A program made the translations under genes and the position numbers. Source: Candidatus Paracaedibacteraceae bacterium (GTDB lineage Bacteria; Pseudomonadota; Alphaproteobacteria; Paracaedibacterales; CAIULA01). From it: a stretch of 56,642 nt of DNA. Shown here piece after piece: positions 1 to 56,642 of the stretch. The stretch is from NCBI GenBank assembly GCA_027328625.1, contig DAHVSZ010000001.1, forward strand, positions 1 to 56,642. The letters run 5' to 3'. Every line of letters begins with the position of its first letter. Positions within the stretch are counted from its first letter, which is position 1. The notes under the pieces are model-generated. The model was not told where the DNA came from. It saw nothing but the letters and a program-made list of their open reading frames with translations, and did no database searches.

Positions 1-120
1 ATTATTTAAAATAACAATAATATCAGCAGTATTCTAGACTGAAAAAAGCTATTTTTATTGAAAAAGAATCATTTTTGTATTAGCAATATCGAAATGATAT
101 TTCTTGTTAATCAAATAATT

Positions 121-150
121 GTTTAATTTTGTTTAATTTTATTTAATTTT
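121..150. repeat. Three tandem copies of a 10-bp unit (gtttaatttt, gtttaatttt, atttaatttt)
   Basis: Read directly at 121-150, just upstream of ORF 173..838. Confidence 0.8.
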
Positions 151-172
151 TCTGAAAATAGGTTATCAAAAA

Positions 173-838
173 GTGCGTTTCTGTTATATTGCTATTCTCT
201 TTTTTTCATTTTTTGTGGTGATGACTATGAGCAATGGGAATGCAACAGATACTGATGGTGCTGGAATCCTTATGGGGCATTACCCAGCTCTCAAATTAGA
301 AACAATTCAGAGATTCATTAAGCTAAACGGCGAATTGCAAGAGTTACAAAAAAGTTATCCAAATCGAAAGTTTCCAAGATTTTATTTGAGCTCGACTGAA
401 GATGAAACAAGTGCTGTCATTGAAGAAATGCAAAAGATGATTGATGGGCCTGATGTAATGGGCATTCAAAGGGCTAATACAAGAAGACTAGGAATGCCTA
501 GAAAACCTTTAGTAATGGATGTTCAAGTAGTTGAGCCGCTAACAAAAAGGTTAGAAAAGCTTGAAAGCTGTTTGAGAGGGAGTATTCAAATGACTGAGGA
601 AGAACAAAGACAAGAAATGAATAAAGGATATTTAAAAGTTGTTGAGGCTGATAAAGCCCGCATCTTATCTTTATATTCAAGCTTTGCTCAAAATAATTCT
701 ATTGTTCCAGTGAATTTCGTTCAGAGAGTTAATGAATCATTAAAGAATGGTGAGATAGATTTAAAGATCGCAAAGCGTCTTCTTGGTATTCTTTTAGAAA
801 ATATTAGTCATCCAGGGCAGTTTTGTACTGCTGTGTGA
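173..838 (+). CDS. Hypothetical protein with an N-terminal hydrophobic, signal-like segment
   Basis: 221-aa ORF with a GTG start. N-terminus reads FCYIAILFFSFFVVMTMSNG. I recognise no family. Confidence 0.35.
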   Translation: MRFCYIAILFFSFFVVMTMSNGNATDTDGAGILMGHYPALKLETIQRFIKLNGELQELQKSYPNRKFPRFYLSSTEDETSAVIEEMQKMIDGPDVMGIQRANTRRLGMPRKPLVMDVQVVEPLTKRLEKLESCLRGSIQMTEEEQRQEMNKGYLKVVEADKARILSLYSSFAQNNSIVPVNFVQRVNESLKNGEIDLKIAKRLLGILLENISHPGQFCTAV

Positions 839-1026
839 TACAAAAGTCGTATTGTTTTAACGACAGATCTTCTAAGTGAAAGTTATAAATTTGAAGCTCC
901 TTTTTCAGAATCTGTTAAAGATTTTGCTCTTGGCTTATGAGTGACAGAAAACACAGGTCAATAACTCATTACAAAAATTATAGATAAATACATTTAAAAA
1001 TTGCACAATATAAATGGGTCTTATTA

Positions 1027-1350
1027 TTGAATAAGGAGAAAAAGGTGTTAAAGTTTTGTGCAAAGTTTGTGTTACTTGCAACGACTGTGTTTGCCTCAGG
1101 GTGTTCAATGTTTGGCAATAAGAAATCAGAAGCGGATACTGTTTTGCGTCCAATACCAGCTGGATATTGTACGCTTGATCCAACAAAACAGGCCGAAAGT
1201 CGGATTCTCTATAACATTCAAAAGCAGTTTGCTTCACCTGGAAAATTAAGAATTACAATCTTCTTACCTTGTGATGAATTGGAAGCAGTTCGTAATGATA
1301 AGGCTAAAACTGTATCCCATTATGGAATGTTTTTAGAACCTGAAAAATAA
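1027..1350 (+). CDS. Putative small lipoprotein
   Basis: 107-aa ORF. The signal peptide ends in ...LLATTVFASGC, which is lipobox-like. The start may be the internal GTG at 1045. Confidence 0.4.
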   Translation: MNKEKKVLKFCAKFVLLATTVFASGCSMFGNKKSEADTVLRPIPAGYCTLDPTKQAESRILYNIQKQFASPGKLRITIFLPCDELEAVRNDKAKTVSHYGMFLEPEK

Positions 1351-1461
1351 TATTATTAATGAGTTAGGTCAACGACTTGATCTTGATTTAAAATAAGTAC
1401 TTTCGTATGTTCATTTGGAGTAATCTAAAGAGTGATTTGTCTTTTTAAAACTGTATAACTT

Positions 1462-2253
1462 GTGATGCTATTTGCTTTGCCTTTTCCCTCTATCAATCCT
1501 GTCCTTTTCGAATTAGGACCGTTAAAGATCCATTGGTATGGAATTGCCTATGTTGTGGGAATTCTTCTTGGGTGGCGTTATGCCATTTATTTAGTTCGGC
1601 ATTATGCCACTCATTTAAAAGAACAGTATTTTGATGATTTTGTGACTTGGATTGTCGTTGGGATTGTTGTGGGTGGTCGACTTGGACATATTGTTATTTA
1701 TGAGTTCTCTCATTACATGCGTCACCCTTTAGAAATATTGATGACCTGGAAAGGCGGAATGTCTTTTTATGGGGGGCTTTTAGGGGTTATCATTTCAACC
1801 CTTATTTATTGTAAGCGTAAATCCATTAATCCTTTAGAATTTTCCGATGTAGTGGCGGCAGTTGTGCCAATTGGCTTAGGCCTTGGCAGGGTTGCAAATT
1901 TTATTAATGGTGAATTGTATGGCCGAGTTAGTGATGTACCATGGGCCGTTGAATTCCCGCAAGGTGGCGGTTTTCCAAGACATCCAAGCCAACTCTATGA
2001 GGCTTTTTTAGAAGGTTTTGTTTTGTGGTTGATTTTAGCATTTGCTTGGCACCGTACAAATTTGTATAAAACACCTGGAAAGATCACAGGGTTATTTTTG
2101 ATTGGGTATGCAGTATCACGTTTTTTGGTTGAATACGTGCGTGAGCCAGATTCAGTCTATCATTTAGCATCTTTTTCTTTTACGACTGGGCAGTTGTTGG
2201 CTTTGCCAATGATCGGGCTTGGGGCTTTTTGGTTGCGCTGTCGTAAAGCATGA
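1462..2253 (+). CDS. lgt: Prolipoprotein diacylglyceryl transferase
   Basis: Family-typical N-terminus FPSINPVLFELGPLKIHWYGIAYVVGILLGW, multiple TM segments, and GRVANFINGELYGR. Confidence 0.9.
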   Translation: MMLFALPFPSINPVLFELGPLKIHWYGIAYVVGILLGWRYAIYLVRHYATHLKEQYFDDFVTWIVVGIVVGGRLGHIVIYEFSHYMRHPLEILMTWKGGMSFYGGLLGVIISTLIYCKRKSINPLEFSDVVAAVVPIGLGLGRVANFINGELYGRVSDVPWAVEFPQGGGFPRHPSQLYEAFLEGFVLWLILAFAWHRTNLYKTPGKITGLFLIGYAVSRFLVEYVREPDSVYHLASFSFTTGQLLALPMIGLGAFWLRCRKA

Positions 2254-3296
2254 GTCAACTACACTCTCTTATCTTACAGGAAATCAAAGACAAAGGTTCA
2301 ATAACGGTAAAGCGATTTATGGAACTTGCTCTTTATCATCCTGAGTATGGATATTATGTTTCAGAAAAGGTTTTAGGCAAGCAAGGTGACTATATAACAG
2401 CACCTGAACTGACACAAGTATTTGGTGAATTATTAGCTTTATGGTTTGTTGATCTTTGGCACAGGCTTGGAAAGCCCGAATGTGTACAGCTAGTAGAATT
2501 AGGTCCAGGGCGTGGCTTGATGATGCAAGATATGCTTCGGATTTTTAAAAAGTTTCCAGATTTTTTTCAAAACCTTGATGTTTATTTAATGGAAGTTAGC
2601 TCAGTTTTGATGGCAGCTCAGCAAGCCATTTTAAAAGACGAACGTGTTTGTTGGGTCACAGATCTAAAAGATCTTCCTGAAAACAAGGTTACTTTTTTTG
2701 TGGCTAATGAATTTTTTGATGCTCTGCCAATTGAGCAGTATGTGGAAAATGAGGGTGATTGGGTAGAACGGTGTATTACGAGTAAGGATAGTGTTTTAGT
2801 GTTTGATTTGTCATACTCGGACTTGATCCGAGTATCCATGGACCCGCGTGTCGAGCACGAGGATGACAAAATGATAAAAGAAACATGCCCAGCATATGGC
2901 TATTATATGCAAGAAATAACACGACGCCTTTTAAAAAATCGAGGAGGGGCAATTATTATTGATTATGGTGACGACGTTCCAGTTGAAAGTCGAGTAGGAG
3001 ACACGCTGCAAGCGCTTTACCAACACAAAAGAACAGATGTGTTAGAAAACCCTGGTGAACAAGATTTAACTCACCATGTTAGTTTTGCTGCTTTGAAGCA
3101 CTATATAGATCCTAGTCTGAAGACAGAGATGTCAACACAAAGTGATTTTTTGTTTACATTGGGTTTAGAGCAGTGGGTTGAAAAGCTTTGCCTGAATCTT
3201 GATCCAGAAAATGCAGCCAAACTTAAAATAGCAGTAACACGTTTAGTAACTCCACGAGAAATGGGGAGGCTATTTAAGGTTTTGATAATTGAATAA
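2250..3296 (+). CDS. Class I SAM-dependent methyltransferase, NDUFAF7/MidA (DUF185) family
   Basis: Motifs YHPEYGYY, GDYITAPELTQVFGELLA, LVELGPGRGLMMQDMLR and IIDYG. The start overlaps the lgt stop (ATGA). Confidence 0.8.
   Translation: MSQLHSLILQEIKDKGSITVKRFMELALYHPEYGYYVSEKVLGKQGDYITAPELTQVFGELLALWFVDLWHRLGKPECVQLVELGPGRGLMMQDMLRIFKKFPDFFQNLDVYLMEVSSVLMAAQQAILKDERVCWVTDLKDLPENKVTFFVANEFFDALPIEQYVENEGDWVERCITSKDSVLVFDLSYSDLIRVSMDPRVEHEDDKMIKETCPAYGYYMQEITRRLLKNRGGAIIIDYGDDVPVESRVGDTLQALYQHKRTDVLENPGEQDLTHHVSFAALKHYIDPSLKTEMSTQSDFLFTLGLEQWVEKLCLNLDPENAAKLKIAVTRLVTPREMGRLFKVLIIE
2810..2867. repeat. 58-bp palindromic element copy lying in frame inside the methyltransferase CDS
   Basis: Hand alignment to the intergenic copy at 28974-29031 gives 47 of 58 identical positions. 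It has the same gtcat...atgac ends and hairpin tactcgga-cttga-tccgagta. Confidence 0.75.
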
Positions 3297-3515
3297 ATAA
3301 AATTACAATATTATAATTTAAAATTATTAATATTAACGATTAATTAGTATTTTAATGCTATTTTGATGGTTAAGAGGGCACTTATGCTTGGAGGATTTCG
3401 GCTGAGTGTGGCCGAAAAAACAATGCTTGGTGGCTTTTAAAGCTGCTTTTCTAGCCCTCGGGACCTGAGATGTATGGAATTGACTTGATATCAGTTGGTT
3501 GTATACATGATTTTG

Positions 3516-3533
3516 AACACTTTTAAAAGTGTT
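3516..3533. repeat. Perfect 18-bp palindrome aacacttttaaaagtgtt
   Basis: Read directly in the long intergenic region upstream of prfB. Confidence 0.7.
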
Positions 3534-3792
3534 GAAACTTTTGTGTTAACCATTTATTAAGGATTAAACAAGAGGTCAGGAAAGTATTGTTCTTGTGGAG
3601 GAGGAGGCGGGGGCCAAAACACTGTGGTGCTCAGGACGGGGGCCCCATCAGCCTAAGGCTATATCAAACTGTCAAAAAATCTCAAATCTTGACAGAAATT
3701 CCCCTCTAAGCCAGTACCACAACTATCCCCTCAATTTTATTTATCACCAAGTCCTCTATAAAATGGCATGGTTAAAAAAAGGGTATTAAAAA

Positions 3793-4903
3793 ATGCGTGC
3801 AGAAATTGAAACACAAGTGAAAGCTATTAATCAGTCTTTGGTACTCCTTCGGAGGCATCTTTGACTGGGACCAAGCTATAATAAGACTAGATGTTTTAAA
3901 CCAACAAGCTGAATCTCCAGATCTGTGGAATGACCAGGCTTCTGCTCAAAAGATCTTGAAAGAACGTGATTCATTGCAGGGTTCAATCAAACGCATTCAA
4001 GATTTTGAAAGGTCTTTAAAAGACAATGTTGAATTGATCGAACTTGCAGAGATGGAAGATGATCTAGAGGTTTTGGCAGAAGCTGAAAAGAGCTTGGAAC
4101 TATTAACCAAAGAGGCTGCGCGTCTACAGCTAGAAACGCTTCTTTCTGGTGAAGCAGACACTAATGATTGCTTTATCGAAATAAACGCAGGCGCAGGGGG
4201 GACAGAGGCTCAAGATTGGGCTCAAATGTTAGCACGCATGTACAGCCGTTGGGCTGAGGGGCGTAAATACAAATTAGAAATTTTAGATGAAAACCCAGGC
4301 GAAGAAGCTGGCATTAAATCCATCACTTTTAAGGTCATGGGACACCAAGCTTATGGTTGGTTAAAAACAGAAAGCGGCGTTCATCGATTGGTTCGTATTT
4401 CTCCCTTTGACTCAAACGCTAGACGTCACACCAGTTTTGCCTCAATTTGGGTTTATCCGGTAATTGATGATTCAATTGAAGTTGAGGTGGAAGAAAAAGA
4501 TTTAAGAATTGATACCTACCGGGCTTCCGGAGCAGGCGGGCAGCACGTTAATAAAACAGAAAGTGCTATTCGTATTACTCACAACCCAACTGGAATTGTG
4601 GTTCAATGTCAAAATGATCGATCTCAGCATCGTAACCGAGCCCAGGCTATGTCTATGTTAAAAGCTCGTTTGTACGAGTTAGAGCTTAGGAAAAGAGAAG
4701 AAAAGCTAAATAATCAATCAGCAAGCAAAACTGATATTGGTTGGGGGCACCAAATCCGGTCTTATGTTTTGCAGCCTTATCAAATGGTCAAAGACAATAG
4801 AACAGGTGTTGAACGGGGTAATGCTCACGGTGTTTTGGATGGTGATATTGATTGCTTTTTAGAAGCGGCACTAGCACAAAGAATTGGTGGAGAGGAAGAG
4901 TGA
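3793..4903 (+). CDS. prfB: Peptide chain release factor 2, expressed through a programmed +1 frameshift
   Basis: Frame 0 runs ATG 3793 [23 protein letters not shown] to TGA at 3862. The +1 frame from 3863 reads [22 protein letters not shown]... and joins track ORF 3956..4903, which carries SPF and GGQHVNK motifs. Confidence 0.93.
3851..3865 (+). promoter_or_regulatory. prfB autoregulatory frameshift site (SD-like GGAGG, then CTT TGA C)
   Basis: ggaggcat ctt tga c read at 3851-3865. This is the canonical RF2 shift-site architecture. Confidence 0.88.
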
Positions 4904-5109
4904 TGGATTACTACTTTTTCTTTCAAACCTAGTTTTTCCAATATTAATGCTGCTTCAGTATGGCTTTTTAACGAAAGGAGTAAAAAAAGAAACGAGAAAG
5001 AAACATAAAAAAAGGGGCTGTCCCAGATAACATGAAATAATGTTATAAGGATGGTATGAGAAAGAGCCAATCAAGCTCTTTTCAGTAAAAAAATGCAGGA
5101 CTCAACTAG

Positions 5110-5133
5110 ATTCCCGCCTCCGCGGGAATGACA
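5110..5133. repeat. Palindromic hairpin attcccgc-ctcc-gcgggaat followed by gaca
   Basis: Read directly, 10 nt downstream of the stop of the minus-strand gene 5143..6285. On the minus strand a T run follows about 17 nt later. Confidence 0.6.
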
Positions 5134-5142
5134 AGTGAATAA

Positions 5143-6285
5143 TTAAGCAGCAACTTCCTGACCATTGGCAATTGCCGACAGCGTTCTGGCAATCACTCTG
5201 ATTTCATTTCTAAGCTCTTGAGTTGATGATGTGCGGCCGGTCACCATTTCCTCTAAAAGCTTGGTTGATGTTGTGTCTAGACTCCGCAAGTGCTGACTAA
5301 TAACCTCATTAAGGGCTGCTTGACTTGGATTTCTTGTAGCCTGGATCAAACTTTCCTGTAAATCAATTTGATTTTGCGCAATTTTCTTCATCACATTTTG
5401 ATGCCCAGACATTTGATCAGCCATCATAGATAATTTTTCGCCTACGGTTTGCAAAGCTTTAATAACGCTTACACGGTTGTCTTCGGTACGACGCATTTGT
5501 GACTGTAGGTTTGCCATAGATTCAATTGTTTGTTCTAAAAGGCCTTGAGTATATGCAGGACCACTCCCTGTGGCTGCTGAAACCTCGGCAACTCCACTTA
5601 AACGAGTGTTAGCAGCTAGGCGCTCTTCAAGTGTGTGGTAAAAGCTGCTGCTCGCTTTACTAATTTGTAAATCAAGAAAACCAACGATCAGAGAGCTTGC
5701 GAGTCCAAACATTGATGAGCTGAACGCCATTCCCATTCCTGTTAAGGGAGATTGCAGACCTTGTTTTAGATTAGTGAAAGCATCTTTTATTTCACTTCCA
5801 CCCATATTAATACTGTTAATAACACCTGTTATGGCGCCAATTGTTTCAGAAAGTCCCCAAAAAGTCCCCAAAAGCCCTAAGAAAATCAAAAGACCAACAA
5901 GATAACGATTTAGATCACGGTTTTCATCTAGGCGTCCATCGACACTGGCTAGAATTGATCTTGCGGTTAGAGGGGCAATACTACCACTGTGGTTTGGATC
6001 ACTTAACAAAATGGCTAAAGGTGCCAAGATTTTTGCAACGGGTGCATCTGGAAATCTTTCTTTTCCTTGTTCAAAATTATCCAGCCAAGTTTGCTCTTGT
6101 TGTAAACGAAATAATTGAAAAAAAGATAAAACAACACCTAATCCTAGACATGAAAGAATAATTATGTTTAAAGCAAGATTGTGAAAAAAGATTTGCTTTA
6201 AAGATGGATAAAGAAACGCTGTGGTCGCTATGGCCAGAACGAGGAAAATTCCTATTCTCATTAAACAACGATGAATATAACTCAT
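5143..6285 (-). CDS. MotA/TolQ/ExbB proton-channel family protein with a long C-terminal coiled-coil-like tail
   Basis: There are N-terminal TM segments. Channel-core-like TM segments read LVGLLIFLGLLGTFWGL and GMGMAFSSSMFGLASSLIVGFLDL. About 160 aa of heptad-like, Q/E/L-rich sequence follow. Confidence 0.6.
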   Translation of the reverse strand: MSYIHRCLMRIGIFLVLAIATTAFLYPSLKQIFFHNLALNIIILSCLGLGVVLSFFQLFRLQQEQTWLDNFEQGKERFPDAPVAKILAPLAILLSDPNHSGSIAPLTARSILASVDGRLDENRDLNRYLVGLLIFLGLLGTFWGLSETIGAITGVINSINMGGSEIKDAFTNLKQGLQSPLTGMGMAFSSSMFGLASSLIVGFLDLQISKASSSFYHTLEERLAANTRLSGVAEVSAATGSGPAYTQGLLEQTIESMANLQSQMRRTEDNRVSVIKALQTVGEKLSMMADQMSGHQNVMKKIAQNQIDLQESLIQATRNPSQAALNEVISQHLRSLDTTSTKLLEEMVTGRTSSTQELRNEIRVIARTLSAIANGQEVAA

Positions 6286-6463
6286 AGATAAAAACCTTTG
6301 TTTTTTTTTAACTTAACTACTAGACTAACTTACTTTTGTTAAATCCAAAACTTTTTTTTAAAGTTTAGGGTAAAAAAATGAAGAGAAGATATATAGTTAA
6401 TAAATTATTAATTAAATAAAGTTATTTTCAAATGTTTTGAGTGTCGGAAAGTTCTTAAAAATC

Positions 6464-7378
6464 TTAAGTTTCTTTACCTTTTATTTTTATACGTACTGCT
6501 GCTGCTTTTGAGAGACGGAGAATAACTTGTTTTGGAACACGTAAATCGACAATAGAAGTTTCGTCTTTGCTAATTTTCTTTTGTTCAATCAAAAGAGAAA
6601 GGCGAGCTAATGCATCTTCGACACTATCCTCAGGAAGCTTCACAAGAATACTATTTTCAAGGCTTAAATCCCAACGACGTTGACGGATTCTTACAAGTGA
6701 ACTTAATCTCTTTCTAATTTCGGGAAATTTTTCAAGCAGTGCTAATATTTTTGGTGCATGGACTGGAGCATCTGCCCCAACGACAACAGGTAAGTGCTGA
6801 AATTGAGTAATGTTAGGACTTGTTATGACAATACCTTCTTGGTCAACCAAAAAGAAACTCTGCTGATGATGCCAAAGTGCTATGGGTTTGCGTTCAATCA
6901 TTTGAATATAGAGCAAATTAGGTAAGCGTCTTTGAACAGTTGCTGATTTAATCCAATCAATTTTTTCAAGATTTGATTTAATAGCTTCTAGATTGTAAGC
7001 AAGTATGGGGTGTCCCCTTTGGGCTTGAACGGCAGCTAAGACTGAATCCTGCGGTGAATGTTGACGTCCTTCCACAAAGACTTCATCAATGCGTAATCCT
7101 ATATGTGCTGAAAAAGCAATTGCTTTTTGTGAACAATAAACAAAGGCTGCTTGTGTGTATCCAAACCACGTACTACCTGCGCTTAATACAATTATAAGGC
7201 TAAAAAAACCAAAAATAAGAATCGGTCTATAATGGCTTCGATTCCATTTTGAACGGGACTTACGTATGGGATTTCGTTGCTTATTTTGGTTTTTTAAAAA
7301 AAAATAATTAATCCAACCAAAAGAAGATGAAGGGTTTTGATTCTTTGTTTGTCTTTGATTTGGCTTTAATGATGACAT
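6464..7378 (-). CDS. ftsQ: Cell division protein FtsQ
   Basis: It is the last gene of the dcw cluster after ddl. It has a basic N-terminus, a single TM segment, and a POTRA-like region (IDEVFVEGRQHSPQDSVLAAV). Confidence 0.85.
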   Translation of the reverse strand: MSSLKPNQRQTKNQNPSSSFGWINYFFLKNQNKQRNPIRKSRSKWNRSHYRPILIFGFFSLIIVLSAGSTWFGYTQAAFVYCSQKAIAFSAHIGLRIDEVFVEGRQHSPQDSVLAAVQAQRGHPILAYNLEAIKSNLEKIDWIKSATVQRRLPNLLYIQMIERKPIALWHHQQSFFLVDQEGIVITSPNITQFQHLPVVVGADAPVHAPKILALLEKFPEIRKRLSSLVRIRQRRWDLSLENSILVKLPEDSVEDALARLSLLIEQKKISKDETSIVDLRVPKQVILRLSKAAAVRIKIKGKET

Positions 7379-8286
7379 TTTGCTGCTCGAAGTTTTCTTT
7401 CAATGAGCTCACCGAAAGATATTCCAGCGTGCGCTGCAATTTCTGGAACTAAAGATAAAGGAGTCATGCCAGGCTGTGTATTTAATTCTAACAAATAAAA
7501 AGTTGGTTTATTCCCAGTATCATCATAACGGAAGTCAGAACGAGTTACACCATGACATCCAAGAGCTTTATGTGCTTTTAAAGCGAGCTCTAAGGATTCA
7601 TTGTATGCCTTTTCTGGTATATTAGCTGGCATTATATGTTGAGCTTTTCCTGGTGTGTATTTTGCTGTGTAATCATAAAATCCTTCAGAGGGGCAAATTT
7701 CAATGGCACCAATAGCTTCATCATCAATGACAGCAACATGAATTTCACGTCCCGGTATAAACTGTTCTATTAGGACTTGATCTCCATAACACCATTCTTT
7801 AATGCTAGTTTGAAGATCTTCATTTTTATAAACGATAGTAACGCCTCTACTTGATCCCTCGCCGATGGGTTTAATGACATAAGGGATATCCATTGGATGT
7901 CCATTTTTTAGTTCTTCAAAAGAGATAACTTTCCATGGAGGGGTTTGAATACCTATGTGTTGAAATATCTTGCGAGATAAAATTTTGTTCATAGCGAGAG
8001 CGGATGCGGTGACACCACAATGAGTATAAGGAATTCCTAACATTTCTAAGACTCCTTGAATCACACCGTCTTCACCACCAATGCCGTGGAGTGCATTGAA
8101 GATAATATCCGGCTTAGGATCAGATAATTCTTTTAATAGCTCAGGAAGATTGCGCTTTACATCGATGGCTCTAACAAAATACCCAAGGTCTTTTAATGCT
8201 TTTACAACACCTTCTCCTGAGGAGATTGAGACTTCGCGCTCAGATGACCATCCACCCATTAAAACAGCAATATTTTTTGACTTCAT
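7366..8286 (-). CDS. ddl: D-alanine--D-alanine ligase
   Basis: NIAVLMGGWSSEREVSISSG, LHGIGGEDGVIQGVLE and an ATP-grasp core, in dcw context. Confidence 0.93.
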   Translation of the reverse strand: MKSKNIAVLMGGWSSEREVSISSGEGVVKALKDLGYFVRAIDVKRNLPELLKELSDPKPDIIFNALHGIGGEDGVIQGVLEMLGIPYTHCGVTASALAMNKILSRKIFQHIGIQTPPWKVISFEELKNGHPMDIPYVIKPIGEGSSRGVTIVYKNEDLQTSIKEWCYGDQVLIEQFIPGREIHVAVIDDEAIGAIEICPSEGFYDYTAKYTPGKAQHIMPANIPEKAYNESLELALKAHKALGCHGVTRSDFRYDDTGNKPTFYLLELNTQPGMTPLSLVPEIAAHAGISFGELIERKLRAAKCHH

Positions 8287-8351
8287 TTACTAAACCTTTT
8301 ATTTAAACTAATTTTGGATAAAAATTGGCTACTTGTGCTATACAACAGCTT

Positions 8352-8375
8352 GGATCCTTGGGTCAAGCCCGAGAA
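8352..8375. repeat. Degenerate G-type palindromic element (ggatccttggg-tcaag-cccgagaa)
   Basis: Read directly in the ddl-murB intercistronic gap. It has the same loop as the other family members. Confidence 0.55.
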
Positions 8376-8391
8376 AGCTAGAGGTATTCAT

Positions 8392-9309
8392 CTAAAGCCG
8401 AGATCCGATTCGGATAATTTCCCATTCAAGTTCTTGTCCAGTTATTTCTTTCACCTTTTTCTGTACCATTGTACCAAGAGCCTCGATATCATTTGCACGC
8501 GCAGCGTCAAGATTAAGTAAGAAATTGCAATGTTTTTCAGATACCTGAGCATCACCTATGCGAAGACCTCTACACCCAGCCAGGTCAATTAGTTCCCATG
8601 CTTTTGAGCCTTGAGAAGGATTTTTAAAGGTACTTCCACCTGTGCGACCTCTAATAGGTTGGCTTTCTTCTCGTTTATGCAAATAATCACTAACTTTGAT
8701 TCTAATTTCATTTGGGTCTTTTTTTATGCACCTAAAAGCAGCACGGACAGCAATTGCACCAGCTGGTAAATTTCCATGACGATAAGTCATATGGATTTCG
8801 TTGGTATGTAAACGGTGAAGAACACCTTGTTGGTCAACAAATTCAAACCATTCCAGAAAATCTTTCGTTTCATTTTCATAGGCTCCAGCATTCATAGCGA
8901 GCGCTCCGCCAATGGTTCCAGGGATTCCAACAAGGAATTCAAGTCCTGATAATCCTGCTTCTTGGCATTTCATTGCAACGGTTCTATCTAAGCAACCAGC
9001 ACCAGCAATAACTAAATCATTTTCTATGGAAATATCAGAAAATCCACTGCCTAATTTAACAACACAACCCTCGATACCACCATCTCGAACCAAAAGATTG
9101 GATCCAGCACCAATACAGGTAATGGCAAGATTCGATGGCTTATTTTTTAAGAAATGACATAAATCAACTGTATCTGCTGGTCTAAACAAGAGATCAGCAG
9201 CGCCTCCAACCTTAAACCAAGTTGTTTGCGACATTAAATGACCAAAAGAATAACGACCTTGGACTGAAGGTAGTTTTTCTATAGCGAGACTTTCTTTAAA
9301 TTGTGTCAT
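8392..9309 (-). CDS. murB: UDP-N-acetylenolpyruvoylglucosamine reductase
   Basis: FKVGGAADLLFRP, IGAGSNLLVRDGG and GGSTFKNP motifs. Confidence 0.93.
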   Translation of the reverse strand: MTQFKESLAIEKLPSVQGRYSFGHLMSQTTWFKVGGAADLLFRPADTVDLCHFLKNKPSNLAITCIGAGSNLLVRDGGIEGCVVKLGSGFSDISIENDLVIAGAGCLDRTVAMKCQEAGLSGLEFLVGIPGTIGGALAMNAGAYENETKDFLEWFEFVDQQGVLHRLHTNEIHMTYRHGNLPAGAIAVRAAFRCIKKDPNEIRIKVSDYLHKREESQPIRGRTGGSTFKNPSQGSKAWELIDLAGCRGLRIGDAQVSEKHCNFLLNLDAARANDIEALGTMVQKKVKEITGQELEWEIIRIGSRL

Positions 9310-9317
9310 ATAAGATC

Positions 9318-10823
9318 TTAGCCGGTTTTTTCTTGAACTGTATCTTGATCACCATTCCATAAAAGATCCATTTGTGCAGGTAAAGCAGCTGCCCAATAGG
9401 TAATACTACCTGCGCCAAGACAAAGAACTATATCACCTGATTTTGCAATGCGTCTTAAAAGGTACGGGAGTTCTTTCTGATCTTTTATTTCAAATACTTG
9501 TGAGATCTCACCTTTTTGGCGAACAGCTTCAGCTAAAAGATCTGACCTTGCTCCTTCTATAGGATCTTCTCCTGCACTATAAACAGGCGCAATGACAACT
9601 TGATCACACCCAGAAAAGCATGTGGCAAAATCATCGAATAAATGACTTAAACGGCTATAACGATGGGGTTGCATAATAGCAATAATATTGCCTTTTGTTG
9701 CTTGTTTTGCTGCATCAACCACAGTTTTAATTTCGACTGGATGATGAGCATAATCATCAATGATTGTGACGCCTCCAGTTATACCTACTTTGGTAAAGCG
9801 ACGTTTTACTCCTTTAAAATTATCAAAAGCTTTGCGAATGATTTCTTCACTGATACTTAATTCTTGTGCAATGGCAATAACTGATAAAGCGTTTTGGACA
9901 TTATGTTTTCCAACCATAGGAAGAAACAAGTCTTTGATACGATGCGGTAAAGATTTAAGACTTGGTGAATCCTTTTGCATAAATGCCTGTGGTGGAAGAG
10001 GCCTTGATATGTCAACATCAAAGGTTGTTCCTTCTTCACTTAAACGCAAATTTAAAGCACGAATCATTGCATCAGGGTGAAAGCCATAAGTAACAAAACG
10101 TCTGTCAGTAATTTGAGGGACTAATGACATAACGTTCGGGTGATCAGCACATAATATTGCAAGTCCATAGAATGGAATATTGCTAATAAACTTAAGAAAA
10201 GCTTGGTTAAGAGCTTCTATTGTCCCATAAAATTCCATGTGTTCTGGGTCAATGTTGGTTACTATTGCGATTGTCGCTGAAAGCTTTGTGAAACTACCAT
10301 CTGATTCATCAGCTTCAACAACAGTCCAGTCACCTGTTCCAAGACGAGCATTTGTGTTGTAGGCATTAATTATGCCACCATTAATTACAGTTGGATCAAA
10401 ACTAGCTGCTTCTAATAATGAGGCAGCGAGAGATGTGGTTGTTGTTTTTCCGTGAGTTCCTGAAATAGCAATTGATAGTTTAAGTCGCATAAGTTCTGCC
10501 AGCATTTCAGCGCGTTGAATGACTGGAATACCGTACTTGCGAGCTGCAATAACCTCTGGATTATTGGCTTTTACAGCTGATGAAACAACAACAACTTGAG
10601 CTCCTTGTATATTTTCAGCATTATGTCCTATTGAGACTCGTATACCAATTTTCTGTAGTCTTGTCGTGTTATTATTTTCAGCTATATCGCTTCCTTTAAT
10701 TTTATAGCCTAAATTATGCAACACTTCTGCTATTCCGCTCATGCCAATACCACCGATGCCAATGAAATGAAGATGATGTACAGTTTGAGGTGGTATACGC
10801 ATGGTTACAAAAACCTTTTTCAA
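9318..10823 (-). CDS. murC: UDP-N-acetylmuramate--L-alanine ligase
   Basis: HFIGIGGIGMSGIAEVL and GTHGKTTTTS motifs. The track start is a TTG at 10823; an ATG at 10802 (MRIPPQ...) is an equally plausible start. Confidence 0.92.
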   Translation of the reverse strand: MKKVFVTMRIPPQTVHHLHFIGIGGIGMSGIAEVLHNLGYKIKGSDIAENNNTTRLQKIGIRVSIGHNAENIQGAQVVVVSSAVKANNPEVIAARKYGIPVIQRAEMLAELMRLKLSIAISGTHGKTTTTSLAASLLEAASFDPTVINGGIINAYNTNARLGTGDWTVVEADESDGSFTKLSATIAIVTNIDPEHMEFYGTIEALNQAFLKFISNIPFYGLAILCADHPNVMSLVPQITDRRFVTYGFHPDAMIRALNLRLSEEGTTFDVDISRPLPPQAFMQKDSPSLKSLPHRIKDLFLPMVGKHNVQNALSVIAIAQELSISEEIIRKAFDNFKGVKRRFTKVGITGGVTIIDDYAHHPVEIKTVVDAAKQATKGNIIAIMQPHRYSRLSHLFDDFATCFSGCDQVVIAPVYSAGEDPIEGARSDLLAEAVRQKGEISQVFEIKDQKELPYLLRRIAKSGDIVLCLGAGSITYWAAALPAQMDLLWNGDQDTVQEKTG

Positions 10824-10847
10824 GAATAAATAATAGGAAATAAAGAC

Positions 10848-11954
10848 TTACATCTTTACTGTTAGCAAATCTCCAATAACTTGTGCAATAGTATTTGCAA
10901 GATTAGTACTTGCTTCAGGTTGTGCAAGTTCACGCATTGCTTTCGCAGCTTTGGTTAGTTTCTCAGGATTTGACATCAATATAATAAGCTGTTCTGAGAG
11001 AGTTGAAGGAGTAAAACTTTTTTCTCTCAGCACCCAAGCTGCACCAGCTTTTGCGTAAATCTGTGCATTATACCATTGATCACCTTCTAAGGATGCAGCA
11101 TATGGAACTAAAAGAGCAGGCTTTCCAACAACAGCAAGTTCTGCAACAGTAGAAGCTCCAGATCTTGCAATCACAAGATGCGAAGATGCATACAATTCAT
11201 CCATATTTTTGAAAAAGGGCTGTATATCTACATCTAAGAGTGATTGACGATAGGCAGCCTTAGTTTGTGCTAAATATTCAGGTCGACATTGCTGTTTAAT
11301 TTTCAACCGACGCTGTAATTCAAGAGGAAGATTAATTAGAGTTTGTGGAACGGTTTCAGAAAATATTCGAGCCCCTTGACTACCGCCAATAATAAGCAGG
11401 TGAAATGGATCATTTGATTGCGATGGCGTATAAGGACTGTTTTTTAAAGCTAAGATTTCTGGGCGAACTGGGTTGCCAGTACACACTGAGTTTGAATTAG
11501 CGCCTCTTGTTTCTGGAAAAGAAGTGGCGATACAAAAAGCACGTTTTGAGAGTAATCTATTGGCTTTTCCTAAGACAGCATTTTGCTCATGAATAACAGT
11601 GGGGATGCCAGAGAGTTGTGCAGCTAAAAGAGGGGGGAGGGAAGGATAGCCTCCAAAACCAATAACAATAGTTGGTTTTAGTTTTCGATAAAGCCAATAA
11701 CAATATAAAGTATGCCAGAAAAGACTTAGATACAGCATTAATCTGCCAATAATTGGCGCGCGCCTTTTTATAGGACGAATGAAAATTTCTTCAAAACAAG
11801 AAGCGTTATTTAGGGCTTGCCCTCTATTGTCTGTAACAAGATAAACTTTTCTACCATAATCTTTTAATTCTTCTCCTAAACTTAAAGCCGGAAACAGGTG
11901 CCCACCAGTTCCACCACTTGCAAGCAAGTAAGTTGGTTTTTGGGATTGGCGCAT
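10848..11954 (-). CDS. murG: Undecaprenyldiphospho-muramoylpentapeptide beta-N-acetylglucosaminyltransferase
   Basis: LASGGTGGHLFPALSLGEEL and the HEQN motif, in dcw context. Confidence 0.93.
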   Translation of the reverse strand: MRQSQKPTYLLASGGTGGHLFPALSLGEELKDYGRKVYLVTDNRGQALNNASCFEEIFIRPIKRRAPIIGRLMLYLSLFWHTLYCYWLYRKLKPTIVIGFGGYPSLPPLLAAQLSGIPTVIHEQNAVLGKANRLLSKRAFCIATSFPETRGANSNSVCTGNPVRPEILALKNSPYTPSQSNDPFHLLIIGGSQGARIFSETVPQTLINLPLELQRRLKIKQQCRPEYLAQTKAAYRQSLLDVDIQPFFKNMDELYASSHLVIARSGASTVAELAVVGKPALLVPYAASLEGDQWYNAQIYAKAGAAWVLREKSFTPSTLSEQLIILMSNPEKLTKAAKAMRELAQPEASTNLANTIAQVIGDLLTVKM

Positions 11955-13096
11955 TACAAAACCTCCGTGACACCATGACGACGTCTGGTCAGCGACAGAA
12001 GCATACCCATGGCAATCCCAAGAGCAACTAAAGATGATCCACCATAACTAACAAAAGGCATGGTCATACCTTTTGTTGGTATTAAATGAAGTGCAGAGGC
12101 CATATTAATAAAAGCTTGAAGACCAAATTGCATGGCAATTCCGGATGTTCCCATAATGACAAACAAACTAGAATCTTGCATAGCGCGTAAGAGTGAGCGA
12201 ATAACAATGAAGGCAAACAATCCAACCATAGCAAGACAAAGAACGAGTCCAAATTCTTCACCAGCAACTGAGAAGACGAAATCGGCGTGTGCGTCAGGGA
12301 CATTCTTTTTGATAATTCCTTCTCCTGGTCCTCGGCCAAATAGACCACCATTCATAAACGCTTCTAAAGATTGATTGACTTGATAAAGATCGTGCTTGGG
12401 ATCACCAGAGGTTGGATCTAAAAATTGATCAATACGTCGAGCAACGTGAGGAAACAAGAAGTACGCTCCACATAAACCAGATACGCCCAAGCCTGCCAAG
12501 ATAACCATCCATATTATAGGCATGCCAGCAATAAATAATTGACCAATCCAAGTTGAGACCACTACTAAAGTCATTCCTAAGTCAGGCTGTAAAAGAAGTA
12601 ATAGCACAAGTATGCACAGCAAGATAAATGATATTAATAAGCCAGGAAATTGAAAATCACGATATTTTTCAGCTAGCATCCATGCAACCATGATAGCAAA
12701 TGCAGGTTTTATAAACTCTGAGGCTTGAATAGATGTGCCAGCAATCATAATCCAGCGTCGAGCACCTTTGATTTCTGTGCCATTAAATAAAGTAACAATA
12801 AGCATAAGAACGCCAACTAGATAAATAAGAGAAGCAAACCTTCTTACTTGTTGAGGTGAAAGAAGAGAAACGCTAATCATTAAAACAAGTGCAGGTGGCA
12901 CCATAATCATATGACGTTTAACAAAGAAGAAGGTGCCTAAATTTAGGCGATCGGCAACAGGAGGGCTTGCAGCGAAACTTAATAGAACACCAAGCGCTAT
13001 AATAGCAAGAAGAGCCCCTAGACTCCAGCGATCAACAGTCCACCACCATCTTCCAAGAACGCTTGTATCACGTCGTGAAAAAGTTGTCGTACTCAT
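11954..13096 (-). CDS. ftsW: Peptidoglycan glycosyltransferase FtsW (SEDS family)
   Basis: Polytopic membrane protein with PDLGMTLV and SEFIKPAF motifs, located between murD and murG. Confidence 0.9.
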   Translation of the reverse strand: MSTTTFSRRDTSVLGRWWWTVDRWSLGALLAIIALGVLLSFAASPPVADRLNLGTFFFVKRHMIMVPPALVLMISVSLLSPQQVRRFASLIYLVGVLMLIVTLFNGTEIKGARRWIMIAGTSIQASEFIKPAFAIMVAWMLAEKYRDFQFPGLLISFILLCILVLLLLLQPDLGMTLVVVSTWIGQLFIAGMPIIWMVILAGLGVSGLCGAYFLFPHVARRIDQFLDPTSGDPKHDLYQVNQSLEAFMNGGLFGRGPGEGIIKKNVPDAHADFVFSVAGEEFGLVLCLAMVGLFAFIVIRSLLRAMQDSSLFVIMGTSGIAMQFGLQAFINMASALHLIPTKGMTMPFVSYGGSSLVALGIAMGMLLSLTRRRHGVTEVL

Positions 13097-14394
13097 AAAA
13101 GTCCCCTAACAAGATCGCGAAACACTTCTCCGCGATGTTCGAAATCTTTAAATTGATCAAAACTAGCACATGCTGGAGAAAAAAGTATAACAGCTTGTTT
13201 TGATTGATCTTTTTGAGCCATGCCATATGCTTTTTGCAGTGCTGTATCTAAATCTCCGCATTTTGAATATAGAACTTTTGATTCCAATGTTTTAGCAAAA
13301 TCAGCTTCTGCTTCGCCAATAAGAAAAGCATGTGTAATTTTTGGGAAATATTGTTTTAAAGAGGCAATTCCATTGCTTTTAGGTCGTCCGCCTGCAATCC
13401 AATAAATGGAGGTATCTTTATAGCTATCTAATGCTTTTGCTGTAGCATCGGCATTTGTAGCTTTGCTGTCATTTACAAATATAATGTTTTGATTATGACC
13501 TATTATTTCTAGTCGATGAGCAAGGCCAGGAAAAGTGTGCATACCTTTTTGAATGTCATGAGCTGATAATCCTTGAAGCCTCAACGTTGCATAAGCAACA
13601 GCTGCATTTTGATGATTATGCTTTCCCTTAAGTGTGAGGATTGGATTTAAATCAATTATAGAAGTGGCGCCTTCAAACAAAGTTCCTTGAGATACCCAAA
13701 TATCAGCTTTTCTTTCAACCGATACGCTGAAGGCTGGAATTTTCTTATTAATTTGTTCATAGACCTTTTTAGAATATGAATCATCAATAGAAATAGCCGC
13801 TTTTTGACATCCCTCAAAAATTCTCATTTTGGCTTTTACGTACCCACTCATGGATCCGTGGCGTTCTAGGTGGTCTTTGGAGATATTAAGCCATGCAGCT
13901 ATGTTTAAGTTTAAAGAAGGTGAAAATTCTAACTGGTAAGATGAAAGTTCTAAAACATAAATGCCTTTTTCATTAAGTTTGGATAATGATAGTGCTGGAA
14001 TGCCGATATTGCCTCCAACAGCAACTTCTTTTTTATTCTCTTTTAGAACATGTCCTATCAAAGCAGTAGTTGTAGATTTTCCATTGGTTCCAGTTATACC
14101 AATAAAAGCTGCTTTGTTTTGAGATTGGCGCAAAAGATTAATGTCACTTAAGATGGGAATGTTTCTTGATAAGGCTTCTTTTGTTAATGCATGAGGCTGA
14201 GGAAGATTGTATGGTATTCCAGGGCTTTGAATAACAGCTGTAATTTCATTCCATGGGATAGAATTTAAATCACTCTTGAAACCTTCACACTTTTTTGAGT
14301 CGTCATCAAAAGCTATTACTTTTTCCTTTTGATCTTGTAGCCATGACGCTGTTGCTTGACCGGAGCGTCCCATTCCTAAGATTAAGTATGTCAT
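13093..14394 (-). CDS. murD: UDP-N-acetylmuramoylalanine--D-glutamate ligase
   Basis: ILGMGRSG and GITGTNGKSTTTAL motifs, in dcw context. Confidence 0.93.
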   Translation of the reverse strand: MTYLILGMGRSGQATASWLQDQKEKVIAFDDDSKKCEGFKSDLNSIPWNEITAVIQSPGIPYNLPQPHALTKEALSRNIPILSDINLLRQSQNKAAFIGITGTNGKSTTTALIGHVLKENKKEVAVGGNIGIPALSLSKLNEKGIYVLELSSYQLEFSPSLNLNIAAWLNISKDHLERHGSMSGYVKAKMRIFEGCQKAAISIDDSYSKKVYEQINKKIPAFSVSVERKADIWVSQGTLFEGATSIIDLNPILTLKGKHNHQNAAVAYATLRLQGLSAHDIQKGMHTFPGLAHRLEIIGHNQNIIFVNDSKATNADATAKALDSYKDTSIYWIAGGRPKSNGIASLKQYFPKITHAFLIGEAEADFAKTLESKVLYSKCGDLDTALQKAYGMAQKDQSKQAVILFSPACASFDQFKDFEHRGEVFRDLVRGLL

Positions 14395-14406
14395 TCTTTA
14401 CACGAC

Positions 14407-15495
14407 CTACCGCAATTTAAGTGTGGAGAGTCCAACAAGAGCAAGGATACTTGCGATAATCCAAAAGCGAATAACAACGGTTGACTCTGCCCAGCCTTTC
14501 TTTTCAAAATGATGATGAATAGGTGCCATTAGAAATATACGCTTTCCAGTCATCTTAAAATATCCCACTTGTAGGATTACAGATACAGCTTCTAAGACAA
14601 AGAGTCCACCAACAATTGCTAAAACAATTTCATGCTTAGTAATAACAGCGACAGTTCCCAAAGCCCCACCAGCAGCAAGAGAACCAGTGTCCCCCATGAA
14701 AACTTTGGCAGGCGGAGCATTAAACCATAAAAAGCCTAGTCCTGCACCTATCAGTGCTCCTAAAAAGATGGTTAACTCTCCTGTATTAGCTACGTGGTGA
14801 ATTTGTAAATAGTTTGAAAAGATGACGTTGCCTACTAAATAACTAATTAAACAAAAGCATACAGCCGCAATCATTACAGGAACAATCGCCAAGCCATCTA
14901 AGCCATCGGTTAGGTTAACAGCATTAGATGAGCCAACAATAACTAAAACGGCCCAAACGTAATACCAATAACTTAAATTCAGGACAAAATCTTTAAAAAA
15001 CGGAAAGGTAAGACTGTAACTTAAGTTATCTGCGTTGTAATGAGTAATACAATAAATTGCTGTTAAGGAAAGCACAATTTGACCCAATAGCTTAATGCGG
15101 CCTGGCATTCCTTTGTGACTTCTTTTTGTGAGCTTTAGAAAATCATCATAAGCACCTAAAGCTCCAAACCCAAATGTTACAATCAAAACAATCCAGATAA
15201 GCGGATTTGACCAGTCTGTCCATAAAATTGTGCTGACGCCAATGGCAAACAAAATAAGACATCCCCCCATTGTTGGTGTCCCTTTTTTTGTGAGTAAATG
15301 GCTTTCTGGTCCATCTGTTCGAATCGGTTGTCCTTCACCTTGTTTACTTTTTAGCCAACGGATAATGGGTTCACCACATAAAAAACTAAGGATAAGAGCA
15401 GTAAGTACTGCCCCTCCTGTTCTAAATGTAATGTATCGAAAAAGGTTAAAAAAAGAAAACTGATCAGCTAGTGGGTATAAAAAATAATACAACAT
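14407..15495 (-). CDS. mraY: Phospho-N-acetylmuramoyl-pentapeptide transferase
   Basis: [22 protein letters not shown] and [15 protein letters not shown] motifs. Confidence 0.95.
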
Positions 15496-15501
15496 AAATG
15501 A

Positions 15502-16929
15502 TTATGCAGCCACCATCAAAGGTTGAGATAGAAGATAATCAACAACTTTGCTAACTTTGCTACCTTTAGATCCTTTTACAAATACTGTATCTCCATCTTG
15601 AATATAAGAGAAAACATGAGGAATCAAAGCATCTGCAACGAGTTCATATTTTCCTTGTAGATTTTCTGGAAGAGCATTAAACAAGTGCTCCATTTCACTG
15701 CCAGTTGCAAACACCACATCAACGTTAGCAGCAATAATTGCTGGTATTAAGCCTTTATGATAGTCAGCTGATTTTTCACCTAGTTCTAACATTTCACCTA
15801 AAACAGCAATTTTTCTGCCTTTTATTTTAATAGATCCAAGGACACTTAATCCCGCTTTCATTGAAGTTGGGTTTGCATTATAAGCATCATCGATGAGCGT
15901 GAAATTCCCGCCATTTGCAAGGTTGAGAGTGTGGCGCTGTCCACGGCCCTTAAGAGGTTGGAGAGAGGATAAAATGGAGTCCTGTGTAAGAGCCAACTGT
16001 TCTAATAAACCTAAAGCATCTACGCATGCTAAAATAAAGAGGCTATTGATTGCGTAGTGCTCACCGATGAATGGAAGTGTGTAAGATAGCGGTTTGTCAT
16101 CTATTTTTGCGTTGATTGTAGAAAAAGAACCGTTACCATCCATTTGGTTTGGATGATAGGAGATTAACTTTACATCGGCATGAGCGGACTTGCCAACACC
16201 ATAAACTTTTGAAGCTCCTTTTGAGAGAGCAACTTTTTTTAGAAAATCAAATTGAGGGATATCGGCATTAATAATTGCAATACCATCTTTTTTTAACCCA
16301 GAAAATATTTCAGATTTTTCTGCAGTAATTGCTTCTAAAGAACCAAGACGACCTATATGAGCCTCTGTGATTGTTGTGATAATGGCAATGTCTGGATTTA
16401 CCATTTGAGCTAAAGGAGCGATTTCTCCGGGAGAGTTTGTTCCAAGCTCAAAAACACCGTATTGTGTGGTTTTATTCAAAGATGTCAGACTTAAAGGAGT
16501 GCCCCACTGATTGTTAAAGCTTGCAGGAGAAGAAACTGTTTCTCCAAAGTGACTGAGAACTTGACGTAGCCACTCTTTTATTGTCGTTTTACCAGCACTT
16601 CCTGTAATTGCGACAACTTGAGCTAAACTTCTTGAACGGGCATATCTGCCTAAATCCGCAAGAGCTTTTAGGGTATCATCAACTAGAAAATAAGTACTAC
16701 CATTTTGGTTTAAATCAAGAGGGTTGCTTACAATTGCTGCAGATGCTCCTTTTGCGAAGGCATCTTTAACGTAATCATGGCCATCAAGTGACTCACCTTT
16801 AATAGCAACATAAATCTCTCCCTTTTTAAGAGTTCGAGAATCGATAGATATTCCTGTTGCTGAAAAGTTTGAATCGCTTGCAATAAGGCTTAAGGCTTGT
16901 GTAACGTCACTTGCTGTCCATGGCATCAT
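15502..16929 (-). CDS. murF: UDP-N-acetylmuramoyl-tripeptide--D-alanyl-D-alanine ligase
   Basis: ITGSAGKTTIKE and DDAYNANPTSM motifs. Confidence 0.9.
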   Translation of the reverse strand: MMPWTASDVTQALSLIASDSNFSATGISIDSRTLKKGEIYVAIKGESLDGHDYVKDAFAKGASAAIVSNPLDLNQNGSTYFLVDDTLKALADLGRYARSRSLAQVVAITGSAGKTTIKEWLRQVLSHFGETVSSPASFNNQWGTPLSLTSLNKTTQYGVFELGTNSPGEIAPLAQMVNPDIAIITTITEAHIGRLGSLEAITAEKSEIFSGLKKDGIAIINADIPQFDFLKKVALSKGASKVYGVGKSAHADVKLISYHPNQMDGNGSFSTINAKIDDKPLSYTLPFIGEHYAINSLFILACVDALGLLEQLALTQDSILSSLQPLKGRGQRHTLNLANGGNFTLIDDAYNANPTSMKAGLSVLGSIKIKGRKIAVLGEMLELGEKSADYHKGLIPAIIAANVDVVFATGSEMEHLFNALPENLQGKYELVADALIPHVFSYIQDGDTVFVKGSKGSKVSKVVDYLLSQPLMVAA

Positions 16930-16945
16930 GAGCGGTCTCCTTATA

Positions 16946-18388
16946 CTATATATGTTTTAAAACTTCATTCTGATCGCTAAAGGGGAGAATCGTGTCACCA
17001 ATGATTTGACCGCTCTCATGACCTTTGCCTGCTATCAACAATACATCATCTTCTTTTAATCCTGCAATTGCTACTGCAATTGCTTCTCCACGATTTCCGA
17101 TTTCTTTGGCTGTAGAGCAGGCTTCGAGAATTTGCTTACGGATAAACGCTGGTTCTTCGAATCGAGGATTATCATCTGTTACAATAATTTTATCAGCAAA
17201 CTTTTCAGCAATTTGTCCCATTAATGGTCGTTTGCCAGCATCACGATCACCTCCACATCCAAAGACAACGCATAAACTTCCGTTAGTATGGGGTTTTAAA
17301 TTTTTTAAAACACATTCCAGTGCATCAGGCGTATGAGCATAATCAACAAAAATTGGAGCACCATTTTTCTTTCCTATAAATTCCATTCTTCCTGCTACGC
17401 CTTTTAAAGTGGGTAAGGCAGACAAGATAGAGGGAAGGGAAATGCTAGTTGCAAGTCCTAATCCGATGGAACATAATAAATTTTCTAATTGGAAATAACC
17501 AACAAGCGGCAAAATTTGATCGGGGATAAGTTTGCCTTCTACTCTTAGATCAAAGTAAATAGATTGTTCTATTGGTCTAATATTTTCTATTGATAAATCA
17601 GCTGATTGTTTAATGCTATAAGATATAATTTTTTGATTACGGTTTTTGCAGAGTCGCTTTAGTTCAAAGAAATAGGGGGAGTCAGCATTGAGTACAGCAG
17701 TCTTTCCTTCAGGGAGAATCTCGGTAAATAGCTTAGATTTGGCGATAAAATACTCTTCCATAGTAAGATGGTAATCTAGGTGATCCTGGGTTAAATTTGT
17801 AAATCCTGCAGCTGTCAGATGAGCACTATGTAAGCGCGCCTGATCTAAGCCATGACTTGATGCTTCCATGGCTAAATGATTAACATCGTTTATTTTTAAA
17901 TAAGTGAGTGTTTTATGAAAATTAATCGCATCAAGGGAATTTAATTTTGGTAAATCGAGTTCTTTAATGTTGAGAAAATCAGGATTTACCACAAGTCCCA
18001 AACTTCCAAGGGAAGCACTCTTTTCTCCCAGCGCATACCAAAATTGACGAAGCATATTAACAATTGAACTTTTTCCATTTGTGCCAGTAACAGCGACAAT
18101 TGTCTGTGGTTGTTGGCTATAAAATGCACTCGCTATTTTTGCAAGATCCAGCCGCGGATTTGAAGAAGGGATAAAGAGAATCGTTTGATTAAAAGGTTTC
18201 AGCTGTTCACATATGAATTCTTCAGCAACTATTACTTTAGCTCCAGCTTTAATTGCTTGTTGAACATAATGCAAAGCATATTCACAAGAAATAGCAACAA
18301 ACAAATCTCCTAACTCAACTTTTCGTGAATCGCAACGGATATTTGGGATCTCTATATTAGCTTCTTTTAATAAACTAATCGTCTGCAT
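16946..18388 (-). CDS. murE: UDP-N-acetylmuramoyl-L-alanyl-D-glutamate--2,6-diaminopimelate ligase
   Basis: VTGTNGKSS, VDYAHTPDAL and the DNPR motif. Confidence 0.9.
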   Translation of the reverse strand: MQTISLLKEANIEIPNIRCDSRKVELGDLFVAISCEYALHYVQQAIKAGAKVIVAEEFICEQLKPFNQTILFIPSSNPRLDLAKIASAFYSQQPQTIVAVTGTNGKSSIVNMLRQFWYALGEKSASLGSLGLVVNPDFLNIKELDLPKLNSLDAINFHKTLTYLKINDVNHLAMEASSHGLDQARLHSAHLTAAGFTNLTQDHLDYHLTMEEYFIAKSKLFTEILPEGKTAVLNADSPYFFELKRLCKNRNQKIISYSIKQSADLSIENIRPIEQSIYFDLRVEGKLIPDQILPLVGYFQLENLLCSIGLGLATSISLPSILSALPTLKGVAGRMEFIGKKNGAPIFVDYAHTPDALECVLKNLKPHTNGSLCVVFGCGGDRDAGKRPLMGQIAEKFADKIIVTDDNPRFEEPAFIRKQILEACSTAKEIGNRGEAIAVAIAGLKEDDVLLIAGKGHESGQIIGDTILPFSDQNEVLKHI

Positions 18389-20135
18389 GTGTTAGTCCTG
18401 GAGTGGATACAACATGATTAACATGAATTAATTCTTGGTTTCGGTCTTCGAGTTCTTCTTCGTCTAGTTGGCCGTGCAGTCCCAAAATAGGCGCCATTCT
18501 TGAGATCATTCTGCCTGCGATTGGAGCTGAGTTCCAGCCTGCTGTATTATATCCATAGGTGGATTTATTGGGTTTAGGGTCTTCTAACACGACAATCATT
18601 ATATATTGCGGATTGCTATAGGGGAAGGCACCGATGAAAGTGTTAGTACGACTTTTCCCATCATGATAACTACCACCTTTTGCTAGATAAGCTGTACCTG
18701 ATTTCCCGAAGACTTGGTAACCTGAAATATCAGCTTTTTTAGCTTTTAATTTTACAGCCATACGCATCAATTTTCGAATTATTGCTGAAGTTTTTTTAGA
18801 AACGATAGGCGTATTATTTTTATTTTCTTGAATCAAAGTTGTGCGTTGATCAGGAGTTTTATAAAGAAGTGTTGGTTGCGTTACAATGCCGTCATTAATA
18901 ATTGCGCTAACTGTTTTTAGAACTTGCAGCGGAGTTACAGAGATTCCATATCCATAAGAAACAGTCATGGTTGTTGACTCTCTCCAATTTACTGGGATCA
19001 AAGGCTGCCCAATTTCTGGAATTTCTACTGTTGTTGGAGTGAAAATGCCAAATTTCTTTAAATATTCTTTTTGGTTATTTGTTCCAAATTGAAGTGCTAT
19101 TTTAATAGACGCTATATTAGATGAATAAATAAAAGCTTCGGAAAAAGTTAAAACGCGATTTAAACCTTTAAAATCTTTTACTTGGAAACGTCCAATTTGC
19201 ACTGGATGGGACGCATCATAACGACTGTTTAAGTTTGCGCTGCCTGATTCAAGGGCAATTGTTGTGTTTATAATTTTAAAAGTCGATCCTGGTTCATAAA
19301 CACCTAAGGTGTTGCGATTAAAGGTGGCTTCTCGTGGAGTTTGGTTCGGTAAATTGGAGTCAAACACAGGCAGAGAAGTCATTGCTAAAAGTTCACCTGT
19401 ATGAATATCCATCACCATAGCATTACCGGCAACTGCATTAAATTCAGCAATCCCCTTAGCAAGCTCATCGTGAACAATGTGTTGAATTCTGATATCTAAA
19501 GATAATTTTAGAGGTTCAGTATTTTTACGAAGTTTGATATCAAAGAATTTTTCAATACCTGATAAACCATTATTGTCAATACCACAATAACCAAGAACAT
19601 GGGCCCCGAGTGGACCAAAGGGGTAAACACGTCTGGTATCTTTTTGCAAATAAACACCTGGAATCCCAAGATGGTTAATAGCTTGTTGTAATCTTGGAGG
19701 AATGTGTCTCACAACCCAAACAAATCCCTTGTTAGATGTTAACCGCTGATAAATAACATCAAAACCAATTTCAGGTAATAATTTGGCCAATTTTTCTGCA
19801 GCATCACGCGCATTAAGAATGACTTTCGGATTAGCATAAACGGATGCTGTAATTAAATGTGTTGCTAAAATTTCACCGTTACGATCAACAACATCGGCGC
19901 GTGGCAACATGTTTGCGTGTTCAGTTATAGGATTTGAGATTGTCTTTGATGTTCGAACAACCATAACGTCAATTAATCGTCCACAAATTAATAAATAGGC
20001 AACGGCTACTAAGCTTCCTGCTATAAATACACGTTGTCTTGCCATTTCTAAAAGAGAACGGTGGTGTACAACCTGATGCCAAAGGCTTAGATGTTTTGCA
20101 AGGCTGACAAAGGGGCGTTTAATAAAATGTTTCAT
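18375..20135 (-). CDS. ftsI: Peptidoglycan D,D-transpeptidase FtsI (PBP3)
   Basis: N-terminal TM anchor, PBP dimerisation region, and transpeptidase motifs STFK, SSN and KSGT. Confidence 0.9.
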   Translation of the reverse strand: MKHFIKRPFVSLAKHLSLWHQVVHHRSLLEMARQRVFIAGSLVAVAYLLICGRLIDVMVVRTSKTISNPITEHANMLPRADVVDRNGEILATHLITASVYANPKVILNARDAAEKLAKLLPEIGFDVIYQRLTSNKGFVWVVRHIPPRLQQAINHLGIPGVYLQKDTRRVYPFGPLGAHVLGYCGIDNNGLSGIEKFFDIKLRKNTEPLKLSLDIRIQHIVHDELAKGIAEFNAVAGNAMVMDIHTGELLAMTSLPVFDSNLPNQTPREATFNRNTLGVYEPGSTFKIINTTIALESGSANLNSRYDASHPVQIGRFQVKDFKGLNRVLTFSEAFIYSSNIASIKIALQFGTNNQKEYLKKFGIFTPTTVEIPEIGQPLIPVNWRESTTMTVSYGYGISVTPLQVLKTVSAIINDGIVTQPTLLYKTPDQRTTLIQENKNNTPIVSKKTSAIIRKLMRMAVKLKAKKADISGYQVFGKSGTAYLAKGGSYHDGKSRTNTFIGAFPYSNPQYIMIVVLEDPKPNKSTYGYNTAGWNSAPIAGRMISRMAPILGLHGQLDEEELEDRNQELIHVNHVVSTPGLTHADD

Positions 20136-20146
20136 AATATGCAGCC

Positions 20147-20506
20147 CTAATCCGTGTCTTGACCAATGGCATTTTGGTCGCGTGCTGCTTCAGCGATTAA
20201 GCTATCAAGAGCGCTTCGATCGTAACTACCATCTTTACTGGCAACATCATCAAATGAAACAAGTTGAGAACTACCAACAGGGGCAATATCAAGATATTTC
20301 TGTGCTAATACTTGTAAACGACTAGGATCATTCAAATGTGCCCACTCTGCACGTAGAACATGGATGGCCTCACGGGTTTCTTGAATATTCTTTTTAATTT
20401 GAGAATGCTGTTGTTCAAGTCCCATGACTGCGTATTTTGTTTTGAATAGGGCTAGCCCTACAGCCAAAGTCAAACCACTAACTACAAGTGTAGAGCGTCT
20501 TATCAT
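20147..20506 (-). CDS. ftsL: Cell division protein FtsL (alphaproteobacterial type)
   Basis: 119-aa bitopic protein with a TM segment followed by a coiled coil, located between rsmH and ftsI. Confidence 0.65.
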   Translation of the reverse strand: MIRRSTLVVSGLTLAVGLALFKTKYAVMGLEQQHSQIKKNIQETREAIHVLRAEWAHLNDPSRLQVLAQKYLDIAPVGSSQLVSFDDVASKDGSYDRSALDSLIAEAARDQNAIGQDTD

Positions 20507-21414
20507 GATGCGCTCCTTACAGACTTTGCTGGTATAAGCTGAACTGCCCTGAGTTTGGCGGAACGACTTCGCGGGTTATTTTTAACCTCTTCAATGCTTG
20601 GGCAAATGGGTTTTGAAAAAAGGGCTTTTAAGGCATAGCTCGAGTGTTGCAACTCTTGGTGGTCGCTTCGAATCCAATTCTTTATCAGTCTATCTTCCAA
20701 CGCATGAAAGGTGACCGTTACCACTTTGCCTCCTACAGATAAGTGAGCTAATGTTTTTTTTAATACCGTATCTATTTCTATTAACTCATTATTTACGAAA
20801 ATACGCAAGGCCTGAAACGTTAATGTAGCTGGGTCGAGACCATCATGACGCTTAACAAATTTGCGAACCAACTCCGCGAGCTCAAGTGTAGTCTCGAATG
20901 GCTTGGTTTTTCGTTGTTCTACAATGGCTCGTGCGATAATTCGAGATTTTTTCTCTTCTCCGTAGAACCAGATAATTTCAGCCAATTCTTCAGCTGAATA
21001 TATGTTAACAATGTCAGCTGCTGTTAATCCAATATCTTTAGACATTCTCATGTCTAAAGGACCGTTTAGTCGAAAAGAAAATCCTCTGTTAGCTTCGTCT
21101 AATTGAAAAGAAGAGACACCAAAATCGAAAACAATACCATTATAGAGTGTATCTTTTGGTAATAGAGTATCTATGTCGCTGAAAGGGCCTTGGATGAATT
21201 GAAATCTATCTTTATATTTTTGTTTGAATAATTGAGCGCGTTTTTCAGCATCTGGATCACGATCAATGGCAATGACCTTGCAGTTGGCTGCATTTAAAAT
21301 GGCTTCTGTATAACCGCCACCGCCAAACGTTGCATCAATGTAAGTATAATCATCTTGTGGAGATAAGGCTTGAAGCACCTCTTGCAATAAAACTGGAATG
21401 TGAGTATTGGTCAC
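20503..21414 (-). CDS. rsmH: 16S rRNA (cytosine1402-N4)-methyltransferase
   Basis: HIPVLLQEVL, DATFGGGGY, DFGVSSFQLD and RSRSAKLRA motifs. Confidence 0.93.
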   Translation of the reverse strand: MTNTHIPVLLQEVLQALSPQDDYTYIDATFGGGGYTEAILNAANCKVIAIDRDPDAEKRAQLFKQKYKDRFQFIQGPFSDIDTLLPKDTLYNGIVFDFGVSSFQLDEANRGFSFRLNGPLDMRMSKDIGLTAADIVNIYSAEELAEIIWFYGEEKKSRIIARAIVEQRKTKPFETTLELAELVRKFVKRHDGLDPATLTFQALRIFVNNELIEIDTVLKKTLAHLSVGGKVVTVTFHALEDRLIKNWIRSDHQELQHSSYALKALFSKPICPSIEEVKNNPRSRSAKLRAVQLIPAKSVRSAS

Positions 21415-21888
21415 GGGCTTTAGCCAACAATAAAGAGCATGTTAAAATTAAAGTAATGCTGTTGCTATTATTATTTTTTATTATCCGCAACAGCAGCTTG
21501 TCAATAGCAGTTTTCTTAAAAATTGTCAATAAAGTATAATAATTCAATAAAATGTAAAATTTTATTAATTGTTTTTCTTTTTTTTGTTTCAATGGGCTCA
21601 CTAAAAGGAAAAATATATCCATAATTCTTCTTGAAAATTTTCTTTAATACTAATTTTGGAATTAAAAATTGACTGTTAACGCCATATAGGAAAGTAAGGT
21701 CTTTCTCTAAAATTAGAAGGCAGTTTTTCCTTAATCAGGCATCTTCATTTTTCTTGGTATTATAGAGAAACGCTTGCAAATAGAAATAAAAGCTCCTTTT
21801 CACTTCAAATAAGTATCCTATTTTCCCTAAACTTTGCTATATAACATACAAGTAACTTTCCCTGGATCTAAAGGGAGTTTTCAAAACT

Positions 21889-23292
21889 ATGACAAAAGTA
21901 TCTGTAGAACCTAAGCCCATTCCTTTAGAGGAAAAAAAAGCTTTAGGTATTGTTTTAACTGGCAATTTTTTAGAATATTTTGACTTAATGCTTTTTAGTC
22001 ATTTGGCTTTTGTCGTAGCACCTTATTTCATGCCAAAAACAGACCCACTTGTTGCAAAACTTTTAGCTATTTTGACTTTTTCCTCATCGTTTGTAATTCG
22101 ACCTTTTGCCGCTCTTTTCTGGGGATATATTGGCGATAACTTTGGTCGCGTTGTTGTCTTATCTTATACAACACTAATTATGGCGGTCACTTGTTTTCTA
22201 ATTCCCAACATTCCTCCTTATGCTGAAATAGGTATCTATTCAACAATTCTCATTATTGGTTGCAGAGTGTTGCAGGGATTTAGCTCAGCCGGTGAAGCAA
22301 AAGGCGCTGAAATTTTTGTAGCTGAAATTGTTCCTCATTTTCCTAAAATCTTTTTAGCATCTGCACTTGTTCCTATCACTTGTGATTTAGGAGGATTATT
22401 TGCTACGCTTCTTGGAAGTTTATGTCTCTCTTTTTCTGAAGAAGGGTGGAAGGTTTGCTTTTATATTGGTGCTGCAATTGCTTTTTGCTCATCAATTTCC
22501 CGTAAGAAACTTAGAGAAACAAAGGATTTTTTAAATTACTGTCGTGATAAAAAGAAATCTAAACCAACAGCAGTTCAACGCTTCTTTGAACGCCGCAATT
22601 TTCTCGCTCTTGTTGGACTTAACCTGATCTGTCCTACAGCTTTTTACTTTGCTTATAGTTTTGGTTCAGACTTATTAAAAGATACAGTTGGCCTTTCAGC
22701 AAATCTTATTTTATTTAATAATTCTGCCTTATTAATGATTGAAATTGTCTTTTTATTTGCTTGTGCACGTCTTGCTTATAAATATGATCCTTTTGATATT
22801 CTAAAGGTCAGAACTTATCTATCCTTTATTCTGATGCCATTAATGTTTGTCGTGTTATCTATGCAAACCAGTCACTTAACTGTTTTTCTAACGCAGTTGA
22901 TTGTTCTTTTATCAACAGCCAGCTTTGATCCAGCCACACCAGTTGTTATTCGTTCTTTTGGTATTCAAACAAGATTCTCTAGATATTCAAAAGCCTGGGC
23001 TTTTGCCAAAGCTTTAATGTACCTTTCAACCGGGTATCTGACGTTCTATTTCCATAGATGGTTTGGAATGTGGGGCATACTTGCTCTTTTGATGTTTTTC
23101 TCAACTATATTTTGCATATCTCTTTATGCGTTTGTTCCTTATTCGAAAATGTCTGAAACCTATGCCCGATTAAAAGGTGCAAAAGGTCACAAATGGTCTA
23201 TAAAAGAACAAGATTTAACAACAGATTATAGAATGGCTAAGCAAGAGCTTAGTTATTTACCATCACAATTAAAGAAATGGGTGGAGAAATAA
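21889..23292 (+). CDS. MFS transporter, ProP-like (osmolyte/metabolite:H+ symporter family)
   Basis: About 12 predicted TM segments, and N-terminus GNFLEYFDLMLFSHLA typical of the ProP-like MFS paralogs common in intracellular alphaproteobacteria. Confidence 0.7.
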   Translation: MTKVSVEPKPIPLEEKKALGIVLTGNFLEYFDLMLFSHLAFVVAPYFMPKTDPLVAKLLAILTFSSSFVIRPFAALFWGYIGDNFGRVVVLSYTTLIMAVTCFLIPNIPPYAEIGIYSTILIIGCRVLQGFSSAGEAKGAEIFVAEIVPHFPKIFLASALVPITCDLGGLFATLLGSLCLSFSEEGWKVCFYIGAAIAFCSSISRKKLRETKDFLNYCRDKKKSKPTAVQRFFERRNFLALVGLNLICPTAFYFAYSFGSDLLKDTVGLSANLILFNNSALLMIEIVFLFACARLAYKYDPFDILKVRTYLSFILMPLMFVVLSMQTSHLTVFLTQLIVLLSTASFDPATPVVIRSFGIQTRFSRYSKAWAFAKALMYLSTGYLTFYFHRWFGMWGILALLMFFSTIFCISLYAFVPYSKMSETYARLKGAKGHKWSIKEQDLTTDYRMAKQELSYLPSQLKKWVEK

Positions 23293-23339
23293 ACTATATT
23301 TGTTAAAATCCTACAACTATTACATAACCCGCAAGTATC

Positions 23340-24173
23340 TTAATTTCTATTTTTTAATTCCAATGCCCTTTGATAAACTTTCTTTTTTGGCAACCCCAAA
23401 GTCATTGCTACCATTTCACTGGCATCTTTTAATGACATTTCTGATAGCGCCTTTTTCAATAGCTCATCAATTTTCTCATCAGATGTCTCTAAGATCGTTG
23501 GCGGACATAGAACAATAACAATTTCTCCTTTTGGGGGGTGATTATTATAATACTGAATGACTTCTTGGAATGATCCTGTCTTCGTTTCTTCAAACATCTT
23601 GGTAATTTCGCGTACAACAGAAACAGAGCGGTTAAGAAAAATCTTAGACATTGCTTCTAATGTTTTAACTAAGCGTGGAGAAGATTCAAAGAAAATTAAG
23701 GTATTGTTTATCAATTGTAATTGCTCAAATTGACTAAAATCAGCAAAACCACAAAAAGTGAATCGATCACTTGGCATTGCTGATAATACCAATCCTGCTA
23801 AAACTGCTGATGCACCCGGGATAATGGTTACATAAAGATTGTGTTCTCGGCAAGATCTTACCAATTTATATCCTGGATCTGAAATCAATGGCATTCCAGC
23901 ATCAGTTATGAAGGCTATTTTTTCTTGGCTTTCAAGTTTTTGAATAATTCTTGGTCGTACATGTTCTGCATTGTGGTCGTGATAAACGAGCATTGGTTTC
24001 TCAATCCCATAAGCATTTAAAAGCTTGCGGCTAACACGACTATCTTCACAAATAATTGTGTCGCATTCTTTTAAGACTTTAAGTGCTCTTAAAGTGATAT
24101 CCTCCAAATTTCCAATTGGCGTTGCCACAATATATAAACCAGATTTTAAAATCATATTTCCTTTACTAACCAT
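23340..24173 (-). CDS. rsmI: 16S rRNA (cytidine1402-2'-O)-methyltransferase
   Basis: LYIVATPIGNLEDITLRALKVLKECDTIICEDSR (tetrapyrrole-methylase fold, RsmI family). Confidence 0.9.
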   Translation of the reverse strand: MVSKGNMILKSGLYIVATPIGNLEDITLRALKVLKECDTIICEDSRVSRKLLNAYGIEKPMLVYHDHNAEHVRPRIIQKLESQEKIAFITDAGMPLISDPGYKLVRSCREHNLYVTIIPGASAVLAGLVLSAMPSDRFTFCGFADFSQFEQLQLINNTLIFFESSPRLVKTLEAMSKIFLNRSVSVVREITKMFEETKTGSFQEVIQYYNNHPPKGEIVIVLCPPTILETSDEKIDELLKKALSEMSLKDASEMVAMTLGLPKKKVYQRALELKNRN

Positions 24174-24230
24174 TTTTTAATAGATTCTACCATATTGTTT
24201 TTATTAAAGATCTATTGAGAAAAATATTTT

Positions 24231-25790
24231 ATGTTGCCATCTTCTTCACATCTATCCTTAAAAGATGTCTTGATACAACAAGAATTACTAACTTCTGATC
24301 AGTTGAATGTAGCCTTAGAAGAACAGCGCCGTCATCCAAAAATGTTGGAGGAAGTTCTATTAGATCTAAAATTCATTAGCCCTTCAGCTTTACAAAATGC
24401 TTTGTCATTAGTCACAGGGTTACCAGTTGTTGATTTGAAAAATATTATACTAGATTCAAAAATTTTTAATCTTCTTTCTTTAGATGTGTGGCGCGAATGC
24501 CAAGCTGTTGCCTTTGGCTGGCGTGAAAATGTGTTATGTATTGCTATGGTTGATCCTGAAAATATTTTATTGATTGATCGTTTAAGACAGCATTTGTATG
24601 AAACTCATAAGATTACTCAAATCCAACTTTATCATGCAGACTCACAAGCGATTGAATCTTATATCAATCAAGGTGACGAGTTTTGTCCGTCTTATTTTTC
24701 AATTGAGAAAGCTGATGACTCAATAGTTAAATTGGTTGATTCGATTCTAACTCATGCTGTTAATATAGGTGCTTCAGATATTCATTTCCAACCCGAAGAG
24801 CAAGTTGTTCGTATTCGTTATCGCTTAGATGGAATTTTAAGGACTTTGCAAACTTTACACAAAACTATGTGGCCAACTTTAAGTGTCAGATTAAAAGTCA
24901 TGGGGGGAATGGATATTTCAGAAGCCAGACGCCCACAAAACGGGCGTTTTACAAGACAGATTGCAGGTCATGAAGTTGATTTTAGAATCTCTTCTCATCC
25001 GACTATTCATGGGGAGAATATTGTTACTCGGCTTTTAGATAAGGATAAATCACTTTTAAGTTTAGAAGATTTGGGGTTTGTGTCTGATCAAATCGAATAT
25101 TTAAAAAAAGTTTCAGAATTTCCGCAAGGTATGATTATTGTCAGCGGCCCTACGGGATCTGGAAAGACAACAACGCTTTATGCCTTATTTTCTCAAATGA
25201 ATAGTGAAATTCGAAACATCATGACCTTAGAAGAACCTGTTGAATACCAGTTGCAAGGTATAAGACAAACGGAAATAAAAGAAGGTGGGGTTGTGAGTTT
25301 TTCAGATGGAGTCAGATCAATTCTTCGTCAAGATCCAGACGTCATTTTTATTGGCGAAATTAGAGATGAAGCAACTGCAAAAATGGCACTTAGATCAGCA
25401 ATGACGGGTCATTTGGTCATAGCGACACTTCATACAAGTGATAGTTTTGGCGTACCGTCTAGATTAATTGATTTAGGATTGCATCCCAATCTTTTGGCAG
25501 GACATATTATTTGCTCAGTATCGCAGCGTTTGATTAGAAAAATTTGTTTTGAATGTCAGGGGAGCGGTTGCTTGAAATGTGATCAGTCAGGATTAAAAGG
25601 GCGCATTGTCTTATCGGAGATTTTATCTTTTAACGAAGACATAGATGAAATTGTGGCAAAGGGTGGGAATAGAACTGAATTAAAGCAATACGCACGCCAA
25701 CATGGTTATAAAACTATTAATGATGATGCTGAATTAAAATTGTTGTCTGGTGTTATTAGCCAGGCTGAGATAAAAAGAGTATTAGGTTAG
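24231..25790 (+). CDS. GspE/PilB-family secretion ATPase (type II secretion / type IV pilus assembly)
   Basis: T2SSE N-terminal domain, Walker A GPTGSGKTTT, Asp/His boxes, and a tetracysteine cluster CFECQGSGCLKC. Confidence 0.85.
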   Translation: MLPSSSHLSLKDVLIQQELLTSDQLNVALEEQRRHPKMLEEVLLDLKFISPSALQNALSLVTGLPVVDLKNIILDSKIFNLLSLDVWRECQAVAFGWRENVLCIAMVDPENILLIDRLRQHLYETHKITQIQLYHADSQAIESYINQGDEFCPSYFSIEKADDSIVKLVDSILTHAVNIGASDIHFQPEEQVVRIRYRLDGILRTLQTLHKTMWPTLSVRLKVMGGMDISEARRPQNGRFTRQIAGHEVDFRISSHPTIHGENIVTRLLDKDKSLLSLEDLGFVSDQIEYLKKVSEFPQGMIIVSGPTGSGKTTTLYALFSQMNSEIRNIMTLEEPVEYQLQGIRQTEIKEGGVVSFSDGVRSILRQDPDVIFIGEIRDEATAKMALRSAMTGHLVIATLHTSDSFGVPSRLIDLGLHPNLLAGHIICSVSQRLIRKICFECQGSGCLKCDQSGLKGRIVLSEILSFNEDIDEIVAKGGNRTELKQYARQHGYKTINDDAELKLLSGVISQAEIKRVLG

Positions 25791-25809
25791 CTTGTAATCA
25801 CTTCCTATT

Positions 25810-26322
25810 ATGCATTTTGTTTCTTACCCTTCTCCTAATTTTAATGATCGTCCGGTGGAAACTGTTATCGATACAGTTGTTCTTCATTATACAGATATGG
25901 AAACAGCTCAAGCTTCTCTTGATATCTTATGTGATCCCAAGGCAGAGGTTAGTTCACATTACTTAATTGATATTGATGGAACTATTTATCAGCTTGTTTT
26001 AGATGAGAAGCGTGCTTGGCATGCTGGCGTTAGTCATTGGAAGGGAAGGGATAACGTGAATAACTTTTCTATCGGCATTGAGCTACAAAATCCAGGATAT
26101 CACAGTTATTTTGTGAAGTATGGTTGTTGGGATTCTTATCCTTTGTCTTTGATGGAATCGTTGGTGGAGTTGTTAAAAAGCTTGACTTACAAATATCCTA
26201 TTAATCCCTTAGATATAGTTGGTCATTGTGATATTGCTCCTGACCGGAAAATTGACCCAGGTCCTCATTTTGATTGGCAGTGGTTGGCAACAAGAGGGTT
26301 TGGGAAAGAATTTAAGAAATAA
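25810..26322 (+). CDS. ampD: N-acetylmuramoyl-L-alanine amidase, AmpD-like (amidase_2)
   Basis: VVLHYTDM, SSHYLIDIDGTIYQLV, RAWHAGVSHWKG and NNFSIGIELQN motifs. Confidence 0.8.
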   Translation: MHFVSYPSPNFNDRPVETVIDTVVLHYTDMETAQASLDILCDPKAEVSSHYLIDIDGTIYQLVLDEKRAWHAGVSHWKGRDNVNNFSIGIELQNPGYHSYFVKYGCWDSYPLSLMESLVELLKSLTYKYPINPLDIVGHCDIAPDRKIDPGPHFDWQWLATRGFGKEFKK

Positions 26323-26484
26323 AGTGATGTAACTTGGATCAAAATATGGCTCTTTCCTTAATAGTTAACTTAGAAGTAAATAAAACGTTAAAAAATTCCC
26401 TAAAATAAAAAAATATATTATTAGGTATTTTAAAAAAATTTTGTTAGCATTTTAGCAAGGACAATAGTAAATGGTAGTAAAATC

Positions 26485-27264
26485 ATGCGCGTATTATTAA
26501 TTGAAGATGACTCTGCGACCGCAAAAAGCCTAGAATCAACATTAAAATCTGAAGGTTTTGTTTGCGATACAACGGATCTTGGCGAAGATGGTCTTGAAAT
26601 TGGTAAATTGTATGAATATGACCTTATTATATTAGATTTGATGTTGCCAGATATCGATGGTTTTGAAGTTCTGCGTCGTTTAAGGGCTGCTCAAATTAAG
26701 ACACCTATTTTAGTTTTATCGGGTCTTGGTGAAACAGATGATAAAGTTAAGGGTCTGGGCTTTGGTGCTGATGATTACTTAACAAAGCCTTTCAGCAAGG
26801 TTGAGCTTTTAGCACGTGCTCATGCCATTGTTCGTCGTTCACGTGGCCATTCTGATTCTCATATTAAAACAGGTCGTCTTTCAGTTAATCTGCAAAAACG
26901 TATGGCTAGCGTGGATGGAGAAACTCTCAATCTTACCGGTAAAGAATACGCTATATTAGAGCTTCTTTCCTTGCGTAAAGGAACAACGCTTACAAAAGAA
27001 ATGTTTTTAAATCATCTTTATGGTGGTATGGATGAGCCAGAATTAAAAATTATTGATGTATTCATTTGCAAGCTTCGTCGTAAAATTGCAGAGGCTTTAG
27101 GTGTAGATAATTATATTGAAACGGTTTGGGGGCGTGGTTATGTTTTGCGTGATCCTGATGAAGAGAACCAAGAAACTACAGCAAATGGTGGACAAACACA
27201 GTTTCCAGTTTTATCTGAAACTTTAAGCAATGGACAAGATAGTATTAGTATTACTCGTTTGTAA
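26485..27264 (+). CDS. ctrA: Cell-cycle response regulator CtrA (OmpR family)
   Basis: MRVLLIEDD...[21 protein letters not shown]...[10 protein letters not shown]...[51 protein letters not shown]. An additional tail of about 25 aa follows. Confidence 0.9.
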
Positions 27265-27296
27265 AAATATCAAAATATATAGTAGTCCGTCTCGTT

Positions 27297-27486
27297 ATCT
27301 TCGCACTTGTTGTACTATAGTGTACGAACGTTTTTAAACACTCCCTTCTAGTCTTCCTCCGGTTTAACCGGAGGATCCATTTTTGAACACGTGAAATGTA
27401 TAGACCCTATGGTCAAGCCATAGGGAAACTCGGGTACGTTAAGTTCTTGCACAACGCTCAAACACAAGTACAACAAGTGCGAGGAT
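27297..27486. mobile_element. MITE-like composite palindromic element (outer inverted repeat enclosing one S hairpin and one P hairpin)
   Basis: Outer arms are atcttcgcacttgttgtac (27297-27315) and gtacaacaagtgcgaggat (27468-27486). The S hairpin tcctccgg-tttaa-ccggagga lies at 27355-27375. The P hairpin ccctatgg-tcaag-ccataggg lies at 27405-27425. Confidence 0.7.
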
Positions 27487-27611
27487 CTAATAAAATACAT
27501 GGATACTCAGAACAAGTCCAAATATGACAATTGAGAGTTTGGAAGCTTATTGTGTCCGTAAGAAGAAAACTGCTAAGTTGGATCAAACATTAAAATTAGG
27601 AATGATTCAAA

Positions 27612-28214
27612 ATGACACATGTTTTACCTTCTTTACCTTATGCAATGAATGAGCTTGAGCCATACATTTCAGCAAATACTCTTTCTTTTCATCATGGAAA
27701 GCATCACCAAACTTATGTAACTAATTTAAATAATTTAATCCAAGGAACCGATTTGGCAGCGTTGTCTTTGGAAGATGTTATCGTAAAATCTGCTAAAAAT
27801 CCTGATCAAATGGGAATTTTTAATAATGCAGCGCAAGTTTGGAATCACACGTTTTTTTGGAATTGTATGAAGCCTCAAGGTGGTGGTAAACCAAGCGGTA
27901 AATTGCTTGAAATGATTAATCAATCTTTTGGTAGTTTTGAAGAATTTTTTAATGGATTTAAACAAGCGGCTTTAACTCAGTTTGGCAGTGGTTGGGCTTG
28001 GCTTGTTGTTGATCAGGGAAAATTGAAGATCACCAAAACAGGGAATGCGGATCTGCCAATGGTGCATGGTATGACAGCTCTTTTAACTTGTGACGTTTGG
28101 GAACATGCATATTACTTGGATTACCAAAATCGTCGTGCTGATTTTGTTGAAGCTTTTTTGAATTATTTGGTTAATTGGTCTTTTGTCGAAGAAAATTTGG
28201 CTAAGGCTGCTTGA
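27612..28214 (+). CDS. sodB: Fe/Mn superoxide dismutase (Fe-type)
   Basis: LPSLPYAMNELEPYIS, HHGKHHQTYV and DVWEHAYYLDYQNRR motifs. Confidence 0.93.
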   Translation: MTHVLPSLPYAMNELEPYISANTLSFHHGKHHQTYVTNLNNLIQGTDLAALSLEDVIVKSAKNPDQMGIFNNAAQVWNHTFFWNCMKPQGGGKPSGKLLEMINQSFGSFEEFFNGFKQAALTQFGSGWAWLVVDQGKLKITKTGNADLPMVHGMTALLTCDVWEHAYYLDYQNRRADFVEAFLNYLVNWSFVEENLAKAA

Positions 28215-28228
28215 GTTGAGTTTATGAG

Positions 28229-28924
28229 ATGGCAGAAGCATTAATTCTTGCCATCTCAACTTTTTTGGGTGCTTCTCTTGCAAGCTTTTTATTCTCACTA
28301 GTTCATTATCCCATAAGATCTTTATTCAGACGATCATACTGTGATTTGTGCCATTCAGTTTTAAAGTGGTATCAGCTTATTCCTATTGTTTCATCTCTCA
28401 TTTTTAGACACCAGTGTCGATGTGGGCATCGTCCATCGTTTAAATATGGTTTTGGGGAGTTGATACTTGGATTGATATTTTTGATTAATGTTTGTGTCTT
28501 TGGGGTAAGCTATCCTGGTTTTTTGGTTAATTTTTTGTGCTTAATTGGTTTTTACACAAGCGTGGTTGATTTGAAAACGAAAAAGGTGCCTCTTAATAGT
28601 CTTATTTTGATAGGCGTTATGGGCTGCGCTTGGGTTTATCATTATCAGCGGCTACCTTGGTCAGTATTGGGGGTAATCTCTGTTATTGTATTTATATTTT
28701 TTATTGAAAAATGGTTTATAAAAAGGGAAAAAGCAATTGGCGAAGGTGATATCTTACTTTTATTGGCAGCAGGTATTTGGTTGCCGTGGGAGTCTCTGCC
28801 TGAATTTCTGTTTTTAACGGGATTATTGGGAGTTCTCACTTCTTTTATGTATAAGAGAAGAAGCGGATTCCCTTTTGCACCAGCAATCATTATAAGTTTG
28901 TGGTTGACGCTTTTGCTATCCTAA
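28229..28924 (+). CDS. Prepilin peptidase (A24 family, PilD-like)
   Basis: N-terminal Cys cluster CDLCHSV...CRCGH, polytopic membrane protein, and Asp-containing motifs VVDLKTKKVP and GEGDILLL. Confidence 0.75.
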   Translation: MAEALILAISTFLGASLASFLFSLVHYPIRSLFRRSYCDLCHSVLKWYQLIPIVSSLIFRHQCRCGHRPSFKYGFGELILGLIFLINVCVFGVSYPGFLVNFLCLIGFYTSVVDLKTKKVPLNSLILIGVMGCAWVYHYQRLPWSVLGVISVIVFIFFIEKWFIKREKAIGEGDILLLLAAGIWLPWESLPEFLFLTGLLGVLTSFMYKRRSGFPFAPAIIISLWLTLLLS

Positions 28925-28973
28925 CAAATCTCATATTTAAGTACAGAATAGACTTCTTTCAAAACTTCACTTT

Positions 28974-29031
28974 GTCATCCTCGGACTTGTTCCGAGGATT
29001 TATGGATTTTTGTGTCGAGCACGAGAATGAC
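28974..29031. repeat. 58-bp palindromic element (G-type hairpin atcctcgga-cttgt-tccgaggat plus a distal arm ending cgagaatgac)
   Basis: Read directly downstream of the prepilin peptidase gene. Its paralog lies inside a CDS at 2810-2867. Confidence 0.75.
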
Positions 29032-29041
29032 AATGAGCGAT

Positions 29042-29078
29042 AAAAAAAGCAGCCCATTTCTGAGCTGCTTTTAATTTT
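29042..29078. terminator. Probable bidirectional rho-independent terminator
   Basis: aaaaaaagcagc-ccatttctga-gctgcttttaatttt: a GC stem flanked by an A run and a T run, lying between the convergent prepilin peptidase and tlc genes. Confidence 0.6.
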
Positions 29079-29094
29079 GATCAACTAAAAAGCT

Positions 29095-30633
29095 TTAAGC
29101 AGCTTTTTCTGATTTCTTTTGGCTGTCAACAAGATCTGTAAAACGCTTACCAAGGTTTGTTACAGCAAGGATCCAGATGAGACAGATAACAATCACAATT
29201 GGTCCTAAGATATAGGCTAAGCTTGCCAAGGAAACGCTTCCGCCGATAACAGCTAGCATGGTTGATTGGATAAACGCACCGCCGGATTTTCCTGCACGAC
29301 CACCAATAACTTCAACAGCTGCCTGACCTTTTACTTTTGCTTCAGGATCAAGTGGGATATAAGCCATTTGTTTTGTTGAGTCAAACAATGAGTATTTCGT
29401 TCCTTTGGAAAGAACGTTTTGTATTTGTCCAACAATCACAGCAACCATAACAACGGTTGTACCCAATATTGGTGTAAGTGGATCATGGGTTGCGCCTTGC
29501 CAAACGACTAGGTAGAAAATCGCTGACGTTACAAGAACCATAATTGGGGTGATAATTGCTGCTTTTAACCAGCTTAGACGACGTAAAATGTTGTTACCAA
29601 CAACCATTAACATAATGGTTACAACACCTGTCCAAGTGGAGAATTGTCCCATAAATGCGTTATAGTCATTCATATCTGGGAATGCGATTTTAATTTGGCC
29701 TTTCCAAACACCTTCAACCAAGTTAATAGCAATACCGTAAGCAAGTACGATAACAGCTATCAAACCAAGATATGGGTTACTAAGAATGTACTTAAAGCTT
29801 TCACCAACAGAGAGTTTTGCTTTTTTCTTTTTACCAGAGCCTTCACCAGGTTGATAAAGCTTTGGGTCTGTTAGAACATTTGTATTCATCCAACGATAAG
29901 TGATTGCAATAATAAGCCCTGCTACAACAACTGCACCCATCAAGAATTTCAAGTTTACACCGAAAGAGTCAACACCTTGCGGTAGAGATTTTGCATAACT
30001 AGCGCACATAATAATTGTTGGGCCAGAAAGAACCAAACCAATGTTACCAACCATACCAAATAAGCCATAAAAGCGCTTTGCTTCTGTTACTTTTGTGATT
30101 TCATTAGCAAACTGCCAGAAGAGCATTGAAAGAACCACGCTTCCCCATAATTCAGAGAGAATATAGAACAAGCTAAAGCTCCAGTTACCAATAACAGGAA
30201 CAAACCAGTGTGCATTTGGCCATGCTGCTTGATAAGCTTGAATGGTTTCCATGCTCATGTGTAACGCTTCTTTGTTGGGATAAATAACAAATGCAAATGC
30301 AGCAAAAAAGATCAAGAATGGCATCAAAATCGTATAAAATAATTTCTCACGTTCTAATATATTCGCAAGTTTAACGAATACAATCATAAACAAAATTGCT
30401 GCTGGAGTAACACCATAGAGCTTCAAAAAGCCTAAGCATTCAGCACCACCTGCAGGGGCATTGACCATAAGGGTGTCTTTTGTATCGCGTAAAATAGTGT
30501 AATTAAATAAGATGCAAAGCATCATGATGCCCATTGGCAAAAACTTTTTGAGCTCGTAGTTATGTACTGGCCAAAAAATGCCACGCAGGCCTGTAAATTC
30601 TTCTTTTGGTTTATCAGGGTTTTGACTACTCAT
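29095..30633 (-). CDS. tlc: ATP/ADP translocase (nucleotide transporter, NTT/Tlc family)
   Basis: 12-TM protein with the family-typical N-terminus LRGIFWPVHNYELKKFLPMGIMMLCILFNYTILRDTKDTLMV. Confidence 0.93.
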   Translation of the reverse strand: MSSQNPDKPKEEFTGLRGIFWPVHNYELKKFLPMGIMMLCILFNYTILRDTKDTLMVNAPAGGAECLGFLKLYGVTPAAILFMIVFVKLANILEREKLFYTILMPFLIFFAAFAFVIYPNKEALHMSMETIQAYQAAWPNAHWFVPVIGNWSFSLFYILSELWGSVVLSMLFWQFANEITKVTEAKRFYGLFGMVGNIGLVLSGPTIIMCASYAKSLPQGVDSFGVNLKFLMGAVVVAGLIIAITYRWMNTNVLTDPKLYQPGEGSGKKKKAKLSVGESFKYILSNPYLGLIAVIVLAYGIAINLVEGVWKGQIKIAFPDMNDYNAFMGQFSTWTGVVTIMLMVVGNNILRRLSWLKAAIITPIMVLVTSAIFYLVVWQGATHDPLTPILGTTVVMVAVIVGQIQNVLSKGTKYSLFDSTKQMAYIPLDPEAKVKGQAAVEVIGGRAGKSGGAFIQSTMLAVIGGSVSLASLAYILGPIVIVICLIWILAVTNLGKRFTDLVDSQKKSEKAA

Positions 30634-39419: not shown

Positions 39420-40754
39420 TTATCCAGGATATAAATCCATAGTCGCTATAGGAAGTTGGCTTAGAACAGCTTTAGCCGCTGCATGAACATTTTCTAAAGT
39501 AACAGCTTGAATATAGTCAGCCCATTTTTCAATTTGTTCAATTGTGAACCCACTAGAAAGACTTGTAAATACACTTAATGTGCTGTTATTTCCATCTCTA
39601 ATGAATGCGAGCTGTGCTAAAAGATCTCGTTTGGCTTTTCTGAGTTCTTCTTCAGAAACGCCTTTTTCTACAATATCTTTCAAATAATTAGCTAACGCTT
39701 GCTTAAAGATAGCAACATCCATATCTGGTGATAATGTCGCAGAAATTCCAAAAGGTCTAGGTTCATAACTATCTCCTTCATAACTGCTTCTAACGCTTAA
39801 AGCCAATTTTTTTTCTTCAACTAAAAGACGATAAAATTCGGTTGTGCTATTACCTCCCAAGATTTGAGACAAAACAATTAACGGGTAATAATGCTGAGTT
39901 TCACCAACTCGATGGTTGGGGGCAATGTAATACCAATTCAACATAATTAAAGAATTTCGAGGGTTTCTTTGTTCAATATGTTGAGTTATTCCTTGATGAG
40001 GAGGTTCAGCGAAACGCTGTCTTTTTGGAATTGGCCTGGAAGGTAGAGAGCCAAAATATTTCTCAACGATTGGTTTTACTTCTGCAAGATTTGTTTTCCC
40101 AGCAATGATAACAATTGCATTGTTGGGAGTATACCAAGTTTTGTAGTGATTTCTAACGGCTTCATATGAGTAGTTTTGAATATGATGAGGATATCCAATG
40201 GGCGGAATACCATAAGGGTGATACCAGCTCAAAGCTCTTAGTAAAACTTCATAAGCTTGGCCAAATGGATGATTTTCAACACGCATGCGTCGTTCTTCAA
40301 AGACAACATCCTTTTCTGATTTTATCTCTTCTTCTGTAAAGGAAAGATTGGCCATACGATCAGCTTCAAGCTTTAAAATAAGTTCCAAATATTCTTTTGC
40401 AATATCCGTTTCATAAATTGTGTAATCAAAGCTAGTGGCGGCATTGGTACTGCCTCCATGTTGCAAAATAATTTTTTTAAACTCTGATGTAGGGACATTT
40501 TTTGTTCCTTTAAACATCATATGCTCAAGAAAATGGGAGATGCCCATTAAGGGAAGAGGATCATCCGCTGTTCCAACTTTATATAAGATGCCAATGCTTA
40601 CAATGGGTGCTATATCATTTGGCACAACAATAATTTGAAGACCGTTTGGCAATGTATGAACTTCAGGATTGAAAATGCCAGCCATATTTTGTCCCATAAA
40701 AAAAGTTAAATAAACAATACAAAAACTAAAGAACTGTTTCATTCGAATTACCAA
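39420..40754 (-). CDS. M16 (pitrilysin) family zinc peptidase, catalytic subunit
   Basis: The inverted zinc motif HFLEHMMFKG is present. The signal-like N-terminus is MKQFFSFCIVYLTFF. The ATG at 40742 is the more likely start than the track TTG at 40754. Confidence 0.85.
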   Translation of the reverse strand: MVIRMKQFFSFCIVYLTFFMGQNMAGIFNPEVHTLPNGLQIIVVPNDIAPIVSIGILYKVGTADDPLPLMGISHFLEHMMFKGTKNVPTSEFKKIILQHGGSTNAATSFDYTIYETDIAKEYLELILKLEADRMANLSFTEEEIKSEKDVVFEERRMRVENHPFGQAYEVLLRALSWYHPYGIPPIGYPHHIQNYSYEAVRNHYKTWYTPNNAIVIIAGKTNLAEVKPIVEKYFGSLPSRPIPKRQRFAEPPHQGITQHIEQRNPRNSLIMLNWYYIAPNHRVGETQHYYPLIVLSQILGGNSTTEFYRLLVEEKKLALSVRSSYEGDSYEPRPFGISATLSPDMDVAIFKQALANYLKDIVEKGVSEEELRKAKRDLLAQLAFIRDGNNSTLSVFTSLSSGFTIEQIEKWADYIQAVTLENVHAAAKAVLSQLPIATMDLYPG

Positions 40755-40785
40755 CTAAACGCAGAGCACAAACTACTCCTCCCAA

Positions 40786-40874
40786 TTTTCTTCCGACTCG
40801 ATCGGAAGATCCATGAGATTAAATCCCAATCGAAAACAAATACATGGACCCTATGGTCAAACCATAGGGAAACT
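40786..40874. repeat. S-variant hairpin (cttccga-ctcga-tcggaag) plus P hairpin (ccctatgg-tcaaa-ccataggg), intercistronic
   Basis: Read directly in the 139-bp gap between the two co-oriented M16 peptidase genes. Confidence 0.75.
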
Positions 40875-40893
40875 AGAGTTTGATCGTTATGTT

Positions 40894-42291
40894 TCATTTT
40901 GCATCCGCTTTAGATTCAGAGCGACCTACAATAATGAATGTTAAAAGTTCTGGATGAAGAATCTTTTTAATCACTTGATTAACATTCTCAACCGTTAGTT
41001 TGCTAAAATAAAGATTTCGTTTTTCAACATAATCAATGGGTAAACTATCTTGTCTATAACGTGATAGTGCATTAACTGTCTCTAGGGTTGAACCAAATGA
41101 CAAAGGAAATGAACCCATGATGTTTTTTTTGTGAAAATCCAATTCTTCTTGAGTAACACCTTTTTCAATTAGCTTTTTCCATTCTTGTTTTATGACTGCA
41201 AGAGTTTCTTCCAAGCTCTCTGTCTTTGTAGCGGTCGCTCCAATCATTCCATTCGCTAAATCATTGGTGAATAAATCAAGATTACAGAAATAAGCAAGTC
41301 CTCGCTTTTCTCTAATTTCATTCCAAAGCCGTGATTCAAAATTCCCACTTCCTAAAATTCTTACTGCTAAGAATAAGGCATAAAAGTCAGGGTCTTGTCT
41401 GCTTATTCCTGGGTGAGCAAAGAAAATTAAACTTTGTGGAATGTCTAGATATACATTAAATATTTTACCTAAATTCTTAAGCTCAGTTGGTTGTGGAAGA
41501 GTTGTAGGCTCTCCTTTCGGTAGATCTGCTAAGCTTTTTTCAAGAAATTCGATAAGCTTTTCAGTATTAATATTTCCGCAGGCAACAATTTCTAAATTAG
41601 CTTGTGTAAAGTTCTTTTTCATTTGAGCTCGCAACTGCTCAGCTTGAATCGTTGGAATAACTTTAATACGTTCAGACGTTCTTTTAAAATAAGGGTGTGT
41701 TTCACCTAAAAGGTGTTTTTGTAATTCTTCTTTTGCAATTGGCTGTGGGTGATGAAGTGATTGTTGTAATCCCGCAATCATTTGTTGTTTAACGCGTTGC
41801 ATGTCTTCGTCTGAAAATCGTGGGGAAGACAAAATAAGTTTTATGAGTTCTAAAGCATCATTCACATTCTCTTTAACAGTGCGAAAAGTGATTGTAAAAT
41901 TATCTTGTGAGGAAGAAACAGATAGACTGATGTTCTTTTCAAGTAATAATTTCTTAAAGGATTGGCTATCATAAGGGCCTGCGCCTTCATCTAAAAGAGC
42001 CGCAATTAAATCTGTTAAACCAGGAAAATCAGAAGGCGAGCTTCTATCTCCTGCATTTCTAAAAGTAAGAGCCATACTCACAACAGGAATACTTGTTGGT
42101 ACAAACCAAATAGATTTTCCAAGGTTTGTCTTAAGCTCTTTTACGGAAATCGGAGATGTTGTCATAGAATCCTGCGTATGTGATATTGGGTGTTTAGTCG
42201 TGGTTTTTAGCCATGATTTATTTGAAAAGCTTACAAACAACGCTAAAGCTATTCCACAAAGCCCTCCTAGTAATAAAATCCTTTTTTTCAT
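40894..42291 (-). CDS. M16 family peptidase-like protein, non-catalytic partner (no HxxEH motif)
   Basis: It has M16 N and C domain-like length and layout plus a signal or anchor segment. The zinc motif is absent from the translated sequence. Confidence 0.75.
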   Translation of the reverse strand: MKKRILLLGGLCGIALALFVSFSNKSWLKTTTKHPISHTQDSMTTSPISVKELKTNLGKSIWFVPTSIPVVSMALTFRNAGDRSSPSDFPGLTDLIAALLDEGAGPYDSQSFKKLLLEKNISLSVSSSQDNFTITFRTVKENVNDALELIKLILSSPRFSDEDMQRVKQQMIAGLQQSLHHPQPIAKEELQKHLLGETHPYFKRTSERIKVIPTIQAEQLRAQMKKNFTQANLEIVACGNINTEKLIEFLEKSLADLPKGEPTTLPQPTELKNLGKIFNVYLDIPQSLIFFAHPGISRQDPDFYALFLAVRILGSGNFESRLWNEIREKRGLAYFCNLDLFTNDLANGMIGATATKTESLEETLAVIKQEWKKLIEKGVTQEELDFHKKNIMGSFPLSFGSTLETVNALSRYRQDSLPIDYVEKRNLYFSKLTVENVNQVIKKILHPELLTFIIVGRSESKADAK

Positions 42292-42821
42292 TAATTCGTT
42301 TTTTGCTCATTCACTGTAGCACTGGTCTGAGAAGGCTGCTGTTCACCGTTGATAGAGGCAATATTTTTTGCAGCTTCCTCTCTCCACCCCATAATTCGTT
42401 GGATAAGTGAATCAGACACATTTGTTGCAACAGCAGCTTCTTTGTTGACTGTATCACGTATATTAGGGGAAGCTTTCTGTTGTGAACTTGCCATCGACAA
42501 AAGTGATTGTTCACCTTCATCTTTAGAAGTCTCAGTTGATGCTGATGTTCCTAATAAAAGATTTTGGGCTTGAGCTTGTGAAGATCCAGTTGTACTTACT
42601 GTTGAGGTAGTCTGACTATTACTTTGACCTTCCAAAGGCGGCCTCAATTTATAATCTTTTGGAATGCTGAGAGGAGGGTTATCAGATACCTTAAATTCAT
42701 CTGGTTGATAATGATCTAAACCAAAAGTATTGCGAAAACTATCACATCCGCTCAAAAAAGTAAGGCAAGCCCCTAATGTAGTTAGCGATAAAATTTTGTT
42801 GAAAGAAGTATCCATAGTCAT
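42291..42821 (-). CDS. DUF3035-type lipoprotein
   Basis: The lipobox is LTFLSGC. DHYQPDEFKVSDNPPLSIPKDYKLRPP follows. The position between lspA and the M16 pair is common in alphaproteobacteria. Confidence 0.6.
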   Translation of the reverse strand: MTMDTSFNKILSLTTLGACLTFLSGCDSFRNTFGLDHYQPDEFKVSDNPPLSIPKDYKLRPPLEGQSNSQTTSTVSTTGSSQAQAQNLLLGTSASTETSKDEGEQSLLSMASSQQKASPNIRDTVNKEAAVATNVSDSLIQRIMGWREEAAKNIASINGEQQPSQTSATVNEQKTN

Positions 42822-42824
42822 AAC

Positions 42825-43310
42825 TTAAGTTACCTGTTTGTTTTTTACAAAATGCCATGCTTGTTGTAATAAAATCAAGCCTACTCCAATTGTTATTGCA
42901 CTGTCTGCAATATTAAACACAGGAAAGCTATAATTTAATAAGTGAAAATGCAAAAAGTCGATTACAGCGCCGTGATAAATACGATCGACAATATTGCCAA
43001 TCGCACCTCCTATAATAAGTCCATAGCTAATGGATTCAATCTTTGATTGCACTTTCCACAAACAAATGAATAACCATGAAACAAGAACAGAAGCCAATAA
43101 CAAAAGAGCAGCTTTTCCAGAAAAACTATCTGCAGGAAAGAGACCAAAACTGATTCCTCTGTTATAAGTTAGTGAAAAATCAAAGAATCCTGTTACTGTG
43201 ATAATATCAGGTGGATAAATGTTATTAATAATAACGTATTTAGAAAGCTGATCTAGTAGTCCTATTAAAGGGATAGTAACAAGTCCAACTTTTCTCAATT
43301 GATTAGCCAT
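42825..43310 (-). CDS. lspA: Lipoprotein signal peptidase (signal peptidase II)
   Basis: DQLSKYVI, NRGISFG, GGAIGNIVDR and FNIADSAITIG motifs. Confidence 0.9.
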   Translation of the reverse strand: MANQLRKVGLVTIPLIGLLDQLSKYVIINNIYPPDIITVTGFFDFSLTYNRGISFGLFPADSFSGKAALLLLASVLVSWLFICLWKVQSKIESISYGLIIGGAIGNIVDRIYHGAVIDFLHFHLLNYSFPVFNIADSAITIGVGLILLQQAWHFVKNKQVT

Positions 43311-43315
43311 ATAAA

Positions 43316-43696
43316 TTAATGCTTAGGAGTTTTCTTTTTATTTTGTTTTGGTTTTTCTTTATGGGATGATGCCAAAACTTCAAAATGTTTTTCAGTCGGT
43401 GAAGAGGTTTCACTACTTTTTTCCTTTTTAGACATTTTCTTTACCTGTTCCTCCTCCCAATCAGGACTCAAGAAAGGTAAAAATTCATGAAGCTGTGGGA
43501 TTTGTCCTAAAGTAACTCCTTGTAAAACTGCAGAAAGTCCACAACCAAAAATAACCCAAATAGGCCAAAATGGCCCACCACCCATGCTAACCCATATAAC
43601 AATACAGGCCACACATACAACGGCATATATAACGAGATTTGTATAAAAACTTTTTAAGGCTTGAACGCGTTTGCGTATTGAGTTTTCATGTTCCAT
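43316..43696 (-). CDS. Small membrane protein with a 2TM domain and a lysine-rich tail
   Basis: 126 aa with two adjacent TM helices (LVIYAVVCVACIVIWV and WPIWVIFGCGLSAVL). Confidence 0.45.
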   Translation of the reverse strand: MEHENSIRKRVQALKSFYTNLVIYAVVCVACIVIWVSMGGGPFWPIWVIFGCGLSAVLQGVTLGQIPQLHEFLPFLSPDWEEEQVKKMSKKEKSSETSSPTEKHFEVLASSHKEKPKQNKKKTPKH

Positions 43697-43779
43697 AATT
43701 AAGGGCCTGATAAGTCATGTTTATTTTTACTATCTTATCAGGCCCAATATTCAGATTGCCAATGATTTTTTACATTGCA

Positions 43780-45237
43780 CTAGAAGTTGTAACTGACCAT
43801 AACTGCTACACGATTACCAGAGCCAGTTTTATTATCAACAGTATCGCGTCTGATATGAGCAAATTCGAGACCCGTTTCCACATTTTTTACAGGTGTGTAG
43901 AAAATGTTAAAGAATACTTTTTTGATTTTTTGGGTGATACGTGTTGTACCTGTTAGCGGAGTCATACCAGCTGGAGCAGGTGGTGACACACGTGTATAGC
44001 TTGCTTGGATGTTTGTACGGATGTCATCAGTCCAATAATGCTCGTATCCAACTAAGGCGTTATTGGCTTTTAATACGTTAAACTGTTTTGTTGAAGGATT
44101 AAAATATGCGGCTTCACCAGCAATTTCAGGGATATAACGACCAACACCTTGTCCAGTATTTAATTGAGCATAGAAAGCACTTTTACCAACTGTTATAAAT
44201 TTACCAGAAAGACCCACACCCCATGCCGTTGCTTTAGCACTAAAATCATTAGCAGTGTTATAAGAAGCTCCATCTGTTAAGCTTCTGTATTGGATTTGAC
44301 GTGCCATACCGCGCAAAGTAACAAATCCACTTTTACCAGAATACTTTAGCATTGCTGTTAAGTCTGGTAGAGAGGATTTCCCTTTTGAGTTACTTGAATC
44401 ATTAGATGTGTAGAGTGTACCGTCACTTCCTATATAATCTGAGGCTGGCTTTTCAAGGGCAGCAGCAAATTTAAATGCGGGAGTCATATCCATTGTATAT
44501 CTAACTTGTGCTTGACGGTTAACTCCTCCAAGGATGCCGTTATAGTCGATGTTTGACCCTAAAGTTGTCATATCAACGAAGACTGAGTCTGTCTGGCCAA
44601 CCAGAAAACCTGCAGCATCACCATAGGCATGGCGTAATTTTGGTAAATAAGATCCACCTGTTCCACCATTAAAAAAGTCTATTTCAATACGTGTTTTTAC
44701 ATCACCTATTGAAGCCGTTGGTGTTAAGCTTTCAAACGATAGACGGCTGCTACGTGCGTGGGCATTGGTATTTCCAGACTGAGATGCTTGATTATTAACA
44801 TTTTTGAGAGGTATAGAACCTGGTACTATGTAATCACCCATAGATGGACCAGCATCATACTCGCCTTCAACACGAACGCGGCCACCTAATTTTATAGCTG
44901 TGTTACTTCCTGGAACAGAGATATATCCATCAGGCCCTTTCACCCAGGGAGTAGGAGTCGTTTTTGCTTGTGCAGCTGCCGTTTCTTGTTTTGCGGCTAA
45001 AATGGCGGCTTCTTTTGCTTGAGCTGCCGAAGTGGTTTGACTAATCTCTAAACCTTGGATCTTCTTATTAAGATCTGTAATCTGCTGTTGCAAGGCTGCA
45101 ATTTCTTTTGCTAAGGCTGTGCTTGTTTGGGTGTCAGCAGCTATTGCTGAAGTGCCAATACATAGCGTTGTAAAAACAGTACTCATGAGAAGAGTCGTAT
45201 TTAGTTTTTTTGTAGTTTTTCTGGAAACATCAATCAT
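43780..45237 (-). CDS. Outer-membrane porin with an N-terminal coiled coil (DcaP-like architecture)
   Basis: Signal peptide, coiled coil ALAKEIAALQQQITDLNKKIQGLE, long beta-strand-patterned region, and a terminal ...VMVSYNF. Confidence 0.6.
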   Translation of the reverse strand: MIDVSRKTTKKLNTTLLMSTVFTTLCIGTSAIAADTQTSTALAKEIAALQQQITDLNKKIQGLEISQTTSAAQAKEAAILAAKQETAAAQAKTTPTPWVKGPDGYISVPGSNTAIKLGGRVRVEGEYDAGPSMGDYIVPGSIPLKNVNNQASQSGNTNAHARSSRLSFESLTPTASIGDVKTRIEIDFFNGGTGGSYLPKLRHAYGDAAGFLVGQTDSVFVDMTTLGSNIDYNGILGGVNRQAQVRYTMDMTPAFKFAAALEKPASDYIGSDGTLYTSNDSSNSKGKSSLPDLTAMLKYSGKSGFVTLRGMARQIQYRSLTDGASYNTANDFSAKATAWGVGLSGKFITVGKSAFYAQLNTGQGVGRYIPEIAGEAAYFNPSTKQFNVLKANNALVGYEHYWTDDIRTNIQASYTRVSPPAPAGMTPLTGTTRITQKIKKVFFNIFYTPVKNVETGLEFAHIRRDTVDNKTGSGNRVAVMVSYNF

Positions 45238-45302
45238 AAAATAACTCCTAATTACATCGTATTTATATAAATTTTTATATAAAATTTATTAAAAGTCAAA
45301 GA

Positions 45303-46343
45303 TTATCTTAATGATTGATTTAGAGTGATTTTGATTGAAGGATTATCCGTTTGAATTTTGTCACACTTTAGCCAACTATTGTAGCCGAGTGCAAATTTTC
45401 GATTAAGCATGACAGGTTTGATATCGAAACGATTAAGTTTCAAACGCAAATGAATTTGGGTATTCATTCCGATAAAAAAATAACTTAGTTCCTTTAATAA
45501 TGAAAAAGTTGTTACAACATTAGATGATGCAGGTGTTGGTAAAAATGAACAATATTCATTCCATGATAATGGGCCAATCGCGATACTAGCAGCCGCAGTT
45601 TGATCCCAACATTTTTTGCCCAAAATCATATTTTTTCCTAATTCATTAAATTGTCCTTTTTTAGAACCAATTTTACTTAGGTCATGCGCATGCGCTTCAC
45701 GCCAAGCCCCTTCAAACTGTTCAATAACGACGGGAACATTAAAATAACTTTTGATAAGTCTTAATAACCCTGCGCCTGAATGTGGTCTTTTCCAGATAAT
45801 ATCGTGATAGCTCATTAATATTTGAGGACTAATCTTTAAACCTTGAAGCAAATTAGGGTGAGCAATGCCAGCAATTTGAAGTAAAGTCTTTCCTATAGGA
45901 GCATCTTGAGGAGGGGCTTGCAAAACACCAGGCATAATTTTCTTGCGAAGACGGTGCCAGAACGTTGCTAAGCGATGATTAAAAATATCTAGAAAATCCC
46001 GAAACCCTGTGTCTTTTTGTCTTGTTCTATCAATGACAGTTTCTGTATATGGAGTTGGCAGAGGGCCTTGTATTCCAGCAATACTTAGAAAGTTGATCCA
46101 TAATATTGGTTTTTGGTCTGGTTCTTGTTGCAGAGATTGAAGTTCACTTGTTGGGATAGCAAAGCTTACATGTGATTTTATTTGAATCGCTTCATTTTGA
46201 GGATCAGTTTCACTGCCCAAAGGAGTGGCGCCAGGATCTAACTGTTCTAATATGTTAATCGCTTGATCAAAGTCAAATTCCTGTGGGGATTTTAATAATC
46301 CTTCTTTTACAGGAGGATTTTCTCGCCAGGTAATGGTTGCCAT
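45303..46343 (-). CDS. tssG: Type VI secretion system baseplate subunit TssG (ImpH/VasB family)
   Basis: LLKSPQEFDFDQAINILEQ, FLSIAGIQGPLPTPYTE and FRDFLDIFNHRLATFWHRL match the family signature segments as I recall them. Confidence 0.8.
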   Translation of the reverse strand: MATITWRENPPVKEGLLKSPQEFDFDQAINILEQLDPGATPLGSETDPQNEAIQIKSHVSFAIPTSELQSLQQEPDQKPILWINFLSIAGIQGPLPTPYTETVIDRTRQKDTGFRDFLDIFNHRLATFWHRLRKKIMPGVLQAPPQDAPIGKTLLQIAGIAHPNLLQGLKISPQILMSYHDIIWKRPHSGAGLLRLIKSYFNVPVVIEQFEGAWREAHAHDLSKIGSKKGQFNELGKNMILGKKCWDQTAAASIAIGPLSWNEYCSFLPTPASSNVVTTFSLLKELSYFFIGMNTQIHLRLKLNRFDIKPVMLNRKFALGYNSWLKCDKIQTDNPSIKITLNQSLR

Positions 46344-48136
46344 TTTATATACTCATTTGGTCTATCAGTTTTTATCATTACAAGCTCAACAAAAGAATTT
46401 AAGGAAACACTTAATGCAAAATAATGTCGTAATACAGATGCTAATAGGAAATTAGAATTTCCGGTTTCTGACAATGTTTCCATTTCCATGACAATTTGAA
46501 TTCCTTCGACAAATCCTCTCCATGCTTCAAGGCCAAATCTCCTCACAATTTTGTTTGTTTTGAGAGATTTTATATTATCAATTTCATGTTGTTTGTATGT
46601 GTGAGTTGATCCTGAATAGAGTTTTAAACTCTCCTTTAAAATGTTGAGAGCTTCTTTATTTCCTGTTAACGGAAGGTGATTGACCGAAAGCTGTGAGATA
46701 AGGCGCCATAATGTTTCACCATCTGCTGGAGAATATTCTTGGGGAACAGGCTTATCTAGACATACAATTTTACTGATTGGAACCGCTTCTTCAATTTGCA
46801 ATTCGGCACCTTGTGGTAATTGTTCTGCTAAAAATCTATTGGTACATAAGGTATGAGCGTAAACAATCTGATGAGGGGGTAAAGCTGGGTTAAATTGTAA
46901 GTCTACAAAAGACAGATATACATCTGTACCAGGTAAATCACGTTCTTCAGCAGAAGTTCTTTTTGCTGTCCAATATACAGTATCTTTTAAAGATATATGC
47001 TGATGATTAAAAGAAAAATACGGTGAAAAAGTTTGTGGTTCTTGATTTCCTTCAACAGCGGCAGCCACTTTCAGAATCCGATATATTTCTGTTGTTTTGT
47101 CACGCCGTTGGTCCGGCACAAGTCGGTAACGGATTTTTCTTTTTGTTAAACGTTGTGGTTCAGTAATTTTTTTAAACAAATTAACAATAGGTGTACATCC
47201 TAGCAAAAAGTTATTAGGGCTTAGTTTTTTTTGCAAAATTTCTTGTACACCTTTTAATGAAATCAAAAGTTCAAATACATTTGTATCTAAATTTAAATTG
47301 TCAGGAAGTTTGTTCAAATGCTTTATCTTGAAGAAAAGAAATTTTTCTGGTAGGTGAAAATATTCTTGTAGCAATTGATATGCATGCGTTGAGTATTCAG
47401 GAATAGGAAGAGTCATTTCATCTCTATTAAACCCGATAGGTGTGAGCGAATCATCGGGAAGAGTATGTGCTGTTTGACCATCAACAGAAACATAAACCGA
47501 AGGATGAACTTGAGAAAATAGGCTTTCATATATATCCAAGCTTAAAATGCGTTCGCCTCTAATATGAAATTGTAATTCATCTAGATTGAGAGCACCTAGT
47601 GATGCCCCTTGAGTTTCAATTGTGAGACGTAAAAACCAGTTGTCATCTTTACTTTTTCCAACCAAGGTGAATGCATCTTTTGGAACAATGGCAACTTTTT
47701 TAAGTTTTATAGGCCATAACGTTAGAGGATAAATAGTTTGGAAACGACAAGAGACATCTTTTTCAGAGTAAGCAAATAGTGGTGTTTCTTTTGGAATATT
47801 ATAGCCCTTTGTTAGTTTTCCTTTTGTTGGATCCACTTGGAATTGGGCAATAGACATGGAAGGAATTGGGTTCACAAGATGTGGATAAAGAACTTCGAGT
47901 AATGCTGCAGCAGTTTCAGGAAATCTATCATCAATTTCCTGGCTTAAGCGAGCCGTCATGAAAGCAAATGATTCCAATAAGCGTTCCGTATGAGGGTCAG
48001 GGGATTCCTTTTCGCTTAATTCTAGTCGGCGAGCAATTTTAGGATGTTGCTTGGCGAAAATTTTTCCTGAATTTCGAAGATATCGAAGCTCATTATTGTA
48101 GTAATTTAGGAACCGATCGCGTGCATTTCGAAACAA
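46307..48136 (-). CDS. tssF: Type VI secretion system baseplate subunit TssF (ImpG/VasA family)
   Basis: RFLNYYNNELRYLRNSGKIFAKQHPKIARRLEL, DPHTERLLESFAFMTARL and LLEVLYPHLVNPIPSM match the family. TTG start with ggag 9 nt upstream. The 3' end overlaps tssG by 37 nt. Confidence 0.85.
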   Translation of the reverse strand: MFRNARDRFLNYYNNELRYLRNSGKIFAKQHPKIARRLELSEKESPDPHTERLLESFAFMTARLSQEIDDRFPETAAALLEVLYPHLVNPIPSMSIAQFQVDPTKGKLTKGYNIPKETPLFAYSEKDVSCRFQTIYPLTLWPIKLKKVAIVPKDAFTLVGKSKDDNWFLRLTIETQGASLGALNLDELQFHIRGERILSLDIYESLFSQVHPSVYVSVDGQTAHTLPDDSLTPIGFNRDEMTLPIPEYSTHAYQLLQEYFHLPEKFLFFKIKHLNKLPDNLNLDTNVFELLISLKGVQEILQKKLSPNNFLLGCTPIVNLFKKITEPQRLTKRKIRYRLVPDQRRDKTTEIYRILKVAAAVEGNQEPQTFSPYFSFNHQHISLKDTVYWTAKRTSAEERDLPGTDVYLSFVDLQFNPALPPHQIVYAHTLCTNRFLAEQLPQGAELQIEEAVPISKIVCLDKPVPQEYSPADGETLWRLISQLSVNHLPLTGNKEALNILKESLKLYSGSTHTYKQHEIDNIKSLKTNKIVRRFGLEAWRGFVEGIQIVMEMETLSETGNSNFLLASVLRHYFALSVSLNSFVELVMIKTDRPNEYIKWQPLPGEKILL

Positions 48137-48330
48137 AGAAACGCTCCAAATTGATGTAATTTATCTAAAATTATACATTTTTTTGGAGCTATAGCAAATT
48201 TTAAAAACATTGTGTGAACTTTAACACACCCTGCTTGTTGAATCATTGACTTAACATTCAAGTTCATTGACGGTTCATTGTTGACGACATAATGTTTGAC
48301 AAGGCAATTTTTATGTGGGTCTAGAAAATT

Positions 48331-49017
48331 ATGAAAAAAAACAAACTTTTACTTACTGGTGCACTCTTAATTGGTGGAATCTCAGCAGCAACTGCCGGAT
48401 TTAATGGTTTCTATGTGGGAGGTCACCTTGGCTTAGGGTTATTACAGGGAACGCATACTTACACCAATGGGGGCTCTACTGCTGGTACACAAAAAGTCAA
48501 AGCAATTGGGTATTTGGCCGGGATTAATGCTGGTTATTTAAAACTAATGAGCGGTTCAAACATGGTTGTTGGCGGCGAGGTTTATTACACTTTAGCTGGG
48601 CCAAAATCTTCTCAAAATTTGCAAATTCCTGGAGGCCTTGTTGAAGGGAAGGCAAACATCAGTCATAAATCTGCAATGGGAGGAGCGTTGATTGCGGGTG
48701 CATTGTTGAACCCAAAAGTCCTAATGTATGCAAAATTGGGTTATGAACTTGACAAGTTTAATTTGAAATACACTGGCCTTACTTTTCAAGCACAGACAAC
48801 AGAGAGTTATACAAAATCAACGCGCGCTTTTGTTCCAGGTGCAGGGGCTCTCTATAAAATAAGTGAATCGTTGTTGGTGGGTGGTGAATACGGTTATGCG
48901 AAGATGGGGAAATTGAAACCCCGCTCAGATCAAGTGGCAATAAATGGTGCGCAGCGTGGCTATACATTTACACCAACAGAGCATCGTCTGACTGCGAAAG
49001 TGGTTTACGTATTTTAA
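48331..49017 (+). CDS. Small outer-membrane beta-barrel protein (Omp25/OmpA-like 8-strand class)
   Basis: Signal peptide MKKNKLLLTGALLIGGISAATA, glycine/aromatic-rich strands, and a terminal ...AKVVYVF. Confidence 0.6.
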   Translation: MKKNKLLLTGALLIGGISAATAGFNGFYVGGHLGLGLLQGTHTYTNGGSTAGTQKVKAIGYLAGINAGYLKLMSGSNMVVGGEVYYTLAGPKSSQNLQIPGGLVEGKANISHKSAMGGALIAGALLNPKVLMYAKLGYELDKFNLKYTGLTFQAQTTESYTKSTRAFVPGAGALYKISESLLVGGEYGYAKMGKLKPRSDQVAINGAQRGYTFTPTEHRLTAKVVYVF

Positions 49018-49026
49018 AAGTAGCGC

Positions 49027-49746
49027 TTACAAATCTTTCCATGGGGCAGGGAAATTTTGTCCCATTTCAATTTGATCTTGATGAAAGAAAGACATATCAT
49101 TACTTTCAGTAGAGGAGGGAAATTGTTCGTCTCCTTCTTCACCATAGTCGTTTACTATTTCATTCTCTTGTTCAGCAATTTCTAACTCAATCTCATGAAT
49201 CAGAGCGGGATCTGGCCGAGGACCAACAGTCGTATTTGTTAAGTAAATGAGCGCATCAGAATATCCGTTCATAAGAGCTTGAATAGCGGCGTTGTCAACT
49301 CCATCTTGATTTGGGTGAGGAATATCCTCGACACTGTGATGAACAACATAATCTAGTAAATTCAAATCACCGTAACTTGCAGCTTCAACAAGTAGGCTGT
49401 TGATGCCCTCTTGATCTAAATAAGGAAGAATATATTTAACAATCCCAAGATCACCAAAATGGGCAGCATAAGTTGCAGCCAAATTGATTCCTTCTTGATC
49501 AGGATGCAATGCCTTTTTGTTCTTATGTTCCATAACGGCTTTTAATGTTTTTATATGGCCATTTCCTGCAGCTGTTTCTGCAACATTATTGACTTCATCT
49601 TGATTTGCTTCCGGTAAGAGTTTTAAAACTGTCTTTGTTTTTCCCAAAAGAGCAGCCTCGTGGATACGATGGCTCAAAGAGTCTGCAAAAACTTCTTTTT
49701 CTTGAAACAACAGAATAAATAACACGGAAATTAAGTATTTAACCAT
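49027..49746 (-). CDS. Secreted ankyrin-repeat-like protein with an acidic C-terminus
   Basis: The signal peptide is MVKYLISVLFILLF. Four ANK-like units read AAGNGHIKTLKAVMEH, AAHFGDLGIVKYIL, AASYGDLNLLDYVVHH and ALMNGYSDALIYL. Confidence 0.5.
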   Translation of the reverse strand: MVKYLISVLFILLFQEKEVFADSLSHRIHEAALLGKTKTVLKLLPEANQDEVNNVAETAAGNGHIKTLKAVMEHKNKKALHPDQEGINLAATYAAHFGDLGIVKYILPYLDQEGINSLLVEAASYGDLNLLDYVVHHSVEDIPHPNQDGVDNAAIQALMNGYSDALIYLTNTTVGPRPDPALIHEIELEIAEQENEIVNDYGEEGDEQFPSSTESNDMSFFHQDQIEMGQNFPAPWKDL

Positions 49747-49856
49747 ATTAATAGTTTTTTAACAATATCAACTATAATTAAATACTATCATTCAATTGTT
49801 AATTTATGATGAATTATGAAAAAATATTTTCAGATCTGACTTTTAAACAAAAACAC

Positions 49857-52745
49857 TTATTTGCTGTTAACTATAGCGTCTCTCTCCACGTAAGGTTTCA
49901 AATACTGCCCAGTATAACTTGTTTTAACTGTTGCTACATCCTCTGGCGTACCAACGGCGACAACTTTGCCGCCTTTGGCACCGCCTTCTGGCCCCATATC
50001 GATAATCCAGTCAGCAGTTTTAATGACTTCTAGGTTATGTTCAATGACAACCACTGTGTTACCTTGGTCAACTAGCGTGTGAAGTACCTCTAATAATTTT
50101 CTCACATCCTCAAAATGCAAACCCGTTGTGGGTTCATCCAAAATATAAAGCGTACGCCCAGTAGCTCTTCGTGCCAATTCTTTAGACAACTTGACACGCT
50201 GTGCTTCACCACCCGACAAAGTGGTTGCTTGTTGCCCCACATGAATGTAACCAAGCCCAACTTGCTCTAAACTTTTTAATTTATCCCGCACTTGTGAGTG
50301 AGCATTGAAAAACTCAACAGCTTCTTCAACAGTCATGTCCAAAACATCAGCAATTGTTTTGTCCTTGTAAGTAATCTCTAAAGTTTCACGGTTGTAACGT
50401 TTGCCCTGGCATTGATCACATTGCACGTATACATCTGGTAAAAAGTGCATTTCAATTTTAATGACGCCATCACCTTGACATGCTTCACACCGTCCCCCTT
50501 TCACATTGAATGAAAAACGCCCAGGACTGTATCCTCTGGCCTTGGCTTCAGGAAGCCCAGCGTACCACTCACGAATAGCTGTAAAACAACCAATGTACGT
50601 TGCTGGGTTAGAGCGGGGTGTTCTACCAATGGGTGATTGATCAATATCAATCACTTTATCAATGTATTCCATCCCCAACAGTTTTTTGTGAGGGCCTGGC
50701 AGATCACGACCGTGATTAAAGACACGCGCTAAAGCTTTATATAAAGTTTCAATGACAAGGGACGACTTACCACCACCAGAAACACCTGTCACACAAGTAA
50801 ATGTACCAAGCGGGATCTTGACGGAAACATCTTTAAGGTTGTTTGCCTTTGCCCCTATTAATTCAAGGCAGCGACCTTCATGTCCCAGGCGACGATGTTC
50901 TGGCAAAGCAATATAGCGTTTTCCTGTTAAATATTGTCCCGTAATACTTTCTTTTGAATCCATAATGTCTTGAGGGGTGCCTTGAGCGATAATTTCGCCG
51001 CCGTGAATACCAGCAGCAGGGCCCATATCAATCACATAGTCGGCTGTTCGAATAGCGTCTTCGTCATGTTCAACAACAATCACAGTGTTGCCAATGTCAC
51101 GAAGATGTTTCAATGTGCTCAGCAAACGATCATTATCACGTTGATGTAAGCCTATTGATGGCTCATCTAAAACATATAGTACTCCAGTTAAACCGGAACC
51201 AACCTGTGATGCTAAGCGAATACGCTGACTTTCCCCGCCCGATAAAGTACCAGAAGAACGAGATAAAGATAAATAATCCAACCCCACATTCACCAAAAAG
51301 CTGAGGCGGCTATTAATTTCTTTTAAAATGCGAGCAGCAATTTCTTGTTGTTTTTTAGAAAGCTCTAATTTTTGAAACCAATCAAGAGCATTAGCAATAG
51401 ACAACTCACACACATCAGCAATGGTTTTTTCATTGATTTTAACACATAAAGCTTCTGGCTTAAGGCGCTGGCCATTACAAACAGAACAAGGATGTTCGTT
51501 TTGAAAACGAGACAGAGTTTCCCTTACCCAATCGCTTTCCGTTTCTTTCCAACGACGTTTGAGATTGGGGATTACTCCTTCAAATGCTTTTTTGGTGATG
51601 TAGTTGCGAACTCCATCATTAAATTGGATAGGAACAACCTCTTTACCTGTGCCATACAAGACAGCATTCTTTACATGATCAGGCAGTTCACCAAAGGGTA
51701 AGACTGGTGAGGCATCATAATATTTGACAACGGCTTCTAATACTTGGTTGTAATATTCTCTTGAATAAGAACTGCGTCTGCTGGTTTGTGAATCATCGCT
51801 CCAAGGAAGAATTGCCCCTTCACGAATACTTTTACTTAGATCTGGAATAATTAAAGACGGGTCAAAGACAATCTCAATGCCAAGACCATCGCAAGCGGGG
51901 CAGGCTCCTTGAGGGCTGTTGAAAGAAAACAGCCTTGGTTCGATTTCATCCAAGGTAAATCCAGACACAGGACAGGCAAACTTAGCTGAAAAGGTAGTGG
52001 TTGATCCATCATCAACATTTTCAAGCCATATTAACCCATCGCTTAAATAAAGACCTGTTTCTAAAGAATCAGCAAGGCGCGTTTTCCATTCTGTTTGTTG
52101 GTCAACCTCAGGCACAACCAGGCGATCAACAACAACAGCAATGTCATGTTTTATATTCTTTTTAAGGTCAGGAACATCATCTAGATCATAAACTTTGCCG
52201 TCGATTTTAACGCGTTGAAACCCTTTTTTCTTTAAATCTTGTAGTTCTTTTTTGTACTCACCTTTACGACCTCGGGCAATGGGTGCCATTAATAAAAGTC
52301 GAGTTTTCACGGGCATTGCCAAAATGCGATCAACCATTTGACTAACAGTTTGCGCTTCGATTGGCAAACCCGTTGCAGGAGAGTGAGGAATGCCTACACG
52401 GGCATATAAAAGCCTTAAGTAATCGTAAAGCTCAGTAACTGTACCAACGGTTGAACGCGGGTTTTTGGAAGTCGTTTTTTGCTCAATGGAAATAGCCGGA
52501 CTTAGCCCATCAATTGAATCGACATCTGGTTTTTGCATGAGTTGCAAAAATTGACGAGCATAGGCAGAAAGACTTTCCACATAGCGACGTTGTCCCTCAG
52601 CATAAAGGGTGTCAAAGGCAAGCGAAGACTTACCAGAGCCACTAAGACCAGTGATGACCACAAGTTTATCACGCGGCATATCGACATTGATGTTTTTTAA
52701 ATTATGTTCGCGAGCACCACGAATGCTGATTTGATGAAGTGTCAT
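49857..52745 (-). CDS. uvrA: Excinuclease ABC subunit A
   Basis: [46 protein letters not shown], two ABC modules and zinc-finger cysteines. I place the start at ATG 52745. The track start at 52805 uses an ATG that lies inside a repeat. Confidence 0.95.
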
Positions 52746-52800
52746 ATATATTTTTAAATAAAAAGAAGTTGGACTAGTTATAGCAAGGTTTAATGTCTCT

Positions 52801-53008
52801 GTCATCCTTGGGCTTGCCTCACTGTTGTTTGAACATTGAACAGCAACTTCGTTCCATAGTTTTCCTCCGGCTTGACCGGAGGATCCATAACGAAGAATCT
52901 TGGTGTTTGAAGCATGGACCCTATGGTCAAGCCATAGGGAAACTGAGATGAGTTAAGTTTTTTGTTCAACGCTCAAACATTAGTGGGCTTGACTTCTACA
53001 AGGATGAC
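52801..53008. mobile_element. Composite: a TIR-bounded S-P element (52820-52985) sitting inside a split G-type palindrome
   Basis: The outer arms are gtcatccttg (52801-52810) and caaggatgac (52999-53008). The inner 22-nt arms are cactgttgtttgaacattgaac and gttcaacgctcaaacattagtg, complementary at 18 of 22 positions by hand count. The S hairpin lies at 52860-52886 and the P hairpin at 52916-52944. Confidence 0.6.
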
Positions 53009-53072
53009 AGCCGTTAGTTTGTTAGTATTTCAGTGATACTTGGTACTATATTTCCTTTTTTCTTTACCACTT

Positions 53073-53099
53073 GTCATCCTCGGGCTTGACCCGAGGATC
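53073..53099. repeat. Intact G-type hairpin gtc-atcctcggg-cttga-cccgaggat-c
   Basis: Read directly: a perfect 9-bp stem with a 5-nt loop. Confidence 0.85.
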
Positions 53100-53268
53100 T
53101 AAAAAACATAGTTGATGGCAATGGGGGGCTTGAAAGAACTTTATTATAAAATAATTCATATACAGTAAATTTTGTATGTAGACATAAATCTAAATAAGTC
53201 GTAAATTTCATCATGCTTTATTTAGAAATTAAAATAAAAAATGGCTGAAAGGAGCCGATATAAATAAA

Positions 53269-54927
53269 ATGAATAAAATTTTAAGAAATACAATACTCAG
53301 TCTTTGTTTGACCAGTTGCCTGGCGATGGGGATGGATGATGGGGATGGCGGTGCGGTTGTTGAACCAGCGACACGACCTGCGACAGCGACGACGGATGCA
53401 CGTCTGCCCACCGAAGAACTCAGAAGGAACGCTGCTGTTGTGCCTGTTGAAGTTGTGCCAGGAAGGTGGTTTGGGAAAGCTAAATTTAAGGGTCCTAATG
53501 GAGATATGCAGTATCAAAACACTGACAACCTTCTTATGGCATTCGGATGCGCTCTCGGCCAAGCAGGAGTTCTTGAAAAAGCAGTAAAAGAAGAAAGACA
53601 ACGAACAGATGTTCTTGCAGCAACAAACCAGATATTGAATAATGACCTAAGAGGGGTTACAGCGCAACTTGCTGCTGCAAAGGAAGAAGGCAAATCACAA
53701 ACTCAAAGACTACAAGATTTAGCAGACCGTTTAGCAGGGACAGAAACTGCTCTCGAAAAACAAAGGAAAGCTACCATAGATGCTATGTGGATTTCTTCTA
53801 CTATCGAGAGAGAGCTTGCCCTGGCAAAACAAAAAGAAGAAGATCTGGAAAGACGGCTTACAGCTGCAAATTTGGAAAATGAATCGAGGCTAAGAGATTT
53901 AACAGCTCGTTTGGAAGCGACAGAAAGAGCTCTTGAGGAACAAAGGAGACAGGCTGCCGCAGCTACTGAGACTACTTCCGATGTCAAACAAGCCCTTGCT
54001 TTGGCCGCACAGAGAGAAAAAACTTTAGAAGAGCAATTGTTAATAGCAAGGAGTGCCGCTGAAGTAAGATTACAAGAACTAAGGGAATTAAGCACAACTC
54101 TCACGAGCACATTAAGTGAACTTGCATCAACAAGGTCAGCTGCTGGAACCAACCAAAGACTGGTAGATATGATGAGAGAAGAGGCTGGAGTAAAAGAACA
54201 ATTATTGGGTTCTTTGAAAGAAAGATTGCTTCAATTCCAACGACAGCTACGTGTGGTGGTCACAAGTGATCATCCTGTTGAGGATTTAGATTCAGCACGT
54301 AAGTTTGTTGTGGGTGAATATCAAAAAGAGAAAGACGCTTTAGAGAGAGAGCTTGCGGCTCAGCGTGGTACTCTTTTACAAGCGCGAGAAGAACACAAAC
54401 GCTTGACAAAACAACGTGGAGAAAGCACTTCCTCGAATTTAGAAGAACTTATTGCACAAGCAGCTACCAGAATCCAACGCCTGCAAGCAGATGTTGAAAC
54501 AAAAGAGAGACACTTGAGTACTTTGACAACTGAGAAAACAGAGCTTGAGAGAGAAATAGAAGCTCTAGAGACAAAATCGGTGGGTGATTTTATAAAGGCT
54601 GTGCGAGCTGATAAGTTACTAGAATTAAAGGCATTTGAACAGTTTTCGGAGCTTGCGCGAAGAGGACATAATCATAGGTGGGCACATGGTGCAGGCTTAA
54701 GTAAGGGATCGCAATGGTTAGGTGAAGAACTTGTGAGAAAAATGGGCAAAGATGCAGCGTTACAGCTGTTGACTACTGGAGGTCTTTCGAGAGAAATGGC
54801 TGAATGGTTTATTTCTGATGACTCACAAGAGGCCATTCGTGATCACGGAAAAGGAACACTTGTTGGAACTAAAGCGGCGGATGAAGCTAATTGGACGAAA
54901 CTCAAAGCACGTTTTGGTGTTGCTTAA
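53269..54927 (+). CDS. Coiled-coil lipoprotein-like protein with 60-aa tandem repeats; compositionally atypical
   Basis: The N-terminus MNKILRNTILSLCLTSC carries an LTSC lipobox. Long heptad-like E/R/L/A/Q-rich sequence follows. Repeats lie at 53707-53886 and 53887-54066. I recognise no family. Confidence 0.6.
   Translation: MNKILRNTILSLCLTSCLAMGMDDGDGGAVVEPATRPATATTDARLPTEELRRNAAVVPVEVVPGRWFGKAKFKGPNGDMQYQNTDNLLMAFGCALGQAGVLEKAVKEERQRTDVLAATNQILNNDLRGVTAQLAAAKEEGKSQTQRLQDLADRLAGTETALEKQRKATIDAMWISSTIERELALAKQKEEDLERRLTAANLENESRLRDLTARLEATERALEEQRRQAAAATETTSDVKQALALAAQREKTLEEQLLIARSAAEVRLQELRELSTTLTSTLSELASTRSAAGTNQRLVDMMREEAGVKEQLLGSLKERLLQFQRQLRVVVTSDHPVEDLDSARKFVVGEYQKEKDALERELAAQRGTLLQAREEHKRLTKQRGESTSSNLEELIAQAATRIQRLQADVETKERHLSTLTTEKTELEREIEALETKSVGDFIKAVRADKLLELKAFEQFSELARRGHNHRWAHGAGLSKGSQWLGEELVRKMGKDAALQLLTTGGLSREMAEWFISDDSQEAIRDHGKGTLVGTKAADEANWTKLKARFGVA
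53707..54066 (+). repeat. Two full 180-bp (60-codon) tandem repeats inside the coiled-coil gene, with a partial third starting at 54067
   Basis: Unit 1 is RLQDLADRLAGTETALEKQRK...LENES. Unit 2 is RLRDLTARLEATERALEEQRR...SAAEV. RLQELREL... follows. Confidence 0.7.
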
Positions 54928-54945
54928 GTTTTTCCTGCTCCATTC

Positions 54946-55038
54946 AGTTTCCCTATGGCTTGACCATAGGGTCCATTCTTCAACTTTCGTTTTGGTAAAA
55001 GTACACTCTGGATCCTCCGGTTAAGCCGGAGGAAAACT
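54946..55038. repeat. P hairpin (54946-54974) and S hairpin (55010-55038), both in reverse orientation
   Basis: agtttccctatgg-cttga-ccatagggtcc ... ggatcctccgg-ttaag-ccggaggaaaact. The S copy overlaps the last codons and the stop of gene 55021..56262. Confidence 0.8.
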
Positions 55039-56262
55039 GAGAGGAACTGACTTATTCACGGCAGCTGCAACACACGAATCTGACCAAATGTTAAGGGCTG
55101 TTTCCAGCATATCAATCAACGCATAAAAGGGCAGGATGATGCCCATAATCGTTAAGGGATAATCCATTGCCACCAACAATGAACTTGTTAGAAAATAACA
55201 GCCCATGGGCACACCCGCATTACCGACAGCGGCGATCGTGGCAATTCCTATCCAAAGACCCATTTCAACGGGTGTTATGGTTGCACCATAGCTGCTCATG
55301 ACAAACATAACGGTGACCAGAATAAATGCGGCACAAGCATTCATGTTGATGGTGGTGCACAAAGGAAATGTGAATTTGGCAACTTTTGGTGAAATTCCAG
55401 CATTCTCTTGCGCACATTTTAAAGCCATAGGCAATGTTGCAACCGAAGATTTGCTAAAAAACGCCATCGTCAAGGCTGGGAACATGGCTTTGAAAAGTCT
55501 AATTGGTGAGACCTTAAAAAACTTCAAAAAAGCTGGCAGGACCAAAGATCCTTGTACTATGTTAGCCAATACCACACAAACAAGGTAAAGCATTAATCCT
55601 TCAACGGACAGGCCTTGTTTTAGCTCTTTCACAAATAAAACTGAAAAACCCCAGATACCAATCGGCATAATCTTAACAATCCAGGATGTAATTTTGGTAA
55701 TGACGGCATAGGTATCTAAAAAAAACTCTGCTAATTGTGATTTCCTGCCTTTGGCTTTGTTTTCATGTTCAATCACTAAGATTGCAAGTCCAAATAAAAT
55801 AGCTAAGCACAAAACACCAATGACATTATTTTCATGAAAAGGTTGGATAATGTTGGATGGAATAAGTTGGGTTAAGTGATCTAGATAATTAAAGGATTTG
55901 TCTGAAACGGTATTACTTTCCAAAGCTATCGTTTGGCTTACCGGGTTAATGGTGATGAACAAGATTAAACCAACGGCAGCAGATATAAGTGTTGTCAACA
56001 ACGTATATGAGATAACTTTCTTTCCTAAAAACCTTGTTTCCTCAAGATCTTTCATACCCGCCAAGGTCGAAGCAACTGAGAAAAATATAATAGGGAGGCT
56101 GATTAGTTTTAATAAGTTCACAAAAATCTTGGCAACAAAATCAGCTGTGTCTGCGATGATGGGAATGTTCAAATAACCGCACAATAACCCTATTAAAAAG
56201 GCAATTAATATTAAAAATGATGGATTGGTTAGTTTTGTTTTTGATTTAATACGTTCGCACAT
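55021..56262 (-). CDS. Dicarboxylate/amino acid:cation symporter (DAACS, GltP-like)
   Basis: Polytopic protein with family-like segments such as SSVATLPMALKC and AAVGNAGVPMG. The final residues SFPPA and the stop are encoded by the S-type repeat. Confidence 0.8.
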   Translation of the reverse strand: MCERIKSKTKLTNPSFLILIAFLIGLLCGYLNIPIIADTADFVAKIFVNLLKLISLPIIFFSVASTLAGMKDLEETRFLGKKVISYTLLTTLISAAVGLILFITINPVSQTIALESNTVSDKSFNYLDHLTQLIPSNIIQPFHENNVIGVLCLAILFGLAILVIEHENKAKGRKSQLAEFFLDTYAVITKITSWIVKIMPIGIWGFSVLFVKELKQGLSVEGLMLYLVCVVLANIVQGSLVLPAFLKFFKVSPIRLFKAMFPALTMAFFSKSSVATLPMALKCAQENAGISPKVAKFTFPLCTTINMNACAAFILVTVMFVMSSYGATITPVEMGLWIGIATIAAVGNAGVPMGCYFLTSSLLVAMDYPLTIMGIILPFYALIDMLETALNIWSDSCVAAAVNKSVPLSFPPA

Positions 56263-56642
56263 AATTTGAATTCCTTAAAAAAGGGAAATATTTTTTGTGA
56301 AATTTAAGGGATAGTTACCCCTTACAAATAATAGTCGCTTAGATGCGACAACAGGTGCGACAGATATTTTTGAAAAAGATATGTGAGCGAACTAAGTTCA
56401 AAGGTTTGACTCTAATTTATGTTACTAATAATCATTATACGGAAAAGATGATGGAAATCTAGTTTTTTATTAGGCAGGGTTTTTTCACTTAAATTTATAA
56501 CATAGTTGATGACGGCATTTATAGCAAAAGCACCTTACCACCCGACAGAATTTTGGAACCTAGGGAAACAGCCATTTCACGTCACCTCGAGAAGGGACGT
56601 AGTCCCGACGAAGCAATCCAGAAATTAGCAGTTTTACTGGAT

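Follow-up and report, generated by a model that had tools for sequence, protein, structure and literature searches.

Why should palindromic elements with apparently unrelated stems keep one and the same loop? The question is raised by the hairpins named S, P and G in a stretch of 56,642 nucleotides (the window), for which the original prediction held that the stems share no sequence, that S and P are separate stem types, and that selection acts on a hairpin recognised by a protein, possibly an HUH/RAYT-type transposase.

One hairpin unit behind the S, P and G stems

Each predicted hairpin is present at the position given for it. A covariance model finds 21 hairpin-repeat units in the 56.6-kb window, and a degenerate pattern (YCCTNNGGCTTGACCNNAGGR, three or fewer mismatches) matches there 17 times against 0.18 expected, a number equalled by none of 100 shuffles. 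The predicted constancy of the loop holds: it is CTTGA/TCAAG in 8 of the 21 perfect hairpins (stem of at least 7 bp, 5-nt loop), and the remainder are mostly one-base variants of this. All 21 units of the model have a 5-nt loop, which is CTTGA in 11, one base off in nine and two bases off in one.

Contrary to the original claim, the stems do share sequence. YCCT..GG is common to S (TCCTCCGG), P (CCCTATGG) and G (TCCTCGGG), as are the flanks xGTy and T-C-CAT, and the three are variants of one unit. This 35-nt unit, which fits all the stems, consists of a tag TGTC or AGTT, a stem (A/T)YCCTNNGG, the loop CTTGA, the complementary arm and a tail C-CAT. Variation in the stem is confined to the two middle pairs and the outer pairs and is compensated, as foreseen (94 % of cells paired; both sides changed in seven of eight pairs; the score reached by 0 of 500 shuffles). 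The 5' tag is TGTC in six units, AGTT, AGTC or AGTG in S and P, and AATT or TAGC in three, with GT as the common part. The stem opens with AT (AT...AT) in all six TGTC units; the S and P stems keep the eight inner pairs and have a T-T mismatch, not A-T, at the ninth (first stem) position. On the other side, a C immediately follows the palindrome in 19 of 21 units, and the 3' tail is CCAT, CCAA or CCAG in 14 and CTAT, CTAA or CTCA in five others. As ssDNA, single units are predicted to fold at -8 to -10 kcal/mol (z -3.6 to -6.3), and a doublet would form two separate hairpins plus a tag-tag helix rather than one long hairpin.

CTTGAC is the rhizobial -35 consensus and, as the loop plus one base, is found in most units. 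Since the unit is also palindromic, it might be taken as a double-stranded site for a dimeric DNA-binding protein, or as a mobile promoter. Either role is scarcely credible: no conserved -10 box lies at a fixed distance, and the middle stem positions vary freely yet always stay complementary, which argues for recognition of a hairpin and not of half-sites. The nuclease SsnA, considered below, is inactive on double-stranded DNA (PMC11893778).

Positions of the units and their spread

As predicted, units occur in convergent gaps, in operon interiors, upstream of asd and in coding sequence. They are arranged as six S-P heterodimers, two TGTC doublets, one pair of a P unit with a variant, and three single units; S and P, listed as separate stem types in the original prediction, are not independent elements but the two different-stem arms of one inverted doublet (six doublets). 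Between ctrA and sodB lie an S arm with the loop TTTAA (27348-27382, +) and its P partner (27398-27432, -). In a divergent gap, the S (37507-37541, +) and P (37537-37571, -) arms of a doublet have no spacer. In a convergent gap, directly past the stop codon of rplS, an S unit with the loop TTTGA (39328-39362, -) is partnered, tags facing inward, by a P-like unit with a one-base bulge (39379-39414, +). The unit with the top score in the window, an S arm (52856-52890, +), is paired with a P arm at 52912-52946 (-). The doublet of a further convergent gap has a P arm (54944-54978, +) and an S arm with the loop CTTAA (55006-55040, -), the latter overlapping the final codons of a dicarboxylate-symporter gene (55021-56262, minus strand). 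The sixth S-P doublet lies within an insertion described below.

The G units at 2810 and 28974 each have a degenerate second arm. In the first case a 63-nt doublet is inserted in frame within a Methyltransf_28 (NDUFAF7/MidA-like) gene; its left arm is the TGTC unit TGTC-ATACTCGGA-CTTGA-TCCGAGTAT-CCAT (2807-2841, +), and its right arm has the stem ATCCTCGTG and the loop CTCGA (2836-2870, -). In the second, the doublet, also of 63 nt, occupies the convergent gap before tlc, with a TGTC unit of the loop CTTGT as its left arm (28971-29005, +) and the degenerate arm on the right (29000-29034, -). A single variant unit, TAGC-TTTCTCGGG-CTTGA-CCCAAGGAT-CCAA (8348-8382, -), is found between ddl and murB, and the canonical single TGTC unit is TGTC-ATCCTCGGG-CTTGA-CCCGAGGAT-CTAA (53070-53104, +). 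The degenerate TGTC unit TGTC-ATATTTGGA-CTTGT-TCTGAGTAT-CCAT (27497-27531, -) was absent from the original prediction and is detected by the covariance model (27.2 bits, E 2e-6). A half TGTC unit (GTCATCCTTGGGCTTG...; 52801-52826, +), which holds the first ATG of the uvrA ORF, is the outer left arm of a 215-nt palindrome with its outer right arm (GGGCTTGAC...CAAGGATGAC) at 52985-53015 (-). Upstream of asd are a P unit (35666-35700, +) and a variant unit with the stem TTCTTTGG/CCAAAGGG and the loop CTTGG (35721-35755, -). The variant is the source of an N-terminal extension of the asd ORF (41-46 extra codons) that was rightly called false, since similarity to the family begins at residue 47 and the gene as called encodes 350 aa.

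Many copies directly follow a gene or are internal to an operon, and on one strand or the other the 3' stem arm of the unit, GGAGGA or GAGGA, precedes CAT or ATG. These features could be expected of 3'-UTR stabilisers, terminators or translational regulators selected as RNA hairpins, and Di Nocera et al., in describing these repeats, consider many REPs to be transcribed (PMC3733652). A primary function at the RNA level is nevertheless improbable. The stem is not followed by a T run; the units take both orientations relative to transcription, form doublets, and occur in divergent promoter gaps and within coding sequence; a comparison with Rfam gave no match; and SsnA, the known partner, does not bind RNA (PMC11893778). 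Any RNA effect would be secondary.

Relatives reveal empty sites. The 63-nt insert in the Methyltransf_28 gene (LSYSDLIRVSMDPRVEHEDDK) is absent from 11 homologues, down to one of 71 % identity, and a 146-nt insert separates two M16 peptidase genes that overlap in three relatives; therefore the repeats have inserted at these two sites, once in frame. The longer insert contains an S variant with the stem TCTTCCGA and the loop CTCGA (40782-40816, +) and its P partner with the loop TTTGA (40842-40876, -). It is flanked by a perfect 9-bp direct duplication (TGTTTCATT), the left copy of which (40735-40743) includes the ATG of the downstream peptidase gene and the right copy (40890-40898) the stop codon of the upstream one. 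Insertion sites include the centres of local palindromes, and different subfamilies occupy the same gap in two close relatives. Spread of the repeats within the lineage has taken them to intergenic sites, to junctions of overlapping genes and, with the reading frame kept, into a gene.

Doublets with inverted ends, empty sites and a perfect 9-bp duplication are also what might be left by ordinary MITEs of a DDE-type IS, with the hairpins as terminal inverted repeats and the duplication as a target-site duplication. Such an origin is unlikely, since the other insertions have no clear duplication. In about 1.6 Mb of repeat-bearing loci no such ends were found to enclose a transposase gene; when neighbouring ORFs were clustered all against all, no transposase recurred, and no parent IS was found. 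The covariation of the stem, moreover, points to a selected hairpin and not to a double-stranded site for transposase binding.

A GIY-YIG nuclease as the probable partner of the hairpins

Comparison with published REP and RPE families, as the original prediction had proposed, gave a match to the already characterised CGTC-tagged REPs. It is probable that S, P and G are this one known family (Ssn-related motifs, NTS-like) and that they are cut as ssDNA by a cognate Ssn; as judged from their sequence features, the units are members of it. The prediction had been set at risk from a characterised repeat whose loop is functionally irrelevant, and it is touched in part, by the match to a characterised family. 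The same core, with the consensus cGTCA-TCCTCGGG-CTTGA-CCCGAGGA-TCCAt, occurs at at least 119 genome loci, most of them alphaproteobacterial, and inverted pairs are frequent. The core of the window's unit 53070-53104 is identical to this consensus of the high-GC Alphaproteobacteria, from Rhizobium, Agrobacterium, Devosia, Brevundimonas and others.

Ssn-related motifs are bound and cut as ssDNA by GIY-YIG nucleases of about 95 aa (Chenal et al. 2025, Nat Commun 16:2388; PMC11893778), and an association of SRM with ssn has been published. Binding to hairpin ssDNA is strand-specific and depends on sequence and structure, whilst SsnA neither binds RNA nor acts on double-stranded DNA. In Neisseria, SsnA binding depends most on the C that directly follows the palindrome, cleavage is affected by the three bases that precede the palindrome, and the positions reported as most critical are not in the loop. 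Strand-specific binding and cleavage as ssDNA are published for the Neisseria and Wolbachia homologues only (PMC11893778).

Hairpins and nuclease genes are found together in many genomes. In genome loci seeded by the repeats, CTTGA-loop hairpins adjoin five of five GIY-YIG ORFs, three of which have them on either side; in all, four different stems occur. An independent sample of loci was chosen by protein similarity alone (tblastn against plasmids); here CGTC-type repeats adjoin the gene in all 11 alphaproteobacterial loci, ten by a strict scan and Azospirillum with 4-nt loops, and the nearest repeat is less than 100 nt away in 10 of the 11. A scan for 5-nt loops found no repeats at the GIY-YIG loci of Aeromonas and Planktothrix. 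In metagenome loci (L191 and L207 included), hairpins lie on both sides of six of six ssn genes. The L266 contig (GC 0.39) has AGTC-CCCTATGG-TTTAA-CCATAGGG-TCCAG, its stem exactly the P stem of the window, 15 nt upstream of an ssn start. The protein is 52 % identical (E 1e-33) to the SsnA homologue of N. gonorrhoeae, whose own gene is surrounded by NTS repeats. Because hairpins adjoin every small GIY-YIG gene examined in Alphaproteobacteria and in repeat-seeded metagenome contigs, the repeats can be tied to the nuclease independently of the published association.

A RAYT (HUH Y1) single-strand transposase mobilising REP/REPIN elements would be a very unlikely partner by comparison. The general likeness is strong, the repeats being short, extragenic hairpins with many copies and inverted doublets, and REPIN doublets in other bacteria are RAYT-mobilised (PMC5581495). 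However, no unit has a GTAG tag, the tag being TGTC/AGTT, and a phmmer search with E. coli RayT found no RAYT-like ORF among the six-frame ORFs of the 119 repeat-bearing loci and the window (about 0.9 Mb). RAYTs are rare in Alphaproteobacteria (PMC5581495), Di Nocera et al. report that CGTC units flank no tyrosine-transposase gene (PMC3733652), and the gene that these hairpins consistently flank encodes a GIY-YIG nuclease. By analogy with published Ssn binding, the original prediction would appear right that the hairpin is selected because a protein recognises it; the HUH/RAYT transposase offered as that protein is unsupported.

The Neisseria and Wolbachia enzymes suggest how Ssn recognition is likely to work. 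When DNA becomes single-stranded, for example in replication, repair or DNA uptake, the hairpin would form, be bound strand-specifically by a cognate Ssn of about 95 aa and be nicked a few nucleotides 5' of the tag. No cd10448-type GIY-YIG (ssn) gene lies in the 56.6-kb window; we infer that a cognate Ssn is present in the source genome, where, as in the published systems, it may cut the sites of the window.

The repeats behave like gene-less derivatives of the hairpin-ssn-hairpin unit, an arrangement for which Chenal et al. raised an IS-like architecture as a hypothesis only (PMC11893778). A hydrolytic nuclease alone explains neither copy-and-insert spread nor a 9-bp target duplication. It is possible, though doubtful, that hairpin-ssn-hairpin is itself a mobile element, the S-P and TGTC doublets being non-autonomous copies of it and ssDNA cutting by GIY-YIG the driving activity. 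A mobile element is compatible with the data because of the empty sites, the 9-bp duplication, the insertions at centres of local palindromes and the different subfamilies found in one gap in two close relatives. If true, this would be a route of transposition or homing without an HUH, DDE or serine/tyrosine recombinase.

Relation to known hairpin repeats

In the definition of Di Nocera, De Gregorio & Rocco (2013, BMC Genomics 14:522; PMC3733652), a CGTC unit has a tag CGTC, TGTC or CCTC, a stem of 8-9 bp starting AT (the first two positions being complementary A-T residues), a loop of 4-5 nt of a few types and a tail CCA. The units are described as forming dimers, often heterodimers in opposite orientation, with some copies intragenic, and the family as including Rickettsia RPE-4/-6 and Neisseria dRS3/NTS (RPE-4 and RPE-6 being equated with CGTC-4 and CGTC-1, and dRS3 also held equivalent). 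The window units resemble CGTC-2 to -4 in their 5' unpaired tag (TGTC in six), constant-type 5-nt loop and CCA-like tail, in the 8-9 bp stem opening AT of the TGTC units, in their inverted dimers, often heterodimers, and in their copies inside genes, including repair genes; the hosts are likewise mostly alphaproteobacterial, some obligately intracellular. This likeness is judged on the features described for the family, and no numbered subfamily is assigned. S and P depart from the definition in their tag, AGTT for CGTC/TGTC, and in the T-T mismatch at the first stem position. The lineage that hosts them also differs: uncultured, low in GC (38 %) and related to Paracaedibacteraceae, it lies outside the hosts that the survey describes. 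Its window genes include CtrA and a Tlc NTP/ADP translocase, and among named organisms Finniella, Odyssella and Paracaedibacteraceae are nearest to it.

Like the Rickettsia RPE, these are palindromic repeats of a probably intracellular alphaproteobacterium, inserted in frame in conserved genes, here as 21 codons in the Methyltransf_28 gene. Classical RPE-1 is a longer (about 150 bp) and different element. The link of the window units to RPE-4/-6 is through the equation of these with CGTC repeats, as given by Di Nocera et al. (PMC3733652).

The REP/REPIN-RAYT systems of Gammaproteobacteria are similar in having a protein gene with hairpin repeats on either side and many gene-less inverted doublets in intergenic DNA, but they have the tag GTAG rather than CGTC/TGTC/AGTT and an HUH tyrosine transposase rather than a GIY-YIG hydrolase. 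NTS/SRM are closer: there as here, the hairpin repeat is oriented, bases on the 5' side of the palindrome are conserved, the palindrome is directly followed by a C (in 19 of 21 units here), and the repeat flanks a single-domain GIY-YIG gene of about 95 aa in many genomes. The Neisseria NTS differs in its 8-bp stem (ATTCCCGC) and 4-nt loop, the window units having the CTTGA loop, and the restriction of transformation shown for Neisseria may not carry over to a bacterium that is probably intracellular. Thus, both the hairpin family and its nuclease partner are known, and the window adds a member in an unsurveyed low-GC lineage.

The hairpin unit and its covariation

The hairpins of the original prediction are real, one being present at every position for which it was listed, but they had been partly misdescribed. 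The stems had been called unrelated; read on the CTTGA strand, every unit instead follows one order: a TGTC or AGTT-like tag, a first arm of 9 nt of the form (A/T)YCCTNNGG, the loop CTTGA, the complementary arm and a C-CAT tail. What distinguishes the three stem types S, P and G is confined to the two middle pairs (CC, AT or CG) and the outer pair or pairs, and there both sides co-vary. Nor are S and P separate elements, as had been thought, since they always form the two arms of one inverted doublet (six doublets, whose arms start 30-62 nt from each other). At 2810 and at 28974 a G unit is paired with a second, degenerate arm, and the doublet so formed measures 63 nt.

The hairpin is under structural selection. 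The pattern YCCTNNGGCTTGACCNNAGGR, with up to 3 mismatches allowed, has 17 matches in the window against 0.18 expected, and none of 100 shuffles gave as many. The recurring loop noted earlier holds up, with CTTGA/TCAAG in 8 of 21 perfect hairpins (stem of at least 7 bp, 5-nt loop) and most of the others one base away. A covariance model built from 20 units finds 21 in the window, the additional one being a degenerate copy at 27497-27531; a truncated S-like remnant at 37686-37715 (AGTGGATCCGGTCAAGAGGCATGAAAACT) falls below the model threshold. The compensatory stem changes that had been proposed are borne out by 94 % of alignment cells being paired and by double changes in seven of the eight pairs, and the covariation score of the alignment was equalled in 0 of 500 shuffles and collapsed in all slid controls. 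As single-stranded DNA, single units have folding energies of -8 to -10 kcal/mol, and doublets form two separate hairpins closed by tag-tag pairing. The CTTGAC motif was also considered as a -35 box, an idea that was dropped because no other feature supports it and the stem covariation speaks against double-stranded recognition.

Insertion polymorphism and its marks on the genes

The window, a metagenome contig common to two MAGs, has 37.8 % GC, carries genes for CtrA, a Tlc nucleotide translocase, the dcw cluster, asd and uvrA, and has Finniella, Odyssella and Paracaedibacteraceae as its nearest named relatives; no tRNAs were found in it. Units are found within operons, within genes and in convergent gaps, as had been described, and also in co-directional and divergent gaps.

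Pairs of filled and empty sites show directly that the repeats are mobile, a question that published work had left open. In the Methyltransf_28 gene (2250-3296) a 63-nt doublet is inserted in frame, and the 21 residues that it encodes are missing from all 11 aligned homologues, including one at 71 % identity checked at the DNA level. Two M16 peptidase genes that overlap or abut in three relatives are split apart in the window by an insert of 146 nt containing an S-P doublet. On either side of this insert lies a perfect 9-bp direct duplication, TGTTTCATT (40735-40743 and 40890-40898), which leaves one peptidase gene its stop codon and the other its start codon; a simple nuclease would not be expected to produce a target duplication of this kind. 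Between the peptidase gene and rplS the window has a P-S pair, where a relative at 89 % protein identity has a TGTC-type pair with CTTGT loops. Loci L120-L123, which represent the window's own strain (at least 99.9 % identity), are uninformative for these comparisons.

The annotated N-terminal extension of a relative's protein, P0003 (67 % identity to window 2250-3296), includes the repeat-derived residues SLDPRNKSEDD, and the repeat family is thus present at a different spot in the same gene neighbourhood of that relative.

Three S-P doublets sit centrally in long inverted repeats (27290-27490, 37470-37615 and 52801-53015), a position that may reflect insertion into pre-existing palindromes. 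The outer arms of these inverted repeats are 12-57 nt long and each is unique to its own locus. A reading of the outer arms of the 200-nt palindromes as parts of a longer repeat family was rejected, because these arms recur nowhere else.

The units are also of value for annotation, since they account for several artefacts in the window: the 21-residue insert in an otherwise conserved methyltransferase, the separation of the two once-overlapping peptidase genes, the extra N-terminal codons of the asd ORF, which are false, as predicted, and result from the units upstream, and the doubtful uvrA start codon. In the uvrA ORF the first ATG falls in the GTCAT end of a repeat arm (52801-52805), with the family match beginning at residue 24. 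An S hairpin takes in the last codons of the dicarboxylate-symporter gene (55021-55033).

Several other genes were noted in passing. An ORF for an 80-aa PhdYeFM-type antitoxin (37873-38115) adjoins the S-P doublet at 37507-37571, and a 552-aa ORF without Pfam or NCBIfam match (53269-54927) has repeat units on both flanks. The CTTTGAC at 3859-3865, preceded by GGAGG, is the classical prfB site for +1 programmed frameshifting and accounts for the missing N-terminal part of the RF2 ORF (3956-4903). Two ORFs of 346 and 609 aa (45303-48136) correspond by synteny and length with loci L126, L128 and L129 to TssG and TssF of type VI secretion, and share the genome with the Tlc ATP/ADP translocase.

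Hairpins flank ssn genes

The constant loop, with its compensated stems, had been taken to mean recognition by a protein, and a RAYT, an HUH transposase, had been named as one candidate. Recognition by a protein stands, but the protein named does not: among the ORFs around the repeats no RAYT was found, and clustering of these ORFs gave no transposase, revealing instead one group of small GIY-YIG proteins. This group was at first read as translated repeat DNA, a reading later given up. CTTGA-loop hairpins, with four stems overall, adjoin each of the five GIY-YIG genes of the repeat-seeded loci, and lie on both sides of three of them.

An independent sample of 14 loci was taken from plasmid records searched by the GIY-YIG protein alone. 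CGTC-type repeats adjoin the gene in 11 of the 11 alphaproteobacterial loci, the nearest being less than 100 nt away in 10 of them, and their stems vary by genus (ATCCTCGGG, ATCCCAGGG, ACCCCGGG, GCCCCGTG and ATyCCTGTG). An Azospirillum locus among the 11 carries a 4-nt-loop repeat type, and the Aeromonas and Planktothrix loci had no repeats in the 5-nt-loop scan. Metagenome loci add six more ssn genes with hairpins on both sides, two of them low-GC. On a 39 %-GC contig, AGTC-CCCTATGG-TTTAA-CCATAGGG-TCCAG lies 15 nt upstream of the ssn gene, and its stem is exactly the P stem of the window. No ssn gene was found within the window itself. The source organism is predicted to encode a cognate Ssn, which would bind the window units on single-stranded DNA and nick 5' of the tag.

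Two of the loci have features of their own. In L133 (Azospirillum lipoferum 4B plasmid AZO_p3) the ssn gene (686-979) stands between sufB and sufC with CGTC-1-type doublets on both sides, which looks like insertion into an operon. In L131 (S. meliloti Ak57, CP090106.1) the stretch 60-1050 has an ssn gene amid arrays of ATyCCTGTG hairpins, whose loops are CTCGT/ACGAG; the record is labelled pSymB, but its length of 3.7 Mb suggests a mislabelled chromosome. Searched by sequence against the PDB, the Ssn protein gave only WD40 matches with no significant stretch, taken as spurious.

Relation to published repeats and nucleases

Comparison with published repeat families, as had been proposed, matched the units to one already described, so that the family is not new and its interest is modest. 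Rfam had no match at gathering or permissive thresholds apart from generic miRNA-like long-hairpin matches, and literature searches with sequence fragments of the repeat gave nothing relevant. When one genome per species was scanned, a degenerate pattern found at least 119 loci; the matches listed are nearly all from Alphaproteobacteria of 55-72 % GC (Rhizobium, Agrobacterium, Shinella, Devosia, Brevundimonas, Martelella, Mesorhizobium, Nitrobacter and others). These loci share the consensus cGTCA-TCCTCGGG-CTTGA-CCCGAGGA-TCCAt, with inverted pairs frequent and the CTTGA loop also found on other stems. When metagenomes were scanned for the AGTT-type head, about a third of the matches listed had GC below 47 %.

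The window units belong to the CGTC/SRM family, SRM being the Ssn-related motif, and on sequence grounds the repeat can be assigned to the CGTC-tagged REP superfamily of Di Nocera et al. 2013. In that paper (PMC3733652) these REPs are equated with Rickettsia RPE-4/-6 and Neisseria dRS3 and are described as being without a dedicated transposase. The link between nuclease and repeat was published in 2025 by Chenal et al. (PMC11893778): SsnA, a GIY-YIG protein of 94 aa, binds the Neisseria repeat NTS only when this is single-stranded and makes its cut a few bases upstream, SRM-type motifs lie near 71 % of ssn homologues, and a homologue from Wolbachia likewise cleaves its own motif. The GIY-YIG family found beside the repeats is, judging from its members, the same as the published Ssn; a gonococcal homologue in our sample has NTS repeats all around and is 52 % identical to the Ssn protein of the 39 %-GC contig.

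The window adds a low-GC, probably intracellular Paracaedibacteraceae-related lineage to the hosts of CGTC/SRM repeats. In it a variant head (AGTT with a T-T mismatch) occurs side by side with canonical TGTC units, a coexistence that would offer a useful natural experiment on what Ssn nucleases recognise. Loop, tail, pairing into dimers and host range agree with the 2013 description of the CGTC-tagged REPs, and tag and stem do so in the six TGTC units of the window.

Follow-up and report, generated by a model that had tools for sequence, protein, structure and literature searches.

A stand-alone tssF-tssG pair as the probable wedge module of a dispersed T6SS in a putatively Holosporales-related alphaproteobacterium

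The tssF and tssG genes located in the window (the whole 56.6-kb stretch of DNA that was analysed) very probably encode the TssF-TssG wedge core of a T6SS that is dispersed over at least four loci in a Holosporales-related alphaproteobacterium. The isolation of the pair is real but ordinary, because published genomes of Holosporales protist endosymbionts normally have tssF-tssG standing alone. In these bacteria, the T6SS genes are split over at least four loci, one of which is tssF-tssG alone (Midha et al. 2021, PMC8163844). A review describes the T6SS as conserved across nearly all genomes of Holosporineae (PMC11909080).

An intact and isolated baseplate gene pair

The tssF gene (positions 46307..48136, minus strand) has a TTG start and codes for the T6SS baseplate wedge subunit TssF (609 aa). 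It is followed by tssG (45303..46343, minus strand), which has an ATG start and codes for the wedge subunit TssG (346 aa), and the ORF coordinates give an overlap of 37 nt between the two (46307..46343, minus strand). TssF matches Pfam PF05947 over positions 2-608 of the 608-position profile (E = 2.5e-183, 611.4 bits, cutoff 25) and the TIGR03359 equivalog model with 582.6 bits (cutoff 260.3). TssG matches PF06996 over positions 2-304 of 304 (E = 7.9e-68, 229.4 bits, cutoff 24.6) and TIGR03347 with 229 bits (cutoff 143.3). Both proteins are full-length family members that score far above the curated cutoffs, and the coordinates and end-to-end profile matches bear out a preliminary description of this DNA that had reported an intact, overlapping pair of these lengths. 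On sequence comparison, both are also homologous to subunits of the solved T6SS baseplate wedge (TssF2-TssG1-TssK6). Residues 7-600 of TssF align with E. coli TssF of that wedge (6GIY/6GJ1/6N38; chain 6GIY_A, E = 2e-46), and only the N-terminal part of TssG matches the TssG chain 6GIY_C (E = 1.6e-15).

The TTG start of tssF agrees with the conserved N-terminus in relatives and is preceded by GGAG at a distance of 7 nt. A candidate promoter and ribosome binding site for tssF span positions 48144..48197 on the minus strand (TTGCTA-16-TATAAT at 48197-48170; GGAG at 48147-48144). Among sigma-70-like sites between 42 and 49.9 kb, this promoter scores highest, with 10 of 12 positions matched, but it is a consensus match only, in a region where the total of such sites is not above chance. 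The 37-nt overlap is common to five relatives (L004, L006, L007, L008 and L009) and to a canonical Nitronauta-like cluster (L010), and might couple translation of the two genes. A remnant of tssE ahead of tssF was considered and rejected: tblastn was negative, and a 53-aa ORF called across the start of tssF by gene prediction matches no family.

Upstream of tssF are a divergent gene for an OMP beta-barrel, a gene for an ankyrin-repeat protein, and uvrA. Downstream of tssG are genes for a DcaP/Porin_2 porin and a 2TM protein, followed by lspA, a DUF3035 gene and two M16 peptidase genes. These assignments agree with the neighbours named in the preliminary description, which had also presented the pair as lacking other T6SS core genes nearby. 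Searches of the whole window confirm this isolation. Pfam scans of nearly all ORFs of 100 aa or longer and of intergenic small ORFs found no other T6SS core gene in the 56.6 kb, and 11 core proteins from a canonical cluster, used as tblastn queries, matched tssF and tssG only. Likewise, tblastn of the window with Holosporales-type TssB, TssC and Hcp-like queries revealed no T6SS gene beyond this pair. Two ORFs of 162 aa (32360-32848) and 186 aa (35920-36480) were evaluated as Hcp or TssB candidates, and both were negative in Pfam and in tblastn with Holosporales Hcp-like and TssB queries.

Conservation, selection and alternative explanations

All 11 distinct Holosporales-clade relatives examined (L004-L009, L011-L013, L019 and L091) yield tssF and tssG only when flanks of up to 10 kb per side are searched by tblastn, and in every clade relative examined the isolated pair is retained, down to 51% identity. 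A metagenome scan based on TssF alignment provided at least four Holosporales-clade loci, none of which has another T6SS module in its flanks. The contrast set of canonical clusters comes from the same scan: among the matches listed, nearly all non-Holosporales loci (L010, L014-L090) carry tssE directly upstream and tssB, tssC or hcp beside the pair, as judged wherever the contig reaches that far. Of the three options put forward in the preliminary description, the evidence supports the first, in which the T6SS is split and its wedge module is unlinked. This gene order is conserved in the group and published (PMC8163844), rather than peculiar to this genome.

The second option was decay, wherein the rest of the T6SS was lost by genome reduction and the pair stays intact by chance or because the loss is recent. 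Some observations are consistent with this scenario: the window holds no other T6SS gene, with the rest of the genome lying beyond this one contig, the source bacterium looks like a reduced endosymbiont with a TLC translocase, and Holospora species have lost their T6SS (PMC11909080). However, both ORFs are full length against the profiles, and patterns of substitution indicate that they are maintained. The preliminary description had proposed a dN/dS analysis, which gives 0.057 for tssF and 0.070 for tssG when the window is compared with the 87%-identical relative L091, and 0.053 and 0.091, respectively, when L004 is compared with L007. Values for neighbouring genes in the same two comparisons are 0.125 and 0.119 (lspA), 0.129 and 0.051 (rplS), and 0.04-0.10 (M16 peptidases); all are only approximate because dS is about 1.0-1.5 and thus near saturation. 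Two relatives have 87% TssF identity, L091 and GCA_041443065.1, and the former was the one compared. The related MAGs CAIULA01, GCA_019749935.1 and GCA_945896995.1 also have this locus.

Thus, tssF and tssG are under strong purifying selection, equal to that on housekeeping neighbours, in two independent lineage pairs. Signs of pseudogenisation (truncation, frameshift or relaxed selection) are absent from both intact ORFs, whose dN/dS values fall within 0.05-0.09. Given also that the clade relatives examined all keep the isolated pair, and that the genomes published with a stand-alone tssF-tssG carry the remaining T6SS modules (PMC8163844), we consider decay quite unlikely.

The third option was that the wedge has been co-opted, together with the porin, the 2TM protein, LspA and the small OMP, for a function other than secretion by a T6SS. 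The tssG and porin genes run in the same direction and are separated by 65 bp that hold no terminator-like site, and the order tssF-tssG-porin-2TM-lspA-DUF3035-M16-M16 is kept in relatives whose TssF proteins are 87%, 70% and 68% identical to that of the window. However, only the three relatives with a TssF identity of 68% or more (L091, L004 and L007) have porin, 2TM and lspA genes beside the pair. These genes are missing from the vicinity of the retained tssF-tssG pair in Ca. Finniella (L008), in Ca. Paracaedibacter symbiosus (L006), in a MAG from Holosporales (L009) and at the metagenome loci L011, L012 and L019. A link between wedge and envelope protein genes is therefore not conserved across the clade, and its restriction to close relatives suggests local synteny. 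Conservation of the porin neighbours, which the preliminary description had proposed to check, holds at 68% TssF identity and above and fails in more distant relatives.

Because this linkage disappears below about 68% identity whereas tssF-tssG persists, co-option is contradicted, and we regard it as very improbable. Moreover, lspA and the DUF3035 and M16 peptidase genes are ordinary envelope and housekeeping genes, the porin gene is preceded by a promoter-like site of its own, and different genes already lie upstream of tssF at 70% identity. In every T6SS that has been studied, TssF and TssG are cytoplasmic (PMC6300606). With the first option being the published layout and the other two contradicted, the description of the pair as the best candidate for a non-standard system in the window is unwarranted.

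T6SS genes are mobile, and the variable region upstream of tssF might bring to mind a fragment recently gained by horizontal transfer that sits outside any resident system. This origin is highly unlikely. Around the pair, GC content is 0.36-0.38, the same as in the remainder of the window, which argues against transfer. In addition, the pair occupies the same chromosomal position beside the same housekeeping neighbours in the three relatives with 87%, 70% and 68% identity, and it has diverged in step with the neighbouring genes. Shared position and parallel divergence point to vertical inheritance.

The variable slot upstream of tssF is occupied by the ankyrin-repeat gene in the window, by genes for an LHH nuclease toxin and a SUKH immunity protein in L004, and by a gene for an unknown protein of 1155 aa in L007. 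A stripped-down, non-canonical T6SS in which this slot holds baseplate-linked cargo or effector genes is quite unlikely, but it would represent a new effector link to the wedge module instead of to vgrG, hcp or PAAR. The ankyrin-repeat protein was considered as a T6SS effector and judged an unlikely one because it carries an N-terminal Sec-type signal peptide.

Bacterial lineage and the other modules

The source contig is from a metagenome, has 38% GC, and encodes a TLC ATP/ADP translocase, which is a marker of intracellular lifestyle. The closest named TssF proteins are all from Holosporales, namely those of Ca. Finniella inopinata (59% identity), Ca. Paracaedibacter symbiosus (56%) and Ca. 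Odyssella (52%), and Holosporales and Paracaedibacteraceae MAGs carry TssF proteins 53-54% identical to that of the window. Rfam and tRNA scans of the window gave no rRNA, tRNA or other Rfam matches. The bacterium appears to be related to Holosporales, as judged mainly from T6SS proteins, which can be transferred horizontally, and from indirect markers (TLC translocase and low GC). It is probably an uncultured, intracellular alphaproteobacterium that is Paracaedibacteraceae- or Finniella-like.

Separate tssBC(-hcp-like) modules are present in related genomes. CP060235.1 (L094, 558 kb) has a fused tssBC with an Hcp-like gene; at a distance of 3 kb, on the opposite strand, tssF and tssG form an isolated pair. 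Three further loci (L095, L096 and L097) carry tssBC or tssB-tssC-hcp-like genes with no further T6SS gene in flanks of 0.4-10 kb, with the flank of L096 ending 0.4 kb past tssC. In L097, positions 4351-4911 encode the divergent Holosporales Hcp-like protein. With a seed from the canonical Nitronauta-like cluster, a search for TssC recovered only close relatives, at 74% identity or more, and nothing from Holosporales. About 120 clusters of Holosporales-type TssC were recovered with a Holosporaceae TssB-TssC fusion as seed, chosen among TssC representatives with a low-GC-looking amino acid composition. TssF proteins identical to that of the window are confined to contigs of ERZ27237279, ERZ27237189 and SRR13203225; the TssC contigs traced (P0254, P0487 and P0510) all belong to other samples. 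The remaining T6SS is thus seen elsewhere in related genomes (PMC8163844; L094), and the window is a single metagenome contig. Published accounts of the T6SS in this group point to no more than a divergent Hcp-like tube protein and a TssJ-like lipoprotein, and they do not list ClpV.

By analogy with these genomes, the bacterium would carry the other modules elsewhere, and the machine would fire at a target. Transcription of tssF-tssG most likely starts at a promoter of the pair's own, and translation may be coupled through the overlap. As in the E. coli structures that have been solved, one TssG would join two TssF in a heterotrimer, and the binding of two TssK trimers would complete a wedge. 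Six wedges, together with TssE, would then ring the VgrG hub and dock on the TssJLM membrane complex, where the baseplate would initiate polymerisation of the Hcp tube and the TssBC sheath. Contraction of the sheath would expel VgrG and effectors, here presumably into the protist host.

Comparison with known systems

A tssF-tssG pair on its own marks the dispersed T6SS of Holosporales protist endosymbionts, a conserved system that is thought to mediate host interaction. Tools that detect T6SSs as gene clusters would miss or mislabel dispersed systems, and so recognition of this pattern avoids false calls of 'orphan' or 'degenerate' T6SSs in metagenome contigs. The window adds one uncultured lineage, probably a freshwater protist symbiont, to the group with a dispersed T6SS, and has little significance beyond annotation.

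The genes of the window belong to the same full-length TssF and TssG families as those of canonical T6SSi loci (L010; E. coli Sci-1, 6GIY, 6GJ1, 6N38; PMC6300606, PMC4604203), share the 37-nt overlap with L010, and presumably yield the same TssF2-TssG1 wedge architecture. However, identity with L010 is only 45% for TssF and 31% for TssG. Canonical loci also place tssE directly upstream, with tssBC, hcp, clpV and vgrG adjacent, whereas none of these genes lies within the 8.5 kb and 45 kb to either side of the pair in the window. The alphaproteobacterial locus L094 resembles the window in that unrelated genes separate tssF-tssG from the sheath module, but its TssF is only 29% identical, its TssB and TssC are fused, and its two modules are just 3 kb apart.

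The closest resemblance is to the dispersed T6SSs of Holosporales (Ca. Bodocaedibacter vickermanii, Paracaedibacteraceae and Caedimonadaceae; PMC8163844). Relative to the described systems, the window is one contig with the wedge pair alone, without the other three modules. It represents a separate uncultured lineage (the best named TssF match is Ca. Finniella, at 59%), and its flanking genes differ. Shared with this group are the lone tssF-tssG pair with no tssE upstream, the closest protein homologues, and the combination of low GC with a TLC translocase.

The tssF-tssG pair and its organism

The tssF gene (46307-48136, minus strand) begins with a TTG codon and encodes a 609-aa protein that matches the whole Pfam T6SS_TssF profile (E 2.5e-183) and scores 582.6 bits against the NCBIfam TssF equivalog, whose cutoff is 260.3. 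For the 346-aa product of tssG (45303-46343, minus strand), the T6SS_TssG profile is likewise matched in full (E 7.9e-68), and the TssG equivalog scores 229 bits, above its cutoff of 143.3. These ORFs and profile matches confirm that both genes are full-length and overlap by 37 nt, as the preliminary description had stated. The same overlap is found in Holosporales loci and in L010, a Nitronauta-like canonical T6SS cluster, and thus is a family trait rather than a local peculiarity. Residues 7-600 of the window TssF align with E. coli TssF in the solved structures of the wedge (6GIY/6GJ1/6N38; E 2e-46), and the N-terminal part of the window TssG aligns with TssG of 6GIY (E 1.6e-15). The TTG start agrees with the conserved N-terminus of 23 relatives and has a GGAG 7 nt before it, and the best sigma-70-like match to consensus in the region is TTGCTA-16-TATAAT (48197-48170). 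An identical TssF is encoded on the ENA metagenome contig ERZ27237279:k141_291786 (56,674 bp), from which the window derives, and on shorter contigs in ERZ27237189 and SRR13203225.

The nearest named TssF proteins are all from Holosporales, including Candidatus Finniella inopinata (59% identity), Ca. Paracaedibacter symbiosus (56%), Paracaedibacteraceae and Holosporales MAGs (53-54%) and Ca. Odyssella thessalonicensis (52%). Nearer homologues occur in MAGs (87%, 70% and 68%). The window also carries a gene for a TLC ATP/ADP translocase (29095-30633, minus strand; PF03219, E 2.2e-203), a protein characteristic of 'energy parasite' bacteria with an obligate intracellular life, which supports an endosymbiont origin of the contig. 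The translocase and the GC content of 38% are consistent with an obligate intracellular alphaproteobacterium.

Gene content of the window

Pfam scans that took in almost every ORF of 100 aa or more, and small ORFs within intergenic gaps, revealed no T6SS families besides TssF and TssG. Likewise, tblastn of the window with the 11 core proteins of L010 matched tssF and tssG and no others, and Holosporales-type TssB, TssC and Hcp-like proteins gave no match beyond this pair. The earlier view that other T6SS core genes are missing nearby therefore holds for the whole window, and its description of the flanking genes is also borne out. Upstream of tssF are a divergent OMP beta-barrel gene (48331-49017), a gene for an ankyrin-repeat protein with an N-terminal Sec-type signal peptide (49027-49746), and uvrA. 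Downstream of tssG are genes for a DcaP/Porin_2 porin and a 2TM protein, lspA, a DUF3035 gene and two M16 peptidase genes. The ankyrin protein is an unlikely T6SS substrate because such a signal peptide is at odds with cytoplasmic loading.

Elsewhere, Pfam identifies a dcw cell-wall cluster, lgt, prfB, an MFS transporter, rsmI, thymidine kinase, GST, asd, trmD, rplS and a few unknowns. Rfam and tRNA scans found no rRNA, tRNA or Rfam families in the window. Genes for an MshEN-domain secretion ATPase of the T2SSE/PilB type (24231-25790, plus strand) and for an A24 prepilin peptidase (28229-28924, plus strand) flank amidase, response-regulator and sodB genes. Pilin and platform genes are absent from their vicinity, and the two resemble part of a further secretion or pilus system that is dispersed or reduced. 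The prfB gene for release factor 2 (3794-4903, plus strand) carries a classic programmed +1 frameshift site near 3858-3864 (CTT TGA C after a GGAGG), and so only its C-terminal 315 aa appear as an ORF. An orphan Phd/YefM antitoxin gene (37873-38115, plus strand) precedes trmD by 54 bp and lacks an adjacent toxin gene. In the 87% relative GCA_041443065.1, a ParE/YoeB toxin gene sits between antitoxin and trmD, suggesting that the toxin was deleted from the window. Six ORFs of 162-552 aa lack a significant Pfam match (53269-54927 and 173-838, plus strand; 36480-37385, 35920-36480, 32360-32848 and 5143-6285, minus strand) and may encode lineage-specific symbiont proteins; the 552-aa ORF has a weak phosphodiesterase match (E 0.003).

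Selection and synteny

By the Nei-Gojobori method, dN/dS is 0.057 for tssF and 0.070 for tssG between the window and L091 (TssF 87% identical), and 0.053 and 0.091 between relatives L004 and L007, although these ratios are rough because dS (~0.9-1.5) is near saturation. The same two comparisons gave 0.125 and 0.119 for lspA, 0.042-0.098 and 0.066-0.084 for the M16 peptidases, and 0.129 and 0.051 for rplS. Even with rough ratios, constraint on the pair clearly equals that on housekeeping genes, which contradicts the proposal that the two genes are remnants of a decayed system.

An 87% relative keeps the entire order uvrA-Ank-OMP-tssF-tssG-porin-2TM-lspA-DUF3035-M16-M16-rplS-trmD, and L091 keeps the downstream part of the window gene order. 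At 68-70% identity (L004 and L007) the downstream block is retained and the upstream side is replaced. Where the window has the OMP and ankyrin genes (48331-49746), L004 carries genes for an LHH-family nuclease toxin (463 aa) and a SUKH immunity protein (7896-9796), and the 1155-aa protein encoded by L007 (6364-9831) matches no domain. This variable region might serve as a slot for cargo or effector genes, or might simply be a hot spot of rearrangement. The trmD-rplS genes lie past the M16 peptidases in the window (38170-39320) and in L091, and upstream of tssF in L004 (6190-7534) and L007 (4217-6150), which indicates that these lineages differ by a rearrangement around the tssFG-porin-M16 block. 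In relatives of less than 60% identity, no neighbour from the window is close to the pair. The envelope neighbours are thus local synteny only, and co-option of the wedge with envelope proteins, another early proposal, is contradicted by loss of this linkage while the pair is kept.

A split T6SS in Holosporales

The remaining proposal, a split T6SS, is the best supported: the pair is isolated in all 11 distinct Holosporales-clade relatives analysed, and this layout, with a stand-alone tssF-tssG and core genes spread over four or more loci, has already been published for Holosporales (Midha et al., PMC8163844). The set comprised MAGs (L004, L005, L007, L091), metagenome loci (L011-L013, L019), a 1.68-Mb contig of Ca. 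Paracaedibacter symbiosus (L006), a Logan contig encoding the Ca. Finniella TssF (L008) and a 306-kb Holosporales contig (L009). In each, tssF and tssG are the sole tblastn matches within flanks of up to 10 kb per side, and the isolated pair is therefore a trait of the whole clade. In contrast, L010 (TssF 45% identical) has the order tssL-tssM-tssA-tssB-tssC-hcp-tssE-tssF-tssG-clpV-vgrG. Among the matches listed, tssE adjoins tssF upstream in almost all of the ~70 non-Holosporales metagenome loci, and tssBC/hcp adjoin tssE wherever the contig extends enough; the exceptions are L018 and L034. L018 (8319-11600 of JAANMU010001720.1, GC 0.48) has only tssE-tssF-tssG, with tssBC and hcp absent from 8 kb upstream, so split baseplate modules also exist outside Holosporales.

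A TssC representative search and two cluster look-ups provided a Holosporaceae TssB-TssC fusion as seed for a homologue search, which yielded ~120 TssC clusters of Holosporales type, the Ca. Finniella cluster among them. About 100 clusters (P0242, P0394-P0496), from 'Holosporaceae bacterium' and 'Alphaproteobacteria bacterium' MAGs, are fusions of 650-760 aa in which a low-complexity linker connects VipA to VipB, whereas Finniella-like relatives have separate TssB and TssC proteins. We know of no description of natural TssB-TssC sheath fusions.

Four sheath loci came from samples other than the window's. In L094 (558-kb record CP060235.1), fused tssBC (10001-12052) is followed by an Hcp-like gene (180 aa, 12064-12606), and an isolated tssF-tssG lies 3 kb away on the opposite strand, with ligA and a bamD-like gene between. 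L095 has fused tssBC alone (10001-12067) between lpxC and a guanylate cyclase gene. In L096 and L097, the gene after tssB-tssC encodes 186 aa that match Pfam Hcp below threshold (E 8e-4), and no other T6SS genes occur in the available flanks (L096 stops 0.4 kb beyond tssC). In these four contexts, the Holosporales-type sheath modules thus stand apart. The proteins after tssC in L097 (4351-4911) and L094 are homologous (22% identity, E ~1e-7). These 180-186-aa proteins fit the 'Hcp-like' protein of the literature and the reported apparent lack of canonical Hcp. ClpV is not listed for this group in the literature. According to a 2025 review, nearly every Holosporineae genome outside Holospora has kept the T6SS, which is probably non-standard because canonical genes for two main components, TssD and TssJ, are apparently missing (PMC11909080). 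In Ca. Bodocaedibacter vickermanii, the T6SS genes are transcribed (Midha et al., PMC8163844).

In E. coli, every baseplate wedge is built around a TssF2-TssG1 core to which two TssK trimers bind; together with TssE, six such wedges encircle VgrG, dock on TssJLM and set off assembly of the tube and sheath (PMC6300606, PMC4604203, PMC4072051). By analogy, the window proteins would have the same wedge-core role, with partners probably encoded elsewhere in the genome. A split locus is already known to be usual in these bacteria, and the window probably represents an uncultured additional member of the split-locus T6SS group.

What the first reader, a model, noticed from the sequence alone, without database searches (positions are those of the whole stretch)
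53269..54927. Compositionally foreign coiled-coil lipoprotein gene with 180-bp tandem repeats, bracketed by palindromic elements
Hand counts of 60-nt lines give 39/60 G+C (53341-53400) and 32/60 (53941-54000) in this gene, against 18/60 in a typical line of the MFS gene (21961-22020). The stop-poor composition also produces long antisense ORFs. The product has a lipobox (LTSC), an Ala/Pro/Thr-rich linker, about 350 aa of heptad-like coiled coil including two exact-period 60-aa repeats, and an unassignable C-terminal domain (…HNHRWAHGAGLSKGSQWLGEEL…). Composite repeats flank it on both sides (52801-53099 and 54946-55038). Taken together this suggests a horizontally acquired surface or effector protein delivered or shuffled with the repeat elements. 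It is a candidate eukaryote-like coiled-coil effector.
Basis: partly seen in the sequence, partly recalled or inferred. Interest (0 to 1): 0.65.

Follow-up and report, generated by a model that had tools for sequence, protein, structure and literature searches.

The report
Orphan coiled-coil lipoprotein, native not foreign
This is a real, fast-evolving gene for an exported coiled-coil lipoprotein with an unclassifiable end domain, found only in a few uncultured intracellular alphaproteobacteria; it is native rather than imported, its flanking palindromes are ordinary genome-wide repeats, and a sister strain has deleted it.

Summary
The ORF 53269-54927 encodes 552 aa: a signal peptide with lipobox LTSC, a low-complexity linker, about 340 aa of heptad-periodic helix with one 60-aa duplication, and a 116-aa helical C-terminal head. 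The head matches nothing in Pfam, NCBIfam, PHROGs, PADLOC or the PDB. The "foreign" reading fails. The high G+C (0.440) is predicted from the amino-acid composition using the window's own codon usage (0.436). GC3 and synonymous codon usage are native. A 50%-identical ortholog sits at the same locus, beside the same symporter gene, in another alphaproteobacterial MAG. The "180-bp tandem repeat" is an old duplication (40% aa and 55% nt identity); the ortholog has one unit. The flanking elements are REP/REPIN-like hairpin doublets found at 9 intergenic sites in the window, and they also bracket other genes. A strain about 98% identical to the ortholog's genome carries a clean 1278-nt in-frame deletion of the gene, so it is dispensable. 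The most likely reading is a lineage-specific, envelope-anchored accessory lipoprotein, with a stalk and a conserved head, in an energy-parasitic intracellular bacterium. The ligand is unknown. Nothing supports a eukaryote-like effector.

The parts
52798..53014 (.). Nested palindromic repeat of about 215 nt. Outer arms are TGTCATCCTTG...CAAGGATGACA. It encloses the REPIN-like doublet at 52858-52946, which is hairpin A CCTCCGGCTTGACCGGAGG, a spacer, and inverted hairpin B CCTATGGTCAAGCCATAGG.
   Evidence: Inverted and direct repeats. Alignment of four doublets. DNA fold -48.5 kcal/mol, z -8.2. Doublet RNA fold -40.7 kcal/mol, z -5.0.
53072..53099 (.). Single REP-like hairpin, type C (TGTCATCCTCGGGCTTGACCCGAGGATC). 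The GGGCTTGACCCGAGG core is conserved at the equivalent position upstream of the ortholog.
   Evidence: Fold -15.8 kcal/mol, z -4.4. Alignment with L001.
53167..53207 (+). Promoter-like region: TAGACA, 17 nt, TAAATT. It contains the motif AAATTTTGTATnTAGACA, which is the only well-conserved upstream block between the two species.
   Evidence: Consensus scan (a weak match, 9 of 12). Conservation. Function is inferred.
53249..53254 (+). Shine-Dalgarno-like AAGGAG, 14 nt before the ATG.
   Evidence: Read directly.
53269..54927 (+). Coding sequence for the 552-aa orphan coiled-coil lipoprotein (P0001).
   Evidence: Purifying selection against the ortholog, dN/dS 0.32.
53269..53319 (+). Signal peptide with lipobox LTSC (Cys17). 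The first 23 residues are identical in the ortholog despite at least 5 synonymous changes.
53320..53553 (+). Low-complexity, probably disordered linker (aa 18-95), the G+C-richest part of the gene. It is the fastest-evolving region (35% identity, dN/dS 0.55) and contains a hexanucleotide micro-repeat at 53321-53348.
   Evidence: (pLDDT below 50).
53554..54576 (+). Heptad-periodic alpha-helical stalk (aa 96-436) with predicted breaks near aa 230-235, 333-335 and 384-388.
53683..53862 (+). 60-aa repeat unit 1 (aa 139-198).
53863..54042 (+). 60-aa repeat unit 2 (aa 199-258). A stretch of exactly this length is absent from the ortholog P0002.
54577..54924 (+). Conserved all-helical C-terminal head (aa 437-552). 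It carries HNHRWAH and DHGKG motifs and belongs to no known family.
54944..55038 (.). REPIN-like doublet in the opposite orientation to the upstream one, between the convergent target and symporter genes. Its last 18 nt supply the final codons (SFPPA*) of the symporter ORF.
   Evidence: RNA fold -46.1 kcal/mol on either strand, z -5.0 and -5.3. Symporter C-termini compared.

Best explanation
The gene is a native, vertically inherited but fast-evolving accessory gene of an uncultured, energy-parasitic (TLC-bearing) intracellular alphaproteobacterium. Its product is exported by Sec. Lgt then lipidates Cys17 and LspA cleaves the leader. The mature protein is anchored by its N-terminal lipid in the envelope. 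With Leu at +2 rather than Asp, the enterobacterial rule predicts the outer membrane. From the anchor run a flexible linker and a long segmented coiled-coil stalk that carries a small, conserved helical head. The head is the functional, ligand-binding end. The linker and stalk act as a spacer that tolerates rapid substitution and gain or loss of a 60-aa module. I infer, but have not shown, that the head is displayed towards the host, in the manner of an adhesin or host-contact protein. The flanking palindromes are ordinary REP/REPIN-like intergenic elements of this genome. The 3' doublet most likely serves as a hairpin barrier or stabiliser between two convergent transcripts. The elements neither brought the gene in nor mark it as special. 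Shown: gene reality, native composition, orthology and synteny, repeat architecture, orphan status, and the deletion allele. Inferred: lipidation, outer-membrane or surface location, the binding role of the head, and the role of the REP hairpins.
For: Native composition: GC3 0.298 against 0.273 +/- 0.042; G+C expected from the amino acids 0.436 against 0.440 observed; codon-usage z 1.7. Vertical inheritance: the only full-length relative (P0002, 50% identity) lies at the same place, next to the convergent SDF gene, which is 84% identical. The upstream motif, the type-C hairpin and a REPIN doublet are also present upstream in the sister lineage. Functional gene: dN/dS is 0.32 overall, and the signal peptide is 23/23 identical despite synonymous changes. 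Export and lipidation: lipobox match; Lgt (4e-76) and LspA (2e-36) in the window. Stalk: heptad score about 6.6 sd above shuffles and long helices with pLDDT 70-90. Head as the functional end: 71-76% identity against 35% in the linker and 44-67% in the stalk. Accessory and dispensable: a strain 97.8% identical to the ortholog's genome has a 1278-nt in-frame deletion between AGTAA(T)AATGA microhomologies, leaving a 60-codon remnant; it is seen in at least 6 assemblies. Host-associated lifestyle: TLC translocase 2e-203, ankyrin protein, TssF/TssG. Repeats are generic: 13 hairpins against 0.03 expected, all intergenic; word depth 15-31 times that of the gene; four doublets equally alike.
Against: No experiment or homology supports any specific function. 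The head has no detectable relative of known function, and its AlphaFold2 model is unreliable (pLDDT 58). The lipobox fails the strict PROSITE-type pattern at position -4 (Cys13), and an SPase I site after Ala19 is conceivable. Outer-membrane sorting rules are not established for Alphaproteobacteria. If fully extended, a stalk of about 340 aa (about 50 nm) would not fit a periplasm, but a fold-back hairpin would, so periplasmic location is not excluded. Faster evolution and loss in one strain are also compatible with a gene of decaying importance. Expression evidence is a single 221-nt contig in one run that is only guessed to be RNA.
Confidence: 0.55

Rival explanations
1. The protein is a periplasmic envelope protein. 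It is anchored as a lipoprotein, and its coiled coil folds back into an antiparallel hairpin that spans the periplasm. It positions the head on the peptidoglycan or on an inner-membrane partner, acting as a tether, ruler or regulator in the manner of Lpp, LpoB or EnvC.
For: It combines a lipobox, a linker, a stalk and a small head. Predicted helix 85-229 (145 aa) equals helices 236-332 plus 336-383 (145 aa). The 60 aa missing from the ortholog straddle the predicted turn at 230-235, as expected for trimming a hairpin tip. The window also holds the dcw-cluster gene mraW and an AmiD-like amidase, so envelope functions are nearby, but not in the same operon.
Against: No LytM, LysM, OmpA, SPOR or PG_binding domain is detectable. 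The protein evolves about three times faster in dN than its neighbour. It is cleanly deleted in a natural strain. The hairpin is a reading of a low-confidence model (pTM 0.29) and could not be checked.
Confidence: 0.25
2. The protein is not a lipoprotein. The leader is cut by signal peptidase I after Ala19, and the protein is released as a soluble periplasmic or secreted coiled-coil protein.
For: The h-region is short. Cys13 at position -4 violates the strict lipobox pattern. S-C-L-A|M is an acceptable AXA-like site (read directly).
Against: LTSC fits [LVI][ASTVI][GAS]C. A DUF3035 protein beside lspA, which the same regex also picks out as a candidate lipoprotein, has a similar leader. All 23 N-terminal residues, including Cys17, are invariant between species that are 50% identical overall.
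Confidence: 0.12
3. This is the first reader's model: a horizontally acquired, eukaryote-like coiled-coil effector that was delivered or shuffled by the flanking repeat elements.
For: The gene has the highest G+C in the window. Inverted near-identical repeat arms bracket it. Synteny upstream of the gene differs between lineages. The bacterium is host-associated.
Against: The G+C is fully explained by amino-acid content. GC3 and codon usage are native. An ortholog lies at the same locus. The repeats are genome-wide and bracket other genes too. No tRNA and, among the ORFs scanned against Pfam, no integrase or transposase. Nothing eukaryotic or otherwise reaches significance. The Sec/lipobox leader is atypical for translocated effectors.
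Confidence: 0.04
4. The protein is a polymorphic-toxin-like protein. The leader and stalk deliver a C-terminal toxin head, following a weak lead to an ADP-ribosyl cyclase toxin.
For: The architecture (leader, filamentous stalk, C-terminal domain of about 115 aa) resembles polymorphic toxins. phmmer gave a hit to PDB 9ro8_A at E = 1.3. The head has a His-rich motif, HNHRWAH.
Against: The hit is not significant. It disappears in the profile search and in the fold search. The head is the conserved part, not the variable part. No immunity-type ORF follows; the convergent symporter gene starts 94 nt downstream.
Confidence: 0.04

Closest known systems
REP / BIME / REPIN elements of Proteobacteria (REPINs as defined in PMC3337134 and PMC3116915). 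This comparison concerns the flanking repeats.
   Same: The elements are short imperfect palindromes of about 20-30 nt. They are strictly extragenic, multi-copy, and frequently occur as inverted doublets with a variable spacer that fold into one long hairpin. They persist at the same locus in a sister species.
   Different: The hairpin sequence family (GGCTTGACC core) is not a described one. No RAYT transposase gene is in the window. Some copies are nested inside a longer 215-nt palindrome. One copy contributes the last codons of a gene, as Rickettsia palindromic elements do (that comparison is from my own knowledge).
Braun's lipoprotein Lpp and other coiled-coil envelope lipoproteins
   Same: An N-terminal lipobox anchor is followed by an alpha-helical coiled coil.
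   Different: Lpp is 58 aa and ends in the peptidoglycan-linking Lys. This protein is 552 aa, has a disordered linker and a separate head, ends in FGVA, and shows no sequence similarity.
LpoB / LpoA (outer-membrane lipoprotein activators of PBPs) and EnvC/LdpF-type coiled-coil regulators of peptidoglycan hydrolases
   Same: The layout matches: anchor or leader, a long spacer, and a small C-terminal effector domain that must reach a distant partner.
   Different: There is no LytM/M23, LpoB or TPR domain. The head is all-helical. The Lpo proteins are restricted to Gammaproteobacteria (from my own knowledge). No membership is claimed.
Fibrillar surface proteins with variable coiled-coil stalks (streptococcal M proteins, stalks of trimeric autotransporter adhesins)
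   Same: The stalk is heptad-periodic with internal repeat modules whose number differs between lineages. The exposed or spacer regions diverge fast while the functional end is conserved.
   Different: The anchoring differs: a lipid anchor at the N-terminus rather than LPXTG or a C-terminal beta-barrel. There is no sequence homology, and surface exposure is untested.
Eukaryote-like coiled-coil effectors of Legionella and Coxiella (for example the LegC family)
   Same: A coiled-coil-rich protein in a host-dependent bacterium.
   Different: Those effectors are Dot/Icm substrates without a cleavable Sec or lipobox leader (from my own knowledge). Here a lipobox is present and no eukaryotic similarity is detectable.

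Membership tests
Bacterial lipoprotein (substrate of Lgt, LspA and Lnt) | Positively charged n-region, uncharged h-region, and lipobox [LVI][ASTVI][GAS]C with the Cys at about position 15-35 | tested here: met
   The leader is MNKILRNTILSLCLTSC. It has K3 and R6, no charged residue in positions 7-16, and L-T-S-C17.
Bacterial lipoprotein (substrate of Lgt, LspA and Lnt) | Strict PROSITE-type pattern, which requires [LIVMFWSTAG] at positions -3 and -4 (pattern recalled from memory) | tested here: inconclusive
   Position -4 is Cys13, which is outside the allowed set. All other positions fit (sequence).
Bacterial lipoprotein (substrate of Lgt, LspA and Lnt) | The processing enzymes are present in the organism | tested here: met
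   Lgt at 1462-2253 (PF01790, 4.3e-76) and LspA at 42825-43310 (PF01252, 2.2e-36).
Bacterial lipoprotein (substrate of Lgt, LspA and Lnt) | Actual lipid modification and cleavage before Cys17 | not testable with these tools
   This needs labelling, globomycin treatment or mass spectrometry.
Coiled-coil protein | Sustained heptad (a/d hydrophobic) periodicity in long helices | tested here: met
   Heptad score 0.409 against 0.244 +/- 0.025 in shuffles. Helices of 145, 97, 48 and 58 residues.
Coiled-coil protein | Oligomeric state and strand orientation | not testable with these tools
   Only a low-confidence monomer model is available (pTM 0.29).
REP/REPIN elements | Short imperfect palindromes, extragenic and in many copies | tested here: met
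   13 matches against 0.03 expected, at 9 intergenic sites (one search compared with the ORF table). Word depth 15-31 times that of the gene.
REP/REPIN elements | [quoted passage not shown] | tested here: met
   Four doublets with spacers of about 0-46 nt. Folds of -41 to -46 kcal/mol, z about -5.
REP/REPIN elements | A cognate RAYT (Y1 transposase) gene in the genome | not testable with these tools
   None among the window ORFs scanned. The rest of the genome is not available.
Horizontally acquired island | Third-position G+C or synonymous codon usage deviates from the host genome | tested here: not met
   GC3 z is about 0.6. Codon-usage z is 1.7. Expected G+C 0.436 against 0.440 observed. 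The caveat is that the reference is 56 kb, not the whole genome.
Horizontally acquired island | Absent from the same locus in relatives, or flanked by a tRNA, an integrase or direct repeats | tested here: not met
   An ortholog lies at the same locus. No tRNA and, among the ORFs scanned against Pfam, no mobility gene. The flanking repeats are inverted and genome-wide.
Eukaryote-like effector | Significant similarity to a eukaryotic protein or domain | tested here: not met
   Only the protein itself and one bacterial ortholog reach E<=1e-3 among 5.8 billion clusters. Pfam and NCBIfam hits are sub-threshold coiled-coil noise.
Polymorphic toxin | Variable C-terminal toxin domain followed by an immunity gene | tested here: not met
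   The head is the conserved part. No ORF follows before the convergent symporter gene. The 9ro8 lead (E = 1.3) was not reproduced.
EnvC/NlpD-type LytM factors | C-terminal Peptidase_M23 (LytM) domain | tested here: not met
   No Pfam match even at E<=10. The head is predicted to be all-helical.

The most novel reading that the evidence does not exclude
The conserved 116-aa helical head (HNHRWAH...DHGKG) is a new fold or domain family. An obligate intracellular alphaproteobacterium displays it on a stalk of variable length to bind a host or envelope ligand, or to act on it through its clustered histidines. This would make it a new class of lipid-anchored host-contact protein, and its natural presence/deletion polymorphism would reflect host-driven selection.
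Probability: 0.15. Interest if true: 0.55.

Novelty: new variant of a known kind. Interest (0 to 1): 0.27.

Why it matters
As it stands this is mainly a cautionary result. In an AT-rich genome, a gene rich in Ala, Glu, Arg, Gly and Leu looks foreign by raw G+C although its codon usage is native. Being bracketed by palindromes means little when the genome is peppered with REPIN-like elements. What remains is a genuine orphan family: three loci in two species-level lineages, out of about 15 billion public proteins. It has a conserved head of unknown fold, and its owner appears to be a protist- or host-dependent, ATP-scavenging alphaproteobacterium. The natural in-frame deletion allele in a sister strain offers a ready-made comparison for anyone who can link these MAGs to a host. 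The locus also documents a REPIN-like family in an intracellular alphaproteobacterium, including a copy that supplies a gene's last codons.

Tried and rejected
(1) Tandem Repeats Finder at minimum score 30 found no 180-nt array. The repeat is visible only as a 61-nt, 77% core and at protein level.

(2) Pfam, NCBIfam, PHROGs and PADLOC on the whole protein gave only sub-threshold coiled-coil matches: Phosphodiest, ZapB, SMC, PbeC, LmuB and DndD. They gave nothing for the head.

(3) An exhaustive phmmer search of the head against 1.84 billion representatives found only the protein itself, the 60-aa remnant P0003, and P0004. P0004 is a repetitive protein whose 'NPWFVQNDSSHAITIQGN' units match WFISDDSQEAIRDHGKG six times. 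I treat it as spurious.

(4) The PDB sequence search gave 9ro8 (ADP-ribosyl cyclase toxin) at E = 1.3. The profile search gave short-chain dehydrogenases at E about 0.5, partly aligned to their His-tags. I rejected both.

(5) AlphaFold2 on the full length (pLDDT 56) and on the head (pLDDT 58), followed by Foldseek against the PDB, gave nothing below E = 1.

(6) Two scans of JGI metagenome contigs with head peptides found no relative. The genome scan found only the known MAG.

(7) Rfam at gathering thresholds and ARAGORN found nothing in the window.

(8) A 'joint' 52944->54946 in run X1 is another locus with head-to-head hairpins, not a deletion of the gene. The two flanking copies are inverted, so they could not produce such a deletion.

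(9) I tried to decide whether the 60-aa duplication predates the species split. Each unit is closer to the ortholog's single unit (scores 137 and 115) than to the other unit (105). This fits a duplication in the window lineage but does not prove it.

(10) A literature search for comparable coiled-coil lipoproteins in such endosymbionts returned nothing.
Full report
OBSERVATION. The ORF 53269-54927 (+) is real and encodes 552 aa. Of 944 sixty-nucleotide lines, only 15 reach 32 G+C and only 2 reach 39.

The product begins MNKILRNTILSLCLTSC. It has K3 and R6, an uncharged stretch, and a lipobox L-T-S-C17. Next comes a linker rich in Ala, Gly, Val, Asp, Pro and Thr (aa 18-95). Residues 96-436 are rich in Leu, Glu, Ala and Arg, and residues 437-552 form the tail.

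Heptad periodicity over residues 96-440 scores 0.409. Composition-matched shuffles give 0.244 +/- 0.025, with a maximum of 0.339. AlphaFold2 predicts helices 85-229, 236-332, 336-383 and 389-446, with pLDDT 70-90 in much of them. The overall model is poor (mean pLDDT 56, pTM 0.29).

A self-comparison gives one outstanding offset, exactly 60 aa. The best 50-residue window scores 101, against 38.1 +/- 5.6 (maximum 59) in shuffles. The units are aa 139-198 and 199-258.

The two units share only 24/60 residues and 55% of nucleotides, rising to 77% over a 61-nt core. Tandem Repeats Finder reports no 180-nt array. This is an old internal duplication, not an active tandem repeat.

COMPOSITION IS NOT FOREIGN. 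Across 46 ORFs of the window, G+C is 0.382 +/- 0.024, so the target is about 2.4 sd high. The excess lies in codon positions 1 and 2 (0.586 and 0.436). GC3 is 0.298 against 0.273 +/- 0.042.

If the protein's amino acids are encoded with the synonymous usage of the other 45 ORFs, the expected G+C is 0.436. The observed value is 0.440. Its synonymous-usage deviation (B 0.222, expected 0.181, z 1.7) is unremarkable. By comparison, uvrA has z 4.5, the symporter gene 4.0 and the TLC gene 6.6. The long antisense ORFs are by-products of this composition and are not conserved in the ortholog.

RELATIVES AND LOCUS HISTORY. A search of 5.8 billion protein clusters returned only the protein itself and one relative, P0002 (487 aa, 50% identity, full coverage). 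P0002 comes from the MAG 'Alphaproteobacteria bacterium RH-23may17-736' (GCA_947475175.1).

P0002 lies at the same locus. It converges on the same 413-aa SDF-family symporter gene, which is 84% identical between the two genomes. The alignment shows three things:
- The first 23 residues are identical.
- A gap of exactly one 60-aa unit is present in P0002.
- The tail is well conserved.

Nei-Gojobori estimates were as follows:
- Signal peptide: no amino-acid change, with at least 5 synonymous changes.
- Linker: 35% identity, dN/dS 0.55.
- Stalk: 44-67% identity, dN/dS 0.20-0.40.
- Head: 71-76% identity.
- Whole gene: dN 0.315, dN/dS 0.32.
- Symporter neighbour: dN 0.10, dN/dS 0.05.

The gene is therefore functional and under purifying selection. 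Its dN is about three times that of its neighbour.

Upstream, the only well-conserved block is AAATTTTGTATnTAGACA, which overlaps a promoter-like TAGACA-17-TAAATT. A GGGCTTGACCCGAGG hairpin core is also conserved.

A third lineage is L008 (GCA_945896995.1), with five further assemblies showing the same structure. It is 97.8% identical in DNA to the P0002 contig over 4.4 kb. It lacks 1278 nt (426 codons, in frame) of the gene. The deletion joins the ribosome-binding region to an internal Met through the microhomology AGTAA(T)AATGA. This leaves a 60-codon remnant, P0003, without a signal peptide. The gene is thus dispensable in nature and polymorphic within a species-level group.

Upstream synteny differs between lineages. 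The window has uvrA, an ankyrin-repeat gene, an OMP gene and tssF/tssG. L008 has dnaB and an unknown 415-aa secreted protein. Only the symporter side is shared. The synteny breakpoint coincides with the REP-rich 524-nt spacer.

THE FLANKING REPEATS. The motif CCTMBGGCTTGACCVKAGG occurs 13 times in the window, against 0.03 expected. Compared with the ORF table, all copies fall in intergenic spacers, at 9 of roughly 27 spacers. One apparent exception, at 35674, lies in what is probably an N-terminal over-extension of the asd ORF.

Four sites are doublets: 27356/27406, 37515/37545, 52864/52920 and, inverted, 54952/55014. Each doublet is one 'A' hairpin (CCTCCGG...CCGGAGG) and one inverted 'B' hairpin (CCTATGG...CCATAGG), with a spacer of about 0-46 nt. 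The hairpin modules are nearly identical in all four, so the two copies around the target are not a special pair.

The doublets fold into long hairpins of -41 to -46 kcal/mol, z about -5. The upstream doublet is nested in a 215-nt palindrome with z -8.2. In the source metagenomes, the elements' word depth is 15-31 times that of the gene, and assemblies break at them.

The genes at 38170-38913 and 39420-40754 are bracketed in the same way. In L008, the only two matches in 17.5 kb form a doublet about 420-500 nt upstream of this same locus. The upstream element is therefore probably as old as the species split. This is the REP/BIME/REPIN pattern: two inverted REPs with a spacer (PMC3337134, PMC3116915).

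No RAYT gene, no tRNA, and no integrase or transposase was found: the tRNA scan covered the whole window, and the gene scans covered the ORFs that were checked against Pfam. The last 18 nt of the 3' doublet encode the final residues (SFPPA*) of the symporter. The ortholog instead ends in a different repeat-derived ...VIPA.

THE HEAD DOMAIN. Residues 437-552 gave no hit in any family library:
- Pfam, even at E<=10.
- NCBIfam.
- PHROGs.
- PADLOC.

The PDB sequence search gave only E = 1.3 to an ADP-ribosyl cyclase toxin. The PDB profile search gave E about 0.5 to dehydrogenases, partly aligned to their expression tags. An exhaustive HMMER search of 1.84 billion representatives found only the protein itself, the 60-aa remnant, and a spurious repeat protein. 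Two scans of metagenome contigs found nothing.

AlphaFold2 predicts an all-helical domain at low confidence (pLDDT 58). Foldseek finds nothing below E = 1. 'Unassignable' is therefore confirmed. It is a new small domain family with two or three known members.

ORGANISM. The window also encodes:
- A TLC ATP/ADP translocase (2e-203).
- An ankyrin-repeat protein (above the Pfam threshold).
- TssF and TssG.
- A PilB-like ATPase and a prepilin peptidase.
- Lgt and LspA.

The DNA is found in mine-drainage metagenomes. This is the gene set of a host-dependent, energy-parasitic alphaproteobacterium. The lipoprotein maturation pathway is present.

MECHANISM (shown versus inferred). Shown:
- The gene is conserved and under selection.
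- The product has a Sec-type leader with a lipobox.
- A long heptad-periodic helical region contains one module duplication.
- The C-terminal head is conserved.
- Composition is native.
- Synteny is conserved on one side.
- A natural deletion allele exists.

Inferred:
- Lgt and LspA process the protein at Cys17.
- The protein sorts to the outer membrane. Leu at +2 rather than Asp predicts this under the enterobacterial rule, which is unverified for Alphaproteobacteria.
- The stalk acts as a spacer and the head as the ligand-binding end.
- The head faces the host.

The main rival places the protein in the periplasm as a fold-back hairpin. This rival is encouraged by the equal predicted arm lengths (145 and 145 aa) around a turn at 230-235, which lies inside the segment missing from the ortholog. 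That reading rests on a low-confidence model. Models based on horizontal transfer, a eukaryote-like effector or a polymorphic toxin each fail at least one defining feature that was tested.

VERDICT. The interpretation (foreign, repeat-delivered, eukaryote-like effector) is not supported. What remains is an orphan, accessory coiled-coil lipoprotein with an unknown head domain. It is of moderate-to-low interest unless the head proves to be a new host-interaction module.

Noticed in passing
L008:9960-10183 (GCA_945896995.1 contig CAMDEO010000009.1), compared with L001:280-1743: A strain 97.8% identical to the ortholog-bearing MAG has a 1278-nt in-frame deletion of the gene between AGTAA(T)AATGA microhomologies. 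It keeps the promoter and ribosome-binding region, and a 60-codon remnant without a signal peptide. The same structure occurs in at least 5 further assemblies.
   Followed up: yes
window 29095-30633 (-): A TLC ATP/ADP translocase (PF03219, E 2e-203), a hallmark of energy-parasitic intracellular bacteria. It has the most deviant synonymous codon usage of the window (z 6.6), which could reflect high expression or foreign origin.
   Followed up: partly
window 55021-55038 (-), 3' end of the SDF symporter ORF: The last codons of the symporter (…SFPPA*) are supplied by the REP hairpin. The ortholog ends …SVIPA* inside a different palindromic repeat. Repeat insertions have rewritten the C-terminus.
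   Followed up: partly
window 52746-52805 (-): The longest uvrA ORF runs 20 codons into the repeat element. The conserved UvrA sequence begins at the Met at 52745 ([16 protein letters not shown]), so the extension is probably not translated.
   Followed up: no
window 52746-53268, compared with L008:8213-10000: Synteny breaks exactly in the REP-rich spacer upstream of the gene. The window has uvrA, an ankyrin-repeat gene, an OMP gene and tssF/tssG; the sister lineage has dnaB and an unknown 415-aa secreted protein. Only the symporter side is shared.
   Followed up: partly
window 42291-42821 (-) and 42825-43310 (-); 1462-2253 (+): A second lipobox protein (DUF3035, leader …LTFLSGC) lies directly beside lspA. 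Lgt is also encoded in the window.
   Followed up: partly
window 45303-48136 (-) and 49027-49746 (-): The type VI secretion baseplate genes tssG and tssF are followed, after an OMP gene, by an ankyrin-repeat protein. No other T6SS core genes were seen among the ORFs scanned in the window.
   Followed up: no
window 53269-53337 and 54577-54924, compared with L001: Synonymous divergence from the ortholog is lower in the signal-peptide region (dS 0.39) and the head (dS 0.5-0.6) than in the stalk (1.2) or the neighbouring symporter gene (1.9). This could reflect constraint at the nucleotide level or more recent exchange of the gene's ends. It is unexplained.
   Followed up: no
window 53553-53773: One run guessed to be RNA (X5, 'organism A', 2024) holds a 221-nt contig identical to this part of the gene, and no true match to the other 20 kb examined. 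This is a thin hint of transcription or of the bacterium's presence in that organism's sample.
   Followed up: partly
window 53321-53348: A hexanucleotide micro-repeat (TGGGGA, about 4.5 copies) encodes MGMDDGDGG just after the lipobox. It could vary in length in frame, and the ortholog differs here.
   Followed up: no
window 37515-37563, 39336-39354 and 40850-40868: The REP hairpins also bracket trmD (38170-38913) and an M16 peptidase gene (39420-40754). Being flanked by these elements is common in this genome.
   Followed up: yes
L001:1745-1870 and L008:10185-10292: Downstream of the ortholog there is a different palindromic repeat family (…GTCATCCCCGAGAGGGC…GGATTCCCGCCTACGCGGGAATGAC…). The sister species therefore carries other REP-like families at the homologous site.
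   Followed up: no
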